Made by a program: the position numbers and the translations under genes
Part shown: piece after piece, positions 1 to 64,000 of the stretch
Layout: each line of letters opens with the position of its first letter
Numbering within the stretch: the first letter of the stretch is position 1
From: Eledone cirrhosa
Lineage: Eukaryota
Assembly (NCBI GenBank): GCA_964016885.1
Contig: OZ024744.1
Coordinates: 132,370,001-132,434,000 of the forward strand
Length of the DNA stretch: 64,000 bases
Direction: 5' to 3'
Notes under the pieces: model-generated
What the model was told of the DNA's origin: nothing
The model's database searches: none
The model's input: the letters and a program-made list of their open reading frames with translations, nothing else

Positions 1-501
1 GTGTTCTAGTTTCAAATTTTGCAGATTAAATTTTTCTCGAAAAACCTAAAAAATCAGTTGTCGAAATCAGAAGTTAATATTTCGTAAAACGCAATTTGAA
101 AAACTCATTAATTTTTTTTCGAAAACTTATTATATAATCAATTTTTTTATACTTTTAGAAATATTTATATCTGATTTCAAATATTGATTTTTTTAGGTTT
201 TTCGAAAACCCTATATAATCAATTTTTTTGTACTTTTAGAAATATCTATATCTGATTTCATGTATTGATTTTTTTATATTTTTCGAAAAAGCTTAGATAA
301 TCAATTTTTTTAGGTCTTTCGAAAACATTATATAATCAATTTTTTTTTAGGTTTTTCGAAAAAACCTTATATAATCAATTTTTTTTAGGTTTTTCAAATA
401 TTGATTTTTTTAGCTTTTTCGACAAAATCTTATATAATCAATTTTTTTTAGGTTTTTCGAAAAAGAATGAATTTGAGTTCATAGTCGAAATATATACTTC
501 T

Positions 502-557
502 GCATTAATCTTTTTACGTTTTTTTGATTTTTTTAAAAAAACGTAAAAAATTAATGC
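502..557. repeat. Near-perfect hairpin in the satellite A core (present in most monomers)
   Basis: GCATTAATCTTTTTACGTTTTTTT ... AAAAAAACGTAAAAAATTAATGC, with one bulged base. A shorter form occurs in the monomers that carry the 30-bp palindrome. Confidence 0.8.
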
Positions 558-1179
558 TTTTACAAATCTTTTGAAATATTTACTTTCTAGTTTCAAATTT
601 TGCAGATTAAATTTTTCTCGAAAAACCTAAAAAATCAGTTGTCGAAATCAGAAGTTAATATTTCGAAAAACGCAATTTGAAAAACTCATATTAATTTTTT
701 TTCGAAAACATTATATAATCAATTTTTTAGAAATATTTATATCTGATTTCAAATATTAATCAATATTTTTAGGTTTTTCGAAAACCCTATATAATCAATT
801 TTTTTGTACTTTTAGAAATATCTATATCTGATTTCATGTATTGATTTTTTTATATTTTTCGAAAAAGCTTAGATAATCAATTTTTTTAGATCTTTCGAAA
901 ACATTATATAATCAATTTTTTTTTAGGTTTTTCGAAAAAACCTTATATAATCAATTCTTTTTAGGTTTTTTCGAAAAATCTTATATAATCAATTTTTTTA
1001 CGTTTTTAGAAAAACCTTATATAATCAATTTTTTTTAGATTTTTCAAAAAACCTTATATAATCAATTTTTTTTGTTTTTTTGAAAAATCTTATATAATCA
1101 ATTTTTTTACGTTTTTAGAAATATTTATATCTGATTTCAAATATTGATTTTTTTTAGGTTTTTCGAATTACCTTATATA

Positions 1180-1243
1180 ATCAATTTTTTTTAGGTTTTT
1201 CAAATTACCATAAGGTAATTTGAAAAACCTAAAAAAAATTGAT
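1180..1243. repeat. Perfect inverted repeat, 30-bp arms with a 4-nt loop, in satellite A
   Basis: ATCAATTTTTTTTAGGTTTTTCAAATTACC-ataa-GGTAATTTGAAAAACCTAAAAAAAATTGAT. Copies at 5738-5801, 30312-30375, 35376-35439, 36797-36860 and 40560-40623. Confidence 0.92.
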
Positions 1244-4200
1244 CTGATTTCAAACATTGATTTTTTTAGCTTTTTCGACAAAATCTTATATAATCAATTT
1301 TCTTTAGGTTTTTCGAAAAAGAATGAATTTGAGTTCATAGTCGAAATATATACTTCTGCATTAATCTTTTTACGTTTTTTTGAAAAAATTAATGCTTTTA
1401 CAAATCTTTTGAAATATTTACTTTCTAGTTTCAAATTTTGCAGATTAAATTTTTCTCGAAAAACCTAAAAAATCAGTTGTCGAAATCAGAAGTTAATATT
1501 TCGTAAAACGCAATTTGAAAAACTCATTAATTTTTTTTCGAAAACTTATTATATAATCAATTTTTTTATACTTTTAGAAATATTTATATCTGATTTCAAA
1601 TATTGATTTTTTTAGGTTTTTCGAAAACCCTATATAATCAATTTTTTTGTACTTTTAGAAATATCTATATCTGATTTCATGTATTGATTTTTTTATATTT
1701 TTCGAAAAAGCTTAGATAATCAATTTTTTTAGGTCTTTCGAAAACATTATATAATCAATTTTTTTTTAGGTTTTTCGAAAAAACCTTATATAATCAATTT
1801 TTTTTAGGTTTTTCAAATATTGATTTTTTTAGCTTTTTCGACAAAATCTTATATAATCAATTTTTTTTAGGTTTTTCGAAAAAGAATGAATTTGAGTTCA
1901 TAGTCGAAATATATACTTCTGCATTAATCTTTTTACGTTTTTTTGATTTTTTTAAAAAAACGTAAAAAATTAATGCTTTTACAAATCTTTTGAAATATTT
2001 ACTTTCTAGTTTCAAATTTTGCAGATTAAATTTTTCTCGAAAAACCTAAAAAATCAGTTGTCGAAATCAGAAGTTAATATTTCGAAAAACGCAATTTGAA
2101 AAACTCATATTAATTTTTTTTCGAAAACATTATATAATCAATTTTTTAGAAATATTTATATCTGATTTCAAATATTGATTTTTTTAGGTTTTTCGAAAAC
2201 CCTATATAATCAATTTTTTTGTACTTTTAGAAATATCTATATCTGATTTCATGTATTGATTTTTTTATATTTTTCGAAAAATCTTATATAATCAATTTTT
2301 TTACGTTTTTAGAAAAACCTTATATAATCAATTTTTTTTAGGTTTTTCGAAAAACCTTATATAATCAATTTTTTTATGTTTTTTCGAAAAATCTTATATA
2401 ATCAATTTTTTTACGTTTTTAGAAATATTTATATCTGATTTCAAATATTGATTTTTTTTAGATTTTTCGAAATACCTTATATAATCAATTTTTTTTAGGT
2501 TTTTCAAATTACCTTATATAATCAATTTTTTTTATCAGATTTCAAATATTGATTTTTTTTAGCTTTTTCGACAAAATCTTATATAATCAATTTTTTTTAG
2601 GTTTTTCGAAAAAGAATGAATTTGAGTTCATAGTCGAAATATATACTTCTGCATTAATCTTTTTACGTTTTTTTGATTTTTTTTAAAAAAACGTAAAAAA
2701 TTAATGCTTTTACAAATCTTTTGAAATATTTACTTTCTAGTTTCAAATTTTGCAGATTAAATTTTTCTCGAAAAACCTAAAAAATCAGTTGTCGAAATCA
2801 GAAGTTAATATTTCGAAAAACGCAATTTGAAAAACTCATATTAATTTTTTTTCGAAAACATTATATAATCAATTTTTTAGAAATATTTATATCTGATTTC
2901 AAATATTGATTTTTTTAGGTTTTTCGAAAACCCTATATAATCAATTTTTTTGTACTTTTAGAAATATCTATATCTGATTTCATGTATTGATTTTTTTATA
3001 TTTTTCGAAAAATTTTATATAATCAATTTTTTTACGTTTTTAGAAAAACCTTATATAATCAATTTTTTTTAGGTTTTTCGAAAAACCTTATATAATCAAT
3101 TTTTTTATGTTTTTTCGAAAAATCTTATATAATCAATTTTTTTACGTTTTTAGAAATATTTATATCTGATTTCAAATATTGATTTTTTTTAGATTTTTCG
3201 AAATACCTTATATAATCAATGTTTTTTAGGTTTTTCAAATTACCTTATATAATCAATTTTTTTTATCAGATTTCAAATATTGATTTTTTTTAGCTTTTTC
3301 GACAAAATCTTATATAATCAATTTTTTTTAGGTTTTTCGAAAAAGAATGAATTTGAGTTCATAGTCGAAATATATACTTCTGCATTAATCTTTTTACGTT
3401 TTTTTGATTTTTTTTAAAAAAACGTAAAAAATTAATGCTTTTACAAATCTTTTGAAATATTTACTTTCTAGTTTCAAATTTTGCAGATTAAATTTTTCTC
3501 GAAAAACCTAAAAAATCAGTTGTCGAAATCAGAAGTTAATATTTCGAAAAACGCAATTTGAAAAACTCATATTAATTTTTTTTCGAAAACATTATATAAT
3601 CAATTTTTTAGAAATATTTATATCTGATTTCAAATATTGATTTTTTTAGGTTTTTCGAAAACCCTATATAATCAATTTTTTTGTACTTTTAGAAATATCT
3701 ATATCTGATTTCATGTATTGATTTTTTTATATTTTTCGAAAAAGCTTAGATAATCAATTTTTTTAGGTCTTTCGAAAACATTATATAATCAATTTTTTTA
3801 CGTTTTTAGAAAAACCTTATATAATCAATTTTTTTTAGGTTTTTCGAAAAACCTTATATAATCAATTTTTTTATGTTTTTTCGAAAAATCTTATATAATC
3901 AATTTTTTTACGTTTTTAGAAATATTTATATCTGATTTCAAATATTGATTTTTTTTAGATATTTCGAAATACCTTATATAATCAATTTTTTTTAGGTTTT
4001 TCAAATTACCTTATATAATCAATTTTTTTTATCAGATTTCAAATATTGATTTTTTTTAGCTTTTTCGACAAAATCTTATATAATCAATTTTTTTTAGGTT
4101 TTTCGAAAAAGAATGAATTTGAGTTCATAGTCGAAATATATACTTCTGCATTAATCTTTTTACGTTTTTTTGATTTTTTTTAAAAAAACGTAAAAAATTA

Positions 4201-6490
4201 ATGCTTTTACAAATCTTTTGAAATATTTACTTTCTAGTTTCAAATTTTGCAGATTAAATTTTTCTCGAAAAACCTAAAAAATCAGTTGTCGAAATCAGAA
4301 GTTAATATTTCGAAAAACGCAATTTGAAAAACTCATATTAATTTTTTTTCGAAAACATTATATAATCAATTTTTTAGAAATATTTATATCTGATTTCAAA
4401 TATTGATTTTTTTAGGTTTTTCGAAAACCCTATATAATCAATTTTTTTGTACTTTTAGAAATATCTATATCTGATTTCATGTATTGATTTTTTTATATTT
4501 TTCGAAAAAGCTTAGATAATCAATTTTTTTAGGTCTTTCGAAAACATTATATAATCAATTTTTTTACGTTTTTAGAAAAACCTTATATAATCAATTTTTT
4601 TTAGGTTTTTCGAAAAACCTTATATAATCAATTTTTTTATGTTTTTTCGAAAAATCTTATATAATCAATTTTTTTACGTTTTTAGAAAAACCTTATATAA
4701 TCAATTTTTTTTAGGTTTTTCGAAAAACCTTATATAATCAATTTTTTTATGTTTTTTCGAAAAATCTTATATAATCAATTTTTTTACGTTTTTAGAAATA
4801 TTTATATCTGATTTCAAATATTGATTTTTTTTAGATTTTTCGAAATACCTTATATAATCAATTTTTTTTAGGTTTTTCAAATCACCTTATATAATCAATT
4901 TTTTTTATCTGATTTCAAATATTGATTTTTTTAGCTTTTTCGACAAAATCTTATATAATCAATTTTTTTTAGGTTTTTCGAAAAAGAATGAATTTGAGTT
5001 CATAGTCGAAATATATACTTCTGCATTAATCTTTTTACGTTTTTTTGATTTTTTTTAAAAAAACGTAAAAAATTAATGCTTTTACAAATCTCTTGAAATA
5101 TTCACTTTCTAGTTTCAAATTTTGCAGATTAAATTTTTCTCGAAAAACCTAAAAAATCAGTTGTCGAAATCAGAAGTTAATATTTCGTAAAACGCAATTT
5201 GAAAAACTCATATTAATTTTTTTTCGAAAACTTATTATATAATCAATTTTTTTATACTTTTAGAAATATTTATATCTGATTTCAAATATTGATTTTTTTA
5301 GGTTTTTCGAAAACCCTATATAATCAATTTTTTTGTACTTTTAGAAATATCTATATCTGATTTCATGTATTGATTTTTTTATATTTTTCGAAAAAGCTTA
5401 GATAATCAATTTTTTTAGGTCTTTCGAAAACATTATATAATCAATTTTTTTTTATATAATCAATTATATAATCAATTCTTTTTAGGTTTTTTCGAAAAAT
5501 CTTATATAATCAATTTTTTTACGTTTTTAGAAAAACCTTATATAATCAATTTTTTTTAGATTTTTCAAAAAACCTTATATAATCAATTTTTTTTAGGTTT
5601 TTCGAAAAACCTTATATAATCAATTTTTTTTGTTTTTTTGAAAAATCTTATATAATCAATTTTTTTACGTTTTTAGAAATATTTATATCTGATTTCAAAT
5701 ATTGATTTTTTTTAGGTTTTTCGAATTACCTTATATAATCAATTTTTTTTAGGTTTTTCAAATTACCATAAGGTAATTTGAAAAACCTAAAAAAAATTGA
5801 TCTGATTTCAAACATTGATTTTTTTAGCTTTTTCGACAAAATCTTATATAATCAATTTTCTTTAGGTTTTTCGAAAAAGAATGAATTTGAGTTCATAGTC
5901 GAAATATATACTTCTGCATTAATCTTTTTACGTTTTTTTGAAAAAATTAATGCTTTTACAAATCTTTTGAAATATTTACTTTCTAGTTTCAAATTTTGCA
6001 GATTAAATTTTTCTCGAAAAACCTAAAAAATCAGTTGTCGAAATCAGAAGTTAATATTTCGTAAAACGCAATTTGAAAAACTCATATTAATTTTTTTTCG
6101 AAAACTTATTATATAATCAATTTTTTTATACTTTTAGAAATATTTATATCTGATTTCAAATATTGATTTTTTTAGGTTTTTCGAAAACCCTATATAATCA
6201 ATTTTTTTGTACTTTTAGAAATATCTATATCTGATTTCATGTATTGATTTTTTTATATTTTTCGAAAAAGCTTAGATAATCAATTTTTTTAGGTCTTTCG
6301 AAAACCTTATATAATCAATTTTTTTTTAGGTTTTTCGAAAAAACCTTATATAATCAATTTTTTTTAGGTTTTTTCGAAAAATCTTACATAATCAATTTTT
6401 TTACGTTTTTAGAAATATTTATATCTGATTTCAAATATTGATTTTTTTTAGATTTTTCGAAATACCTTATTTTTAGGTTTTTCAAATTAC

Positions 6491-6682
6491 CCCGACTTAA
6501 CCCCGACTTAACTTAACCCCAACTTAACTTAACCCCAACTTAACTTAACCCCAACTTAACTTAACCCCAACTTGACTTAACCCCAACATAACTCACACCC
6601 AACTTAACTTACCCCCAACTTAACTTAACCCCAACTTGACTTAACCCCAACTTAACTTAACCCCAACTTAACTTAACGCCAA
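6491..6682 (-). repeat. Inverted (C-rich) island of satellite B at the A/B junction
   Basis: (CCCCAACTTAACTTAA)n, exits via GCCAAAGTCGGAGTT. Twin at 41313-41504. Confidence 0.92.
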
Positions 6683-7071
6683 AGTCGGAGTTAAGTTAAG
6701 TTGGGGTTAAGCTAAGTTGGGGGTAAGTTAAGTTGGGGGTAAGTTAAATTGGGGTTAAGTTAAGTTGGGGTTAAGTTAGGGTTAAGTTAAGTTGGGTATA
6801 AGTTAAGTTGGGGTTGAGTGAAGTTGGGGTTAAGTTAAGTTGGGGTTAAGTTAAGTTAGGGTTAATTTAAGTTGGGGTTAAGTTAAGTTGGGGTTAACTT
6901 AAGTTGGGGTTAAGTTAAGTTGGGGTTAATTTAGGTTGGGGTTAAGTTAAGTTGGGGTTAAGATAAGTTGGGGTTAAGTTAAATTGAGATTAAGTTAACT
7001 TGGGTTTGAGTTAAGTTGGGGATAAGTTAAGTGGTGGTTATGTTAAGTTGGGGTTAAGTTAAGTTGGGGTT

Positions 7072-7416
7072 AACCCCAACTTAACTTAACCCCAACTTAA
7101 CTTAACCCCAACTTCACTCAACCCCAACTTAAATTAACCCCAACTTCACTCAACCCCAACTTAACTCAACCCCAACTTAAATTAACCCCAACTTAACTTA
7201 ACCCTGACTTAACTTAACCCCGACTTAACTTCACCCCGACTTAACTTAACCCCAACTTAACTTAAACCCCAACTTAACTTAACCCCAACTTAACTTAACC
7301 CCAACTTGACTTAACCCCAACTTAACTCACACCCAACTTAACTTACCCCCAACTTAACTTAACCACAACTTGACGTAAACCCAACTTAACTTAACCCCAA
7401 CTTAACTTAACCCCAA
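7072..7416 (-). repeat. Inverted island of satellite B (~345-bp class)
   Basis: Entry GGGGTTAACCCC, exit CCCCAAAGTCGGAGTTCAG, marker GACGTAAACCC. Same class at 13645-13989, 19153-19497, 41878-42222, 49313-49657, 54511-54855 and 60067-60411. Confidence 0.92.
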
Positions 7417-8043
7417 AGTCGGAGTTCAGTTAAGTTGGGGTTCAGTTAAGTTAGGCTTAACTTAAGTTGGGGTTAAGTTAAGTTGGGGGTAAGTTAAGTT
7501 GGGGGTAAGTTAAGTTGGGGTTAAGTTAAGTTGGGGTTAAGTTGGGGTTAAGTTAAGTTAGGGTTAAGTTAAGTTGGGGTTGAGTTAAGTTGGGGTTAAG
7601 TTAAGTGGTGGTTATGTTAAGTTGGGGTTAAGTTAAGTTGGGGTTAAATTAAGTGGGGTTAACTTAAGTTGGGTGTAAGTTAAGTTGGGGTTGAGTGAAG
7701 TTGGGGTTAAGTTAAGTTGGGGTTAAGTTAAGTTAGGGTTAATTTAAGTTGGGGTTATGTTAAGTTGGTGTTAAGTTAAGTTGGGGTTAAGTCGAGTTGG
7801 GGTTAAGTTAAGTTGGGGTTAAGTTAAATTGGTGTTAAGTTAAGTTGGGGTTAAGTTAAGTTGGGGTTAGTTAAGTTGAGTTTAAGTTAAGTTGGGGTTA
7901 ATTTAAGTTGGGGTTAAGTTAAGTTGGGGTTGAGTTAAGTTGTGGTTAAGTTAAGTTGGGGTTAGGTTAAGTTGGGGTTAAGTTAAGCTGGGGTTAAATT
8001 AAGTTGGGGTTAAGTTAAGTTGGGGTTAGGTTAAGTTGGGGTT

Positions 8044-8313
8044 AACCCCAACTTCACTCAACCCCAACTTAACTTAACCCCAACTTCACTCAACCCCAAC
8101 TTAACTCAACCCCAACTTAACTTAACCCCAACTTAACTTAACCCTAACTTAACTTAACCCCGACTTAAACTTAACCCCGACTTAACTTAACCCCAACTTA
8201 ACTTAACCCCAACTTAATTTAACCCCAACTTAACTTAATCCCAACTTGACTTAACCCCAACTTAACTCACACCCAACTTAACTTACCCCCAACTTAACTT
8301 AACTTAACCCCAA
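8044..8313 (-). repeat. Inverted island of satellite B (~220-300-bp class)
   Basis: Entry GGGGTTAACCCC, exit CCCCAAAGTCGGAGTTAAG, marker CGACTTAAACTTAACCCCGAC. Same class at 14649-14865, 20157-20453, 42850-43119, 50317-50613, 55515-55811 and 61071-61367. Confidence 0.92.
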
Positions 8314-8442
8314 AGTCGGAGTTAAGTTAAGTTGGGGTTAAGTTAAGTTAGGCTTAACTTAAGTTGGGGTTAAGTTAAGTTGGGGGTAAGTTAAGTTGGG
8401 GGTAAGTTAAGTTGGGGTTAAGTTAAGTTGGGGTTAAGATAA

Positions 8443-8870
8443 GTGGTGGTTATGTTAAGTTGAGGTTAAGTTAAGTTAGGGTTAAATTAAGTTGGGGTTA
8501 AGTTAAGTTGGGTGTAAGTTAAGTTGGGGTTGAGTGAAGTTGGGGTTAAGTTAAGTTGGGGTTAAGTAGAGTTGGGGTTAAGTTAAGTTGGGGTTAAGTT
8601 AAGTTGGTGTTAAGTTGGGGTTAAGTTAAGTTGGGGTTAAGTTGGGGTTAAGTTAAGTGGTGGTTATGTTAAGTTGAGGTTAAGTTAAGTTAGGGTTAAA
8701 TTAAGTTGGGGTTAAGTTAAGTTGGGTGTAAGTTAAGTTGGGGTTGAGTGAAGTTGGGGTTAAGTTAAGTTGGGGTTAAGTAGAGTTGGGGTTAAGTTAA
8801 GTTGGGGTTAAGTTAAGTTGGTGTTAAGTTGGGGTTAAGTTAAGTTGGGGTTAAGTTGGGGTTAAGTTAA
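8443..8870 (+). repeat. 214-bp local tandem duplication within satellite B
   Basis: The marker GTGGTGGTTATG occurs at 8443, 8657 and 8871; 214 = 12x16 + 2x11. Confidence 0.8.
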
Positions 8871-9789
8871 GTGGTGGTTATGTTAAGTTGGGGTTAACTT
8901 AAGTTGGGGTTAATTTAAATTGGGGTTAAGTTAACTTTGTGGTTAAGTTAAGTTGGGGTTAAGTTAAGTTGGGGTTAAATTAAGTTGGGGTTGAGTGAAG
9001 TTGGGGTTAAGTTAAGTTGGGGTTAAGTTAAGTTGGGGTTAACTTAAGTTGGGTTTAAGTTAAGTTGCGGTTAAGTTAAGTTGGGGTTAAGTTAAGTTGG
9101 GGTTAAGTTAAGTTGGGGTTAAGTTAAGTTGGGGTTAATTTAAGTTGAGGTTATGTTAAGTTGGGGTTAATTTAAGTTGGGGTTAAGTTAAGTTGGGGTT
9201 AAGTTAAGTTGGGGTTAATTTAAGTTGGGATTAAGTTCAGTTGGGGTTAAATTAAGTTGGGGTTAAGTTAAGCTGGGGTTAAATTAAGTTGGGGTTAAGT
9301 TAAGTTGGGGTTAAGTTAAGTTGGGGTTAAGTTAAGTTAGGGTTAATTTAAGTTGGGGTTATGTTAAGTTGGGGTTAAGTTAAGTTGGGGTTAAGTCGAG
9401 TTGGGGTTAAGTTAAGTTGGGGTTAGTTAAGTTGAGTTTAAGTTAAGTTGGGGTTAATTTAAGTTGGGGTTAAGTTAAGTTGGGGTTCAGTTAAGTTGGG
9501 GTTAAGTTAAGTTGGTTTAAGTTAAGTTGGGGTTAGGTTAAGTTGGGGATAAGTTAAGTTGGGGATAAGGTAAGTTGGGGTTAAGTTAAGTTGGGTTTAA
9601 GTTAAGTTGGGGTTAAGTTAAGTTAGGCTTAACTTAAGTTGGGGTTAAGTTAAGTTGGGGGTAAATTAAGTTGGGGGTTAGTTAAGTTGGGGTTAAGTTA
9701 AGTTGGGGTTAAGTTAAGTGGTGGTTATGTTAAGTTGGGGTTAAGTTAAGTTGGGGTTAAATTAAGTTGGGGTTAAGTTATGTTGGGTG

Positions 9790-12700
9790 TAAGTTAAGTT
9801 GGGGTTGAGTGAAGTTGGGGTTAAGTTAAGTTGGGGTTAAGTTAAGTTAGGGTTAATTTAAGTTGGGGTTATGTTAAGTTGGGGTTAAGTTAAGTTGGGG
9901 TTAAGTAGAGTTGGGGTTAAGTTAAGTTGGGGTTAAGTTAAGTTGGTGTTAAGTTGGGGTTAAGTTAAGTTGGGGTTAAGTTAAGTCGGAGTTAAGTTAA
10001 GTTGGGGTTGAGTTAAGTTGGGGTTAATTTAAGTTGAGGTTATGTTAAGTTGGGGTTAATTTAAGTTGGGGTTAATTTAAGTTGGGGTTAAGTTAAGTTG
10101 GGGTTAAGTTGAGGTTAAGTTAAGTTGTGGTTAAGTTAAGTTGGGGCTAAGTTAAGTTGGGGCTAAGTTAAGTTGGGGCTAAGTTAAGTTGGGGTTAAGT
10201 TAAGTTGGGGTTAAGTTAAGTTGGGTTTAATTTAAGTTGGGGTCAACTTAAGTTGGGGTTAAGTTGAGTTGGGGTTAAATTAAGTTGGGGTTAATTTAAG
10301 TTGGGGCTAAGTTAAGTTGGGGCTGAGTAAAGTTGGGGTTAAGTTAAGTTGGGGTTAAGTTAAGTTGGGGTTAAGTTAATTTTGGGTTAAGTTAAGTTGT
10401 GTTTCAGTTAAGTTGGGGTTAAGTTAAGTTTGGGTTAATTTGGGGTTAAATTAAGTTGGGGTTAAGTTAAGTTGGGGTTAAGTTAAGTTGGGGTTAAGTT
10501 AAGTTGGGGTTAATTTAAGTTGGGGTTAAGTTAAGTCGGGGTTAAGTTAAGTCGGTGTTAAGTTAAGTTAGGGTTAAGTTAAGTTGGGGTTAAGTTAAGT
10601 TGGCTTTAAGTTAAGCTGGGGTTAAGTTAAGTTGGGGTTAAATTAAGTTGGGGTTAAGTTAAGTTGGGGTTAGGTTAAGTTTGGGTTAGGTTAAGTTGGG
10701 GTTAAATTAAGTTGGGGTTAAGTTAAGTTGGGGTTAAGTTAAGTTGGGGTTAGGTTAAGTTGGGGATAAGTTAAGTTGGGGATAATTTAAGTTGGGGTTA
10801 AGTTAAGTTGGGTTTAAGTTAAGCTGGGGTTAAGTTAAGTTGGGGTTAAATTAAGTTGGGGTTAAGTTAAGTTGGGGTTAAGTTAAATTTGGGTTAGGTT
10901 AAGTTGGGGATTAGTTAAGTTGGGGATAAGTTAAGTTGGGGTTAAGTTAAGTTGGGTTTAAGTTAAGTTGTGGTTAAGTTAAGTTGGGGTTAAGTTAAGT
11001 TGGGGGTTAAGTTAAGTTGGGGTTAGGTTAAGTTGGGGATAAGTTAAGTTGGGGATAATTTAAGTTGGGGTTAAGTTAAGTTGGGTTTAAGTTAAGCTGG
11101 GGTTAAGTTAAGTTGGGGTTAAATTAAGTTGGGTTTAAGTTAAGTTGGGGTTAAGTTAAGTCGGGGTTAAGTTAAGTTGGGGTTGAGTTAAGTTGGGGTT
11201 ATTTTAAGTTGAGGTTATGTTAAGTTGGGGTTAATTTAAGTTGGGGTTAAGTTAAGTTGGGGTTAATTTAAGTTGGGGTTAAGTTCAGTTGGGGTTAATT
11301 TAAGTTGGGGTTAAGTTAAGTTGGGTTTAAGTTAAGTTGGGGTTAAGTTAAGTTGGGGTTAAGTTAAGTTGGGTTTAAGTTAAGTTGGGGCTAAGTTAAG
11401 TTGGGTCTAATTTGAGTTGGGGTTAAGTTAAGTTGGGGTTAAGTTAAGTTGAGGTTAAATTAAGTTGGGGTTAATTAAGTTGGGGTTAAGTTAAGTTGGG
11501 GTTAAGTTAAGTTGAGGTTAAGTTAACTTGGGGTTAAGTTAAGTTGGGGTTAAGTTAAGTTGGGGTTGAGTTAAGTTGGGGTTGAGTTAAGTTGGGGTTA
11601 AGTTAAGTTGGGGTTAAGTTAAGTTGGGGTTAAGTTAAGTTGGGGTTAATTTAAGTTCGGGTTAAGTTAAGTTCGGGGTAAGCTAAGTTGGGGTTAAGTT
11701 AAATCGGGTCTAAGTTAAGTGGGAGGTTAAGTTAAGTTGGGGTTGAGTTAAGTTGTGGTTAAGTTAACTTGGGGTTAAGTTAAGTTAAGTTTGAGTTAAG
11801 TTGGGGTTAAGTTGGGGTTAAGTTAAGTTGGGGTTAAGTTACGTTGGGGTTAAGTTAAGTTGGGGTTAAGTTGAGGTTAAGTTAAGTTGTGGTTAAGTTA
11901 AGTTGGGGCTAAGTTAAGTTGGGGCTAAGTTAAGTTGGGGTTAAGTTAAGTTGGGGTTAATTTAAGTTGGGGTTAGGTTAAGTTGGGGATAAGTTAAGTT
12001 GGGGATAAGTTAAGTTGGCGTTAAGTTAAGTTGGGTTTACGGTAAGCTGGGGTTAAGTTAAGTTGGGGTTAAATTAAGTTGGGGTTAAGTTAAGTTTGGG
12101 TTAGGTTAAGTTGGGGATAAGTTAAGTTGGGGATAAGTTAAGTTGGGGTTAAGTTAAGTTGGGTTTAAGTTAAGTTGGGGTTAAGTTAAGTTGGGGTTAA
12201 GTTAAGTTGGGGTTAGGTTAAGTTGGGGTTAACCCCAACTTAACTTAACCCCAACTTAACTTAACCCCAACTTAACTTAACCCTAACTTAACTTAACCCC
12301 GACTTAACGTAAGCCCGACTTAACTTAACCCCATCTTAACTTACCCCCAAACTTAACTTAACCCCAAAGTCGGAGTTAAGTTGGGGTTAAGTTAAGTTGG
12401 GGTTAAGTTAAGTGGTGGTTATGTTAAGTTGGGGTTAAGTTAAGTTGGGGTTAAATTAAGTTGGGGTTAAGTTAAGTTGGGTGTAAGTTAAGTTGGGGTT
12501 GAGTGAAGTTGGGGTTAAGTTAAGTTGGGGTTAAGTAGAGTTGGGGTTAAGTTAAGTTGGGGTTAAGTTAAGTTGGTGTTAAGTTGGGGTTAAGTTAAGT
12601 TGGGGTTAAGTTAAGTTGGGGTTGAGTGAAGTTGGGGTTAAGTTAAGTTGGGGTTAAATTAATTTGGGGTTAACTTAAGTTGGGTTTAAGTTAAGTTGCG

Positions 12701-15700
12701 GTTAAGTTAAGTTGGGGTTAAGTTAAGTTGGGGTTAAGTTAAGTCGGGGTTAAGTTAAGTTGGGGTTGAGTTAAGTTGGGGTTATTTTAAGTTGAGGTTA
12801 TGTTAAGTTGGGGTTAATTTAAGTTGGGGTTAAGTTAAGTTGGGGTTAATTTAAGTTGGGGTTAAGTTCAGTTGGGGTTAATTTAAGTTGGGGTTAAGTT
12901 AAGTTGGGTTTAAGTTAAGTTGGGGTTAAGTTAAGTTGGGGTTAAGTTAAGTTGGGTTTAAGTTAAGTTGGGGCTAAGTTAAGTTGGGTCTAATTTGAGT
13001 TGGGGTTAAGTTAAGTTGGGGTTAAGTTAAGTTGAGGTTAAATTAAGTTGGGGTTAATTAAGTTGGGGTTAAGTTAAGTTGGGGTTAAGTTAAGTTGAGG
13101 TTAAGTTAACTTGGGGTTAAGTTAAGTTGGGGTTAAGTTAAGTTGGGGTTGAGTTAAGTTGGGGTTGAGTTAAGTTGGGGTTAAGTTAAGTTGGGGTTAG
13201 GTTAAGTTGGGGATAAGTTAAGTTGGGGATAAGTTAAGTTGGGGTTAAGTTAAGTTGGGTTTAAGTTAAGTTGGGGTTAAGTTAAGTTGGGGTTAAGTTA
13301 AGTTGGGGTTAAGTTAAGTTGCGGTTAGTTAAGTTGAGTTTAAGTTAAGTTGGGGTTAATTTAAGTTGGGGTTAAGTTAAGTTGGGGTTCAGTTAAGTTG
13401 GGGTTAAGTCAAGTTGGGGTTAAGTTAAGTTGGGGTTAAGTTAAGTTGGGGTTAGGTTAAGTTGGGGATAATTTAAGTTGGGGATAAGCTAAGTTGGGGT
13501 TAAGTTAAGTTGGGTTTAAGTTAAGTTGGGGTTAAGTTAAGTTGGGGTTAAATTAAGTTGGGGTTAAGTTAAGCTGGGGTTAAATTAAGTTGGGGTTATG
13601 TTAAGTTGGGGTTAAGTTAAGTTGGGGTTAGTTTAAGTGGGGTTAACCCCAACTTAACTTAACCCCAACTTAACTTAACCCCAACTTCACTCAACCCCAA
13701 CTTAAATTAACCCCAACTTCACTCAACCCCAACTTAACTCAACCCCAACTTAAATTAACCCCAACTTAACTTAACCCTGACTTAACTTAACCCCGACTTA
13801 ACTTAACCCCGACTTAACTTAACCCCAACTTAACTTAAACCCCAACTTAACTTAACCCCAACTTAACTTAACCCCAACTTGACTTAACCCCAACTTAACT
13901 CACACCCAACTTAACTTACCCCCAACTTAACTTAACCACAACTTGACGTAAACCCAACTTAACTTAACCCCAACTTAACTTAACCCCAAAGTCGGAGTTC
14001 AGTTAAGTTGGGGTTCAGTTGAGTTAGGCTTAACTTAAGTTGGGGTTAAGTTAAGTTGGGGGTAAGTTAAGTTGGGGGTAAGTTAAGTTGGGGTTAAGTT
14101 AAGTTGGGGTTAAGTTGGGGTTAAGTTAAGTTAGGGTTAAGTTAAGTTGGGGTTGAGTTAAGTTGGGGTTAAGTTAAGTGGTGTTTATGTTAAGTTGGGG
14201 TTAAGTTAAGTTGGGGTTAAATTAAGTGGGGTTAACTTAAGTTGGGTGTAAGTTAAGGTGGGGTTGAGTGAAGTTGGGGTTAAGTTAAGTTGGGGTTAAG
14301 TTAAGTTAGGGTTAATTTAAGTTGGGGTTATGTTAAGTTGGTGTTAAGTTAAGTTGGGGTTAAGTCGAGTTGGGGTTAAGTTAAGTTGGGGTTAAGTTAA
14401 ATTGGTGTTAAGTTAAGTTGGGGTTAAGTTAAGTTGGGGTTAGTTAAGTTGAGTTTAAGTTAAGTTGGGGTTAATTTAAGTTGGGGTTAAGTTAAGTTGG
14501 GGTTCAGTTAAGTTGGGGTTAAGTTAAGTTGGGGTTGAGTTAAGTTGTGGTTAAGTTAAGTTGGGGTTAGGTTAAGTTGGGGTTAAGTTAAGCTGGGGTT
14601 AAATTAAGTTGGGGTTAAGTTAAGTTGGGGTTAGGTTAAGTTGGGGTTAACCCCAACTTAACTTAACCCCAACTTAACTTAACCCCAACTTCACTCAACC
14701 CCAACTTAACTTAACCCCAACTTCACTCAACCCCAACTTAACTCAACCCCAACTTAACTTAACCCCAACTTAACTTAACCCTAACTTAACTTAACCCCGA
14801 CTTAAACTTAACCCCGACTTAACTTAACCCCAACTTAACTTACCCCCAACTTAACTTAACCCCAAAGTCGGAGTTAAGTTAAGTTGGGGTTAAGTTAAGT
14901 TAGGCTTAACTTAAGTTGGGGTTAAGTTAAGTTGGGGGTAAGTTAAGTTGGGGGTAAGTTAAGTTGGGGTTAAGTTAAGTTGGGGTTAAGATAAGTGGTG
15001 GTTATGTTAAGTTGAGGTTAAGTTAAGTTAGGGTTAAATTAAGTTGGGGTTAAGTTAAGTTGGGTGTAAGTTAAGTTGGGGTTGAGTGAAGTTGGGGTTA
15101 AGTTAAGTTGGGGTTAAGTAGAGTTGGGGTTAAGTAAAGTTGGGGTTAAGTTAAGTTGGTGTTAAGTTGGGGTTAAGTTGGGGTTAAGTTAAGTGGTGGT
15201 TATGTTAAGTTGGGGTTAAATTAAGTTGGGGTTAATTTAAATTGGGGTTAAGTTAACTTTGTGGTTAAGTTAAGTTGGGGTTAAGTTAAGTTGGGGTTAA
15301 ATTAAGTTGGGGTTGAGTGAAGTTGGGGTTAAGTTAAGTTGGGGTTAAGTTAAGTTAGGGTTAATTTAAGTTGGGGTTATGTTAAGTTGGGGTTAAGTTA
15401 AGTTGGGGTTAAGTAGAGTTGGGGTTAAGTTAAGTTGGGGTTAAGTTAAGTTGGTGTTAAGTTGGGGTTAAGTTAAGTTGGGGTTAAGTTAAGTCGGAGT
15501 TAAGTTAAGTTGGGGTTGAGTTAAGTTGGGGTTAATTTAAGTTGAGGTTATGTTAAGTTGGGGTTAATTTAAGTTGGGGTTAATTTAAGTTGGGGTTAAG
15601 TTAAGTTGGGGTTAAGTTGAGGTTAAGTTAAGTTGTGGTTAAGTTAAGTTGGGGCTAATTTAAGTTGGGGCTAAGTTAAGTTGGGGCTAAGTTAAGTTGG

Positions 15701-18700
15701 GGTTAAGTTAAGTTGGGGTTAAGTTAAGTTGGGTTTAATTTAAGTTGGGGTCAACTTAAGTTGGGGTTAAGTTGAGTTGGGGTTAAATTAAGTTGGGGTT
15801 AATTTAAGTTGGGGCTAAGTTAAGTTGGGGCTGAGTTAAGTTGGGGTTAAGTTAAGTTGGGGTTAAGTTAAGTTGGGGTTAAGTTAATTTTGGGTTAAGT
15901 TAAGTTGTGTTTCAGTTAAGTTGGGGTTAAGTTAAGTTTGGGTTAATTTGGGGTTAAATTAAGTTGGGGTTAAGTTAAGTTGGGGTTAAGTTAAGTTGGG
16001 GTTAAGTTAAGTTGGGGTTAATTTAAGTTGGGGTTAAGTTAAGTCGGGGTTAAGTTAAGTCGGTGTTAAGTTAAGTTAGGGTTAAGTTAAGTTGGGGTTA
16101 AGTTAAGTTGGCTTTAAGTTAAGCTGGGGTTAAGTTAAGTTGGGGTTAAATTAAGTTGGGGTTAAGTTAAGTTGGGGTTAGGTTAAGTTTGGGTTAGGTT
16201 AAGTTGGGGTTAAATTAAGTTGGGGTTAAGTTAAGTTGGGGTTAAGTTAAGTTGGGGTTAGGTTAAGTTGGGGATAAGTTAAGTTGGGGATAATTTAAGT
16301 TGGGGTTAAGTTAAGTTGGGTTTAAGTTAAGCTGGGGTTAAGTTAAGTTGGGGTTAAATTAAGTTGGGGTTAAGTTAAGTTGGGGTTAAGTTAAATTTGG
16401 GTTAGGTTAAGTTGGGGATTAGTTAAGTTGGGGATAAGTTAAGTTGGGGTTAAGTTAAGTTGGGTTTAAGTTAAGTTGTGGTTAAGTTAAGTTGGGGTTA
16501 AGTTAAGTTGGGGGTTAAGTTAAGTTGGGGTTAGGTTAAGTTGGGGATAAGTTAAGTTGGGGATAATTTAAGTTGGGGTTAAGTTAAGTTGGGTTTAAGT
16601 TAAGCTGGGGTTAAGTTAAGTTGGGGTTAAATTAAGTTGGGTTTAAGTTAAGTTGGGGTTAAGTTAAGTCGGGGTTAAGTTAAGTTGGGGTTGAGTTAAG
16701 TTGGGGTTATTTTAAGTTGAGGTTATGTTAAGTTGGGGTTAATTTAAGTTGGGGTTAAGTTAAGTTGGGGTTAATTTAAGTTGGGGTTAAGTTCAGTTGG
16801 GGTTAATTTAAGTTGGGGTTAAGTTAAGTTGGGTTTAAGTTAAGTTGGGGTTAAGTTAAGTTGGGGTTAAGTTAAGTTGGGTTTAAGTTAAGTTGGGGCT
16901 AAGTTAAGTTGGGTCTAATTTGAGTTGGGGTTAAGTTAAGTTGGGGTTAAGTTAAGTTGAGGTTAAATTAAGTTGGGGTTAATTAAGTTGGGGTTAAGTT
17001 AAGTTGGGGTTAAGTTAAGTTGAGGTTAAGTTAACTTGGGGTTAAGTTAAGTTGGGGTTAAGTTAAGTTGGGGTTGAGTTAAGTTGGGGTTGAGTTAAGT
17101 TGGGGTTAAGTTAAGTTGGGGTTAAGTTAAGTTGGGGTTAAGTTAAGTTGGGGTTAATTTAAGTTCGGGTTAAGTTAAGTTCGGGGTAAGCTAAGTTGGG
17201 GTTAAGTTAAATCGGGTCTAAGTTAAGTGGGAGGTTAAGTTAAGTTGGGGTTGAGTTAAGTTGTGGTTAAGTTAACTTGAGGTTAAGTTAAGTTAAGTTT
17301 GAGTTAAGTTGGGGTTAAGTTGGGGTTAAGTTAAGTTGGGGTTAAGTTACGTTGGGGTTAAGTTAAGTTGGGGTTAAGTTGAGGTTAAGTTAAGTTGTGG
17401 TTAAGTTAAGTTGGGGCTAAGTTAAGTTGGGGCTAAGTTAAGTTGGGGTTAAGTTAAGTTGGGGTTAATTTAAGTTGGGGTTAGGTTAAGTTGGGGATAA
17501 GTTAAGTTGGGGATAAGTTAAGTTGGGGTTAAGTTAAGTTGGGTTTACGTTAAGCTGGGGTTAAGTTAAGTTGGGGTTAAATTAAGTTGGGGTTAAGTTA
17601 AGTTTGGGTTAGGTTAAGTTGGGGATAAGTTAAGTTGGGGATAAGTTAAGTTGGGGTTAAGTTAAGTTGGGTTTAAGTTAAGTTGGGGTTAAGTTAAGTT
17701 GGGGTTAAGTTAAGTTGGGGTTAGGTTAAGTTGGGGTTAACCCCAACTTAACTTAACCCCAACTTAACTTAACCCCAACTTAACTTAACCCTAACTTAAC
17801 TTAACCCCGACTTAACGTAAGCCCGACTTAACTTAACCCCATCTTAACTTACCCCCAAACTTAACTTAACCCCAAAGTCGGAGTTAAGTTGGGGTTAAGT
17901 TAAGTTGGGGTTAAGTTAAGTGGTGGTTATGTTAAGTTGGGGTTAAGTTAAGTTGGGGTTAAATTAAGTTGGGGTTAAGTTAAGTTGGGTGTAAGTTAAG
18001 TTGGGGTTGAGTGAAGTTGGGGTTAAGTTAAGTTGGGGTTAAGTAGAGTTGGGGTTAAGTTAAGTTGGGGTTAAGTTAAGTTGGTGTTAAGTTGGGGTTA
18101 AGTTAAGTTGGGGTTAAGTTAAGTTGGGGTTGAGTGAAGTTGGGGTTAAGTTAAGTTGGGGTTAAATTAATTTGGGGTTAACTTAAGTTGGGTTTAAGTT
18201 AAGTTGCGGTTAAGTTAAGTTGGGGTTAAGTTAAGTTGGGGTTAAGTTAAGTCGGGGTTAAGTTAAGTTGGGGTTGAGTTAAGTTGGGGTTATTTTAAGT
18301 TGAGGTTATGTTAAGTTGGGGTTAATTTAAGTTGGGGTTAAGTTAAGTTGGGGTTAATTTAAGTTGGGGTTAAGTTCAGTTGGGGTTAATTTAAGTTGGG
18401 GTTAAGTTAAGTTGGGTTTAAGTTAAGTTGGGGTTAAGTTAAGTTGGGGTTAAGTTAAGTTGGGTTTAAGTTAAGTTGGGGCTAAGTTAAGTTGGGTCTA
18501 ATTTGAGTTGGGGTTAAGTTAAGTTGGGGTTAAGTTAAGTTGAGGTTAAATTAAGTTGGGGTTAATTAAGTTGGGGTTAAGTTAAGTTGGGGTTAAGTTA
18601 AGTTGAGGTTAAGTTAACTTGGGGTTAAGTTAAGTTGGGGTTAAGTTAAGTTGGGGTTGAGTTAAGTTGGGGTTGAGTTAAGTTGGGGTTAAGTTAAGTT

Positions 18701-20900
18701 GGGGTTAGGTTAAGTTGGGGATAAGTTAAGTTGGGGATAAGTTAAGTTGGGGTTAAGTTAAGTTGGGTTTAAGTTAAGTTGGGGTTAAGTTAAGTTGGGG
18801 TTAAGTTAAGTTGGGGTTAAGTTAAGTTGCGGTTAGTTAAGTTGAGTTTAAGTTAAGTTGGGGTTAATTTAAGTTGGGGTTAAGTTAAGTTGGGGTTCAG
18901 TTAAGTTGGGGTTAAGTCAAGTTGGGGTTAAGTTAAGTTGGGGTTAAGTTAAGTTGGGGTTAGGTTAAGTTGGGGATAATTTAAGTTGGGGATAAGCTAA
19001 GTTGGGGTTAAGTTAAGTTGGGTTTAAGTTAAGTTGGGGTTAAGTTAAGTTGGGGTTAAATTAAGTTGGGGTTAAGTTAAGCTGGGGTTAAATTAAGTTG
19101 GGGTTATGTTAAGTTGGGGTTAAGTTAAGTTGGGGTTAGTTTAAGTGGGGTTAACCCCAACTTAACTTAACCCCAACTTAACTTAACCCCAACTTCACTC
19201 AACCCCAACTTAAATTAACCCCAACTTCACTCAACCCCAACTTAACTCAACCCCAACTTAAATTAACCCCAACTTAACTTAACCCTGACTTAACTTAACC
19301 CCGACTTAACTTAACCCCGACTTAACTTAACCCCAACTTAACTTAAACCCCAACTTAACTTAACCCCAACTTAACTTAACCCCAACTTGACTTAACCCCA
19401 ACTTAACTCACACCCAACTTAACTTACCCCCAACTTAACTTAACCACAACTTGACGTAAACCCAACTTAACTTAACCCCAACTTAACTTAACCCCAAAGT
19501 CGGAGTTCAGTTAAGTTGGGGTTCAGTTGAGTTAGGCTTAACTTAAGTTGGGGTTAAGTTAAGTTGGGGGTAAGTTAAGTTGGGGGTAAGTTAAGTTGGG
19601 GTTAAGTTAAGTTGGGGTTAAGTTGGGGTTAAGTTAAGTTAGGGTTAAGTTAAGTTGGGGTTGAGTTAAGTTGGGGTTAAGTTAAGTGGTGTTTATGTTA
19701 AGTTGGGGTTAAGTTAAGTTGGGGTTAAATTAAGTGGGGTTAACTTAAGTTGGGTGTAAGTTAAGGTGGGGTTGAGTGAAGTTGGGGTTAAGTTAAGTTG
19801 GGGTTAAGTTAAGTTAGGGTTAATTTAAGTTGGGGTTATGTTAAGTTGGTGTTAAGTTAAGTTGGGGTTAAGTCGAGTTGGGGTTAAGTTAAGTTGGGGT
19901 TAAGTTAAATTGGTGTTAAGTTAAGTTGGGGTTAAGTTAAGTTGGGGTTAGTTAAGTTGAGTTTAAGTTAAGTTGGGGTTAATTTAAGTTGGGGTTAAGT
20001 TAAGTTGGGGTTCAGTTAAGTTGGGGTTAAGTTAAGTTGGGGTTGAGTTAAGTTGTGGTTAAGTTAAGTTGGGGTTAGGTTAAGTTGGGGTTAAGTTAAG
20101 CTGGGGTTAAATTAAGTTGGGGTTAAGTTAAGTTGGGGTTAGGTTAAGTTGGGGTTAACCCCAACTTAACTTAACCCCAACTTAACTTAACCCCAACTTC
20201 ACTCAACCCCAACTTAACTTAACCCCAACTTCACTCAACCCCAACTTAACTCAACCCCAACTTAACTTAACCCCAACTTAACTTAACCCTAACTTAACTT
20301 AACCCCGACTTAAACTTAACCCCGACTTAACTTAACCCCAACTTAACTTAACCCCAACTTAACTTAACCCCAACTTAACTTAATCCCAACTTGACTTAAC
20401 CCCAACTTAACTCACACCCAACTTAACTTACCCCCAACTTAACTTAACCCCAAAGTCGGAGTTAAGTTAAGTTGGGGTTAAGTTAAGTTAGGCTTAACTT
20501 AAGTTGGGGTTAAGTTAAGTTGGGGGTAAGTTAAGTTGGGGGTAAGTTAAGTTGGGGTTAAGTTAAGTTGGGGTTAAGATAAGTGGTGGTTATGTTAAGT
20601 TGAGGTTAAGTTAAGTTAGGGTTAAATTAAGTTGGGGTTAAGTTAAGTTGGGTGTAAGTTAAGTTGGGGTTGAGTGAAGTTGGGGTTAAGTTAAGTTGGG
20701 GTTAAGTAGAGTTGGGGTTAAGTAAAGTTGGGGTTAAGTTAAGTTGGTGTTAAGTTGGGGTTAAGTTGGGGTTAAGTTAAGTGGTGGTTATGTTAAGTTG
20801 GGGTTAAATTAAGTTGGGGTTAATTTAAATTGGGGTTAAGTTAACTTTGTGGTTAAGTTAAGTTGGGGTTAAGTTAAGTTGGGGTTAAATTAAGTTGGGG
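9790..20900 (+). repeat. ~5.5-kb higher-order repeat of satellite B, two copies
   Basis: Island starts 12231/17739, 13645/19153 and 14649/20157, and the variant GAGTGAAG at 9807/15315, are all offset by 5,508. Rare variants such as AAATCGGGTCTAAG, GTGGGAGG and CGTAAGCCCGAC are shared. End points are approximate. Confidence 0.9.
12231..12367 (-). repeat. Inverted island of satellite B (~137-bp class)
   Basis: Marker GACTTAACGTAAGCCCGAC. Same class at 17739-17875, 47899-48035, 53097-53233 and 58685-58821. Confidence 0.92.
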
Positions 20901-23252
20901 TTGAGTGAAGTTGGGGTTAAGTTAAGTTGGGGTTAACTTAAGTTGGGTTTAAGTTAAGTTGCGGTTAAGTTAAGTTGGGGTTAAGTTAAGTTGGGGTTAA
21001 GTTAAGTCGGGGTTAATTTAAGTTGGGGTTGAGTTAAGTTGAGGTTAATTTAAGTTGAGGTTATGTTAAGTTGGGGTTAATTTAAGTTGGGGTTAAGTTA
21101 AATTGGGGTTAAGTTAAGTTGGGGTTAATTTAAGTTGGGATTAAGTTCAGTTGGGGTTAAATTAAGTTGGGGTTAAGTTAAGCTGGGGTTAAATTAAGTT
21201 GGGGTTAAGTTAAGTTGGGGTTAAGTTAAGTTGGGGTTAAGTTAAGCTAGGGTTAATTTAAGTTGGGGTTATGTTAAGTTGGGGTTAAGTTAAGTTGGGG
21301 TTAAGTCGAGTTGGGGTTAAGTTAAGTTGGGGTTAGTTAAGTTGAGTTTAAGTTAAGTTGGGGTTAATTTAAGTTGGGGTTAAGTTAAGTTGGGGTTCAG
21401 TTAAGTTGGGGTTAAGTTAAGTTGGGGTTAAGTTAAGTTGGTTTAAGTTAAGTTGGGGTTAGGTTAAGTTGGGGATAAGTTAAGTTGGGGATAAGCTAAG
21501 TTGGGGTTAAGTTAAGTTGGGTTTAAGTTAAGTTGGGGTTAAGTTAAGTTAGGCTTAACTTAAGTTGGGGTTAAGTTAAGTTGGGGGTAAATTAAGTTGG
21601 GGGTAAGTTAAGTTGGGGTTAAGTTAAGTTGGGGTTAAGTTAAGTGGTGGTTATGTTAAGTTGGGGTTAAGTTAAGTTGGGGTTAAATTAAGTTGGGGTT
21701 AAGTTATGTTGGGTGTAAGTTAAGTTGGGGTTGAGTGAAGTTGGGGTTAAGTTAAGTTGGGGTTAAGTTAAGTTAGGGTTAATTTAAGTTGGGGTTATGT
21801 TAAGTTGGGGTTAAGTTAAGTTGGGGTTAAGTAGAGTTGGGGTTAAGTTAAGTTGGGGTTAAGTTAAGTTGGTGTTAAGTTGGGGTTAAGTTAAGTTGGG
21901 GTTAAGTTAAGTCGGGGTTAAGTTAAGTTGGGGTTGAGTTAAGTTGGGGTTAATTTAAGTTGAGGTTATGTTAAGTTGGGGTTAATTTAAGTTGGGGTTA
22001 ATTTAAGTTGGGGTTAAGTTAAGTTGGGGTTAAGTTGAGGTTAAGTTAAGTTGTGGTTAAGTTAAGTTGGGGCTAATTTAAGTTGGGGCTAAGTTAAGTT
22101 GGGGCTAAGTTAAGTTGGGGTTAATTTAAGTTGGGGTTAAGTTAAGTTGGGTTTAATTTAAGTTGGGGTCAACTTAAGTTGGGGTTAATTTGAGTTGGGG
22201 TTAAATTAAGTTGGGGTTAATTTAAGTTGGGGCTAAGTTAAGTTGGGGCTGAGTTAAGTTGGGGTTAAGTTAAGTTGGGGTTAAGTTAAGTTGGGGTTAA
22301 GTTAATTTTGGGTTAAGTTAAGTTGTGGTTCAGTTAAGTTGGGGTTAAGTTAAGTTTGGGTTAATTTGGGGTTAAATTAAGTTGGGGTTAAGTTAAGTTG
22401 GGGTTAAGTTAAGTTGGGGTTAAGTTAAGTTGGGGTTAATTTAAGTTGGGGTTAAGTTAAGTCGGGGTTAAGTTAAGTCGGTGTTAAGTTAAGTTAGGGT
22501 TAAGTTAAGTTGGGGTTAAGTTAAGTTGGCTTTAAGTTAAGCTGGGGTTAAGTTAAGTTGGGGTTAAATTAAGTTTTGGTTAAGTTAAGTTGGGGTTAGG
22601 TTAAGTTTGGGTTAGGTTATATGGGGTTAAATTAAGTTGGGGTTAAGTTAAGTTGGGGTTAAGTTAAGTTGGGGTTAGGTTAAGTTGGGGATAAGTTAAG
22701 TTGGGGATAATTTAAGTTGGGGTTAAGTTAAGTTGGGTTTAAGTTAAGCTGGGGTTAAGTTAAGTTGGGGTTAAATTAAGTTGGGGTTAAGTTAAGTTGG
22801 GGTTAAGTTAAGTTTGGGTTAGGTTAAGTTGGGGATTAGTTAAGTTGGGGATAAGTTAAGTTGGGGTTAAGTTAAGTTGGGTTTAAGTTAAGTTGTGGTT
22901 AAGTTAAGTTGGGGTTAAGTTAAGTTGGGGGTTAAGTTAAGTTGGGGTTAGTTAAGTTTAGTTTAAGTTAAGTTGGGGTTAATTTAAGTTGGGGTTAAGT
23001 TAAGTTGGGGTTCAGTTAAGTTGGGGATAAGTCAAGTTGGGGTTAAGTTAAGTTGGGGTTAAGTTAAGTTGGGGTTAGGTTAAGTTGGGGATAAGTTAAG
23101 TTGGGGATAAGCTAAGTTGGGGTTAAGTTAAGTTGGGTTTAAGTTAAGTTGGGGTTAAGTTAAGTTGGGGTTAAATTAAGTTGGAGATAAGTTAAGCTGG
23201 GGTTAAATTAAGTTGGGGTTAAGTTAAGTTGGGGTTAGGTTAAGTTGGGGTT

Positions 23253-23516
23253 AACCCCAACTTAACTTAACCCCAACTTAACTTAGCCCCAACTTCACTC
23301 AACCCCAACTTAACTTAACCCCAACTTAAGTTAACCCCAACTTAACTTAACCCTAACTTAACTTAACCCCGACTTAACTTAACCCCGACTTAACTTAACC
23401 CCAACTTAACTTAACCCCAACTTAACTTAACCCCAACTTAACTTAATCCCAACTTGACTTAACCCCAACTTAACTCACACCCAACTTAACTTACTCCCAA
23501 ATTAACTTAACCCCAA
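23253..23516 (-). repeat. Diverged inverted island of satellite B
   Basis: Entry GGGGTTAACCCC; mutated exit CCCCAAAATCGGAGTTAC; several private substitutions. Confidence 0.9.
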
Positions 23517-26500
23517 AATCGGAGTTACGTTAAGTTGGGGTTAAGTTAAGTTAGGCTTAACTTAAGTTGGGCTTAAGTTAAGTTGGGGGTAAGTTAAGTT
23601 GGGGGTAAGTTAAGTTGGGGTTAATTTAAGTTGGGGTTAAGTTAAGTGGTGGTTATGTTAAGTTGGGGTTAAGTTAAGTTGGGGTTAAATTAAGTTGGGG
23701 TTAAGTTAAGTTGGGTGTAAGTTAAGTTGGGGTTGAGTGAAGTTGGGGTTAAGTTAAGTTGGGGTTAAGTAGAGTTGGGGTTAAGTTAATTGGGGTTAAG
23801 TTAAGTTGGTGTTAAGTTGGTGTTAAGTTAAGTTGGGGTTAAGTTGGGGTTAAGTTAAGTGGTGGTTATGTTAAGTTGGGGTTAACTTAAGTTGGGGTTA
23901 ATTTAAATTGGGGTTAAGTTAACTTTGTGGTTAAGTTAAGTTGGGGTTAAGTTAAGTTGGGGTTAAGTTAAGTTGGGGTTGAGGGAAGTTGGGGTTAAGT
24001 TAAGTTGGGGTTAACTTAAGTTGGGTTTAAGTTAAGTTGCGGTTAAGTTAAGTTGGGGTTAAGTTAAGTTGGGGTTAAGTTAAGTCGGGGTTAAGTTAAG
24101 TTGGGGTTAATTTAAGTTGGGGTTAAGTTAAGTTGGGGTTAAGTTAAGTTGGGGTTAATTTAAGTTGGGGTTAAGTTCAGTTGGGGTTAATTTAAGTTGG
24201 GGTTAAGTTAAGTTGGGTTTAAGTTAAGTTGGGGTTAAATTAAGTTGGGGTTAAATTAAGTTGGGGTTAAGTTAAGTTGGGGTTAGGTTAAGTTGGGGAT
24301 AAGTTAAGTTGGGGATAAGCTAAGTTGGGGTTAAGTTAAGTTGGGTTTAAGTTAAGTTGGGGTTAAGTTAAGTCGGGGTTATGTTAAGTCGGTGTTACGT
24401 TAAGTTAGGGTTAAGTTAAGTTGGGGTTAAGTTAAGTTGGGGTTGAGTTAAGTTGGGGTTGAGTTAAATTGGGGTTGAGTTAATTTGGGGTTAAGTTAAG
24501 TTGGGGTTAAGTTAAGTTGGGGTTGAGTTAAGTTGGGGTTACCTCAAGTTGGGGCTAAGTTAAGTTGGGGCTGAGTTAAGTTGGGTGTACGTTAAGTTGG
24601 GGTTGACTGAAGTTGGGGTTAAGTTAAGTTGGGGTTAAGTTAAGTTAGGGTTAATTTAAGTTGGGGTTATGTTAAGTTGGGGTTAAGTTAAGTTGGGGTT
24701 AAGTAGAGTTGGGGTTAATTTAAGTTGGGGTTAAGTTAAGTTGGTGTTAAGTTGGGGTTAATTTAAGTGGTGGTTATGTTAAGTTGGGGTTAAGTTAAGT
24801 TGGGGTTAATTTAAATTGGGGTTAAGTTAACTTTGTGGTTAAGTTAAGTTGGAGTTAAGTTAAGTTGGAGTTAAGTTAAGTTGGGGTTGAGTGAAGTTGG
24901 GGTTAAGTTAAGTTGGGGTTAACTTAAGTTGGGTTTGAGTTAAGTTGGGGTTAAGTTAAGTTGGGGTTTAATTAAGTTGGGGTTGAGTTAAGTTGGGGTT
25001 GACTTAAGTTGGGCTTAAGTTAAGTTGGGGTTAAGTTAAGATGTGGTTAAGTTAAGTTGGGGTTAAGTTAAATTGGGGTTAAATTAAGTTGGGGTTAAGT
25101 TAAGTTGGGGGTAAGGTAAGTTGGTGGTAAGTTAAGTTGGGGGTAAGTTAAGATGGGGCTAAGTTAAGTTGGGGTTAAGTTAATTTGGGGTTAAGTTAAG
25201 TTTGGGTTAAGTTAAGTTGGGGTTGACTTAAGTTGGGGTTAAGTTAAGTTGGGGTTATGTTAAGTTGGGTTTAAGTTAAGTTGGGGTTAAGTTAAGTTGG
25301 GGTTAAGTTAAGTTGCGGTTAAGTTAAGTTGGGGTTAAGTTAAGTTGGGGTTAAGTTAAGTTGGGGTTAAGTTAAGTTGGGGTTAAGTTAAGTTGGGGTT
25401 AATTTAAGTTGGGGTTAAATTAAGTTGGGGTTAATTTAAGTTGGGGGTTAAGATAAGTTGGGGTTAAGTTAAGTTGGGGTTAAATTAAGTTGGGGTTAAG
25501 TTAAGTTGGGGTTAATTTAAGTTGGGGTTAAGTTAAGTTGGGGTTGAGTTAAGTTGGGGGTAAGTTAAGTTAGGGGTAAGTTAAGTTGGGTGTAAGTTAA
25601 GATGGGGTTAAGTTAAGTTGGGGTTAAGTTATTTTGGGGTTAAGTTAAGTTGGGGGTAAGTTAAGTTGGTGATAAGTTAAGTTGGGGGTAAGTTAAGTTG
25701 GGGTTAAGTTAAGTTGGGTTAAGTTGGGGTTAAGTTAAGTTAGGGTTAAGTTAAGTTGGGGTTGAGTTAAGTTGGGGTTAAGTTAAGAGGTGGTTATGTT
25801 CAGTTGGGGTTAAGTTAAGTTGGGGTTAAGTTAAGTTGGGGTTAATTTAAGTTGGGGTTAAGATAAGTTGGGGTTAAGTTAAGTTGGGGTTGAGTTAAGT
25901 TGGGGTTGAGTTAATTTGGGGTTAAGTTAAGTTGGGGTTAACTTAATTTGGGTTTAATTTAAGTTGGGGTTAAGTTAAGTTGGGGTTAAATTAAGTTGGG
26001 ATTAAGTTAAGTTGGGTGTACGTTAAGTTGGGGTTGACTGAAGTTGGGGTTAAGTTAAGTTGGGGTTAAGTAGAGTTGGGGTTAATTTAAGTTGGGGTTA
26101 AGTTAAGTTGGTGTTAAGTTGGGGTTAAGTTAAGTTGGGGTTAAGTTGGGGTTAAGTTAAGTGGTGGTTATGTTAAGTTGGGGTTAAGTTAAGTTGGGGT
26201 TAATTTAAATTGGGGTTAAGTTAACTTTGTGGTTAAGTTAAGTTGGAGTTAAGTTAAGTTGGGGTTAAGTTAAGTTGGGGTTGAGTGAAGTTGGGGTTAA
26301 TTTAAGTTGGGGTTCAGTTAAGTTGGGGTTAAGTTAAGTTGGGGTTGAGTGAAGTTGGGGTTAATTTAAGTTGGGGTTAAGTTAAGTTGGGGTTAAGTTA
26401 AGTTGGGGTTAAGTTAAGTTGGGGTTAAGTTAAGTTGGGTTTAAGTTAAGTTGGGGTTAAATTAAGTTGGGGTTAAATTAAAGTGGGGTTAAGTTAAGTT

Positions 26501-29107
26501 GGGGGTAAGTTAAGTTGGGGGCAAGTTAAGTTGGTGTTAAGTTAAGTTGGGGTTAAGTTAAGTTGGGGTTAAGTTAAGTTGGGTTTAAGTTAAGTTGGGA
26601 CTAAGTTAAGTTAGGGCTAAGTTCAGTTGGGGTAAAGTTAAGTTGGGGCTAAGTTAAGTTGGGTATAAGTTGAGTTGGGGTTAAGTTAAGTTGGGGTTAA
26701 GTTAAGTTGGGGTTAAATTAAGTTGGGGTTAATTAAGTTGGGGTTAAGTTAAGTTGGGGTTAAGTTAAGTTGGGGTTAATTTAAGTTGGGGTTGTGTTAA
26801 TTTGGGGTTAAGTTAAGTTGGGGTTATATTAAGTTGGGGTTAAGTTAAGTTGGGTTTAAGTTAAGTTGGGGTTAAGTTAAGTTGGGGTTAAGTTGAGTTA
26901 GGGTTAATTTAAGTTGGGGTTATGTTAAGTTGGGGTTAAGTTAAGTTGGGGTTAAGTAGAGTTGGGGTTAATTTAAGTTGGGGTTAAGTTAAGTTGGTGT
27001 TAAGTTGGGGTTAAGTTAAGTTGGGGTTAAGTTGGGGTTAAGTTGAGTGGTGGTTATGTTAAGTTGGGGTTAAGTTAAGTTGGGGTTAATTTAAATTGGG
27101 GTTAAGTTAACTTTGTGGTTAAGTTAAGTTGGAGTTAAGTTAAGTTGGGGTTAAGTTAAGTTGGGGTTGAGTTAAGTTGGGGTTAAATTAAGTTGGGGTT
27201 AAATTAAGGTGGGGTTAAGTTAAGTTGGGGGTAAGTTAAGTTGGGGGCAAGTTAAGTTGGTGTTAAGTTAAGTTGGGGTTAAGTTAAGTTGGGGTTAAGT
27301 TAAGTTGGGTTTAAGTTAAGTTGGGACTAAGTTAAGTTAGGGCTAAGTTAAGTTGGGGTTAATTAAGTTGGGGCTAAGTTAAGTTGGGTCTAAGTTGAGT
27401 TGGGGTTAAGTTAAGTTGGGGTTAAGTTAAGTTGGGGTTAAATTAAGTTGGGGTTAATTAAGTTGGGGTTAAGTTAAGTTGGGGTTAAGTTAAGTTGGGG
27501 TTAATTTAAGTTGGGGGTAAGTTAAGTTGGTGGTAAGTTAAGTTGGGGTTAAGTTAAGTTGGGGTTAATTTAAATTGGGGTTAATTTAACTTTGTGGTTA
27601 AGTTAAGTTGGGGTTTATTTAAGTTGGGTTTAAGTTAAGTTGGGGTTGAGTTAAGTTGGGGTTGAGTGAAGTTGGGGTTAAGTTAAGTCGGGGTTAATTT
27701 AAGTTGGGGTTGAGTTAAGTCGGGGTTAATTCAAGTTGGGGCTAAGTTAATTTGTGGTTAAGTTAAGTTGGGGTTAAGTTAAGTTGGGGTTAAGTTAAGT
27801 TGGGGGTAAGTTAAGTTGGGGGCAAGTTAAGTTGGGGTTAAGTTAAGTTGCGGTTAATTTAAGTTGGGGTTAAGTTAAGTTGGGTTTAAGTTAAGTTGGG
27901 GTTCAGTTAAGTTGGGGTTTAGTTAAGTTGGGGTTAAGTTAAGTTGGGGTTGAGTTAAGTTGGGGTTTAATTAAGTTGGGGTTGAGTTAAGTTGGGGTTT
28001 AGTTAAGTGGGGGTTGAGTTAAGTTGGGGTTAAGCTAAGTTGGGGTTAAGTTAAATTGAGGTTAAGTTAACTTGGGTTTGAGTTAAGTTGGGGTTAAGTT
28101 AAGTTGGTGTTAAGTTCAGTTCAGGTTAAGTTAACTTGGGGTTAAGTTAAGTTGGGGTTGAGTTAAGTTGGGGTTGAGTTAAGTTGGGGTTAAGTTAAGT
28201 TGGGGTTAACTTAAGTTGGGGTTAAGTTAAGTTGGGGTTAATTTAAGTTGGGGTTCAGTTAAATTGAGGTTAAGATAACTTGGGTTTGCGTTAAGATGGG
28301 GTTAAGTTAGGTTTGTCGAAAACCTTATATAATCATTTTTATTTAGGTTCTTCGAAACACCTTATATAATCAATTTTTTTAGGTTTTTCGAAAAACCTTA
28401 TATAATCAATTTTTTAATACTTTTAGAAATATTTATATCTGATTTCAAATATTGATTTTATTAGGTTTTTGGAATAATCAATTTTTTTTACGTTTTTCGA
28501 AAAATGTTATATAATCAATTTTTTTTAGGTTTTTCGAATCAATTCAATTTTTATAATCAAATATTTTTAGGTTTTTAGAAAAACCTTATATAATCAAATT
28601 TTTTTAGGTTTTTCGAAAAACCTTATATAATTAATTTTTTTATACTTTTAGAAATATTTATATCTGATTTCAAATATTGGATTTTTTAGGTTTTTCGATA
28701 ATCAATTTTTTTTAGATTTTTCGAAAAATCTTATATAATCAATTTTTTTACGTTTTTAGAAAGACCTTATATAATCAATTTTTTTATACTTTTAGAAATA
28801 TTTATATCTGATTTCAAATATTGATTTTTTTTTTAGGTTTTTCGAAATACCTTATATAATCAATTTTTTTTAGGTTTTTCAAATTACTTTATATAATCAA
28901 TTTTTTTTATCTGATTTCAAATATTGATTTTTTTAGCTTTTTCGACAAAATCTTATATAATCAATTTTTTTTAGGTTTTTCGAAAAAGAATGAATTTGAG
29001 TTCATAGTCGAAATATATACTTCTGCATTAATCTTTTTACGTTTTTTTGATTTTTTTTAAAAAAACGTAAAAAATTAATGCTTTTACAAATCTTTTGAAA
29101 TATTCAC

Positions 29108-29159
29108 AATCTGCAAAATTTGAAACTAGAAAGTGTTCTAGTTTCAAATTTTGCAGATT
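29108..29159. repeat. Perfect inverted repeat, 24-bp arms with a 4-nt loop, in satellite A
   Basis: AATCTGCAAAATTTGAAACTAGAA-agtg-TTCTAGTTTCAAATTTTGCAGATT. Its right part is also the first bases of the window. Confidence 0.92.
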
Positions 29160-32100
29160 AAATTTTTCTCGAAAAACCTAAAAAATCAGTTGTCGAAATC
29201 AGAAGTTAATATTTCGTAAAACGCAATTTGAAAAACTCATTAATTTTTTTTCGAAAACTTATTATATAATCAATTTTTTTATACTTTTAGAAATATTTAT
29301 ATCTGATTTCAAATATTGATTTTTTTAGGTTTTTCGAAAACCCTATATAATCAATTTTTTTGTACTTTTAGAAATATCTATATCTGATTTCATGTATTGA
29401 TTTTTTTATATTTTTCGAAAAAGCTTAGATAATCAATTTTTTTAGGTCTTTCGAAAACATTATATAATCAATTTTTTTTTAGGTTTTTCGAAAAAACCTT
29501 ATATAATCAATTTTTTTTAGGTTTTTCAAATATTGATTTTTTTAGCTTTTTCGACAAAATCTTATATAATCAATTTTTTTTAGGTTTTTCGAAAAAGAAT
29601 GAATTTGAGTTCATAGTCGAAATATATACTTCTGCATTAATCTTTTTACGTTTTTTTGATTTTTTTAAAAAAACGTAAAAAATTAATGCTTTTACAAATC
29701 TTTTGAAATATTTACTTTCTAGTTTCAAATTTTGCAGATTAAATTTTTCTCGAAAAACCTAAAAAATCAGTTGTCGAAATCAGAAGTTAATATTTCGAAA
29801 AACGCAATTTGAAAAACTCATATTAATTTTTTTTCGAAAACATTATATAATCAATTTTTTAGAAATATTTATATCTGATTTCAAATATTAATCAATATTT
29901 TTAGGTTTTTCGAAAACCCTATATAATCAATTTTTTTGTACTTTTAGAAATATCTATATCTGATTTCATGTATTGATTTTTTTATATTTTTCGAAAAAGC
30001 TTAGATAATCAATTTTTTTAGATCTTTCGAAAACATTATATAATCAATTTTTTTTTAGGTTTTTCGAAAAAACCTTATATAATCAATTCTTTTTAGGTTT
30101 TTTCGAAAAATCTTATATAATCAATTTTTTTACGTTTTTAGAAAAACCTTATATAATCAATTTTTTTTAGATTTTTCAAAAAACCTTATATAATCAATTT
30201 TTTTTGTTTTTTTGAAAAATCTTATATAATCAATTTTTTTACGTTTTTAGAAATATTTATATCTGATTTCAAATATTGATTTTTTTTAGGTTTTTCGAAT
30301 TACCTTATATAATCAATTTTTTTTAGGTTTTTCAAATTACCATAAGGTAATTTGAAAAACCTAAAAAAAATTGATCTGATTTCAAACATTGATTTTTTTA
30401 GCTTTTTCGACAAAATCTTATATAATCAATTTTCTTTAGGTTTTTCGAAAAAGAATGAATTTGAGTTCATAGTCGAAATATATACTTCTGCATTAATCTT
30501 TTTACGTTTTTTTGAAAAAATTAATGCTTTTACAAATCTTTTGAAATATTTACTTTCTAGTTTCAAATTTTGCAGATTAAATTTTTCTCGAAAAACCTAA
30601 AAAATCAGTTGTCGAAATCAGAAGTTAATATTTCGTAAAACGCAATTTGAAAAACTCATTAATTTTTTTTCGAAAACTTATTATATAATCAATTTTTTTA
30701 TACTTTTAGAAATATTTATATCTGATTTCAAATATTGATTTTTTTAGGTTTTTCGAAAACCCTATATAATCAATTTTTTTGTACTTTTAGAAATATCTAT
30801 ATCTGATTTCATGTATTGATTTTTTTATATTTTTCGAAAAAGCTTAGATAATCAATTTTTTTAGGTCTTTCGAAAACATTATATAATCAATTTTTTTTTA
30901 GGTTTTTCGAAAAAACCTTATATAATCAATTTTTTTTAGGTTTTTCAAATATTGATTTTTTTAGCTTTTTCGACAAAATCTTATATAATCAATTTTTTTT
31001 AGGTTTTTCGAAAAAGAATGAATTTGAGTTCATAGTCGAAATATATACTTCTGCATTAATCTTTTTACGTTTTTTTGATTTTTTTAAAAAAACGTAAAAA
31101 ATTAATGCTTTTACAAATCTTTTGAAATATTTACTTTCTAGTTTCAAATTTTGCAGATTAAATTTTTCTCGAAAAACCTAAAAAATCAGTTGTCGAAATC
31201 AGAAGTTAATATTTCGAAAAACGCAATTTGAAAAACTCATATTAATTTTTTTTCGAAAACATTATATAATCAATTTTTTAGAAATATTTATATCTGATTT
31301 CAAATATTGATTTTTTTAGGTTTTTCGAAAACCCTATATAATCAATTTTTTTGTACTTTTAGAAATATCTATATCTGATTTCATGTATTGATTTTTTTAT
31401 ATTTTTCGAAAAATCTTATATAATCAATTTTTTTACGTTTTTAGAAAAACCTTATATAATCAATTTTTTTTAGGTTTTTCGAAAAACCTTATATAATCAA
31501 TTTTTTTGTTTTTTCGAAAAATCTTATATAATCAATTTTTTTACGTTTTTAGAAATATTTATATCTGATTTCAAATATTGATTTTTTTTAGATTTTTCGA
31601 AATACCTTATATAATCAATTTTTTTTAGGTTTTTCAAATTACCTTATATAATCAATTTTTTTTATCAGATTTCAAATATTGATTTTTTTTAGCTTTTTCG
31701 ACAAAATCTTATATAATCAATTTTTTTTAGGTTTTTCGAAAAAGAATGAATTTGAGTTCATAGTCGAAATATATACTTCTGCATTAATCTTTTTACGTTT
31801 TTTTGATTTTTTTTAAAAAAACGTAAAAAATTAATGCTTTTACAAATCTTTTGAAATATTTACTTTCTAGTTTCAAATTTTGCAGATTAAATTTTTCTCG
31901 AAAAACCTAAAAAATCAGTTGTCGAAATCAGAAGTTAATATTTCGAAAAACGCAATTTGAAAAACTCATATTAATTTTTTTTCGAAAACATTATATAATC
32001 AATTTTTTAGAAATATTTATATCTGATTTCAAATATTGATTTTTTTAGGTTTTTCGAAAACCCTATATAATCAATTTTTTTGTACTTTTAGAAATATCTA

Positions 32101-32316
32101 TATCTGATTTCATGTATTGATTTTTTTATATTTTTCGAAAAAGCTTAGATAATCAATTTTTTTAGGTCTTTCGAAAACATTATATAATCAATTTTTTTTT
32201 AGGTTTTTCGAAAAAACCTTATATAATCAATTTTTTTTAGGTTTTTCAAATATTGATTTTTTTAGCTTTTTCGACAAAATCTTATATAATCAATTTTTTT
32301 TAGGTTTTTCGAAAAA

Positions 32317-35300
32317 GAATGAATTTGAGTTCATAGTCGAAATATATACTTCTGCATTAATCTTTTTACGTTTTTTTGATTTTTTTAAAAAAACGTAAAA
32401 AATTAATGCTTTTACAAATCTTTTGAAATATTTACTTTCTAGTTTCAAATTTTGCAGATTAAATTTTTCTCGAAAAACCTAAAAAATCAGTTGTCGAAAT
32501 CAGAAGTTAATATTTCGAAAAACGCAATTTGAAAAACTCATATTAATTTTTTTTCGAAAACATTATATAATCAATTTTTTAGAAATATTTATATCTGATT
32601 TCAAATATTGATTTTTTTAGGTTTTTCGAAAACCCTATATAATCAATTTTTTTGTACTTTTAGAAATATCTATATCTGATTTCATGTATTGATTTTTTTA
32701 TATTTTTCGAAAAATTTTATATAATCAATTTTTTTACGTTTTTAGAAAAACCTTATATAATCAATTTTTTTTAGGTTTTTCGAAAAACCTTATATAATCA
32801 ATTTTTTTATGTTTTTTCGAAAAATCTTATATAATCAATTTTTTTACGTTTTTAGAAATATTTATATCTGATTTCAAATATTGATTTTTTTTAGATTTTT
32901 CGAAATACCTTATATAATCAATGTTTTTTAGGTTTTTCAAATTACCTTATATAATCAATTTTTTTTATCAGATTTCAAATATTGATTTTTTTTAGCTTTT
33001 TCGACAAAATCTTATATAATCAATTTTTTTTAGGTTTTTCGAAAAAGAATGAATTTGAGTTCATAGTCGAAATATATACTTCTGCATTAATCTTTTTACG
33101 TTTTTTTGATTTTTTTTAAAAAAACGTAAAAAATTAATGCTTTTACAAATCTTTTGAAATATTTACTTTCTAGTTTCAAATTTTGCAGATTAAATTTTTC
33201 TCGAAAAACCTAAAAAATCAGTTGTCGAAATCAGAAGTTAATATTTCGAAAAACGCAATTTGAAAAACTCATATTAATTTTTTTTCGAAAACATTATATA
33301 ATCAATTTTTTAGAAATATTTATATCTGATTTCAAATATTAATCAATATTTTTAGGTTTTTCGAAAACCCTATATAATCAATTTTTTTGTACTTTTAGAA
33401 ATATCTATATCTGATTTCATGTATTGATTTTTTTATATTTTTCGAAAAAGCTTAGATAATCAATTTTTTTAGATCTTTCGAAAACATTATATAATCAATT
33501 TTTTTTTAGGTTTTTCGAAAAAACCTTATATAATCAATTCTTTTTAGGTTTTTTCGAAAAATCTTATATAATCAATTTTTTTACGTTTTTAGCAAAACCT
33601 TATATAATCAATTTTTTTTAGATTTTTCAAAAAACCTTATATAATCAATTTTTTTTGTTTTTTTGAAAAATCTTATATAATCAATTTTTTTACGTTTTTA
33701 GAAATATTTATATCTGATTTCAAATATTGATTTTTTTTAGATATTTCGAAATACCTTATATAATCAATTTTTTTTAGGTTTTTCAAACTACCTTATATAA
33801 TCAATTTTTTTCATCAGATTTCAAATATTGATTTTTTTTTAGCTTTTTCGACAAAATCTTATATAATCAATTTTTTTTAGGTTTTTCGAAAAAGAATGAA
33901 TTTGAGTTCATAGTCGAAATATATACTTCTGCATTAATCTTTTTACGTTTTTTTGATTTTTTTTAAAAAAACGTAAAAAATTAATGCTTTTACAAATCTT
34001 TTGAAATATTTACTTTCTAGTTTCAAATTTTGCAGATTAAATTTTTCTCGAAAAACCTAAAAAATCAGTTGTCGAAATCAGAAGTTAATATTTCGAAAAA
34101 CGCAATTTGAAAAACTCATATTAATTTTTTTTCGAAAACATTATATAATCAATTTTTTAGAAATATTTATATCTGATTTCAAATATTGATTTTTTTAGGT
34201 TTTTCGAAAACCCTATATAATCAATTTTTTTGTACTTTTAGAAATATCTATATCTGATTTCATGTATTGATTTTTTTATATTTTTCGAAAAATCTTATAT
34301 AATCAATTTTTTTACGTTTTTAGAAAAACCTTATATAATCAATTTTTTTTAGGTTTTTCGAAAAACCTTATATAATCAATTTTTTTATGTTTTTTCGAAA
34401 AATCTTATATAATCAATTTTTTTACGTTTTTAGAAATATTTATATCTGATTTCAAATATTGATTTTTTTTAGATTTTTCGAAATACCTTATATAATCAAT
34501 TTTTTTTAGGTTTTTCAAATTACCTTATATAATCAATTTTTTTTATCAGATTTCAAATATTGATTTTTTTAGCTTTTTCGACAAAATCTTATATAATCAA
34601 TTTTTTTTAGGTTTTTCGAAAAAGAATGAATTTGAGTTCATAGTCGAAATATATACTTCTGCATTAATCTTTTTACGTTTTTTTGATTTTTTTTAAAAAA
34701 ACGTAAAAAATTAATGCTTTTACAAATCTCTTGAAATATTCACTTTCTAGTTTCAAATTTTGCAGATTAAATTTTTCTCGAAAAACCTAAAAAATCAGTT
34801 GTCGAAATCAGAAGTTAATATTTCGTAAAACGCAATTTGAAAAACTCATATTAATTTTTTTTCGAAAACTTATTATATAATCAATTTTTTTATACTTTTA
34901 GAAATATTTATATCTGATTTCAAATATTGATTTTTTTAGGTTTTTCGAAAACCCTATATAATCAATTTTTTTGTACTTTTAGAAATATCTATATCTGATT
35001 TCATGTATTGATTTTTTTATATTTTTCGAAAAAGCTTAGATAATCAATTTTTTTAGGTCTTTCGAAAACATTATATAATCAATTTTTTTTTATATAATCA
35101 ATTATATAATCAATTCTTTTTAGGTTTTTTCGAAAAATCTTATATAATCAATTTTTTTACGTTTTTAGAAAAACCTTATATAATCAATTTTTTTTAGATT
35201 TTTCAAAAAACCTTATATAATCAATTTTTTTTAGGTTTTTCGAAAAACCTTATATAATCAATTTTTTTTGTTTTTTTGAAAAATCTTATATAATCAATTT

Positions 35301-38300
35301 TTTTACGTTTTTAGAAATATTTATATCTGATTTCAAATATTGATTTTTTTTAGGTTTTTCGAATTACCTTATATAATCAATTTTTTTTAGGTTTTTCAAA
35401 TTACCATAAGGTAATTTGAAAAACCTAAAAAAAATTGATCTGATTTCAAACATTGATTTTTTTAGCTTTTTCGACAAAATCTTATATAATCAATTTTCTT
35501 TAGGTTTTTCGAAAAAGAATGAATTTGAGTTCATAGTCGAAATATATACTTCTGCATTAATCTTTTTACGTTTTTTTGAAAAAATTAATGCTTTTACAAA
35601 TCTTTTGAAATATTTACTTTCTAGTTTCAAATTTTGCAGATTAAATTTTTCTCGAAAAACCTAAAAAATCAGTTGTCGAAATCAGAAGTTAATATTTCGT
35701 AAAACGCAATTTGAAAAACTCATATTAATTTTTTTTCGAAAACTTATTATATAATCAATTTTTTTATACTTTTAGAAATATTTATATCTGATTTCAAATA
35801 TTGATTTTTTTAGGTTTTTCGAAAACCCTATATAATCAATTTTTTTGTACTTTTAGAAATATCTATATCTGATTTCATGTATTGATTTTTTTATATTTTT
35901 CGAAAAAGCTTAGATAATCAATTTTTTTAGGTCTTTCGAAAACATTATATAATCAATTTTTTTTTAGGTTTTTCGAAAAAACCTTATATAATCAATTTTT
36001 TTTAGGTTTTTCAAATATTGATTTTTTTAGCTTTTTCGACAAAATCTTATATAATCAATTTTTTTTAGGTTTTTCGAAAAAGAATGAATTTGAGTTCATA
36101 GTCGAAATATATACTTCTGCATTAATCTTTTTACGTTTTTTTGATTTTTTTAAAAAAACGTAAAAACTTAATGCTTTTACAAATCTTTTGAAATATTTAC
36201 TTTCTAGTTTCAAATTTTGCAGATTAAATTTTTCTCGAAAAACCTAAAAAATCAGTTGTCGAAATCAGAAGTTAATATTTCGAAAAACGCAATTTGAAAA
36301 ACTCATATTAATTTTTTTTCGAAAACATTATATAATCAATTTTTTAGAAATATTTATATCTGATTTCAAATATTAATCAATATTTTTAGGTTTTTCGAAA
36401 ACCCTATATAATCAATTTTTTTGTACTTTTAGAAATATCTATATCTGATTTCATGTATTGATTTTTTTATATTTTTCGAAAAAGCTTAGATAATCAATTT
36501 TTTTAGATCTTTCGAAAACATTATATAATCAATTTTTTTTTAGGTTTTTCGAAAAAACCTTATATAATCAATTCTTTTTAGGTTTTTTCGAAAAATCTTA
36601 TATAATCAATTTTTTTACGTTTTTAGAAAAACCTTATATAATCAATTTTTTTTAGATTTTTCAAAAAACCTTATATAATCAATTTTTTTTGTTTTTTTGA
36701 AAAATCTTATATAATCAATTTTTTTACGTTTTTAGAAATATTTATATCTGATTTCAAATATTGATTTTTTTTAGGTTTTTCGAATTACCTTATATAATCA
36801 ATTTTTTTTAGGTTTTTCAAATTACCATAAGGTAATTTGAAAAACCTAAAAAAAATTGATCTGATTTCAAACATTGATTTTTTTAGCTTTTTCGACAAAA
36901 TCTTATATAATCAATTTTCTTTAGGTTTTTCGAAAAAGAATGAATTTGAGTTCATAGTCGAAATATATACTTCTGCATTAATCTTTTTACGTTTTTTTGA
37001 AAAAATTAATGCTTTTACAAATCTTTTGAAATATTTACTTTCTAGTTTCAAATTTTGCAGATTAAATTTTTCTCGAAAAACCTAAAAAATCAGTTGTCGA
37101 AATCAGAAGTTAATATTTCGTAAAACGCAATTTGAAAAACTCATTAATTTTTTTTCGAAAACTTATTATATAATCAATTTTTTTATACTTTTAGAAATAT
37201 TTATATCTGATTTCAAATATTGATTTTTTTAGGTTTTTCGAAAACCCTATATAATCAATTTTTTTGTACTTTTAGAAATATCTATATCTGATTTCATGTA
37301 TTGATTTTTTTATATTTTTCGAAAAAGCTTAGATAATCAATTTTTTTAGGTCTTTCGAAAACATTATATAATCAATTTTTTTTTAGGTTTTTCGAAAAAA
37401 CCTTATATAATCAATTTTTTTTAGGTTTTTCAAATATTGATTTTTTTAGCTTTTTCGACAAAATCTTATATAATCAATTTTTTTTAGGTTTTTCGAAAAA
37501 GAATGAATTTGAGTTCATAGTCGAAATATATACTTCTGCATTAATCTTTTTACGTTTTTTTGATTTTTTTAAAAAAACGTAAAAAATTAATGCTTTTACA
37601 AATCTTTTGAAATATTTACTTTCTAGTTTCAAATTTTGCAGATTAAATTTTTCTCGAAAAACCTAAAAAATCAGTTGTCGAAATCAGAAGTTAATATTTC
37701 GAAAAACGCAATTTGAAAAACTCATATTAATTTTTTTTCGAAAACATTATATAATCAATTTTTTAGAAATATTTATATCTGATTTCAAATATTGATTTTT
37801 TTAGGTTTTTCGAAAACCCTATATAATCAATTTTTTTGTACTTTTAGAAATATCTATATCTGATTTCATGTATTGATTTTTTTATATTTTTCGAAAAATT
37901 TTATATAATCAATTTTTTTACGTTTTTAGAAAAACCTTATATAATCAATTTTTTTTAGGTTTTTCGAAAAACCTTATATAATCAATTTTTTTATGTTTTT
38001 TCGAAAAATCTTATATAATCAATTTTTTTACGTTTTTAGAAATATTTATATCTGATTTCAAATATTGATTTTTTTTAGATTTTTCGAAATACCTTATATA
38101 ATCAATGTTTTTTAGGTTTTTCAAATTACCTTATATAATCAATTTTTTTTATCAGATTTCAAATATTGATTTTTTTTAGCTTTTTCGACAAAATCTTATA
38201 TAATCAATTTTTTTTAGGTTTTTCGAAAAAGAATGAATTTGAGTTCATAGTCGAAATATATACTTCTGCATTAATCTTTTTACGTTTTTTTGATTTTTTT

Positions 38301-41100
38301 TAAAAAAACGTAAAAAATTAATGCTTTTACAAATCTTTTGAAATATTTACTTTCTAGTTTCAAATTTTGCAGATTAAATTTTTCTCGAAAAACCTAAAAA
38401 ATCAGTTGTCGAAATCAGAAGTTAATATTTCGAAAAACGCAATTTGAAAAACTCATATTAATTTTTTTTCGAAAACATTATATAATCAATTTTTTAGAAA
38501 TATTTATATCTGATTTCAAATATTAATCAATATTTTTAGGTTTTTCGAAAACCCTATATAATCAATTTTTTTGTACTTTTAGAAATATCTATATCTGATT
38601 TCATGTATTGATTTTTTTATATTTTTCGAAAAAGCTTAGATAATCAATTTTTTTAGATCTTTCGAAAACATTATATAATCAATTTTTTTTTAGGTTTTTC
38701 GAAAAAACCTTATATAATCAATTCTTTTTAGGTTTTTTCGAAAAATCTTATATAATCAATTTTTTTACGTTTTTAGCAAAACCTTATATAATCAATTTTT
38801 TTTAGATTTTTCAAAAAACCTTATATAATCAATTTTTTTTGTTTTTTTGAAAAATCTTATATAATCAATTTTTTTACGTTTTTAGAAATATTTATATCTG
38901 ATTTCAAATATTGATTTTTTTTAGATATTTCGAAATACCTTATATAATCAATTTTTTTTAGGTTTTTCAAACTACCTTATATAATCAATTTTTTTCATCA
39001 GATTTCAAATATTGATTTTTTTTTAGCTTTTTCGACAAAATCTTATATAATCAATTTTTTTTAGGTTTTTCGAAAAAGAATGAATTTGAGTTCATAGTCG
39101 AAATATATACTTCTGCATTAATCTTTTTACGTTTTTTTGATTTTTTTTAAAAAAACGTAAAAAATTAATGCTTTTACAAATCTTTTGAAATATTTACTTT
39201 CTAGTTTCAAATTTTGCAGATTAAATTTTTCTCGAAAAACCTAAAAAATCAGTTGTCGAAATCAGAAGTTAATATTTCGAAAAACGCAATTTGAAAAACT
39301 CATATTAATTTTTTTTCGAAAACATTATATAATCAATTTTTTAGAAATATTTATATCTGATTTCAAATATTGATTTTTTTAGGTTTTTCGAAAACCCTAT
39401 ATAATCAATTTTTTTGTACTTTTAGAAATATCTATATCTGATTTCATGTATTGATTTTTTTATATTTTTCGAAAAATCTTATATAATCAATTTTTTTACG
39501 TTTTTAGAAAAACCTTATATAATCAATTTTTTTTAGGTTTTTCGAAAAACCTTATATAATCAATTTTTTTATGTTTTTTCGAAAAATCTTATATAATCAA
39601 TTTTTTTACGTTTTTAGAAATATTTATATCTGATTTCAAATATTGATTTTTTTTAGATTTTTCGAAATACCTTATATAATCAATTTTTTTTAGGTTTTTC
39701 AAATTACCTTATATAATCAATTTTTTTTATCAGATTTCAAATATTGATTTTTTTAGCTTTTTCGACAAAATCTTATATAATCAATTTTTTTTAGGTTTTT
39801 CGAAAAAGAATGAATTTGAGTTCATAGTCGAAATATATACTTCTGCATTAATCTTTTTACGTTTTTTTGATTTTTTTTAAAAAAACGTAAAAAATTAATG
39901 CTTTTACAAATCTCTTGAAATATTCACTTTCTAGTTTCAAATTTTGCAGATTAAATTTTTCTCGAAAAACCTAAAAAATCAGTTGTCGAAATCAGAAGTT
40001 AATATTTCGTAAAACGCAATTTGAAAAACTCATATTAATTTTTTTTCGAAAACTTATTATATAATCAATTTTTTTATACTTTTAGAAATATTTATATCTG
40101 ATTTCAAATATTGATTTTTTTAGGTTTTTCGAAAACCCTATATAATCAATTTTTTTGTACTTTTAGAAATATCTATATCTGATTTCATGTATTGATTTTT
40201 TTATATTTTTCGAAAAAGCTTAGATAATCAATTTTTTTAGGTCTTTCGAAAACATTATATAATCAATTTTTTTTTATATAATCAATTATATAATCAATTC
40301 TTTTTAGGTTTTTTCGAAAAATCTTATATAATCAATTTTTTTACGTTTTTAGAAAAACCTTATATAATCAATTTTTTTTAGATTTTTCAAAAAACCTTAT
40401 ATAATCAATTTTTTTTAGGTTTTTCGAAAAACCTTATATAATCAATTTTTTTTGTTTTTTTGAAAAATCTTATATAATCAATTTTTTTACGTTTTTAGAA
40501 ATATTTATATCTGATTTCAAATATTGATTTTTTTTAGGTTTTTCGAATTACCTTATATAATCAATTTTTTTTAGGTTTTTCAAATTACCATAAGGTAATT
40601 TGAAAAACCTAAAAAAAATTGATCTGATTTCAAACATTGATTTTTTTAGCTTTTTCGACAAAATCTTATATAATCAATTTTCTTTAGGTTTTTCGAAAAA
40701 GAATGAATTTGAGTTCATAGTCGAAATATATACTTCTGCATTAATCTTTTTACGTTTTTTTGAAAAAATTAATGCTTTTACAAATCTTTTGAAATATTTA
40801 CTTTCTAGTTTCAAATTTTGCAGATTAAATTTTTCTCGAAAAACCTAAAAAATCAGTTGTCGAAATCAGAAGTTAATATTTCGTAAAACGCAATTTGAAA
40901 AACTCATATTAATTTTTTTTCGAAAACTTATTATATAATCAATTTTTTTATACTTTTAGAAATATTTATATCTGATTTCAAATATTGATTTTTTTAGGTT
41001 TTTCGAAAACCCTATATAATCAATTTTTTTGTACTTTTAGAAATATCTATATCTGATTTCATGTATTGATTTTTTTATATTTTTCGAAAAAGCTTAGATA
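32317..41100. repeat. 7-monomer higher-order repeat of satellite A, period 5,184 bp (about 1.7 copies)
   Basis: Anchor pairs 32317/37501, 33047/38231, 33894/39078, 34624/39808 and 35517/40701 all differ by 5,184. Shared private variants include TAGCAAAACC, CAAACTACC and TTCATCAG. Confidence 0.9.
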
Positions 41101-43649
41101 ATCAATTTTTTTAGGTCTTTCGAAAACCTTATATAATCAATTTTTTTTTAGGTTTTTCGAAAAAACCTTATATAATCAATTTTTTTTAGGTATTTTCGAA
41201 AAATCTTACATAATCAATTTTTTTACGTTTTTAGAAATATTTATATCTGATTTCAAATATTGATTTTTTTTAGATTTTTCGAAATACCTTATTTTTAGGT
41301 TTTTCAAATTACCCCGACTTAACCCCGACTTAACTTAACCCCAACTTAACTTAACCCCAACTTAACTTAACCCCAACTTAACTTAACCCCAACTTGACTT
41401 AACCCCAACATAACTCACACCCAACTTAACTTACCCCCAACTTAACTTAACCCCAACTTGACTTAACCCCAACTTAACTTAACCCCAACTTAACTTAACG
41501 CCAAAGTCGGAGTTAAGTTAAGTTGGGGTTAAGCTAAGTTGGGGGTAAGTTAAGTTGGGGGTAAGTTAAATTGGGGTTAAGTTAAGTTGGGGTTAAGTTA
41601 GGGTTAAGTTAAGTTGGGTATAAGTTAAGTTGGGGTTGAGTGAAGTTGGGGTTAAGTTAAGTTAGGGTTAATTTAAGTTGGGGTTAAGTTAAGTTGGGGT
41701 TAACTTAAGTTGGGGTTAAGTTAAGTTGGGGTTAATTTAGGTTGGGGTTAAGTTAAGTTGGGGTTAAGATAAGTTGGGGTTAAGTTAAATTGAGATTAAG
41801 TTAACTTGGGTTTGAGTTAAGTTGGGGATAAGTTAAGTGGTGGTTATGTTAAGTTGGGGTTAAGTTAAGTTGGGGTTAACCCCAACTTAACTTAACCCCA
41901 ACTTAACTTAACCCCAACTTCACTCAACCCCAACTTAAATTAACCCCAACTTCACTCAACCCCAACTTAACTCAACCCCAACTTAAATTAACCCCAACTT
42001 AACTTAACCCTGACTTAACTTAACCCCGACTTAACTTCACCCCGACTTAACTTAACCCCAACTTAACTTAAACCCCAACTTAACTTAACCCCAACTTAAC
42101 TTAACCCCAACTTGACTTAACCCCAACTTAACTCACACCCAACTTAACTTACCCCCAACTTAACTTAACCACAACTTGACGTAAACCCAACTTAACTTAA
42201 CCCCAACTTAACTTAACCCCAAAGTCGGAGTTCAGTTAAGTTGGGGTTCAGTTAAGTTAGGCTTAACTTAAGTTGGGGTTAAGTTAAGTTGGGGGTAAGT
42301 TAAGTTGGGGGTAAGTTAAGTTGGGGTTAAGTTAAGTTGGGGTTAAGTTGGGGTTAAGTTAAGTTAGGGTTAAGTTAAGTTGGGGTTGAGTTAAGTTGGG
42401 GTTAAGTTAAGTGGTGGTTATGTTAAGTTGGGGTTAAGTTAAGTTGGGGTTAAATTAAGTGGGGTTAACTTAAGTTGGGTGTAAGTTAAGTTGGGGTTGA
42501 GTGAAGTTGGGGTTAAGTTAAGTTGGGGTTAAGTTAAGTTAGGGTTAATTTAAGTTGGGGTTATGTTAAGTTGGTGTTAAGTTAAGTTGGGGTTAAGTCG
42601 AGTTGGGGTTAAGTTAAGTTGGGGTTAAGTTAAATTGGTGTTAAGTTAAGTTGGGGTTAAGTTAAGTTGGGGTTAGTTAAGTTGAGTTTAAGTTAAGTTG
42701 GGGTTAATTTAAGTTGGGGTTAAGTTAAGTTGGGGTTGAGTTAAGTTGTGGTTAAGTTAAGTTGGGGTTAGGTTAAGTTGGGGTTAAGTTAAGCTGGGGT
42801 TAAATTAAGTTGGGGTTAAGTTAAGTTGGGGTTAGGTTAAGTTGGGGTTAACCCCAACTTCACTCAACCCCAACTTAACTTAACCCCAACTTCACTCAAC
42901 CCCAACTTAACTCAACCCCAACTTAACTTAACCCCAACTTAACTTAACCCTAACTTAACTTAACCCCGACTTAAACTTAACCCCGACTTAACTTAACCCC
43001 AACTTAACTTAACCCCAACTTAATTTAACCCCAACTTAACTTAATCCCAACTTGACTTAACCCCAACTTAACTCACACCCAACTTAACTTACCCCCAACT
43101 TAACTTAACTTAACCCCAAAGTCGGAGTTAAGTTAAGTTGGGGTTAAGTTAAGTTAGGCTTAACTTAAGTTGGGGTTAAGTTAAGTTGGGGGTAAGTTAA
43201 GTTGGGGGTAAGTTAAGTTGGGGTTAAGTTAAGTTGGGGTTAAGATAAGTGGTGGTTATGTTAAGTTGAGGTTAAGTTAAGTTAGGGTTAAATTAAGTTG
43301 GGGTTAAGTTAAGTTGGGTGTAAGTTAAGTTGGGGTTAAGTAGAGTTGGGGTTAAGTTAAGTTGGGGTTAAGTTAAGTTGGTGTTAAGTTGGGGTTAAGT
43401 TAAGTTGGGGTTAAGTTGGGGTTAAGTTAAGTGGTGGTTATGTTAAGTTGAGGTTAAGTTAAGTTAGGGTTAAATTAAGTTGGGGTTAAGTTAAGTTGGG
43501 TGTAAGTTAAGTTGGGGTTGAGTGAAGTTGGGGTTAAGTTAAGTTGGGGTTAAGTAGAGTTGGGGTTAAGTTAAGTTGGGGTTAAGTTAAGTTGGTGTTA
43601 AGTTGGGGTTAAGTTAAGTTGGGGTTAAGTTGGGGTTAAGTTAAGTGGT

Positions 43650-45380
43650 GGTTATGTTAAGTTGGGGTTAACTTAAGTTGGGGTTAATTTAAATTGGGGT
43701 TAAGTTAACTTTGTGGTTAAGTTAAGTTGGGGTTAAGTTAAGTTGGGGTTAAATTAAGTTGGGGTTGAGTGAAGTTGGGGTTAAGTTAAGTTGGGGTTAA
43801 GTTAAGTTGGGGTTAACTGAAGTTGGGTTTAAGTTAAGTTGCGGTTAAGTTAAGTTGGGGTTAAGTTAAGTTGGGGTTAATTTAAGTCGGGGTTAATTTA
43901 AGTTGGGGTTGAGTTAAGTTGGGGTTAATTTAAGTTGAGGTTATGTTAAGTTGGGGTTAATTTAAGTTGGGGTTAAGTTAAGTTGGGGTTAAGTTAAGTT
44001 GGGGTTAATTTAAGTTGGGATTAAGTTCAGTTGGGGTTAAATTAAGTTGGGGTTAAGTTAAGCTGGGGTTAAATTAAGTTGGGGTTAAGTTAAGTTGGGG
44101 TTAAGTTAAGTTGGGGTTAAGTTAAGTTAGGGTTAATTTAAGTTGGGGTTATGTTAAGTTGGGGTTAAGTTAAGTTGGGGTTAAGTCGAGTTGGGGTTAA
44201 GTTAAGTTGGGGTTAGTTAAGTTGAGTTTAAGTTAAGTTGGGGTTAATTTAAGTTGGGGTTAAGTTAAGTTGGGGTTCAGTTAAGTTGGGGTTAAGTTAA
44301 GTTGGTTTAAGTTAAGTTGGGGTTAGGTTAAGTTGGGGATAAGTTAAGTTGGGGATAAGGTAAGTTGGGGTTAAGTTAAGTTGGGTTTAAGTTAAGTTGG
44401 GGTTAAGTTAAGTTAGGCTTAACTTAAGTTGGGGTTAAGTTAAGTTGGGGGTAAATTAAGTTGGGGGTTAGTTAAGTTGGGGTTAAGTTAAGTTGGGGTT
44501 AAGTTAAGTGGTGGTTATGTTAAGTTGGGGTTAAGTTAAGTTGGGGTTAATTTAAATTGGGGTTAAGTTAACTTTGTGGTTAAGTTAAGTTGGGGTTAAG
44601 TTAAGTTGGGGTTAAATTAAGTTGGGGTTGAGTGAAGTTGGGGTTAAGTTAAGTTGGGGTTAAGTTAAGTTGGGGTTAACTGAAGTTGGGTTTAAGTTAA
44701 GTTGCGGTTAAGTTAAGTTGGGGTTAAGTTAAGTTGGGGTTAATTTAAGTCGGGGTTAATTTAAGTTGGGGTTGAGTTAAGTTGGGGTTAATTTAAGTTG
44801 AGGTTATGTTAAGTTGGGGTTAATTTAAGTTGGGGTTAAGTTAAGTTGGGGTTAAGTTAAGTTGGGGTTAATTTAAGTTGGGATTAAGTTCAGTTGGGGT
44901 TAAATTAAGTTGGGGTTAAGTTAAGCTGGGGTTAAATTAAGTTGGGGTTAAGTTAAGTTGGGGTTAAGTTAAGTTGGGGTTAAGTTAAGTTAGGGTTAAT
45001 TTAAGTTGGGGTTATGTTAAGTTGGGGTTAAGTTAAGTTGGGGTTAAGTCGAGTTGGGGTTAAGTTAAGTTGGGGTTAGTTAAGTTGAGTTTAAGTTAAG
45101 TTGGGGTTAATTTAAGTTGGGGTTAAGTTAAGTTGGGGTTCAGTTAAGTTGGGGTTAAGTTAAGTTGGTTTAAGTTAAGTTGGGGTTAGGTTAAGTTGGG
45201 GATAAGTTAAGTTGGGGATAAGGTAAGTTGGGGTTAAGTTAAGTTGGGTTTAAGTTAAGTTGGGGTTAAGTTAAGTTAGGCTTAACTTAAGTTGGGGTTA
45301 AGTTAAGTTGGGGGTAAATTAAGTTGGGGGTTAGTTAAGTTGGGGTTAAGTTAAGTTGGGGTTAAGTTAAGTGGTGGTTA
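43650..45380 (+). repeat. ~863-bp tandem duplication private to satellite B block 2
   Basis: Markers AACTGAAG at 43815/44678 and GTCGAG at ~44185/45048; single copy in block 1 (~8.9-9.7 kb). End points are approximate. Confidence 0.8.
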
Positions 45381-45439
45381 TGTTAAGTTGGGGTTAAGTT
45401 AAGTTGGGGTTAAATTAAGTTGGGGTTAAGTTATGTTGG

Positions 45440-48400
45440 GTGTAAGTTAAGTTGGGGTTGAGTGAAGTTGGGGTTAAGTTAAGTTGGGGTTAAGTTAAGT
45501 TAGGGTTAATTTAAGTTGGGGTTATGTTAAGTTGGGGTTAAGTTAAGTTGGGGTTAAGTAGAGTTGGGGTTAAGTTAAGTTGGGGTTAAGTTAAGTTGGT
45601 GTTAAGTTGGGGTTAAGTTAAGTTGGGGTTAAGTTAAGTCGGAGTTAAGTTAAGTTGGGGTTGAGTTAAGTTGGGGTTAATTTAAGTTGAGGTTATGTTA
45701 AGTTGGGGTTAATTTAAGTTGGGGTTAATTTAAGTTGGGGTTAATTTAAGTTGGGGTTAAGTTAAGTTGGGGTTAAGTTGAGGTTAAGTTAAGTTGTGGT
45801 TAAGTTAAGTTGGGGCTAAGTTAAGTTGGGGCTAAGTTAAGTTGGGGCTAAGTTAAGTTGGGGTTAAGTTAAGTTGGGGTTAAGTTAAGTTGGGTTTAAT
45901 TTAAGTTGGGGTCAACTTAAGTTGGGGTTAAGTTGAGTTGGGGTTAAATTAAGTTGGGGTTAATTTAAGTTGGGGCTAAGTTAAGTTGGGGCTGAGTTAA
46001 GTTGGGGTTAAGTTAAGTTGGGGTTAAGTTAAGTTGGGGTTAAGTTAATTTTGGGTTAAGTTAAGTTGTGTTTCAGTTAAGTTGGGGTTAAGTTAAGTTT
46101 GGGTTAATTTGGGGTTAAATTAAGTTGGGGTTAAGTTAAGTTGGGGTTAAGTTAAGTTGGGGTTAAGTTAAGTTGGGGTTAATTTAAGTTGGGGTTAAGT
46201 TAAGTCGGGGTTAAGTTAAGTCGGTGTTAAGTTAAGTTAGGGTTAAGTTAAGTTGGGGTTAAGTTAAGTTGGCTTTAAGTTAAGCTGGGGTTAAGTTAAG
46301 TTGGGGTTAAATTAAGTTGGGGTTAAGTTAAGTTGGGGTTAGGTTAAGTTTGGGTTAGGTTAAGTTGGGGTTAAATTAAGTTGGGGTTAAGTTAAGTTGG
46401 GGTTAAGTTAAGTTGGGGTTAGGTTAAGTTGGGGATAAGTTAAGTTGGGGATAATTTAAGTTGGGGTTAAGTTAAGTTGGGTTTAAGTTAAGCTGGGGTT
46501 AAGTTAAGTTGGGGTTAAATTAAGTTGGGGTTAAGTTAAGTTGGGGTTAAGTTAAATTTGGGTTAGGTTAAGTTGGGGATTAGTTAAGTTGGGGATAAGT
46601 TAAGTTGGGGTTAAGTTAAGTTGGGTTTAAGTTAAGTTGTGGTTAAGTTAAGTTGGGGTTAAGTTAAGTTGGGGGTTAAGTTAAGTTGGGGTTAGGTTAA
46701 GTTGGGGAAAGTTAAGTTGGGGATAATTTAAGTTGGGGTTAAGTTAAGTTGGGTTTAAGTTAAGCTGGGGTTAAGTTAAGTTGGGGTTAAATTAAGTTGG
46801 GTTTAAGTTAAGTTGGGGTTAAGTTAAGTCGGGGTTAAGTTAAGTTGGGGTTGAGTTAAGTTGGGGTTATTTTAAGTTGAGGTTATGTTAAGTTGGGGTT
46901 AATTTAAGTTGGGGTTAAGTTAAGTTGGGGTTAATTTAAGTTGGGGTTAAGTTCAGTTGGGGTTAATTTAAGTTGGGGTTAAGTTAAGTTGGGTTTAAGT
47001 TAAGTTGGGGTTAAGTTAAGTTGGGGTTAAGTTAAGTTGGGTTTAAGTTAAGTTGGGGCTAAGTTAAGTTGGGTCTAATTTGAGTTGGGGTTAAGTTAAG
47101 TTGGGGTTAAGTTAAGTTGAGGTTAAATTAAGTTGGGGTTAATTAAGTTGGGGTTAAGTTAAGTTGGGGTTAAGTTAAGTTGAGGTTAAGTTAACTTGGG
47201 GTTAAGTTAAGTTGGGGTTAAGTTAAGTTGGGGTTGAGTTAAGTTGGGGTTGAGTTAAGTTGGGGTTAAGTTAAGTTGGGGTTAAGTTAAGTTGGGGTTA
47301 AGTTAAGTTGGGGTTAATTTAAGTTCGGGTTAAGTTAAGTTCGGGGTAAGCTAAGTTGGGGTTAAGTTAAATCGGGTCTAAGTTAAGTGGGAGGTTAAGT
47401 TAAGTTGGGGTTGAGTTAAGTTGTGGTTAAGTTAACTTGGGGTTAAGTTAAGTTAAGTTTGAGTTAAGTTGGGGTTAAGTTGGGGTTAAGTTAAGTTGGG
47501 GTTAAGTTACGTTGGGGTTAAGTTAAGTTGGGGTTAAGTTGAGGTTAAGTTAAGTTGTGGTTAAGTTAAGTTGGGGCTAAGTTAAGTTGGGGCTAAGTTA
47601 AGTTGGGGTTAAGTTAAGTTGGGGTTAATTTAAGTTGGGGTTAGGTTAAGTTGGGGATAAGTTAAGTTGGGGATAAGTTAAGTTGGCGTTAAGTTAAGTT
47701 GGGTTTACGTTAAGCTGGGGTTAAGTTAAGTTGGGGTTAAATTAAGTTGGGGTTAAGTTAAGTTTGGGTTAGGTTAAGTTGGGGATAAGTTAAGTTGGGG
47801 ATAAGTTAAGTTGGGGTTAAGTTAAGTTGGGTTTAAGTTAAGTTGGGGTTAAGTTAAGTTGGGGTTAAGTTAAGTTGGGGTTAGGTTAAGTTGGGGTTAA
47901 CCCCAACTTAACTTAACCCCAACTTAACTTAACCCCAACTTAACTTAACCCTAACTTAACTTAACCCCGACTTAACGTAAGCCCGACTTAACTTAACCCC
48001 ATCTTAACTTACCCCCAAACTTAACTTAACCCCAAAGTCGGAGTTAAGTTGGGGTTAAGTTAAGTTGGGGTTAAGTTAAGTGGTGGTTATGTTAAGTTGG
48101 GGTTAAGTTAAGTTGGGGTTAAATTAAGTTGGGGTTAAGTTAAGTTGGGTGTAAGTTAAGTTGGGGTTGAGTGAAGTTGGGGTTAAGTTAAGTTGGGGTT
48201 AAGTAGAGTTGGGGTTAAGTTAAGTTGGGGTTAAGTTAAGTTGGTGTTAAGTTGGGGTTAAGTTAAGTTGGGGTTAAGTTAAGTTGGGGTTGAGTGAAGT
48301 TGGGGTTAAGTTAAGTTGGGGTTAAATTAATTTGGGGTTAACTTAAGTTGGGTTTAAGTTAAGTTGCGGTTAAGTTAAGTTGGGGTTAAGTTAAGTTGGG

Positions 48401-51400
48401 GTTAAGTTAAGTCGGGGTTAAGTTAAGTTGGGGTTGAGTTAAGTTGGGGTTATTTTAAGTTGAGGTTATGTTAAGTTGGGGTTAATTTAAGTTGGGGTTA
48501 AGTTAAGTTGGGGTTAATTTAAGTTGGGGTTAAGTTCAGTTGGGGTTAATTTAAGTTGGGGTTAAGTTAAGTTGGGTTTAAGTTAAGTTGGGGTTAAGTT
48601 AAGTTGGGGTTAAGTTAAGTTGGGTTTAAGTTAAGTTGGGGCTAAGTTAAGTTGGGTCTAATTTGAGTTGGGGTTAAGTTAAGTTGGGGTTAAGTTAAGT
48701 TGAGGTTAAATTAAGTTGGGGTTAATTAAGTTGGGGTTAAGTTAAGTTGGGGTTAAGTTAAGTTGAGGTTAAGTTAACTTGGGGTTAAGTTAAGTTGGGG
48801 TTACGTTAAGTTGGGGTTGAGTTAAGTTGGGGTTGAGTTAAGTTGGGGTTAAGTTAAGTTGGGGTTAGGTTAAGTTGGGGATAAGTTAAGTTGGGGATAA
48901 GTTAAGTTGGGGTTAAGTTAAGTTGGGTTTAAGTTAAGTTGGGGTTAAGTTAAGTTGGGGTTAAGTTAAGTTGGGGTTAAGTTAAGTTGCGGTTAGTTAA
49001 GTTGAGTTTAAGTTAAGTTGGGGTTAATTTAAGTTGGGGTTAAGTTAAGTTGGGGTTCAGTTAAGTTGGGGTTAAGTCAAGTTGGGGTTAAGTTAAGTTG
49101 GGGTTAAGTTAAGTTGGGGTTAGGTTAAGTTGGGGATAATTTAAGTTGGGGATAAGCTAAGTTGGGGTTAAGTTAAGTTGGGTTTAAGTTAAGTTGGGGT
49201 TAAGTTAAGTTGGGGTTAAATTAAGTTGGGGTTAAGTTAAGCTGGGGTTAAATTAAGTTGGGGTTATGTTAAGTTGGGGTTAAGTTAAGTTGGGGTTAGT
49301 TTAAGTGGGGTTAACCCCAACTTAACTTAACCCCAACTTAACTTAACCCCAACTTCACTCAACCCCAACTTAAATTAACCCCAACTTCACTCAACCCCAA
49401 CTTAACTCAACCCCAACTTAAATTAACCCCAACTTAACTTAACCCTGACTTAACTTAACCCCGACTTAACTTAACCCCGACTTAACTTAACCCCAACTTA
49501 ACTTAAACCCCAACTTAACTTAACCCCAACTTAACTTAACCCCAACTTGACTTAACCCCAACTTAACTCACACCCAACTTAACTTACCCCCAACTTAACT
49601 TAACCACAACTTGACGTAAACCCAACTTAACTTAACCCCAACTTAACTTAACCCCAAAGTCGGAGTTCAGTTAAGTTGGGGTTCAGTTGAGTTAGGCTTA
49701 ACTTAAGTTGGGGTTAAGTTAAGTTGGGGGTAAGTTAAGTTGGGGGTAAGTTAAGTTGGGGTTAAGTTAAGTTGGGGTTAAGTTGGGGTTAAGTTAAGTT
49801 AGGGTTAAGTTAAGTTGGGGTTGAGTTAAGTTGGGGTTAAGTTAAGTGGTGTTTATGTTAAGTTGGGGTTAAGTTAAGTTGGGGTTAAATTAAGTGGGGT
49901 TAACTTAAGTTGGGTGTAAGTTAAGGTGGGGTTGAGTGAAGTTGGGGTTAAGTTAAGTTGGGGTTAAGTTAAGTTAGGGTTAATTTAAGTTGGGGTTATG
50001 TTAAGTTGGTGTTAAGTTAAGTTGGGGTTAAGTCGAGTTGGGGTTAAGTTAAGTTGGGGTTAAGTTAAATTGGTGTTAAGTTAAGTTGGGGTTAAGTTAA
50101 GTTGGGGTTAGTTAAGTTGAGTTTAAGTTAAGTTGGGGTTAATTTAAGTTGGGGTTAAGTTAAGTTGGGGTTCAGTTAAGTTGGGGTTAAGTTAAGTTGG
50201 GGTTGAGTTAAGTTGTGGTTAAGTTAAGTTGGGGTTAGGTTAAGTTGGGGTTAAGTTAAGCTGGGGTTAAATTAAGTTGGGGTTAAGTTAAGTTGGGGTT
50301 AGGTTAAGTTGGGGTTAACCCCAACTTAACTTAACCCCAACTTAACTTAACCCCAACTTCACTCAACCCCAACTTAACTTAACCCCAACTTCACTCAACC
50401 CCAACTTAACTCAACCCCAACTTAACTTAACCCCAACTTAACTTAACCCTAACTTAACTTAACCCCGACTTAAACTTAACCCCGACTTAACTTAACCCCA
50501 ACTTAACTTAACCCCAACTTAACTTAACCCCAACTTAACTTAATCCCAACTTGACTTAACCCCAACTTAACTCACACCCAACTTAACTTACCCCCAACTT
50601 AACTTAACCCCAAAGTCGGAGTTAAGTTAAGTTGGGGTTAAGTTAAGTTAGGCTTAACTTAAGTTGGGGTTAAGTTAAGTTGGGGGTAAGTTAAGTTGGG
50701 GGTAAGTTAAGTTGGGGTTAAGTTAAGTTGGGGTTAAGATAAGTGGTGGTTATGTTAAGTTGAGGTTAAGTTAAGTTAGGGTTAAATTAAGTTGGGGTTA
50801 AGTTAAGTTGGGTGTAAGTTAAGTTGGGGTTGAGTGAAGTTGGGGTTAAGTTAAGTTGGGGTTAAGTAGAGTTGGGGTTAAGTAAAGTTGGGGTTAAGTT
50901 AAGTTGGTGTTAAGTTGGGGTTAAGTTGGGGTTAAGTTAAGTGGTGGTTATGTTAAGTTGGGGTTAAATTAAGTTGGGGTTAATTTAAATTGGGGTTAAG
51001 TTAACTTTGTGGTTAAGTTAAGTTGGGGCTAAGTTAAGTTGGGGCTAAGTTAAGTTGGGGTTAAGTTAAGTTGGGGTTAAGTTAAGTTGGGTTTAATTTA
51101 AGTTGGGGTCAACTTAAGTTGGGGTTAAGTTGAGTTGGGGTTAAATTAAGTTGGGGTTAATTTAAGTTGGGGCTAAGTTAAGTTGGGGCTGAGTTAAGTT
51201 GGGGTTAAGTTAAGTTGGGGTTAAGTTAAGTTGGGGTTAAGTTAATTTTGGGTTAAGTTAAGTTGTGTTTCAGTTAAGTTGGGGTTAAGTTAAGTTTGGG
51301 TTAATTTGGGGTTAAATTAAGTTGGGGTTAAGTTAAGTTGGGGTTAAGTTAAGTTGGGGTTAAGTTAAGTTGGGGTTAATTTAAGTTGGGGTTAAGTTAA

Positions 51401-54400
51401 GTCGGGGTTAAGTTAAGTCGGTGTTAAGTTAAGTTAGGGTTAAGTTAAGTTGGGGTTAAGTTAAGTTGGCTTTAAGTTAAGCTGGGGTTAAGTTAAGTTG
51501 GGGTTAAATTAAGTTGGGGTTAAGTTAAGTTGGGGTTAGGTTAAGTTTGGGTTAGGTTAAGTTGGGGTTAAATTAAGTTGGGGTTAAGTTAAGTTGGGGT
51601 TAAGTTAAGTTGGGGTTAGGTTAAGTTGGGGATAAGTTAAGTTGGGGATAATTTAAGTTGGGGTTAAGTTAAGTTGGGTTTAAGTTAAGCTGGGGTTAAG
51701 TTAAGTTGGGGTTAAATTAAGTTGGGGTTAAGTTAAGTTGGGGTTAAGTTAAATTTGGGTTAGGTTAAGTTGGGGATTAGTTAAGTTGGGGATAAGTTAA
51801 GTTGGGGTTAAGTTAAGTTGGGTTTAAGTTAAGTTGTGGTTAAGTTAAGTTGGGGTTAAGTTAAGTTGGGGGTTAAGTTAAGTTGGGGTTAGGTTAAGTT
51901 GGGGATAAGTTAAGTTGGGGATAATTTAAGTTGGGGTTAAGTTAAGTTGGGTTTAAGTTAAGCTGGGGTTAAGTTAAGTTGGGGTTAAATTAAGTTGGGT
52001 TTAAGTTAAGTTGGGGTTAAGTTAAGTCGGGGTTAAGTTAAGTTGGGGTTGAGTTAAGTTGGGGTTATTTTAAGTTGAGGTTATGTTAAGTTGGGGTTAA
52101 TTTAAGTTGGGGTTAAGTTAAGTTGGGGTTAATTTAAGTTGGGGTTAAGTTCAGTTGGGGTTAATTTAAGTTGGGGTTAAGTTAAGTTGGGTTTAAGTTA
52201 AGTTGGGGTTAAGTTAAGTTGGGGTTAAGTTAAGTTGGGTTTAAGTTAAGTTGGGGCTAAGTTAAGTTGGGTCTAATTTGAGTTGGGGTTAAGTTAAGTT
52301 GGGGTTAAGTTAAGTTGAGGTTAAATTAAGTTGGGGTTAATTAAGTTGGGGTTAAGTTAAGTTGGGGTTAAGTTAAGTTGAGGTTAAGTTAACTTGGGGT
52401 TAAGTTAAGTTGGGGTTAAGTTAAGTTGGGGTTGAGTTAAGTTGGGGTTGAGTTAAGTTGGGGTTAAGTTAAGTTGGGGTTAAGTTAAGTTGGGGTTAAG
52501 TTAAGTTGGGGTTAATTTAAGTTCGGGTTAAGTTAAGTTCGGGGTAAGCTAAGTTGGGGTTAAGTTAAATCGGGTCTAAGTTAAGTGGGAGGTTAAGTTA
52601 AGTTGGGGTTGAGTTAAGTTGTGGTTAAGTTAACTTGAGGTTAAGTTAAGTTAAGTTTGAGTTAAGTTGGGGTTAAGTTGGGGTTAAGTTAAGTTGGGGT
52701 TAAGTTACGTTGGGGTTAAGTTAAGTTGGGGTTAAGTTGAGGTTAAGTTAAGTTGTGGTTAAGTTAAGTTGGGGCTAAGTTAAGTTGGGGCTAAGTTAAG
52801 TTGGGGTTAAGTTAAGTTGGGGTTAATTTAAGTTGGGGTTAGGTTAAGTTGGGGATAAGTTAAGTTGGGGATAAGTTAAGTTGGGGTTAAGTTAAGTTGG
52901 GTTTACGTTAAGCTGGGGTTAAGTTAAGTTGGGGTTAAATTAAGTTGGGGTTAAGTTAAGTTTGGGTTAGGTTAAGTTGGGGATAAGTTAAGTTGGGGAT
53001 AAGTTAAGTTGGGGTTAAGTTAAGTTGGGTTTAAGTTAAGTTGGGGTTAAGTTAAGTTGGGGTTAAGTTAAGTTGGGGTTAGGTTAAGTTGGGGTTAACC
53101 CCAACTTAACTTAACCCCAACTTAACTTAACCCCAACTTAACTTAACCCTAACTTAACTTAACCCCGACTTAACGTAAGCCCGACTTAACTTAACCCCAT
53201 CTTAACTTACCCCCAAACTTAACTTAACCCCAAAGTCGGAGTTAAGTTGGGGTTAAGTTAAGTTGGGGTTAAGTTAAGTGGTGGTTATGTTAAGTTGGGG
53301 TTAAGTTAAGTTGGGGTTAAATTAAGTTGGGGTTAAGTGAAGTTGGGTGTAAGTTAAGTTGGGGTTGAGTGAAGTTGGGGTTAAGTTAAGTTGGGGTTAA
53401 GTAGAGTTGGGGTTAAGTTAAGTTGGGGTTAAGTTAAGTTGGTGTTAAGTTGGGGTTAAGTTAAGTTGGGGTTAAGTTAAGTTGGGGTTGAGTGAAGTTG
53501 GGGTTAAGTTAAGTTGGGGTTAAATTAATTTGGGGTTAACTTAAGTTGGGTTTAAGTTAAGTTGCGGTTAAGTTAAGTTGGGGTTAAGTTAAGTTGGGGT
53601 TAAGTTAAGTCGGGGTTAAGTTAAGTTGGGGTTGAGTTAAGTTGGGGTTATTTTAAGTTGAGGTTATGTTAAGTTGGGGTTAATTTAAGTTGGGGTTAAG
53701 TTAAGTTGGGGTTAATTTAAGTTGGGGTTAAGTTCAGTTGGGGTTAATTTAAGTTGGGGTTAAGTTAAGTTGGGTTTAAGTTAAGTTGGGGTTAAGTTAA
53801 GTTGGGGTTAAGTTAAGTTGGGTTTAAGTTAAGTTGGGGCTAAGTTAAGTTGGGTCTAATTTGAGTTGGGGTTAAGTTAAGTTGGGGTTAAGTTAAGTTG
53901 AGGTTAAATTAAGTTGGGGTTAATTAAGTTGGGGTTAAGTTAAGTTGGGGTTAAGTTAAGTTGAGGTTAAGTTAACTTGGGGTTAAGTTAAGTTGGGGTT
54001 AAGTTAAGTTGGGGTTGAGTTAAGTTGGGGTTGAGTTAAGTTGGGGTTAAGTTAAGTTGGGGTTAGGTTAAGTTGGGGATAAGTTAAGTTGGGGATAAGT
54101 TAAGTTGGGGTTAAGTTAAGTTGGGTTTAAGTTAAGTTGGGGTTAAGTTAAGTTGGGGTTAAGTTAAGTTGGGGTTAAGTTAAGTTGCGGTTAGTTAAGT
54201 TGAGTTTAAGTTAAGTTGGGGTTAATTTAAGTTGGGGTTAAGTTAAGTTGGGGTTCAGTTAAGTTGGGGTTAAGTCAAGTTGGGGTTAAGTTAAGTTGGG
54301 GTTAAGTTAAGTTGGGGTTAGGTTAAGTTGGGGATAATTTAAGTTGGGGATAAGCTAAGTTGGGGTTAAGTTAAGTTGGGTTTAAGTTAAGTTGGGGTTA

Positions 54401-57400
54401 AGTTAAGTTGGGGTTAAATTAAGTTGGGGTTAAGTTAAGCTGGGGTTAAATTAAGTTGGGGTTATGTTAAGTTGGGGTTAAGTTAAGTTGGGGTTAGTTT
54501 AAGTGGGGTTAACCCCAACTTAACTTAACCCCAACTTAACTTAACCCCAACTTCACTCAACCCCAACTTAAATTAACCCCAACTTCACTCAACCCCAACT
54601 TAACTCAACCCCAACTTAAATTAACCCCAACTTAACTTAACCCTGACTTAACTTAACCCCGACTTAACTTAACCCCGACTTAACTTAACCCCAACTTAAC
54701 TTAAACCCCAACTTAACTTAACCCCAACTTAACTTAACCCCAACTTGACTTAACCCCAACTTAACTCACACCCAACTTAACTTACCCCCAACTTAACTTA
54801 ACCACAACTTGACGTAAACCCAACTTAACTTAACCCCAACTTAACTTAACCCCAAAGTCGGAGTTCAGTTAAGTTGGGGTTCAGTTGAGTTAGGCTTAAC
54901 TTAAGTTGGGGTTAAGTTAAGTTGGGGGTAAGTTAAGTTGGGGGTAAGTTAAGTTGGGGTTAAGTTAAGTTGGGGTTAAGTTGGGGTTAAGTTAAGTTAG
55001 GGTTAAGTTAAGTTGGGGTTGAGTTAAGTTGGGGTTAAGTTAAGTGGTGTTTATGTTAAGTTGGGGTTAAGTTAAGTTGGGGTTAAATTAAGTGGGGTTA
55101 ACTTAAGTTGGGTGTAAGTTAAGGTGGGGTTGAGTGAAGTTGGGGTTAAGTTAAGTTGGGGTTAAGTTAAGTTAGGGTTAATTTAAGTTGGGGTTATGTT
55201 AAGTTGGTGTTAAGTTAAGTTGGGGTTAAGTCGAGTTGGGGTTAAGTTAAGTTGGGGTTAAGTTAAATTGGTGTTAAGTTAAGTTGGGGTTAAGTTAAGT
55301 TGGGGTTAGTTAAGTTGAGTTTAAGTTAAGTTGGGGTTAATTTAAGTTGGGGTTAAGTTAAGTTGGGGTTCAGTTAAGTTGGGGTTAAGTTAAGTTGGGG
55401 TTGAGTTAAGTTGTGGTTAAGTTAAGTTGGGGTTAGGTTAAGTTGGGGTTAAGTTAAGCTGGGGTTAAATTAAGTTGGGGTTAAGTTAAGTTGGGGTTAG
55501 GTTAAGTTGGGGTTAACCCCAACTTAACTTAACCCCAACTTAACTTAACCCCAACTTCACTCAACCCCAACTTAACTTAACCCCAACTTCACTCAACCCC
55601 AACTTAACTCAACCCCAACTTAACTTAACCCCAACTTAACTTAACCCTAACTTAACTTAACCCCGACTTAAACTTAACCCCGACTTAACTTAACCCCAAC
55701 TTAACTTAACCCCAACTTAACTTAACCCCAACTTAACTTAATCCCAACTTGACTTAACCCCAACTTAACTCACACCCAACTTAACTTACCCCCAACTTAA
55801 CTTAACCCCAAAGTCGGAGTTAAGTTAAGTTGGGGTTAAGTTAAGTTAGGCTTAACTTAAGTTGGGGTTAAGTTAAGTTGGGGGTAAGTTAAGTTGGGGG
55901 TAAGTTAAGTTGGGGTTAAGTTAAGTTGGGGTTAAGATAAGTGGTGGTTATGTTAAGTTGAGGTTAAGTTAAGTTAGGGTTAAATTAAGTTGGGGTTAAG
56001 TTAAGTTGGGTGTAAGTTAAGTTGGGGTTGAGTGAAGTTGGGGTTAAGTTAAGTTGGGGTTAAGTAGAGTTGGGGTTAAGTAAAGTTGGGGTTAAGTTAA
56101 GTTGGTGTTAAGTTGGGGTTAAGTTGGGGTTAAGTTAAGTGGTGGTTATGTTAAGTTGGGGTTAAATTAAGTTGGGGTTAATTTAAATTGGGGTTAAGTT
56201 AACTTTGTGGTTAAGTTAAGTTGGGGTTAAGTTAAGTTGGGGTTAAATTAAGTTGGGGTTGAGTGAAGTTGGGGTTAAGTTAAGTTGGGGTTAAGTTAAG
56301 TTAGGGTTAATTTAAGTTGGGGTTATGTTAAGTTGGGGTTAAGTTAAGTTGGGGTTAAGTAGAGTTGGGGTTAAGTTAAGTTGGGGTTAAGTTAAGTTGG
56401 TGTTAAGTTGGGGTTAAGTTAAGTTGGGGTTAAGTTAAGTCGGAGTTAAGTTAAGTTGGGGTTGAGTTAAGTTGGGGTTAATTTAAGTTGAGGTTATGTT
56501 AAGTTGGGGTTAATTTAAGTTGGGGTTAATTTAAGTTGGGGTTAAGTTAAGTTGGGGTTAAGTTGAGGTTAAGTTAAGTTGTGGTTAAGTTAAGTTGGGG
56601 CTAAGTTAAGTTGGGGCTAAGTTAAGTTGGGGCTAAGTTAAGTTGGGGTTAAGTTAAGTTGGGGTTAAGTTAAGTTGGGTTTAATTTAAGTTGGGGTCAA
56701 CTTAAGTTGGGGTTAAGTTGAGTTGGGGTTAAATTAAGTTGGGGTTAATTTAAGTTGGGGCTAAGTTAAGTTGGGGCTGAGTTAAGTTGGGGTTAAGTTA
56801 AGTTGGGGTTAAGTTAAGTTGGGGTTAAGTTAATTTTGGGTTAAGTTAAGTTGTGTTTCAGTTAAGTTGGGGTTAAGTTAAGTTTGGGTTAATTTGGGGT
56901 TAAATTAAGTTGGGGTTAAGTTAAGTTGGGGTTAAGTTAAGTTGGGGTTAAGTTAAGTTGGGGTTAATTTAAGTTGGGGTTAAGTTAAGTCGGGGTTAAG
57001 TTAAGTCGGTGTTAAGTTAAGTTAGGGTTAAGTTAAGTTGGGGTTAAGTTAAGTTGGCTTTAAGTTAAGCTGGGGTTAAGTTAAGTTGGGGTTAAATTAA
57101 GTTGGGGTTAAGTTAAGTTGGGGTTAGGTTAAGTTTGGGTTAGGTTAAGTTGGGGTTAAATTAAGTTGGGGTTAAGTTAAGTTGGGGTTAAGTTAAGTTG
57201 GGGTTAGGTTAAGTTGGGGATAAGTTAAGTTGGGGATAATTTAAGTTGGGGTTAAGTTAAGTTGGGTTTAAGTTAAGCTGGGGTTAAGTTAAGTTGGGGT
57301 TAAATTAAGTTGGGGTTAAGTTAAGTTGGGGTTAAGTTAAATTTGGGTTAGGTTAAGTTGGGGATTAGTTAAGTTGGGGATAAGTTAAGTTGGGGTTAAG

Positions 57401-60400
57401 TTAAGTTGGGTTTAAGTTAAGTTGTGGTTAAGTTAAGTTGGGGTTAAGTTAAGTTGGGGGTTAAGTTAAGTTGGGGTTAGGTTAAGTTGGGGATAAGTTA
57501 AGTTGGGGATAATTTAAGTTGGGGTTAAGTTAAGTTGGGTTTAAGTTAAGCTGGGGTTAAGTTAAGTTGGGGTTAAATTAAGTTGGGTTTAAGTTAAGTT
57601 GGGGTTAAGTTAAGTCGGGGTTAAGTTAAGTTGGGGTTGAGTTAAGTTGGGGTTATTTTAAGTTGAGGTTATGTTAAGTTGGGGTTAATTTAAGTTGGGG
57701 TTAAGTTAAGTTGGGGTTAATTTAAGTTGGGGTTAAGTTCAGTTGGGGTTAATTTAAGTTGGGGTTAAGTTAAGTTGGGTTTAAGTTAAGTTGGGGTTAA
57801 GTTAAGTTGGGGTTAAGTTAAGTTGGGTTTAAGTTAAGTTGGGGCTAAGTTAAGTTGGGTCTAATTTGAGTTGGGGTTAAGTTAAGTTGGGGTTAAGTTA
57901 AGTTGAGGTTAAATTAAGTTGGGGTTAATTAAGTTGGGGTTAAGTTAAGTTGGGGTTAAGTTAAGTTGAGGTTAAGTTAACTTGGGGTTAAGTTAAGTTG
58001 GGGTTAAGTTAAGTTGGGGTTGAGTTAAGTTGGGGTTGAGTTAAGTTGGGGTTAAGTTAAGTTGGGGTTAAGTTAATTGGGGTTAAGTTAAGTTGGGGTT
58101 AATTTAAGTTCGGGTTAAGTTAAGTTCGGGGTAAGCTAAGTTGGGGTTAAGTTAAATCGGGTCTAAGTTAAGTGGGAGGTTAAGTTAAGTTGGGGTTGAG
58201 TTAAGTTGTGGTTAAGTTAACTTGAGGTTAAGTTAAGTTAAGTTTGAGTTAAGTTGGGGTTAAGTTGGGGTTAAGTTAAGTTGGGGTTAAGTTACGTTGG
58301 GGTTAAGTTAAGTTGGGGTTAAGTTGAGGTTAAGTTAAGTTGTGGTTAAGTTAAGTTGGGGCTAAGTTAAGTTGGGGCTAAGTTAAGTTGGGGTTAAGTT
58401 AAGTTGGGGTTAATTTAAGTTGGGGTTAGGTTAAGTTGGGGATAAGTTAAGTTGGGGATAAGTTAAGTTGGGGTTAAGTTAAGTTGGGTTTACGTTAAGC
58501 TGGGGTTAAGTTAAGTTGGGGTTAAATTAAGTTGGGGTTAAGTTAAGTTTGGGTTAGGTTAAGTTGGGGATAAGTTAAGTTGGGGATAAGTTAAGTTGGG
58601 GTTAAGTTAAGTTGGGGTTTAAGTTAAGTTGGGGTTAAGTTAAGTTGGGGTTAAGTTAAGTTGGGGTTAGGTTAAGTTGGGGTTAACCCCAACTTAACTT
58701 AACCCCAACTTAACTTAACCCCAACTTAACTTAACCCTAACTTAACTTAACCCCGACTTAACGTAAGCCCGACTTAACTTAACCCCATCTTAACTTACCC
58801 CCAAACTTAACTTAACCCCAAAGTCGGAGTTAAGTTGGGGTTAAGTTAAGTTGGGGTTAAGTTAAGTGGTGGTTATGTTAAGTTGGGGTTAAGTTAAGTT
58901 GGGGTTAAATTAAGTTGGGGTTAAGTTAAGTTGGGTGTAAGTTAAGTTGGGGTTGAGTGAAGTTGGGGTTAAGTTAAGTTGGGGTTAAGTAGAGTTGGGG
59001 TTAAGTTAAGTTGGGGTTAAGTTAAGTTGGTGTTAAGTTGGGGTTAAGTTAAGTTGGGGTTAAGTTAAGTTGGGGTTGAGTGAAGTTGGGGTTAAGTTAA
59101 GTTGGGGTTAAATTAATTTGGGGTTAACTTAAGTTGGGTTTAAGTTAAGTTGCGGTTAAGTTAAGTTGGGGTTAAGTTAAGTTGGGGTTAAGTTAAGTCG
59201 GGGTTAAGTTAAGTTGGGGTTGAGTTAAGTTGGGGTTATTTTAAGTTGAGGTTATGTTAAGTTGGGGTTAATTTAAGTTGGGGTTAAGTTAAGTTGGGGT
59301 TAATTTAAGTTGGGGTTAAGTTCAGTTGGGGTTAATTTAAGTTGGGGTTAAGTTAAGTTGGGTTTAAGTTAAGTTGGGGTTAAGTTAAGTTGGGGTTAAG
59401 TTAAGTTGGGTTTAAGTTAAGTTGGGGCTAAGTTAAGTTGGGTCTAATTTGAGTTGGGGTTAAGTTAAGTTGGGGTTAAGTTAAGTTGAGGTTAAATTAA
59501 GTTGGGGTTAATTAAGTTGGGGTTAAGTTAAGTTGGGGTTAAGTTAAGTTGAGGTTAAGTTAACTTGGGGTTAAGTTAAGTTGGGGTTAAGTTAAGTTGG
59601 GGTTGAGTTAAGTTGGGGTTGAGTTAAGTTGGGGTTAAGTTAAGTTGGGGTTAGGTTAAGTTGGGGATAAGTTAAGTTGGGGATAAGTTAAGTTGGGGTT
59701 AAGTTAAGTTGGGTTTAAGTTAAGTTGGGGTTAAGTTAAGTTGGGGTTAAGTTAAGTTGGGGTTAAGTTAAGTTGCGGTTAGTTAAGTTGAGTTTAAGTT
59801 AAGTTGGGGTTAATTTAAGTTGGGGTTAAGTTAAGTTGGGGTTCAGTTAAGTTGGGGTTAAGTTAAGTTGGGGTTAGGTTAAGTTGGGGATAATTTAAGT
59901 TGGGGATAAGCTAAGTTGGGGTTAAGTTAAGTTGGGTTTAAGTTAAGTTGGGGTTAAGTTAAGTTGGGGTTAAATTAAGTTGGGGTTAAGTTAAGCTGGG
60001 GTTAAATTAAGTTGGGGTTATGTTAAGTTGGGGTTAAGTTAAGTTGGGGTTAGTTTAAGTGGGGTTAACCCCAACTTAACTTAACCCCAACTTAACTTAA
60101 CCCCAACTTCACTCAACCCCAACTTAAATTAACCCCAACTTCACTCAACCCCAACTTAACTCAACCCCAACTTAAATTAACCCCAACTTAACTTAACCCT
60201 GACTTAACTTAACCCCGACTTAACTTAACCCCGACTTAACTTAACCCCAACTTAACTTAAACCCCAACTTAACTTAACCCCAACTTAACTTAACCCCAAC
60301 TTGACTTAACCCCAACTTAACTCACACCCAACTTAACTTACCCCCAACTTAACTTAACCACAACTTGACGTAAACCCAACTTAACTTAACCCCAACTTAA

Positions 60401-61820
60401 CTTAACCCCAAAGTCGGAGTTCAGTTAAGTTGGGGTTCAGTTGAGTTAGGCTTAACTTAAGTTGGGGTTAAGTTAAGTTGGGGGTAAGTTAAGTTGGGGG
60501 TAAGTTAAGTTGGGGTTAAGTTAAGTTGGGGTTAAGTTGGGGTTAAGTTAAGTTAGGGTTAAGTTAAGTTGGGGTTGAGTTAAGTTGGGGTTAAGTTAAG
60601 TGGTGTTTATGTTAAGTTGGGGTTAAGTTAAGTTGGGGTTAAATTAAGTGGGGTTAACTTAAGTTGGGTGTAAGTTAAGGTGGGGTTGAGTGAAGTTGGG
60701 GTTAAGTTAAGTTGGGGTTAAGTTAAGTTAGGGTTAATTTAAGTTGGGGTTATGTTAAGTTGGTGTTAAGTTAAGTTGGGGTTAAGTCGAGTTGGGGTTA
60801 AGTTAAGTTGGGGTTAAGTTAAATTGGTGTTAAGTTAAGTTGGGGTTAAGTTAAGTTGGGGTTAGTTAAGTTGAGTTTAAGTTAAGTTGGGGTTAATTTA
60901 AGTTGGGGTTAAGTTAAGTTGGGGTTCAGTTAAGTTGGGGTTAAGTTAAGTTGGGGTTGAGTTAAGTTGTGGTTAAGTTAAGTTGGGGTTAGGTTAAGTT
61001 GGGGTTAAGTTAAGCTGGGGTTAAATTAAGTTGGGGTTAAGTTAAGTTGGGGTTAGGTTAAGTTGGGGTTAACCCCAACTTAACTTAACCCCAACTTAAC
61101 TTAACCCCAACTTCACTCAACCCCAACTTAACTTAACCCCAACTTCACTCAACCCCAACTTAACTCAACCCCAACTTAACTTAACCCCAACTTAACTTAA
61201 CCCTAACTTAACTTAACCCCGACTTAAACTTAACCCCGACTTAACTTAACCCCAACTTAACTTAACCCCAACTTAACTTAACCCCAACTTAACTTAATCC
61301 CAACTTGACTTAACCCCAACTTAACTCACACCCAACTTAACTTACCCCCAACTTAACTTAACCCCAAAGTCGGAGTTAAGTTAAGTTGGGGTTAAGTTAA
61401 GTTAGGCTTAACTTAAGTTGGGGTTAAGTTAAGTTGGGGGTAAGTTAAGTTGGGGGTAAGTTAAGTTGGGGTTAAGTTAAGTTGGGGTTAAGATAAGTGG
61501 TGGTTGTGTTAAGTTGAGGTTAAGTTAAGTTAGGGTTAAATTAAGTTGGGATTAAGTTAAGTTGGGTGTAAGTTAAGTTGGGGTTGAGTGAAGTTGGGGT
61601 TAAGTTAAGTTGGGGTTAAGTAGAGTTGGGGTTAAGTAAAGTTGGGGTTAAGTTAAGTTGGTGTTAAGTTGGGGTTAAGTTGGGGTTAAGTTAAGTGGTG
61701 GTTATGTTAAGTTGGGGTTAAATTAAGTTGGGGTTAATTTAAATTGGGGTTAAGTTAACTTTGTGGTTAAGTTAAGTTGGGGTTAAGTTAAGTTGGGGTT
61801 AAATTAAGTTGGGGTTGAGT
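45440..61820 (+). repeat. ~5.2-5.6-kb higher-order repeat of satellite B, three copies
   Basis: Island triplets start at 47899/49313/50317, 53097/54511/55515 and 58685/60067/61071 (periods 5,198 then 5,588/5,556). End points are approximate. Confidence 0.9.
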
Positions 61821-64000
61821 GAAGTTGGGGTTAAGTTAAGTTGGGGTTAACTTAAGTTGGGTTTAAGTTAAGTTGCGGTTAAGTTAAGTTGGGGTTAAGT
61901 TAAGTTGGGGTTAAGTTAAGTCGGGGTTAATTTAAGTTGGGGTTGAGTTAAGTTGAGGTTAATTTAAGTTGAGGTTATGTTAAGTTGGGGTTAATTTAAG
62001 TTGGGGTTAAGTTAAATTGGGGTTAAGTTAAGTTGGGGTTAATTTAAGTTGGGATTAAGTTCAGTTGGGGTTAAATTAAGTTGGGGTTAAGTTAAGCTGG
62101 GGTTAAATTAAGTTGGGGTTAAGTTAAGTTGGGGTTAAGTTAAGTTGGGGTTAAGTTAAGCTAGGGTTAATTTAAGTTGGGGTTATGTTAAGTTGGGGTT
62201 AAGTTAAGTTGGGGTTAAGTCGAGTTGGGGTTAAGTTAAGTTGGGGTTAGTTAAGTTGAGTTTAAGTTAAGTTGGGGTTAATTTAAGTTGGGGTTAAGTT
62301 AAGTTGGGGTTCAGTTAAGTTGGGGTTAAGTTAAGTTGGGGTTAAGTTAAGTTGGTTTAAGTTAAGTTGGGGTTAGGTTAAGTTGGGGATAAGTTAAGTT
62401 GGGGATAAGCTAAGTTGGGGTTAAGTTAAGTTGGGTTTAAGTTAAGTTGGGGTTAAGTTAAGTTAGGCTTAACTTAAGTTGGGGTTAAGTTAAGTTGGGG
62501 GTAAATTAAGTTGGGGGTAAGTTAAGTTGGGGTTAAGTTAAGTTGGGGTTAAGTTAAGTGGTGGTTATGTTAAGTTGGGGTTAAGTTAAGTTGGGGTTAA
62601 ATTAAGTTGGGGTTAAGTTATGTTGGGTGTAAGTTAAGTTGGGGTTGAGTGAAGTTGGGGTTAAGTTAAGTTGGGGTTAAGTTAAGTTAGGGTTAATTTA
62701 AGTTGGGGTTATGTTAAGTTGGGGTTAAGTTAAGTTGGGGTTAAGTAGAGTTGGGGTTAAGTTAAGTTGGGGTTAAGTTAAGTTGGTGTTAAGTTGGGGT
62801 TAAGTTAAGTTGGGGTTAAGTTAAGTCGGGGTTAAGTTAAGTTGGGGTTGAGTTAAGTTGGGGTTAATTTAAGTTGAGGTTATGTTAAGTTGGGGTTAAT
62901 TTAAGTTGGGGTTAATTTAAGTTGGGGTTAAGTTAAGTTGGGGTTAAGTTGAGGTTAAGTTAAGTTGTGGTTAAGTTAAGTTGGGGCTAATTTAAGTTGG
63001 GGCTAAGTTAAGTTGGGGCTAAGTTAAGTTGGGGTTAATTTAAGTTGGGGTTAAGTTAAGTTGGGTTTAATTTAAGTTGGGGTCAACTTAAGTTGGGGTT
63101 AATTTGAGTTGGGGTTAAATTAAGTTGGGGTTAATTTAAGTTGGGGCTAAGTTAAGTTGGGGCTGAGTTAAGTTGGGGTTAAGTTAAGTTGGGGTTAAGT
63201 TAAGTTGGGGTTAAGTTAATTTTGGGTTAAGTTAAGTTGTGGTTCAGTTAAGTTGGGGTTAAGTTAAGTTTGGGTTAATTTGGGTTTAAATTAAGTTGGG
63301 GTTAAGTTAAGTTGGGGTTAAGTTAAGTTGGGGTTAAGTTAAGTTGGGGTTAATTTAAGTTGGGGTTAAGTTAAGTCGGGGTTAAGTTAAGTCGGTGTTA
63401 AGTTAAGTTAGGGTTAAGTTAAGTTGGGGTTAAGTTAAGTTGGCTTTAAGTTAAGCTGGGGTTAAGTTAAGTTGGGGTTAAATTAAGTTTTGGTTAAGTT
63501 AAGTTGGGGTTAGGTTAAGTTTGGGTTAGGTTATATGGGGTTAAATTAAGTTGGGGTTAAGTTAAGTTGGGGTTAAGTTAAGTTGGGGTTAGGTTAAGTT
63601 GGGGATAAGTTAAGTTGGGGATAATTTAAGTTGGGGTTAAGTTAAGTTGGGTTTAAGTTAAGCTGGGGTTAAGTTAAGTTGGGGTTAAATTAAGTTGGGG
63701 TTAAGTTAAGTTGGGGTTAAGTTAAGTTTGGGTTAGGTTAAGTTGGGGATTAGTTAAGTTGGGGATAAGTTAAGTTGGGGTTAAGTTAAGTTGGGTTTAA
63801 GTTAAGTTGTGGTTAAGTTAAGTTGGGGTTAAGTTAAGTTGGGGGTTAAGTTAAGTTGGGGTTAGTTAAGTTTAGTTTAAGTTAAGTTGGGGTTAATTTA
63901 AGTTGGGGTTAAGTTAAGTTGGGGTTCAGTTAAGTTGGGGATAAGTCAAGTTGGGGTTAAGTTAAGTTGGGGTTAAGTTAAGTTGGGGTTAGGTTAAGTT

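What the first reader, a model, noticed from the sequence alone, without database searches (positions are those of the whole stretch)
1..64000. Two unrelated satellites fused into a 29-41 kb composite macro-repeat with nested periodicities
Seen: blocks alternate A-B-A-B, with base-identical A-to-B junctions (~6490 and ~41312) and the same order of private variants in both copies. Nesting in B runs 5-mer, 16-mer, 214/863-bp duplications, ~5.5-kb HOR, macro-unit. Nesting in A runs 37-bp subrepeat, 0.56-0.89-kb monomer, 5,184-bp HOR, macro-unit. Established: higher-order repeats are typical of centromeric satellites (e.g. primate alpha satellite), and complex recombination-maintained repeats cap chromosomes in telomerase-lacking Diptera such as Chironomus. 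Inference: a unit coupling an AT-rich, dyad-rich module to a G-strand-biased telomere-like module could be a structural chromosome element (centromere or non-canonical telomere/subtelomere). Function cannot be read from this window.
Basis: partly seen in the sequence, partly recalled or inferred. Interest (0 to 1): 0.8.

Follow-up and report, generated by a model that had tools for sequence, protein, structure and literature searches.

The report
Candidate centromere satellite with telomere-like partner
The alternating repeat blocks are real, and the AT-rich one belongs to a repeat family found at one internal region on each of 12 of this animal's 27 chromosome-sized sequences, so it likely marks the centromeres (of what is probably an octopus) rather than a chromosome end.

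Summary
The A-B-A-B pattern, the identical junctions and all nested periods are real. The '29-41 kb unit' is not a fixed length: junction spacing runs from 4.7 to 49 kb over at least 30 copies (C28:132.01-132.79 Mb). These AT-rich A cassettes sit inside an ~8.3-Mb array of the 16-mer B. In 264 kb read contiguously, 10 of 10 B-to-A and 9 of 10 A-to-B junctions are the same.

The telomere reading fails. The genome has canonical TTAGGG ends (4 of 27 ends sampled), and no sampled end carries A or B.

A is one subfamily of a 16-22% GC satellite family sharing a 13-bp box. It occurs at one region on each of 12 of 27 chromosome-scale contigs. The 11 loci outside C28 lie at 0.30-0.68 of contig length, most of them among shared companion satellites. 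This makes A the best candidate for centromeric DNA; CENP-A binding is untested, and 15 contigs gave no A locus under sparse sampling.

The cassette layout is known from Tribolium madens. The organism is probably an octopod (recalled SINE, not tested), and six searches found no described cephalopod centromere satellite.

The parts
1..6490 (+). Satellite A block 1: 18-19% GC, 37-bp subrepeat inside 563-893-bp monomers; begins about 845 bp left of the window
6479..6501 (+). A-to-B junction, with an overlap of about 3 bp between A and inverted B; same junction in 9 of 10 A blocks in 264 kb
6491..28310 (+). Satellite B block 1: 16-mer TTAAGTTAAGTTGGGG, G-rich on +, with short inverted C-strand blocks
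8440..8890 (+). 214-bp internal duplication in B
9794..20350 (+). 5,508-bp higher-order duplication in B
28288..28323 (+). B-to-A junction, joined within a shared TTAGG that is part of the A box; same junction in 10 of 10 A blocks in 264 kb
28311..41312 (+). Satellite A block 2 (17 monomers), carrying the shared 13-bp box GAAAAACCTAAAA
32005..41127 (+). 5,184-bp higher-order duplication in A (3,939 bp exact)
41301..41323 (+). Second A-to-B junction, identical to the first over 471 bp
41313..64000 (+). Satellite B block 2 with 863-bp duplication (43673) and 5.2-5.6-kb higher-order periods; runs on about 5.2 kb beyond the window

Best explanation
The window lies in a 0.78-Mb run of AT-rich satellite cassettes inside an ~8.3-Mb G-rich satellite array, and it is likely part of this chromosome's centromere region, with the A family as the predicted centromere-core DNA and B as a chromosome-specific flanking satellite. 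Shown: A belongs to a family with a shared 13-bp box found at one region on each of 12 chromosome-scale contigs; the two A/B junctions are reused almost unchanged while the number of A and B copies between them varies; A cores are most alike (99.6-100%) at 132.28-132.50 Mb. Inferred: one joining event at each side, through 3-5-bp microhomology, put an A block into B. Unequal exchange or replicative duplication with breakpoints inside A or inside B then copied the junction pair many times and changed the internal copy numbers. B is inferred to derive from a degenerate telomere-like 32-mer that flanks A on other chromosomes. Predicted, untested: CENP-A chromatin sits on the young A cassettes, as on the A arrays of the other chromosomes.
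For: (1) Distribution. In the five rare-variant searches whose hits were all listed, 193 of 196 hits fall in one region per contig; the other 3 were fetched and are lone chance matches. With, loci are on C1, C2, C4, C6, C7, C8, C9, C10, C14, C18, C25 and C28, each checked by fetching. (2) Position. All 11 loci outside C28 lie at 0.295-0.68 of contig length (implied arm ratios 1.0-2.4); P = 5e-4 if positions were uniform and the central half is the test. (3) A 13-bp box is shared by all 11 arrays compared although pairwise 14-mer sharing falls to 2%; it is also in the C6, C7, C8 and C14 loci and absent from the other 190,400 fetched bases. (4) Companion satellites recur at these loci: a 32-mer on C2, C18, C25, C916; a 25-mer on C1, C4, C7; a 20-mer on C2, C7; degenerate TTAGGG on C7 (at least 8.4 kb) and C14. 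Assembly gaps adjoin the C1, C25 and C28 loci. (5) Layered homogenisation on C28: 99.6-100% pairwise at 132.28-132.50 Mb, 98.9-99.4% on both sides, and an older layer 89% identical to the window at 128.56 and 129.1 Mb. (6) 16-22% GC, CpG observed/expected 2.1-4.4, and folding energy more than 2 sd below shuffles in 9 of 10 subfamilies. (7) Raw reads of two other samples show flat depth across the B-to-A junction (7 and about 2 reads).
Against: No A locus was found on 15 of 27 chromosome-scale contigs, including the 379-Mb C3. The searches sampled only rare variants and two lists were cut off, so absence is not shown, but neither is presence on all chromosomes. C8 and C14 hold only remnants of about 1-2.5 kb. 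No CENP-A, methylation, Hi-C or FISH data were available. Perfect short-dyad coverage was clearly above shuffles in only 1 of 10 subfamilies, and B also folds better than its shuffles, so folding is not specific to A. On C28 the family is spread over three patches (124.63, 128.56-129.6, 132.01-132.79 Mb), and the young patch ends at a 200-N gap after which B is inverted, so its far end is unknown. B's likeness to TTAGGG is weak: 18 of 500 shuffled units score as high. The box was picked after the fact as the longest shared word.
Confidence: 0.62

Rival explanations
1. The A family marks pericentromeric heterochromatin, an inactive centromere relic or a fusion scar. The kinetochore sits on neighbouring DNA (B, retroelements or unassembled sequence), and the A/B cassettes are passive products of satellite turnover.
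For: 15 of 27 contigs without a detected locus; tiny remnants on C8 and C14; interstitial telomere repeats abutting A on C7; two A subfamilies 0.68 Mb apart at the midpoint of C2. Junction conservation needs no selection, since whole-block duplication carries junctions along.
Against: Giant contigs of 379-443 Mb probably arose from several fusions (inference), yet C1, C2 and C4 each show one region, near the middle. The box persists across otherwise divergent subfamilies. Homogenisation peaks inside the A-richest part.
Confidence: 0.28
2. A recombination-maintained non-canonical telomere or subtelomere, as in Chironomus.
For: B is G-strand biased with G4 runs (mean G4Hunter 0.99) and lies in the distal 7% of C28.
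Against: Canonical TTAGGG arrays at 4 of 27 sampled ends, A or B at 0 of 27; about 1.1 Mb of other sequence distal to B; B also at the midpoint of C2; B changes strand 119 times in 264 kb.
Confidence: 0.03
3. Mis-assembly or a single segmental duplication.
For: Near-identical repeats; a gap and strand flip at about 132.794 Mb; no long reads were available, so block lengths and order are unverified.
Against: At least 30 junction copies with graded variants; no N in the 264 kb read; a private LINE fragment in one A block; short reads of other samples cover the B-to-A junction, 5 of 7 in one run with the other allele.
Confidence: 0.05

Closest known systems
Tribolium madens TmSat2 cassettes within TmSat1 (PMC13081366; abstract and section 7 read)
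   Same: A minor satellite embedded as cassettes in a major one; two conserved transition zones; variable internal copy number; conserved inversion points; multi-megabase putative (peri)centromeric domains up to 9.7 Mb.
   Different: There the two satellites share a ~110-bp ancestor, occur on all chromosomes and form kilobase-scale symmetric macro-dyads. Here A and B are unrelated in sequence, the A/B mixture was seen only on C28, and inversions in B are short (134-343 bp).
Meloidogyne incognita CenH3-associated repeats with a 19-bp box (PMC8097292; abstract seen)
   Same: Divergent tandem repeats that share one short conserved box.
   Different: That system is holocentric and shown by ChIP-seq. 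Here there is one region per chromosome, a 13-bp box (18 bp in most subfamilies), and no ChIP.
Primate alpha satellite with chromosome-specific higher-order repeats and the CENP-B box (recalled; only search listings seen)
   Same: Chromosome-specific subfamilies, higher-order repeats, a young homogeneous core flanked by older layers, other satellites alongside.
   Different: No fixed 171-bp monomer (units of about 91, 108, 276, 390 and 730 bp by subfamily); far lower GC; assembled arrays mostly 25-300 kb; no sequence relationship claimed.
Pericentromeric interstitial telomeric and telomere-similar repeats (PMC9498494; passages seen)
   Same: Degenerate telomere-like repeats next to centromeric satellites.
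   Different: B is only weakly telomere-like (TTAGGG 63 times in about 2,780 units), so its origin is inferred.
Chironomus ~350-bp telomeric satellites (PMC9498494; passages seen)
   Same: Complex strand-biased tandem repeats.
   Different: Not terminal here, and this genome has TTAGGG telomeres.

Membership tests
Monocentric centromeric satellite | Occupied by CENP-A/CenH3 nucleosomes | not testable with these tools
   No chromatin data; molluscs have CENP-A (PMC12210499, passages)
Monocentric centromeric satellite | One region per chromosome where present | tested here: met
   193 of 196 fully listed hits in one region per contig, 3 chance singles; on C28 the region is ~8 Mb wide with three patches
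Monocentric centromeric satellite | Present on all chromosomes | tested here: inconclusive
   12 of 27 found by sparse rare-variant sampling
Monocentric centromeric satellite | Coincides with the primary constriction | not testable with these tools
   Only positions on contigs
Monocentric centromeric satellite | Higher-order repeats and layered homogenisation | tested here: met
Monocentric centromeric satellite | Dyad symmetry or non-B potential above background | tested here: inconclusive
   Folding energy below shuffles in 9 of 10 subfamilies, perfect-dyad coverage clearly so in 1 of 10; B also folds
Cassette-type intermingled satellites (T. madens) | Two conserved transition zones with variable internal copy number | tested here: met
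   10 of 10 and 9 of 10 junctions; A blocks 1.4-40.9 kb
Cassette-type intermingled satellites (T. madens) | Both satellites from a common ancestral unit, with kilobase macro-dyads | tested here: not met
   A and B differ in unit and composition (no formal alignment test run); inverted blocks in B are 134-343 bp
Non-canonical (Chironomus-type) telomere | Terminal position on chromosomes | tested here: not met
   0 of 27 sampled ends
Non-canonical (Chironomus-type) telomere | Genome lacks telomerase-type repeats at ends | tested here: not met
   TTAGGG arrays at C18 end and at C7, C13, C19 starts
Interstitial telomere-derived satellite (B) | Sequence descent from TTAGGG | tested here: inconclusive
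   18 of 500 shuffles reach B's score, 6 of 500 for the 32-mer; B vs 32-mer 0 of 500

The most novel reading that the evidence does not exclude
The A family is the centromeric DNA of an octopod genome, with a 13-18-bp palindrome-forming box that contains TTAGG acting as a conserved protein-binding or seeding element. Centromeres are built as A cores joined at that box to telomere-derived satellites. The double A loci on C2, C7 and C10 and the telomere array abutting A on C7 record centric and telomere-centromere fusions that built this karyotype.
Probability: 0.3. Interest if true: 0.8.

Novelty: new member of a known kind. Interest (0 to 1): 0.57.

Why it matters
If right, it gives coordinates and probe sequences for centromeres on 12 chromosomes of an animal group, probably coleoid cephalopods, for which six searches of the held library returned no described centromeric DNA. 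A 2026 cuttlefish genome paper still names centromere labelling as a need for settling karyotypes (PMC13218726, passage). It would make centromere position, arm ratios and the type of fusion behind the giant chromosomes directly testable. The composite unit alone is a known layout and would score lower.

Tried and rejected
Telomere reading rejected. Fixed 29-41 kb unit rejected. Three lone pattern hits (C2:193.7, C2:238.3, C3:224.4 Mb) were fetched and dropped as chance. Rfam gave no match in the window or four loci. Attempts to fix the taxon with a LINE reverse-transcriptase frame from C28:123 Mb gave only eukaryotic or marine-invertebrate relatives at 67% identity or less, so the octopod label stays recalled. 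No RNA holder was listed. Run X4 (organism B, share 0.21) matches A at low depth; not used as evidence of conservation in another species. One search listed no record bridging the A-to-B junction; one search shows depth across the B-to-A junction but lists no single bridging read. Summed contig depths were not used as copy numbers. No short-loop G-quadruplex motif in 3.8 kb of B (0; 33 with loops up to 12). Earlier scan notes: none for this genome, two unrelated bacterial notes. Papers checked without a useful passage: PMC12682272, bioRxiv 2022.06.24.497555. No supplements were read; supplements of cephalopod genome papers and subscription papers could hold centromere repeat annotations that I did not see.
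Full report
Observation. The window has four blocks: A (18-19% GC) at 1-6490 and 28311-41312, and B (36-39% GC, G skew up to 0.96) at 6491-28310 and 41313-64000.

Surroundings. The window is G000:C28:132,370,001-132,434,000, in a 3.0-Gb assembly of 1,796 contigs; C28 is 136.5 Mb. Samples show B filling about 127.0-135.3 Mb, with other sequence at 126.9 and from 135.4 Mb on. A occurs as islands at 128.56-129.6 Mb, at 132.01-132.79 Mb, and as a small inverted copy at 124.63 Mb. In 264 kb read contiguously (132.240-132.504 Mb, no N) there are 10 A blocks of 1.4-40.9 kb making up 41% of the sequence. Ten of 10 B-to-A junctions and 9 of 10 A-to-B junctions are the same. Across the 30 full-length junction hits in 132.11-132.78 Mb the median spacing is 18 kb and 4 of 29 spacings fall in 29-41 kb; only 40 of 455 candidates were scored, so 30 is a lower bound. 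The unit is therefore a junction pair with variable filling, not a fixed macro-monomer. B also has 64 C-to-G and 55 G-to-C strand switches of a few conserved types. The young domain ends at a 200-N gap near 132.794 Mb, after which B is inverted. Raw short reads of two other samples give flat depth across the B-to-A junction, 7 reads in X6 and about 2 in X8; single bridging reads were not listed.

Not a telomere. Of 27 sampled ends (half of the 54 ends of the 27 chromosome-scale contigs; 300-10,000 bases each), 4 carry TTAGGG arrays and none carries A or B. B also occurs, inside a 520-bp composite unit, at the midpoint of the 416-Mb C2.

A is one subfamily of a genome-wide family. Next to that C2 array lies an A-like satellite, and a shared pattern found another on C1. 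Because hit lists stop at 100, I searched for rare one-letter variants of the shared motif to thin them. In the five searches listed in full, 193 of 196 hits fall in one region per contig, and the 3 others are chance singles. Two further lists were cut off (100 of 148 and 100 of 2,832). Together they give loci on C1, C2, C4, C6, C7, C8, C9, C10, C14, C18, C25 and C28, plus unplaced C916, all checked by fetching. That is 12 of 27; none was found on C3, C5, C11-13, C15, C17, C19-24, C26 or C27. The arrays have 16-22% GC and different units, and 14-mer sharing between subfamilies falls to 2%, yet one 13-mer, GAAAAACCTAAAA, is in all 11 arrays compared, in the four loci found later, and in none of the other 190,400 fetched bases. 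The 11 loci outside C28 lie at 0.295-0.68 of contig length, 0.50-0.57 on the three giant contigs that have one; C28's is at 0.97. Most loci share companion satellites: a B-related 32-mer directly against A on C18 (both sides), C25, C916 and C2; a 25-mer on C1, C4 and C7; a 20-mer on C2 and C7; and degenerate telomere repeats on C7 (at least 8.4 kb, joined to A) and C14. The sampled flanks of C8, C9 and C10 showed no such companion.

Mechanism. Shown by the sequence: the B-to-A junction falls within a TTAGG shared by a B variant and the A box, and the A-to-B junction overlaps by about 3 bases. A cores are 99.6-100% alike at 132.28-132.50 Mb, 98.9-99.4% on either side, 89% to the older C28 layer, 87-88% to C18 and C25, 81% to C10 and about 64% to C6 and C7. 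Inferred: one microhomology-mediated join on each side created a cassette, and unequal exchange within A or B then amplified it and changed its filling, newest copies in the middle. From established knowledge of satellite centromeres (recalled), one region per chromosome, chromosome-specific higher-order subfamilies, a shared box, a young core in older layers, shared flanking satellites and adjoining gaps are what centromeres look like. I put the centromere-core reading at 0.62 and a pericentromeric or relic reading at 0.28. Against it: 15 contigs without a locus, remnants only on C8 and C14, mixed dyad results (folding below shuffles in 9 of 10 subfamilies but also in B; perfect dyads clearly enriched in 1 of 10), and no chromatin data. 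A possible reason for the misses is that telocentric centromeres lie in unassembled ends, which would also explain why the loci found are central; this is untested and does not explain C3. B's descent from telomere repeats is weakly supported (18 of 500 shuffles as good), its kinship with the 32-mer better (0 of 500).

Organism. An animal with TTAGGG telomeres and LINEs related to those of marine invertebrates. A SINE found in 19 fetched loci I recall from octopus sequences; no call confirms this, so 'octopod' is recalled.

Known systems. The cassette layout matches Tribolium madens TmSat2 in TmSat1: two conserved transition zones, variable copy number, conserved inversion points, domains up to 9.7 Mb (PMC13081366, abstract and section 7), except that those satellites are related. 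A shared box among divergent repeats matches Meloidogyne CenH3 DNA (PMC8097292, abstract). Chironomus-type telomeres fail both defining tests (PMC9498494, passages). Six searches listed no paper describing cephalopod centromeric DNA; the library lacks most subscription papers and I read no supplements.

Verdict. A real feature and a new member of a known kind. The composite repeat is less odd than first thought, but it leads to a mapped, testable candidate centromere family. Interest 0.57.

Noticed in passing
G000:C28 (whole contig): C28 (136.5 Mb) is listed after the 22.4-Mb C27, out of size order; by recalled convention this marks a sex chromosome, so the ~8-Mb B expansion may be sex-linked. 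Untested.
   Followed up: no
L013 (G000:C28:126.000-126.003 Mb): GC- and CpG-rich tandem repeats (172, 317, 730 bp) with short stretches that look like rRNA fragments (recalled); no Rfam match at gathering score.
   Followed up: partly
L041, L069 (C2:209.17-209.88 Mb): Two different A subfamilies flank a 0.68-Mb array of a 520-bp composite unit (B 16-mers plus a CpG-rich spacer) at the chromosome midpoint; could be a centric-fusion scar. A related spacer repeat lies at C28:126.4 Mb (L099).
   Followed up: partly
L143, L089 (C7:29.466-29.474 Mb): At least 8.4 kb of degenerate interstitial telomere repeat joined directly to the A array at the box, oriented like a former chromosome end.
   Followed up: partly
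G000:C28:132,444,180-132,444,420: A private LINE-like fragment of about 220 bp inserted in one A block; a unique anchor for read mapping.
   Followed up: no
L070 (C916) and L068 (C25:19.87-19.94 Mb): Unplaced contig C916 shares all its repeated 14-mers with the C25 array; probably a second haplotype or a missing piece of that locus.
   Followed up: partly
L086:5000-8000 (C14:23.163-23.166 Mb): A ~678-bp repeat of 60% GC with inverted segments, next to telomere-like repeats and A remnants; no Rfam match.
   Followed up: partly
L006-L011 (C28:118-124 Mb): Further satellites of 64, 90 and 41 bp proximal to B; the 64-mer appears at 118, 120 and 121 Mb.
   Followed up: no
C1-C4: Four giant contigs of 379-443 Mb against 22-136 Mb for the rest, suggesting repeated fusions.
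   Followed up: no
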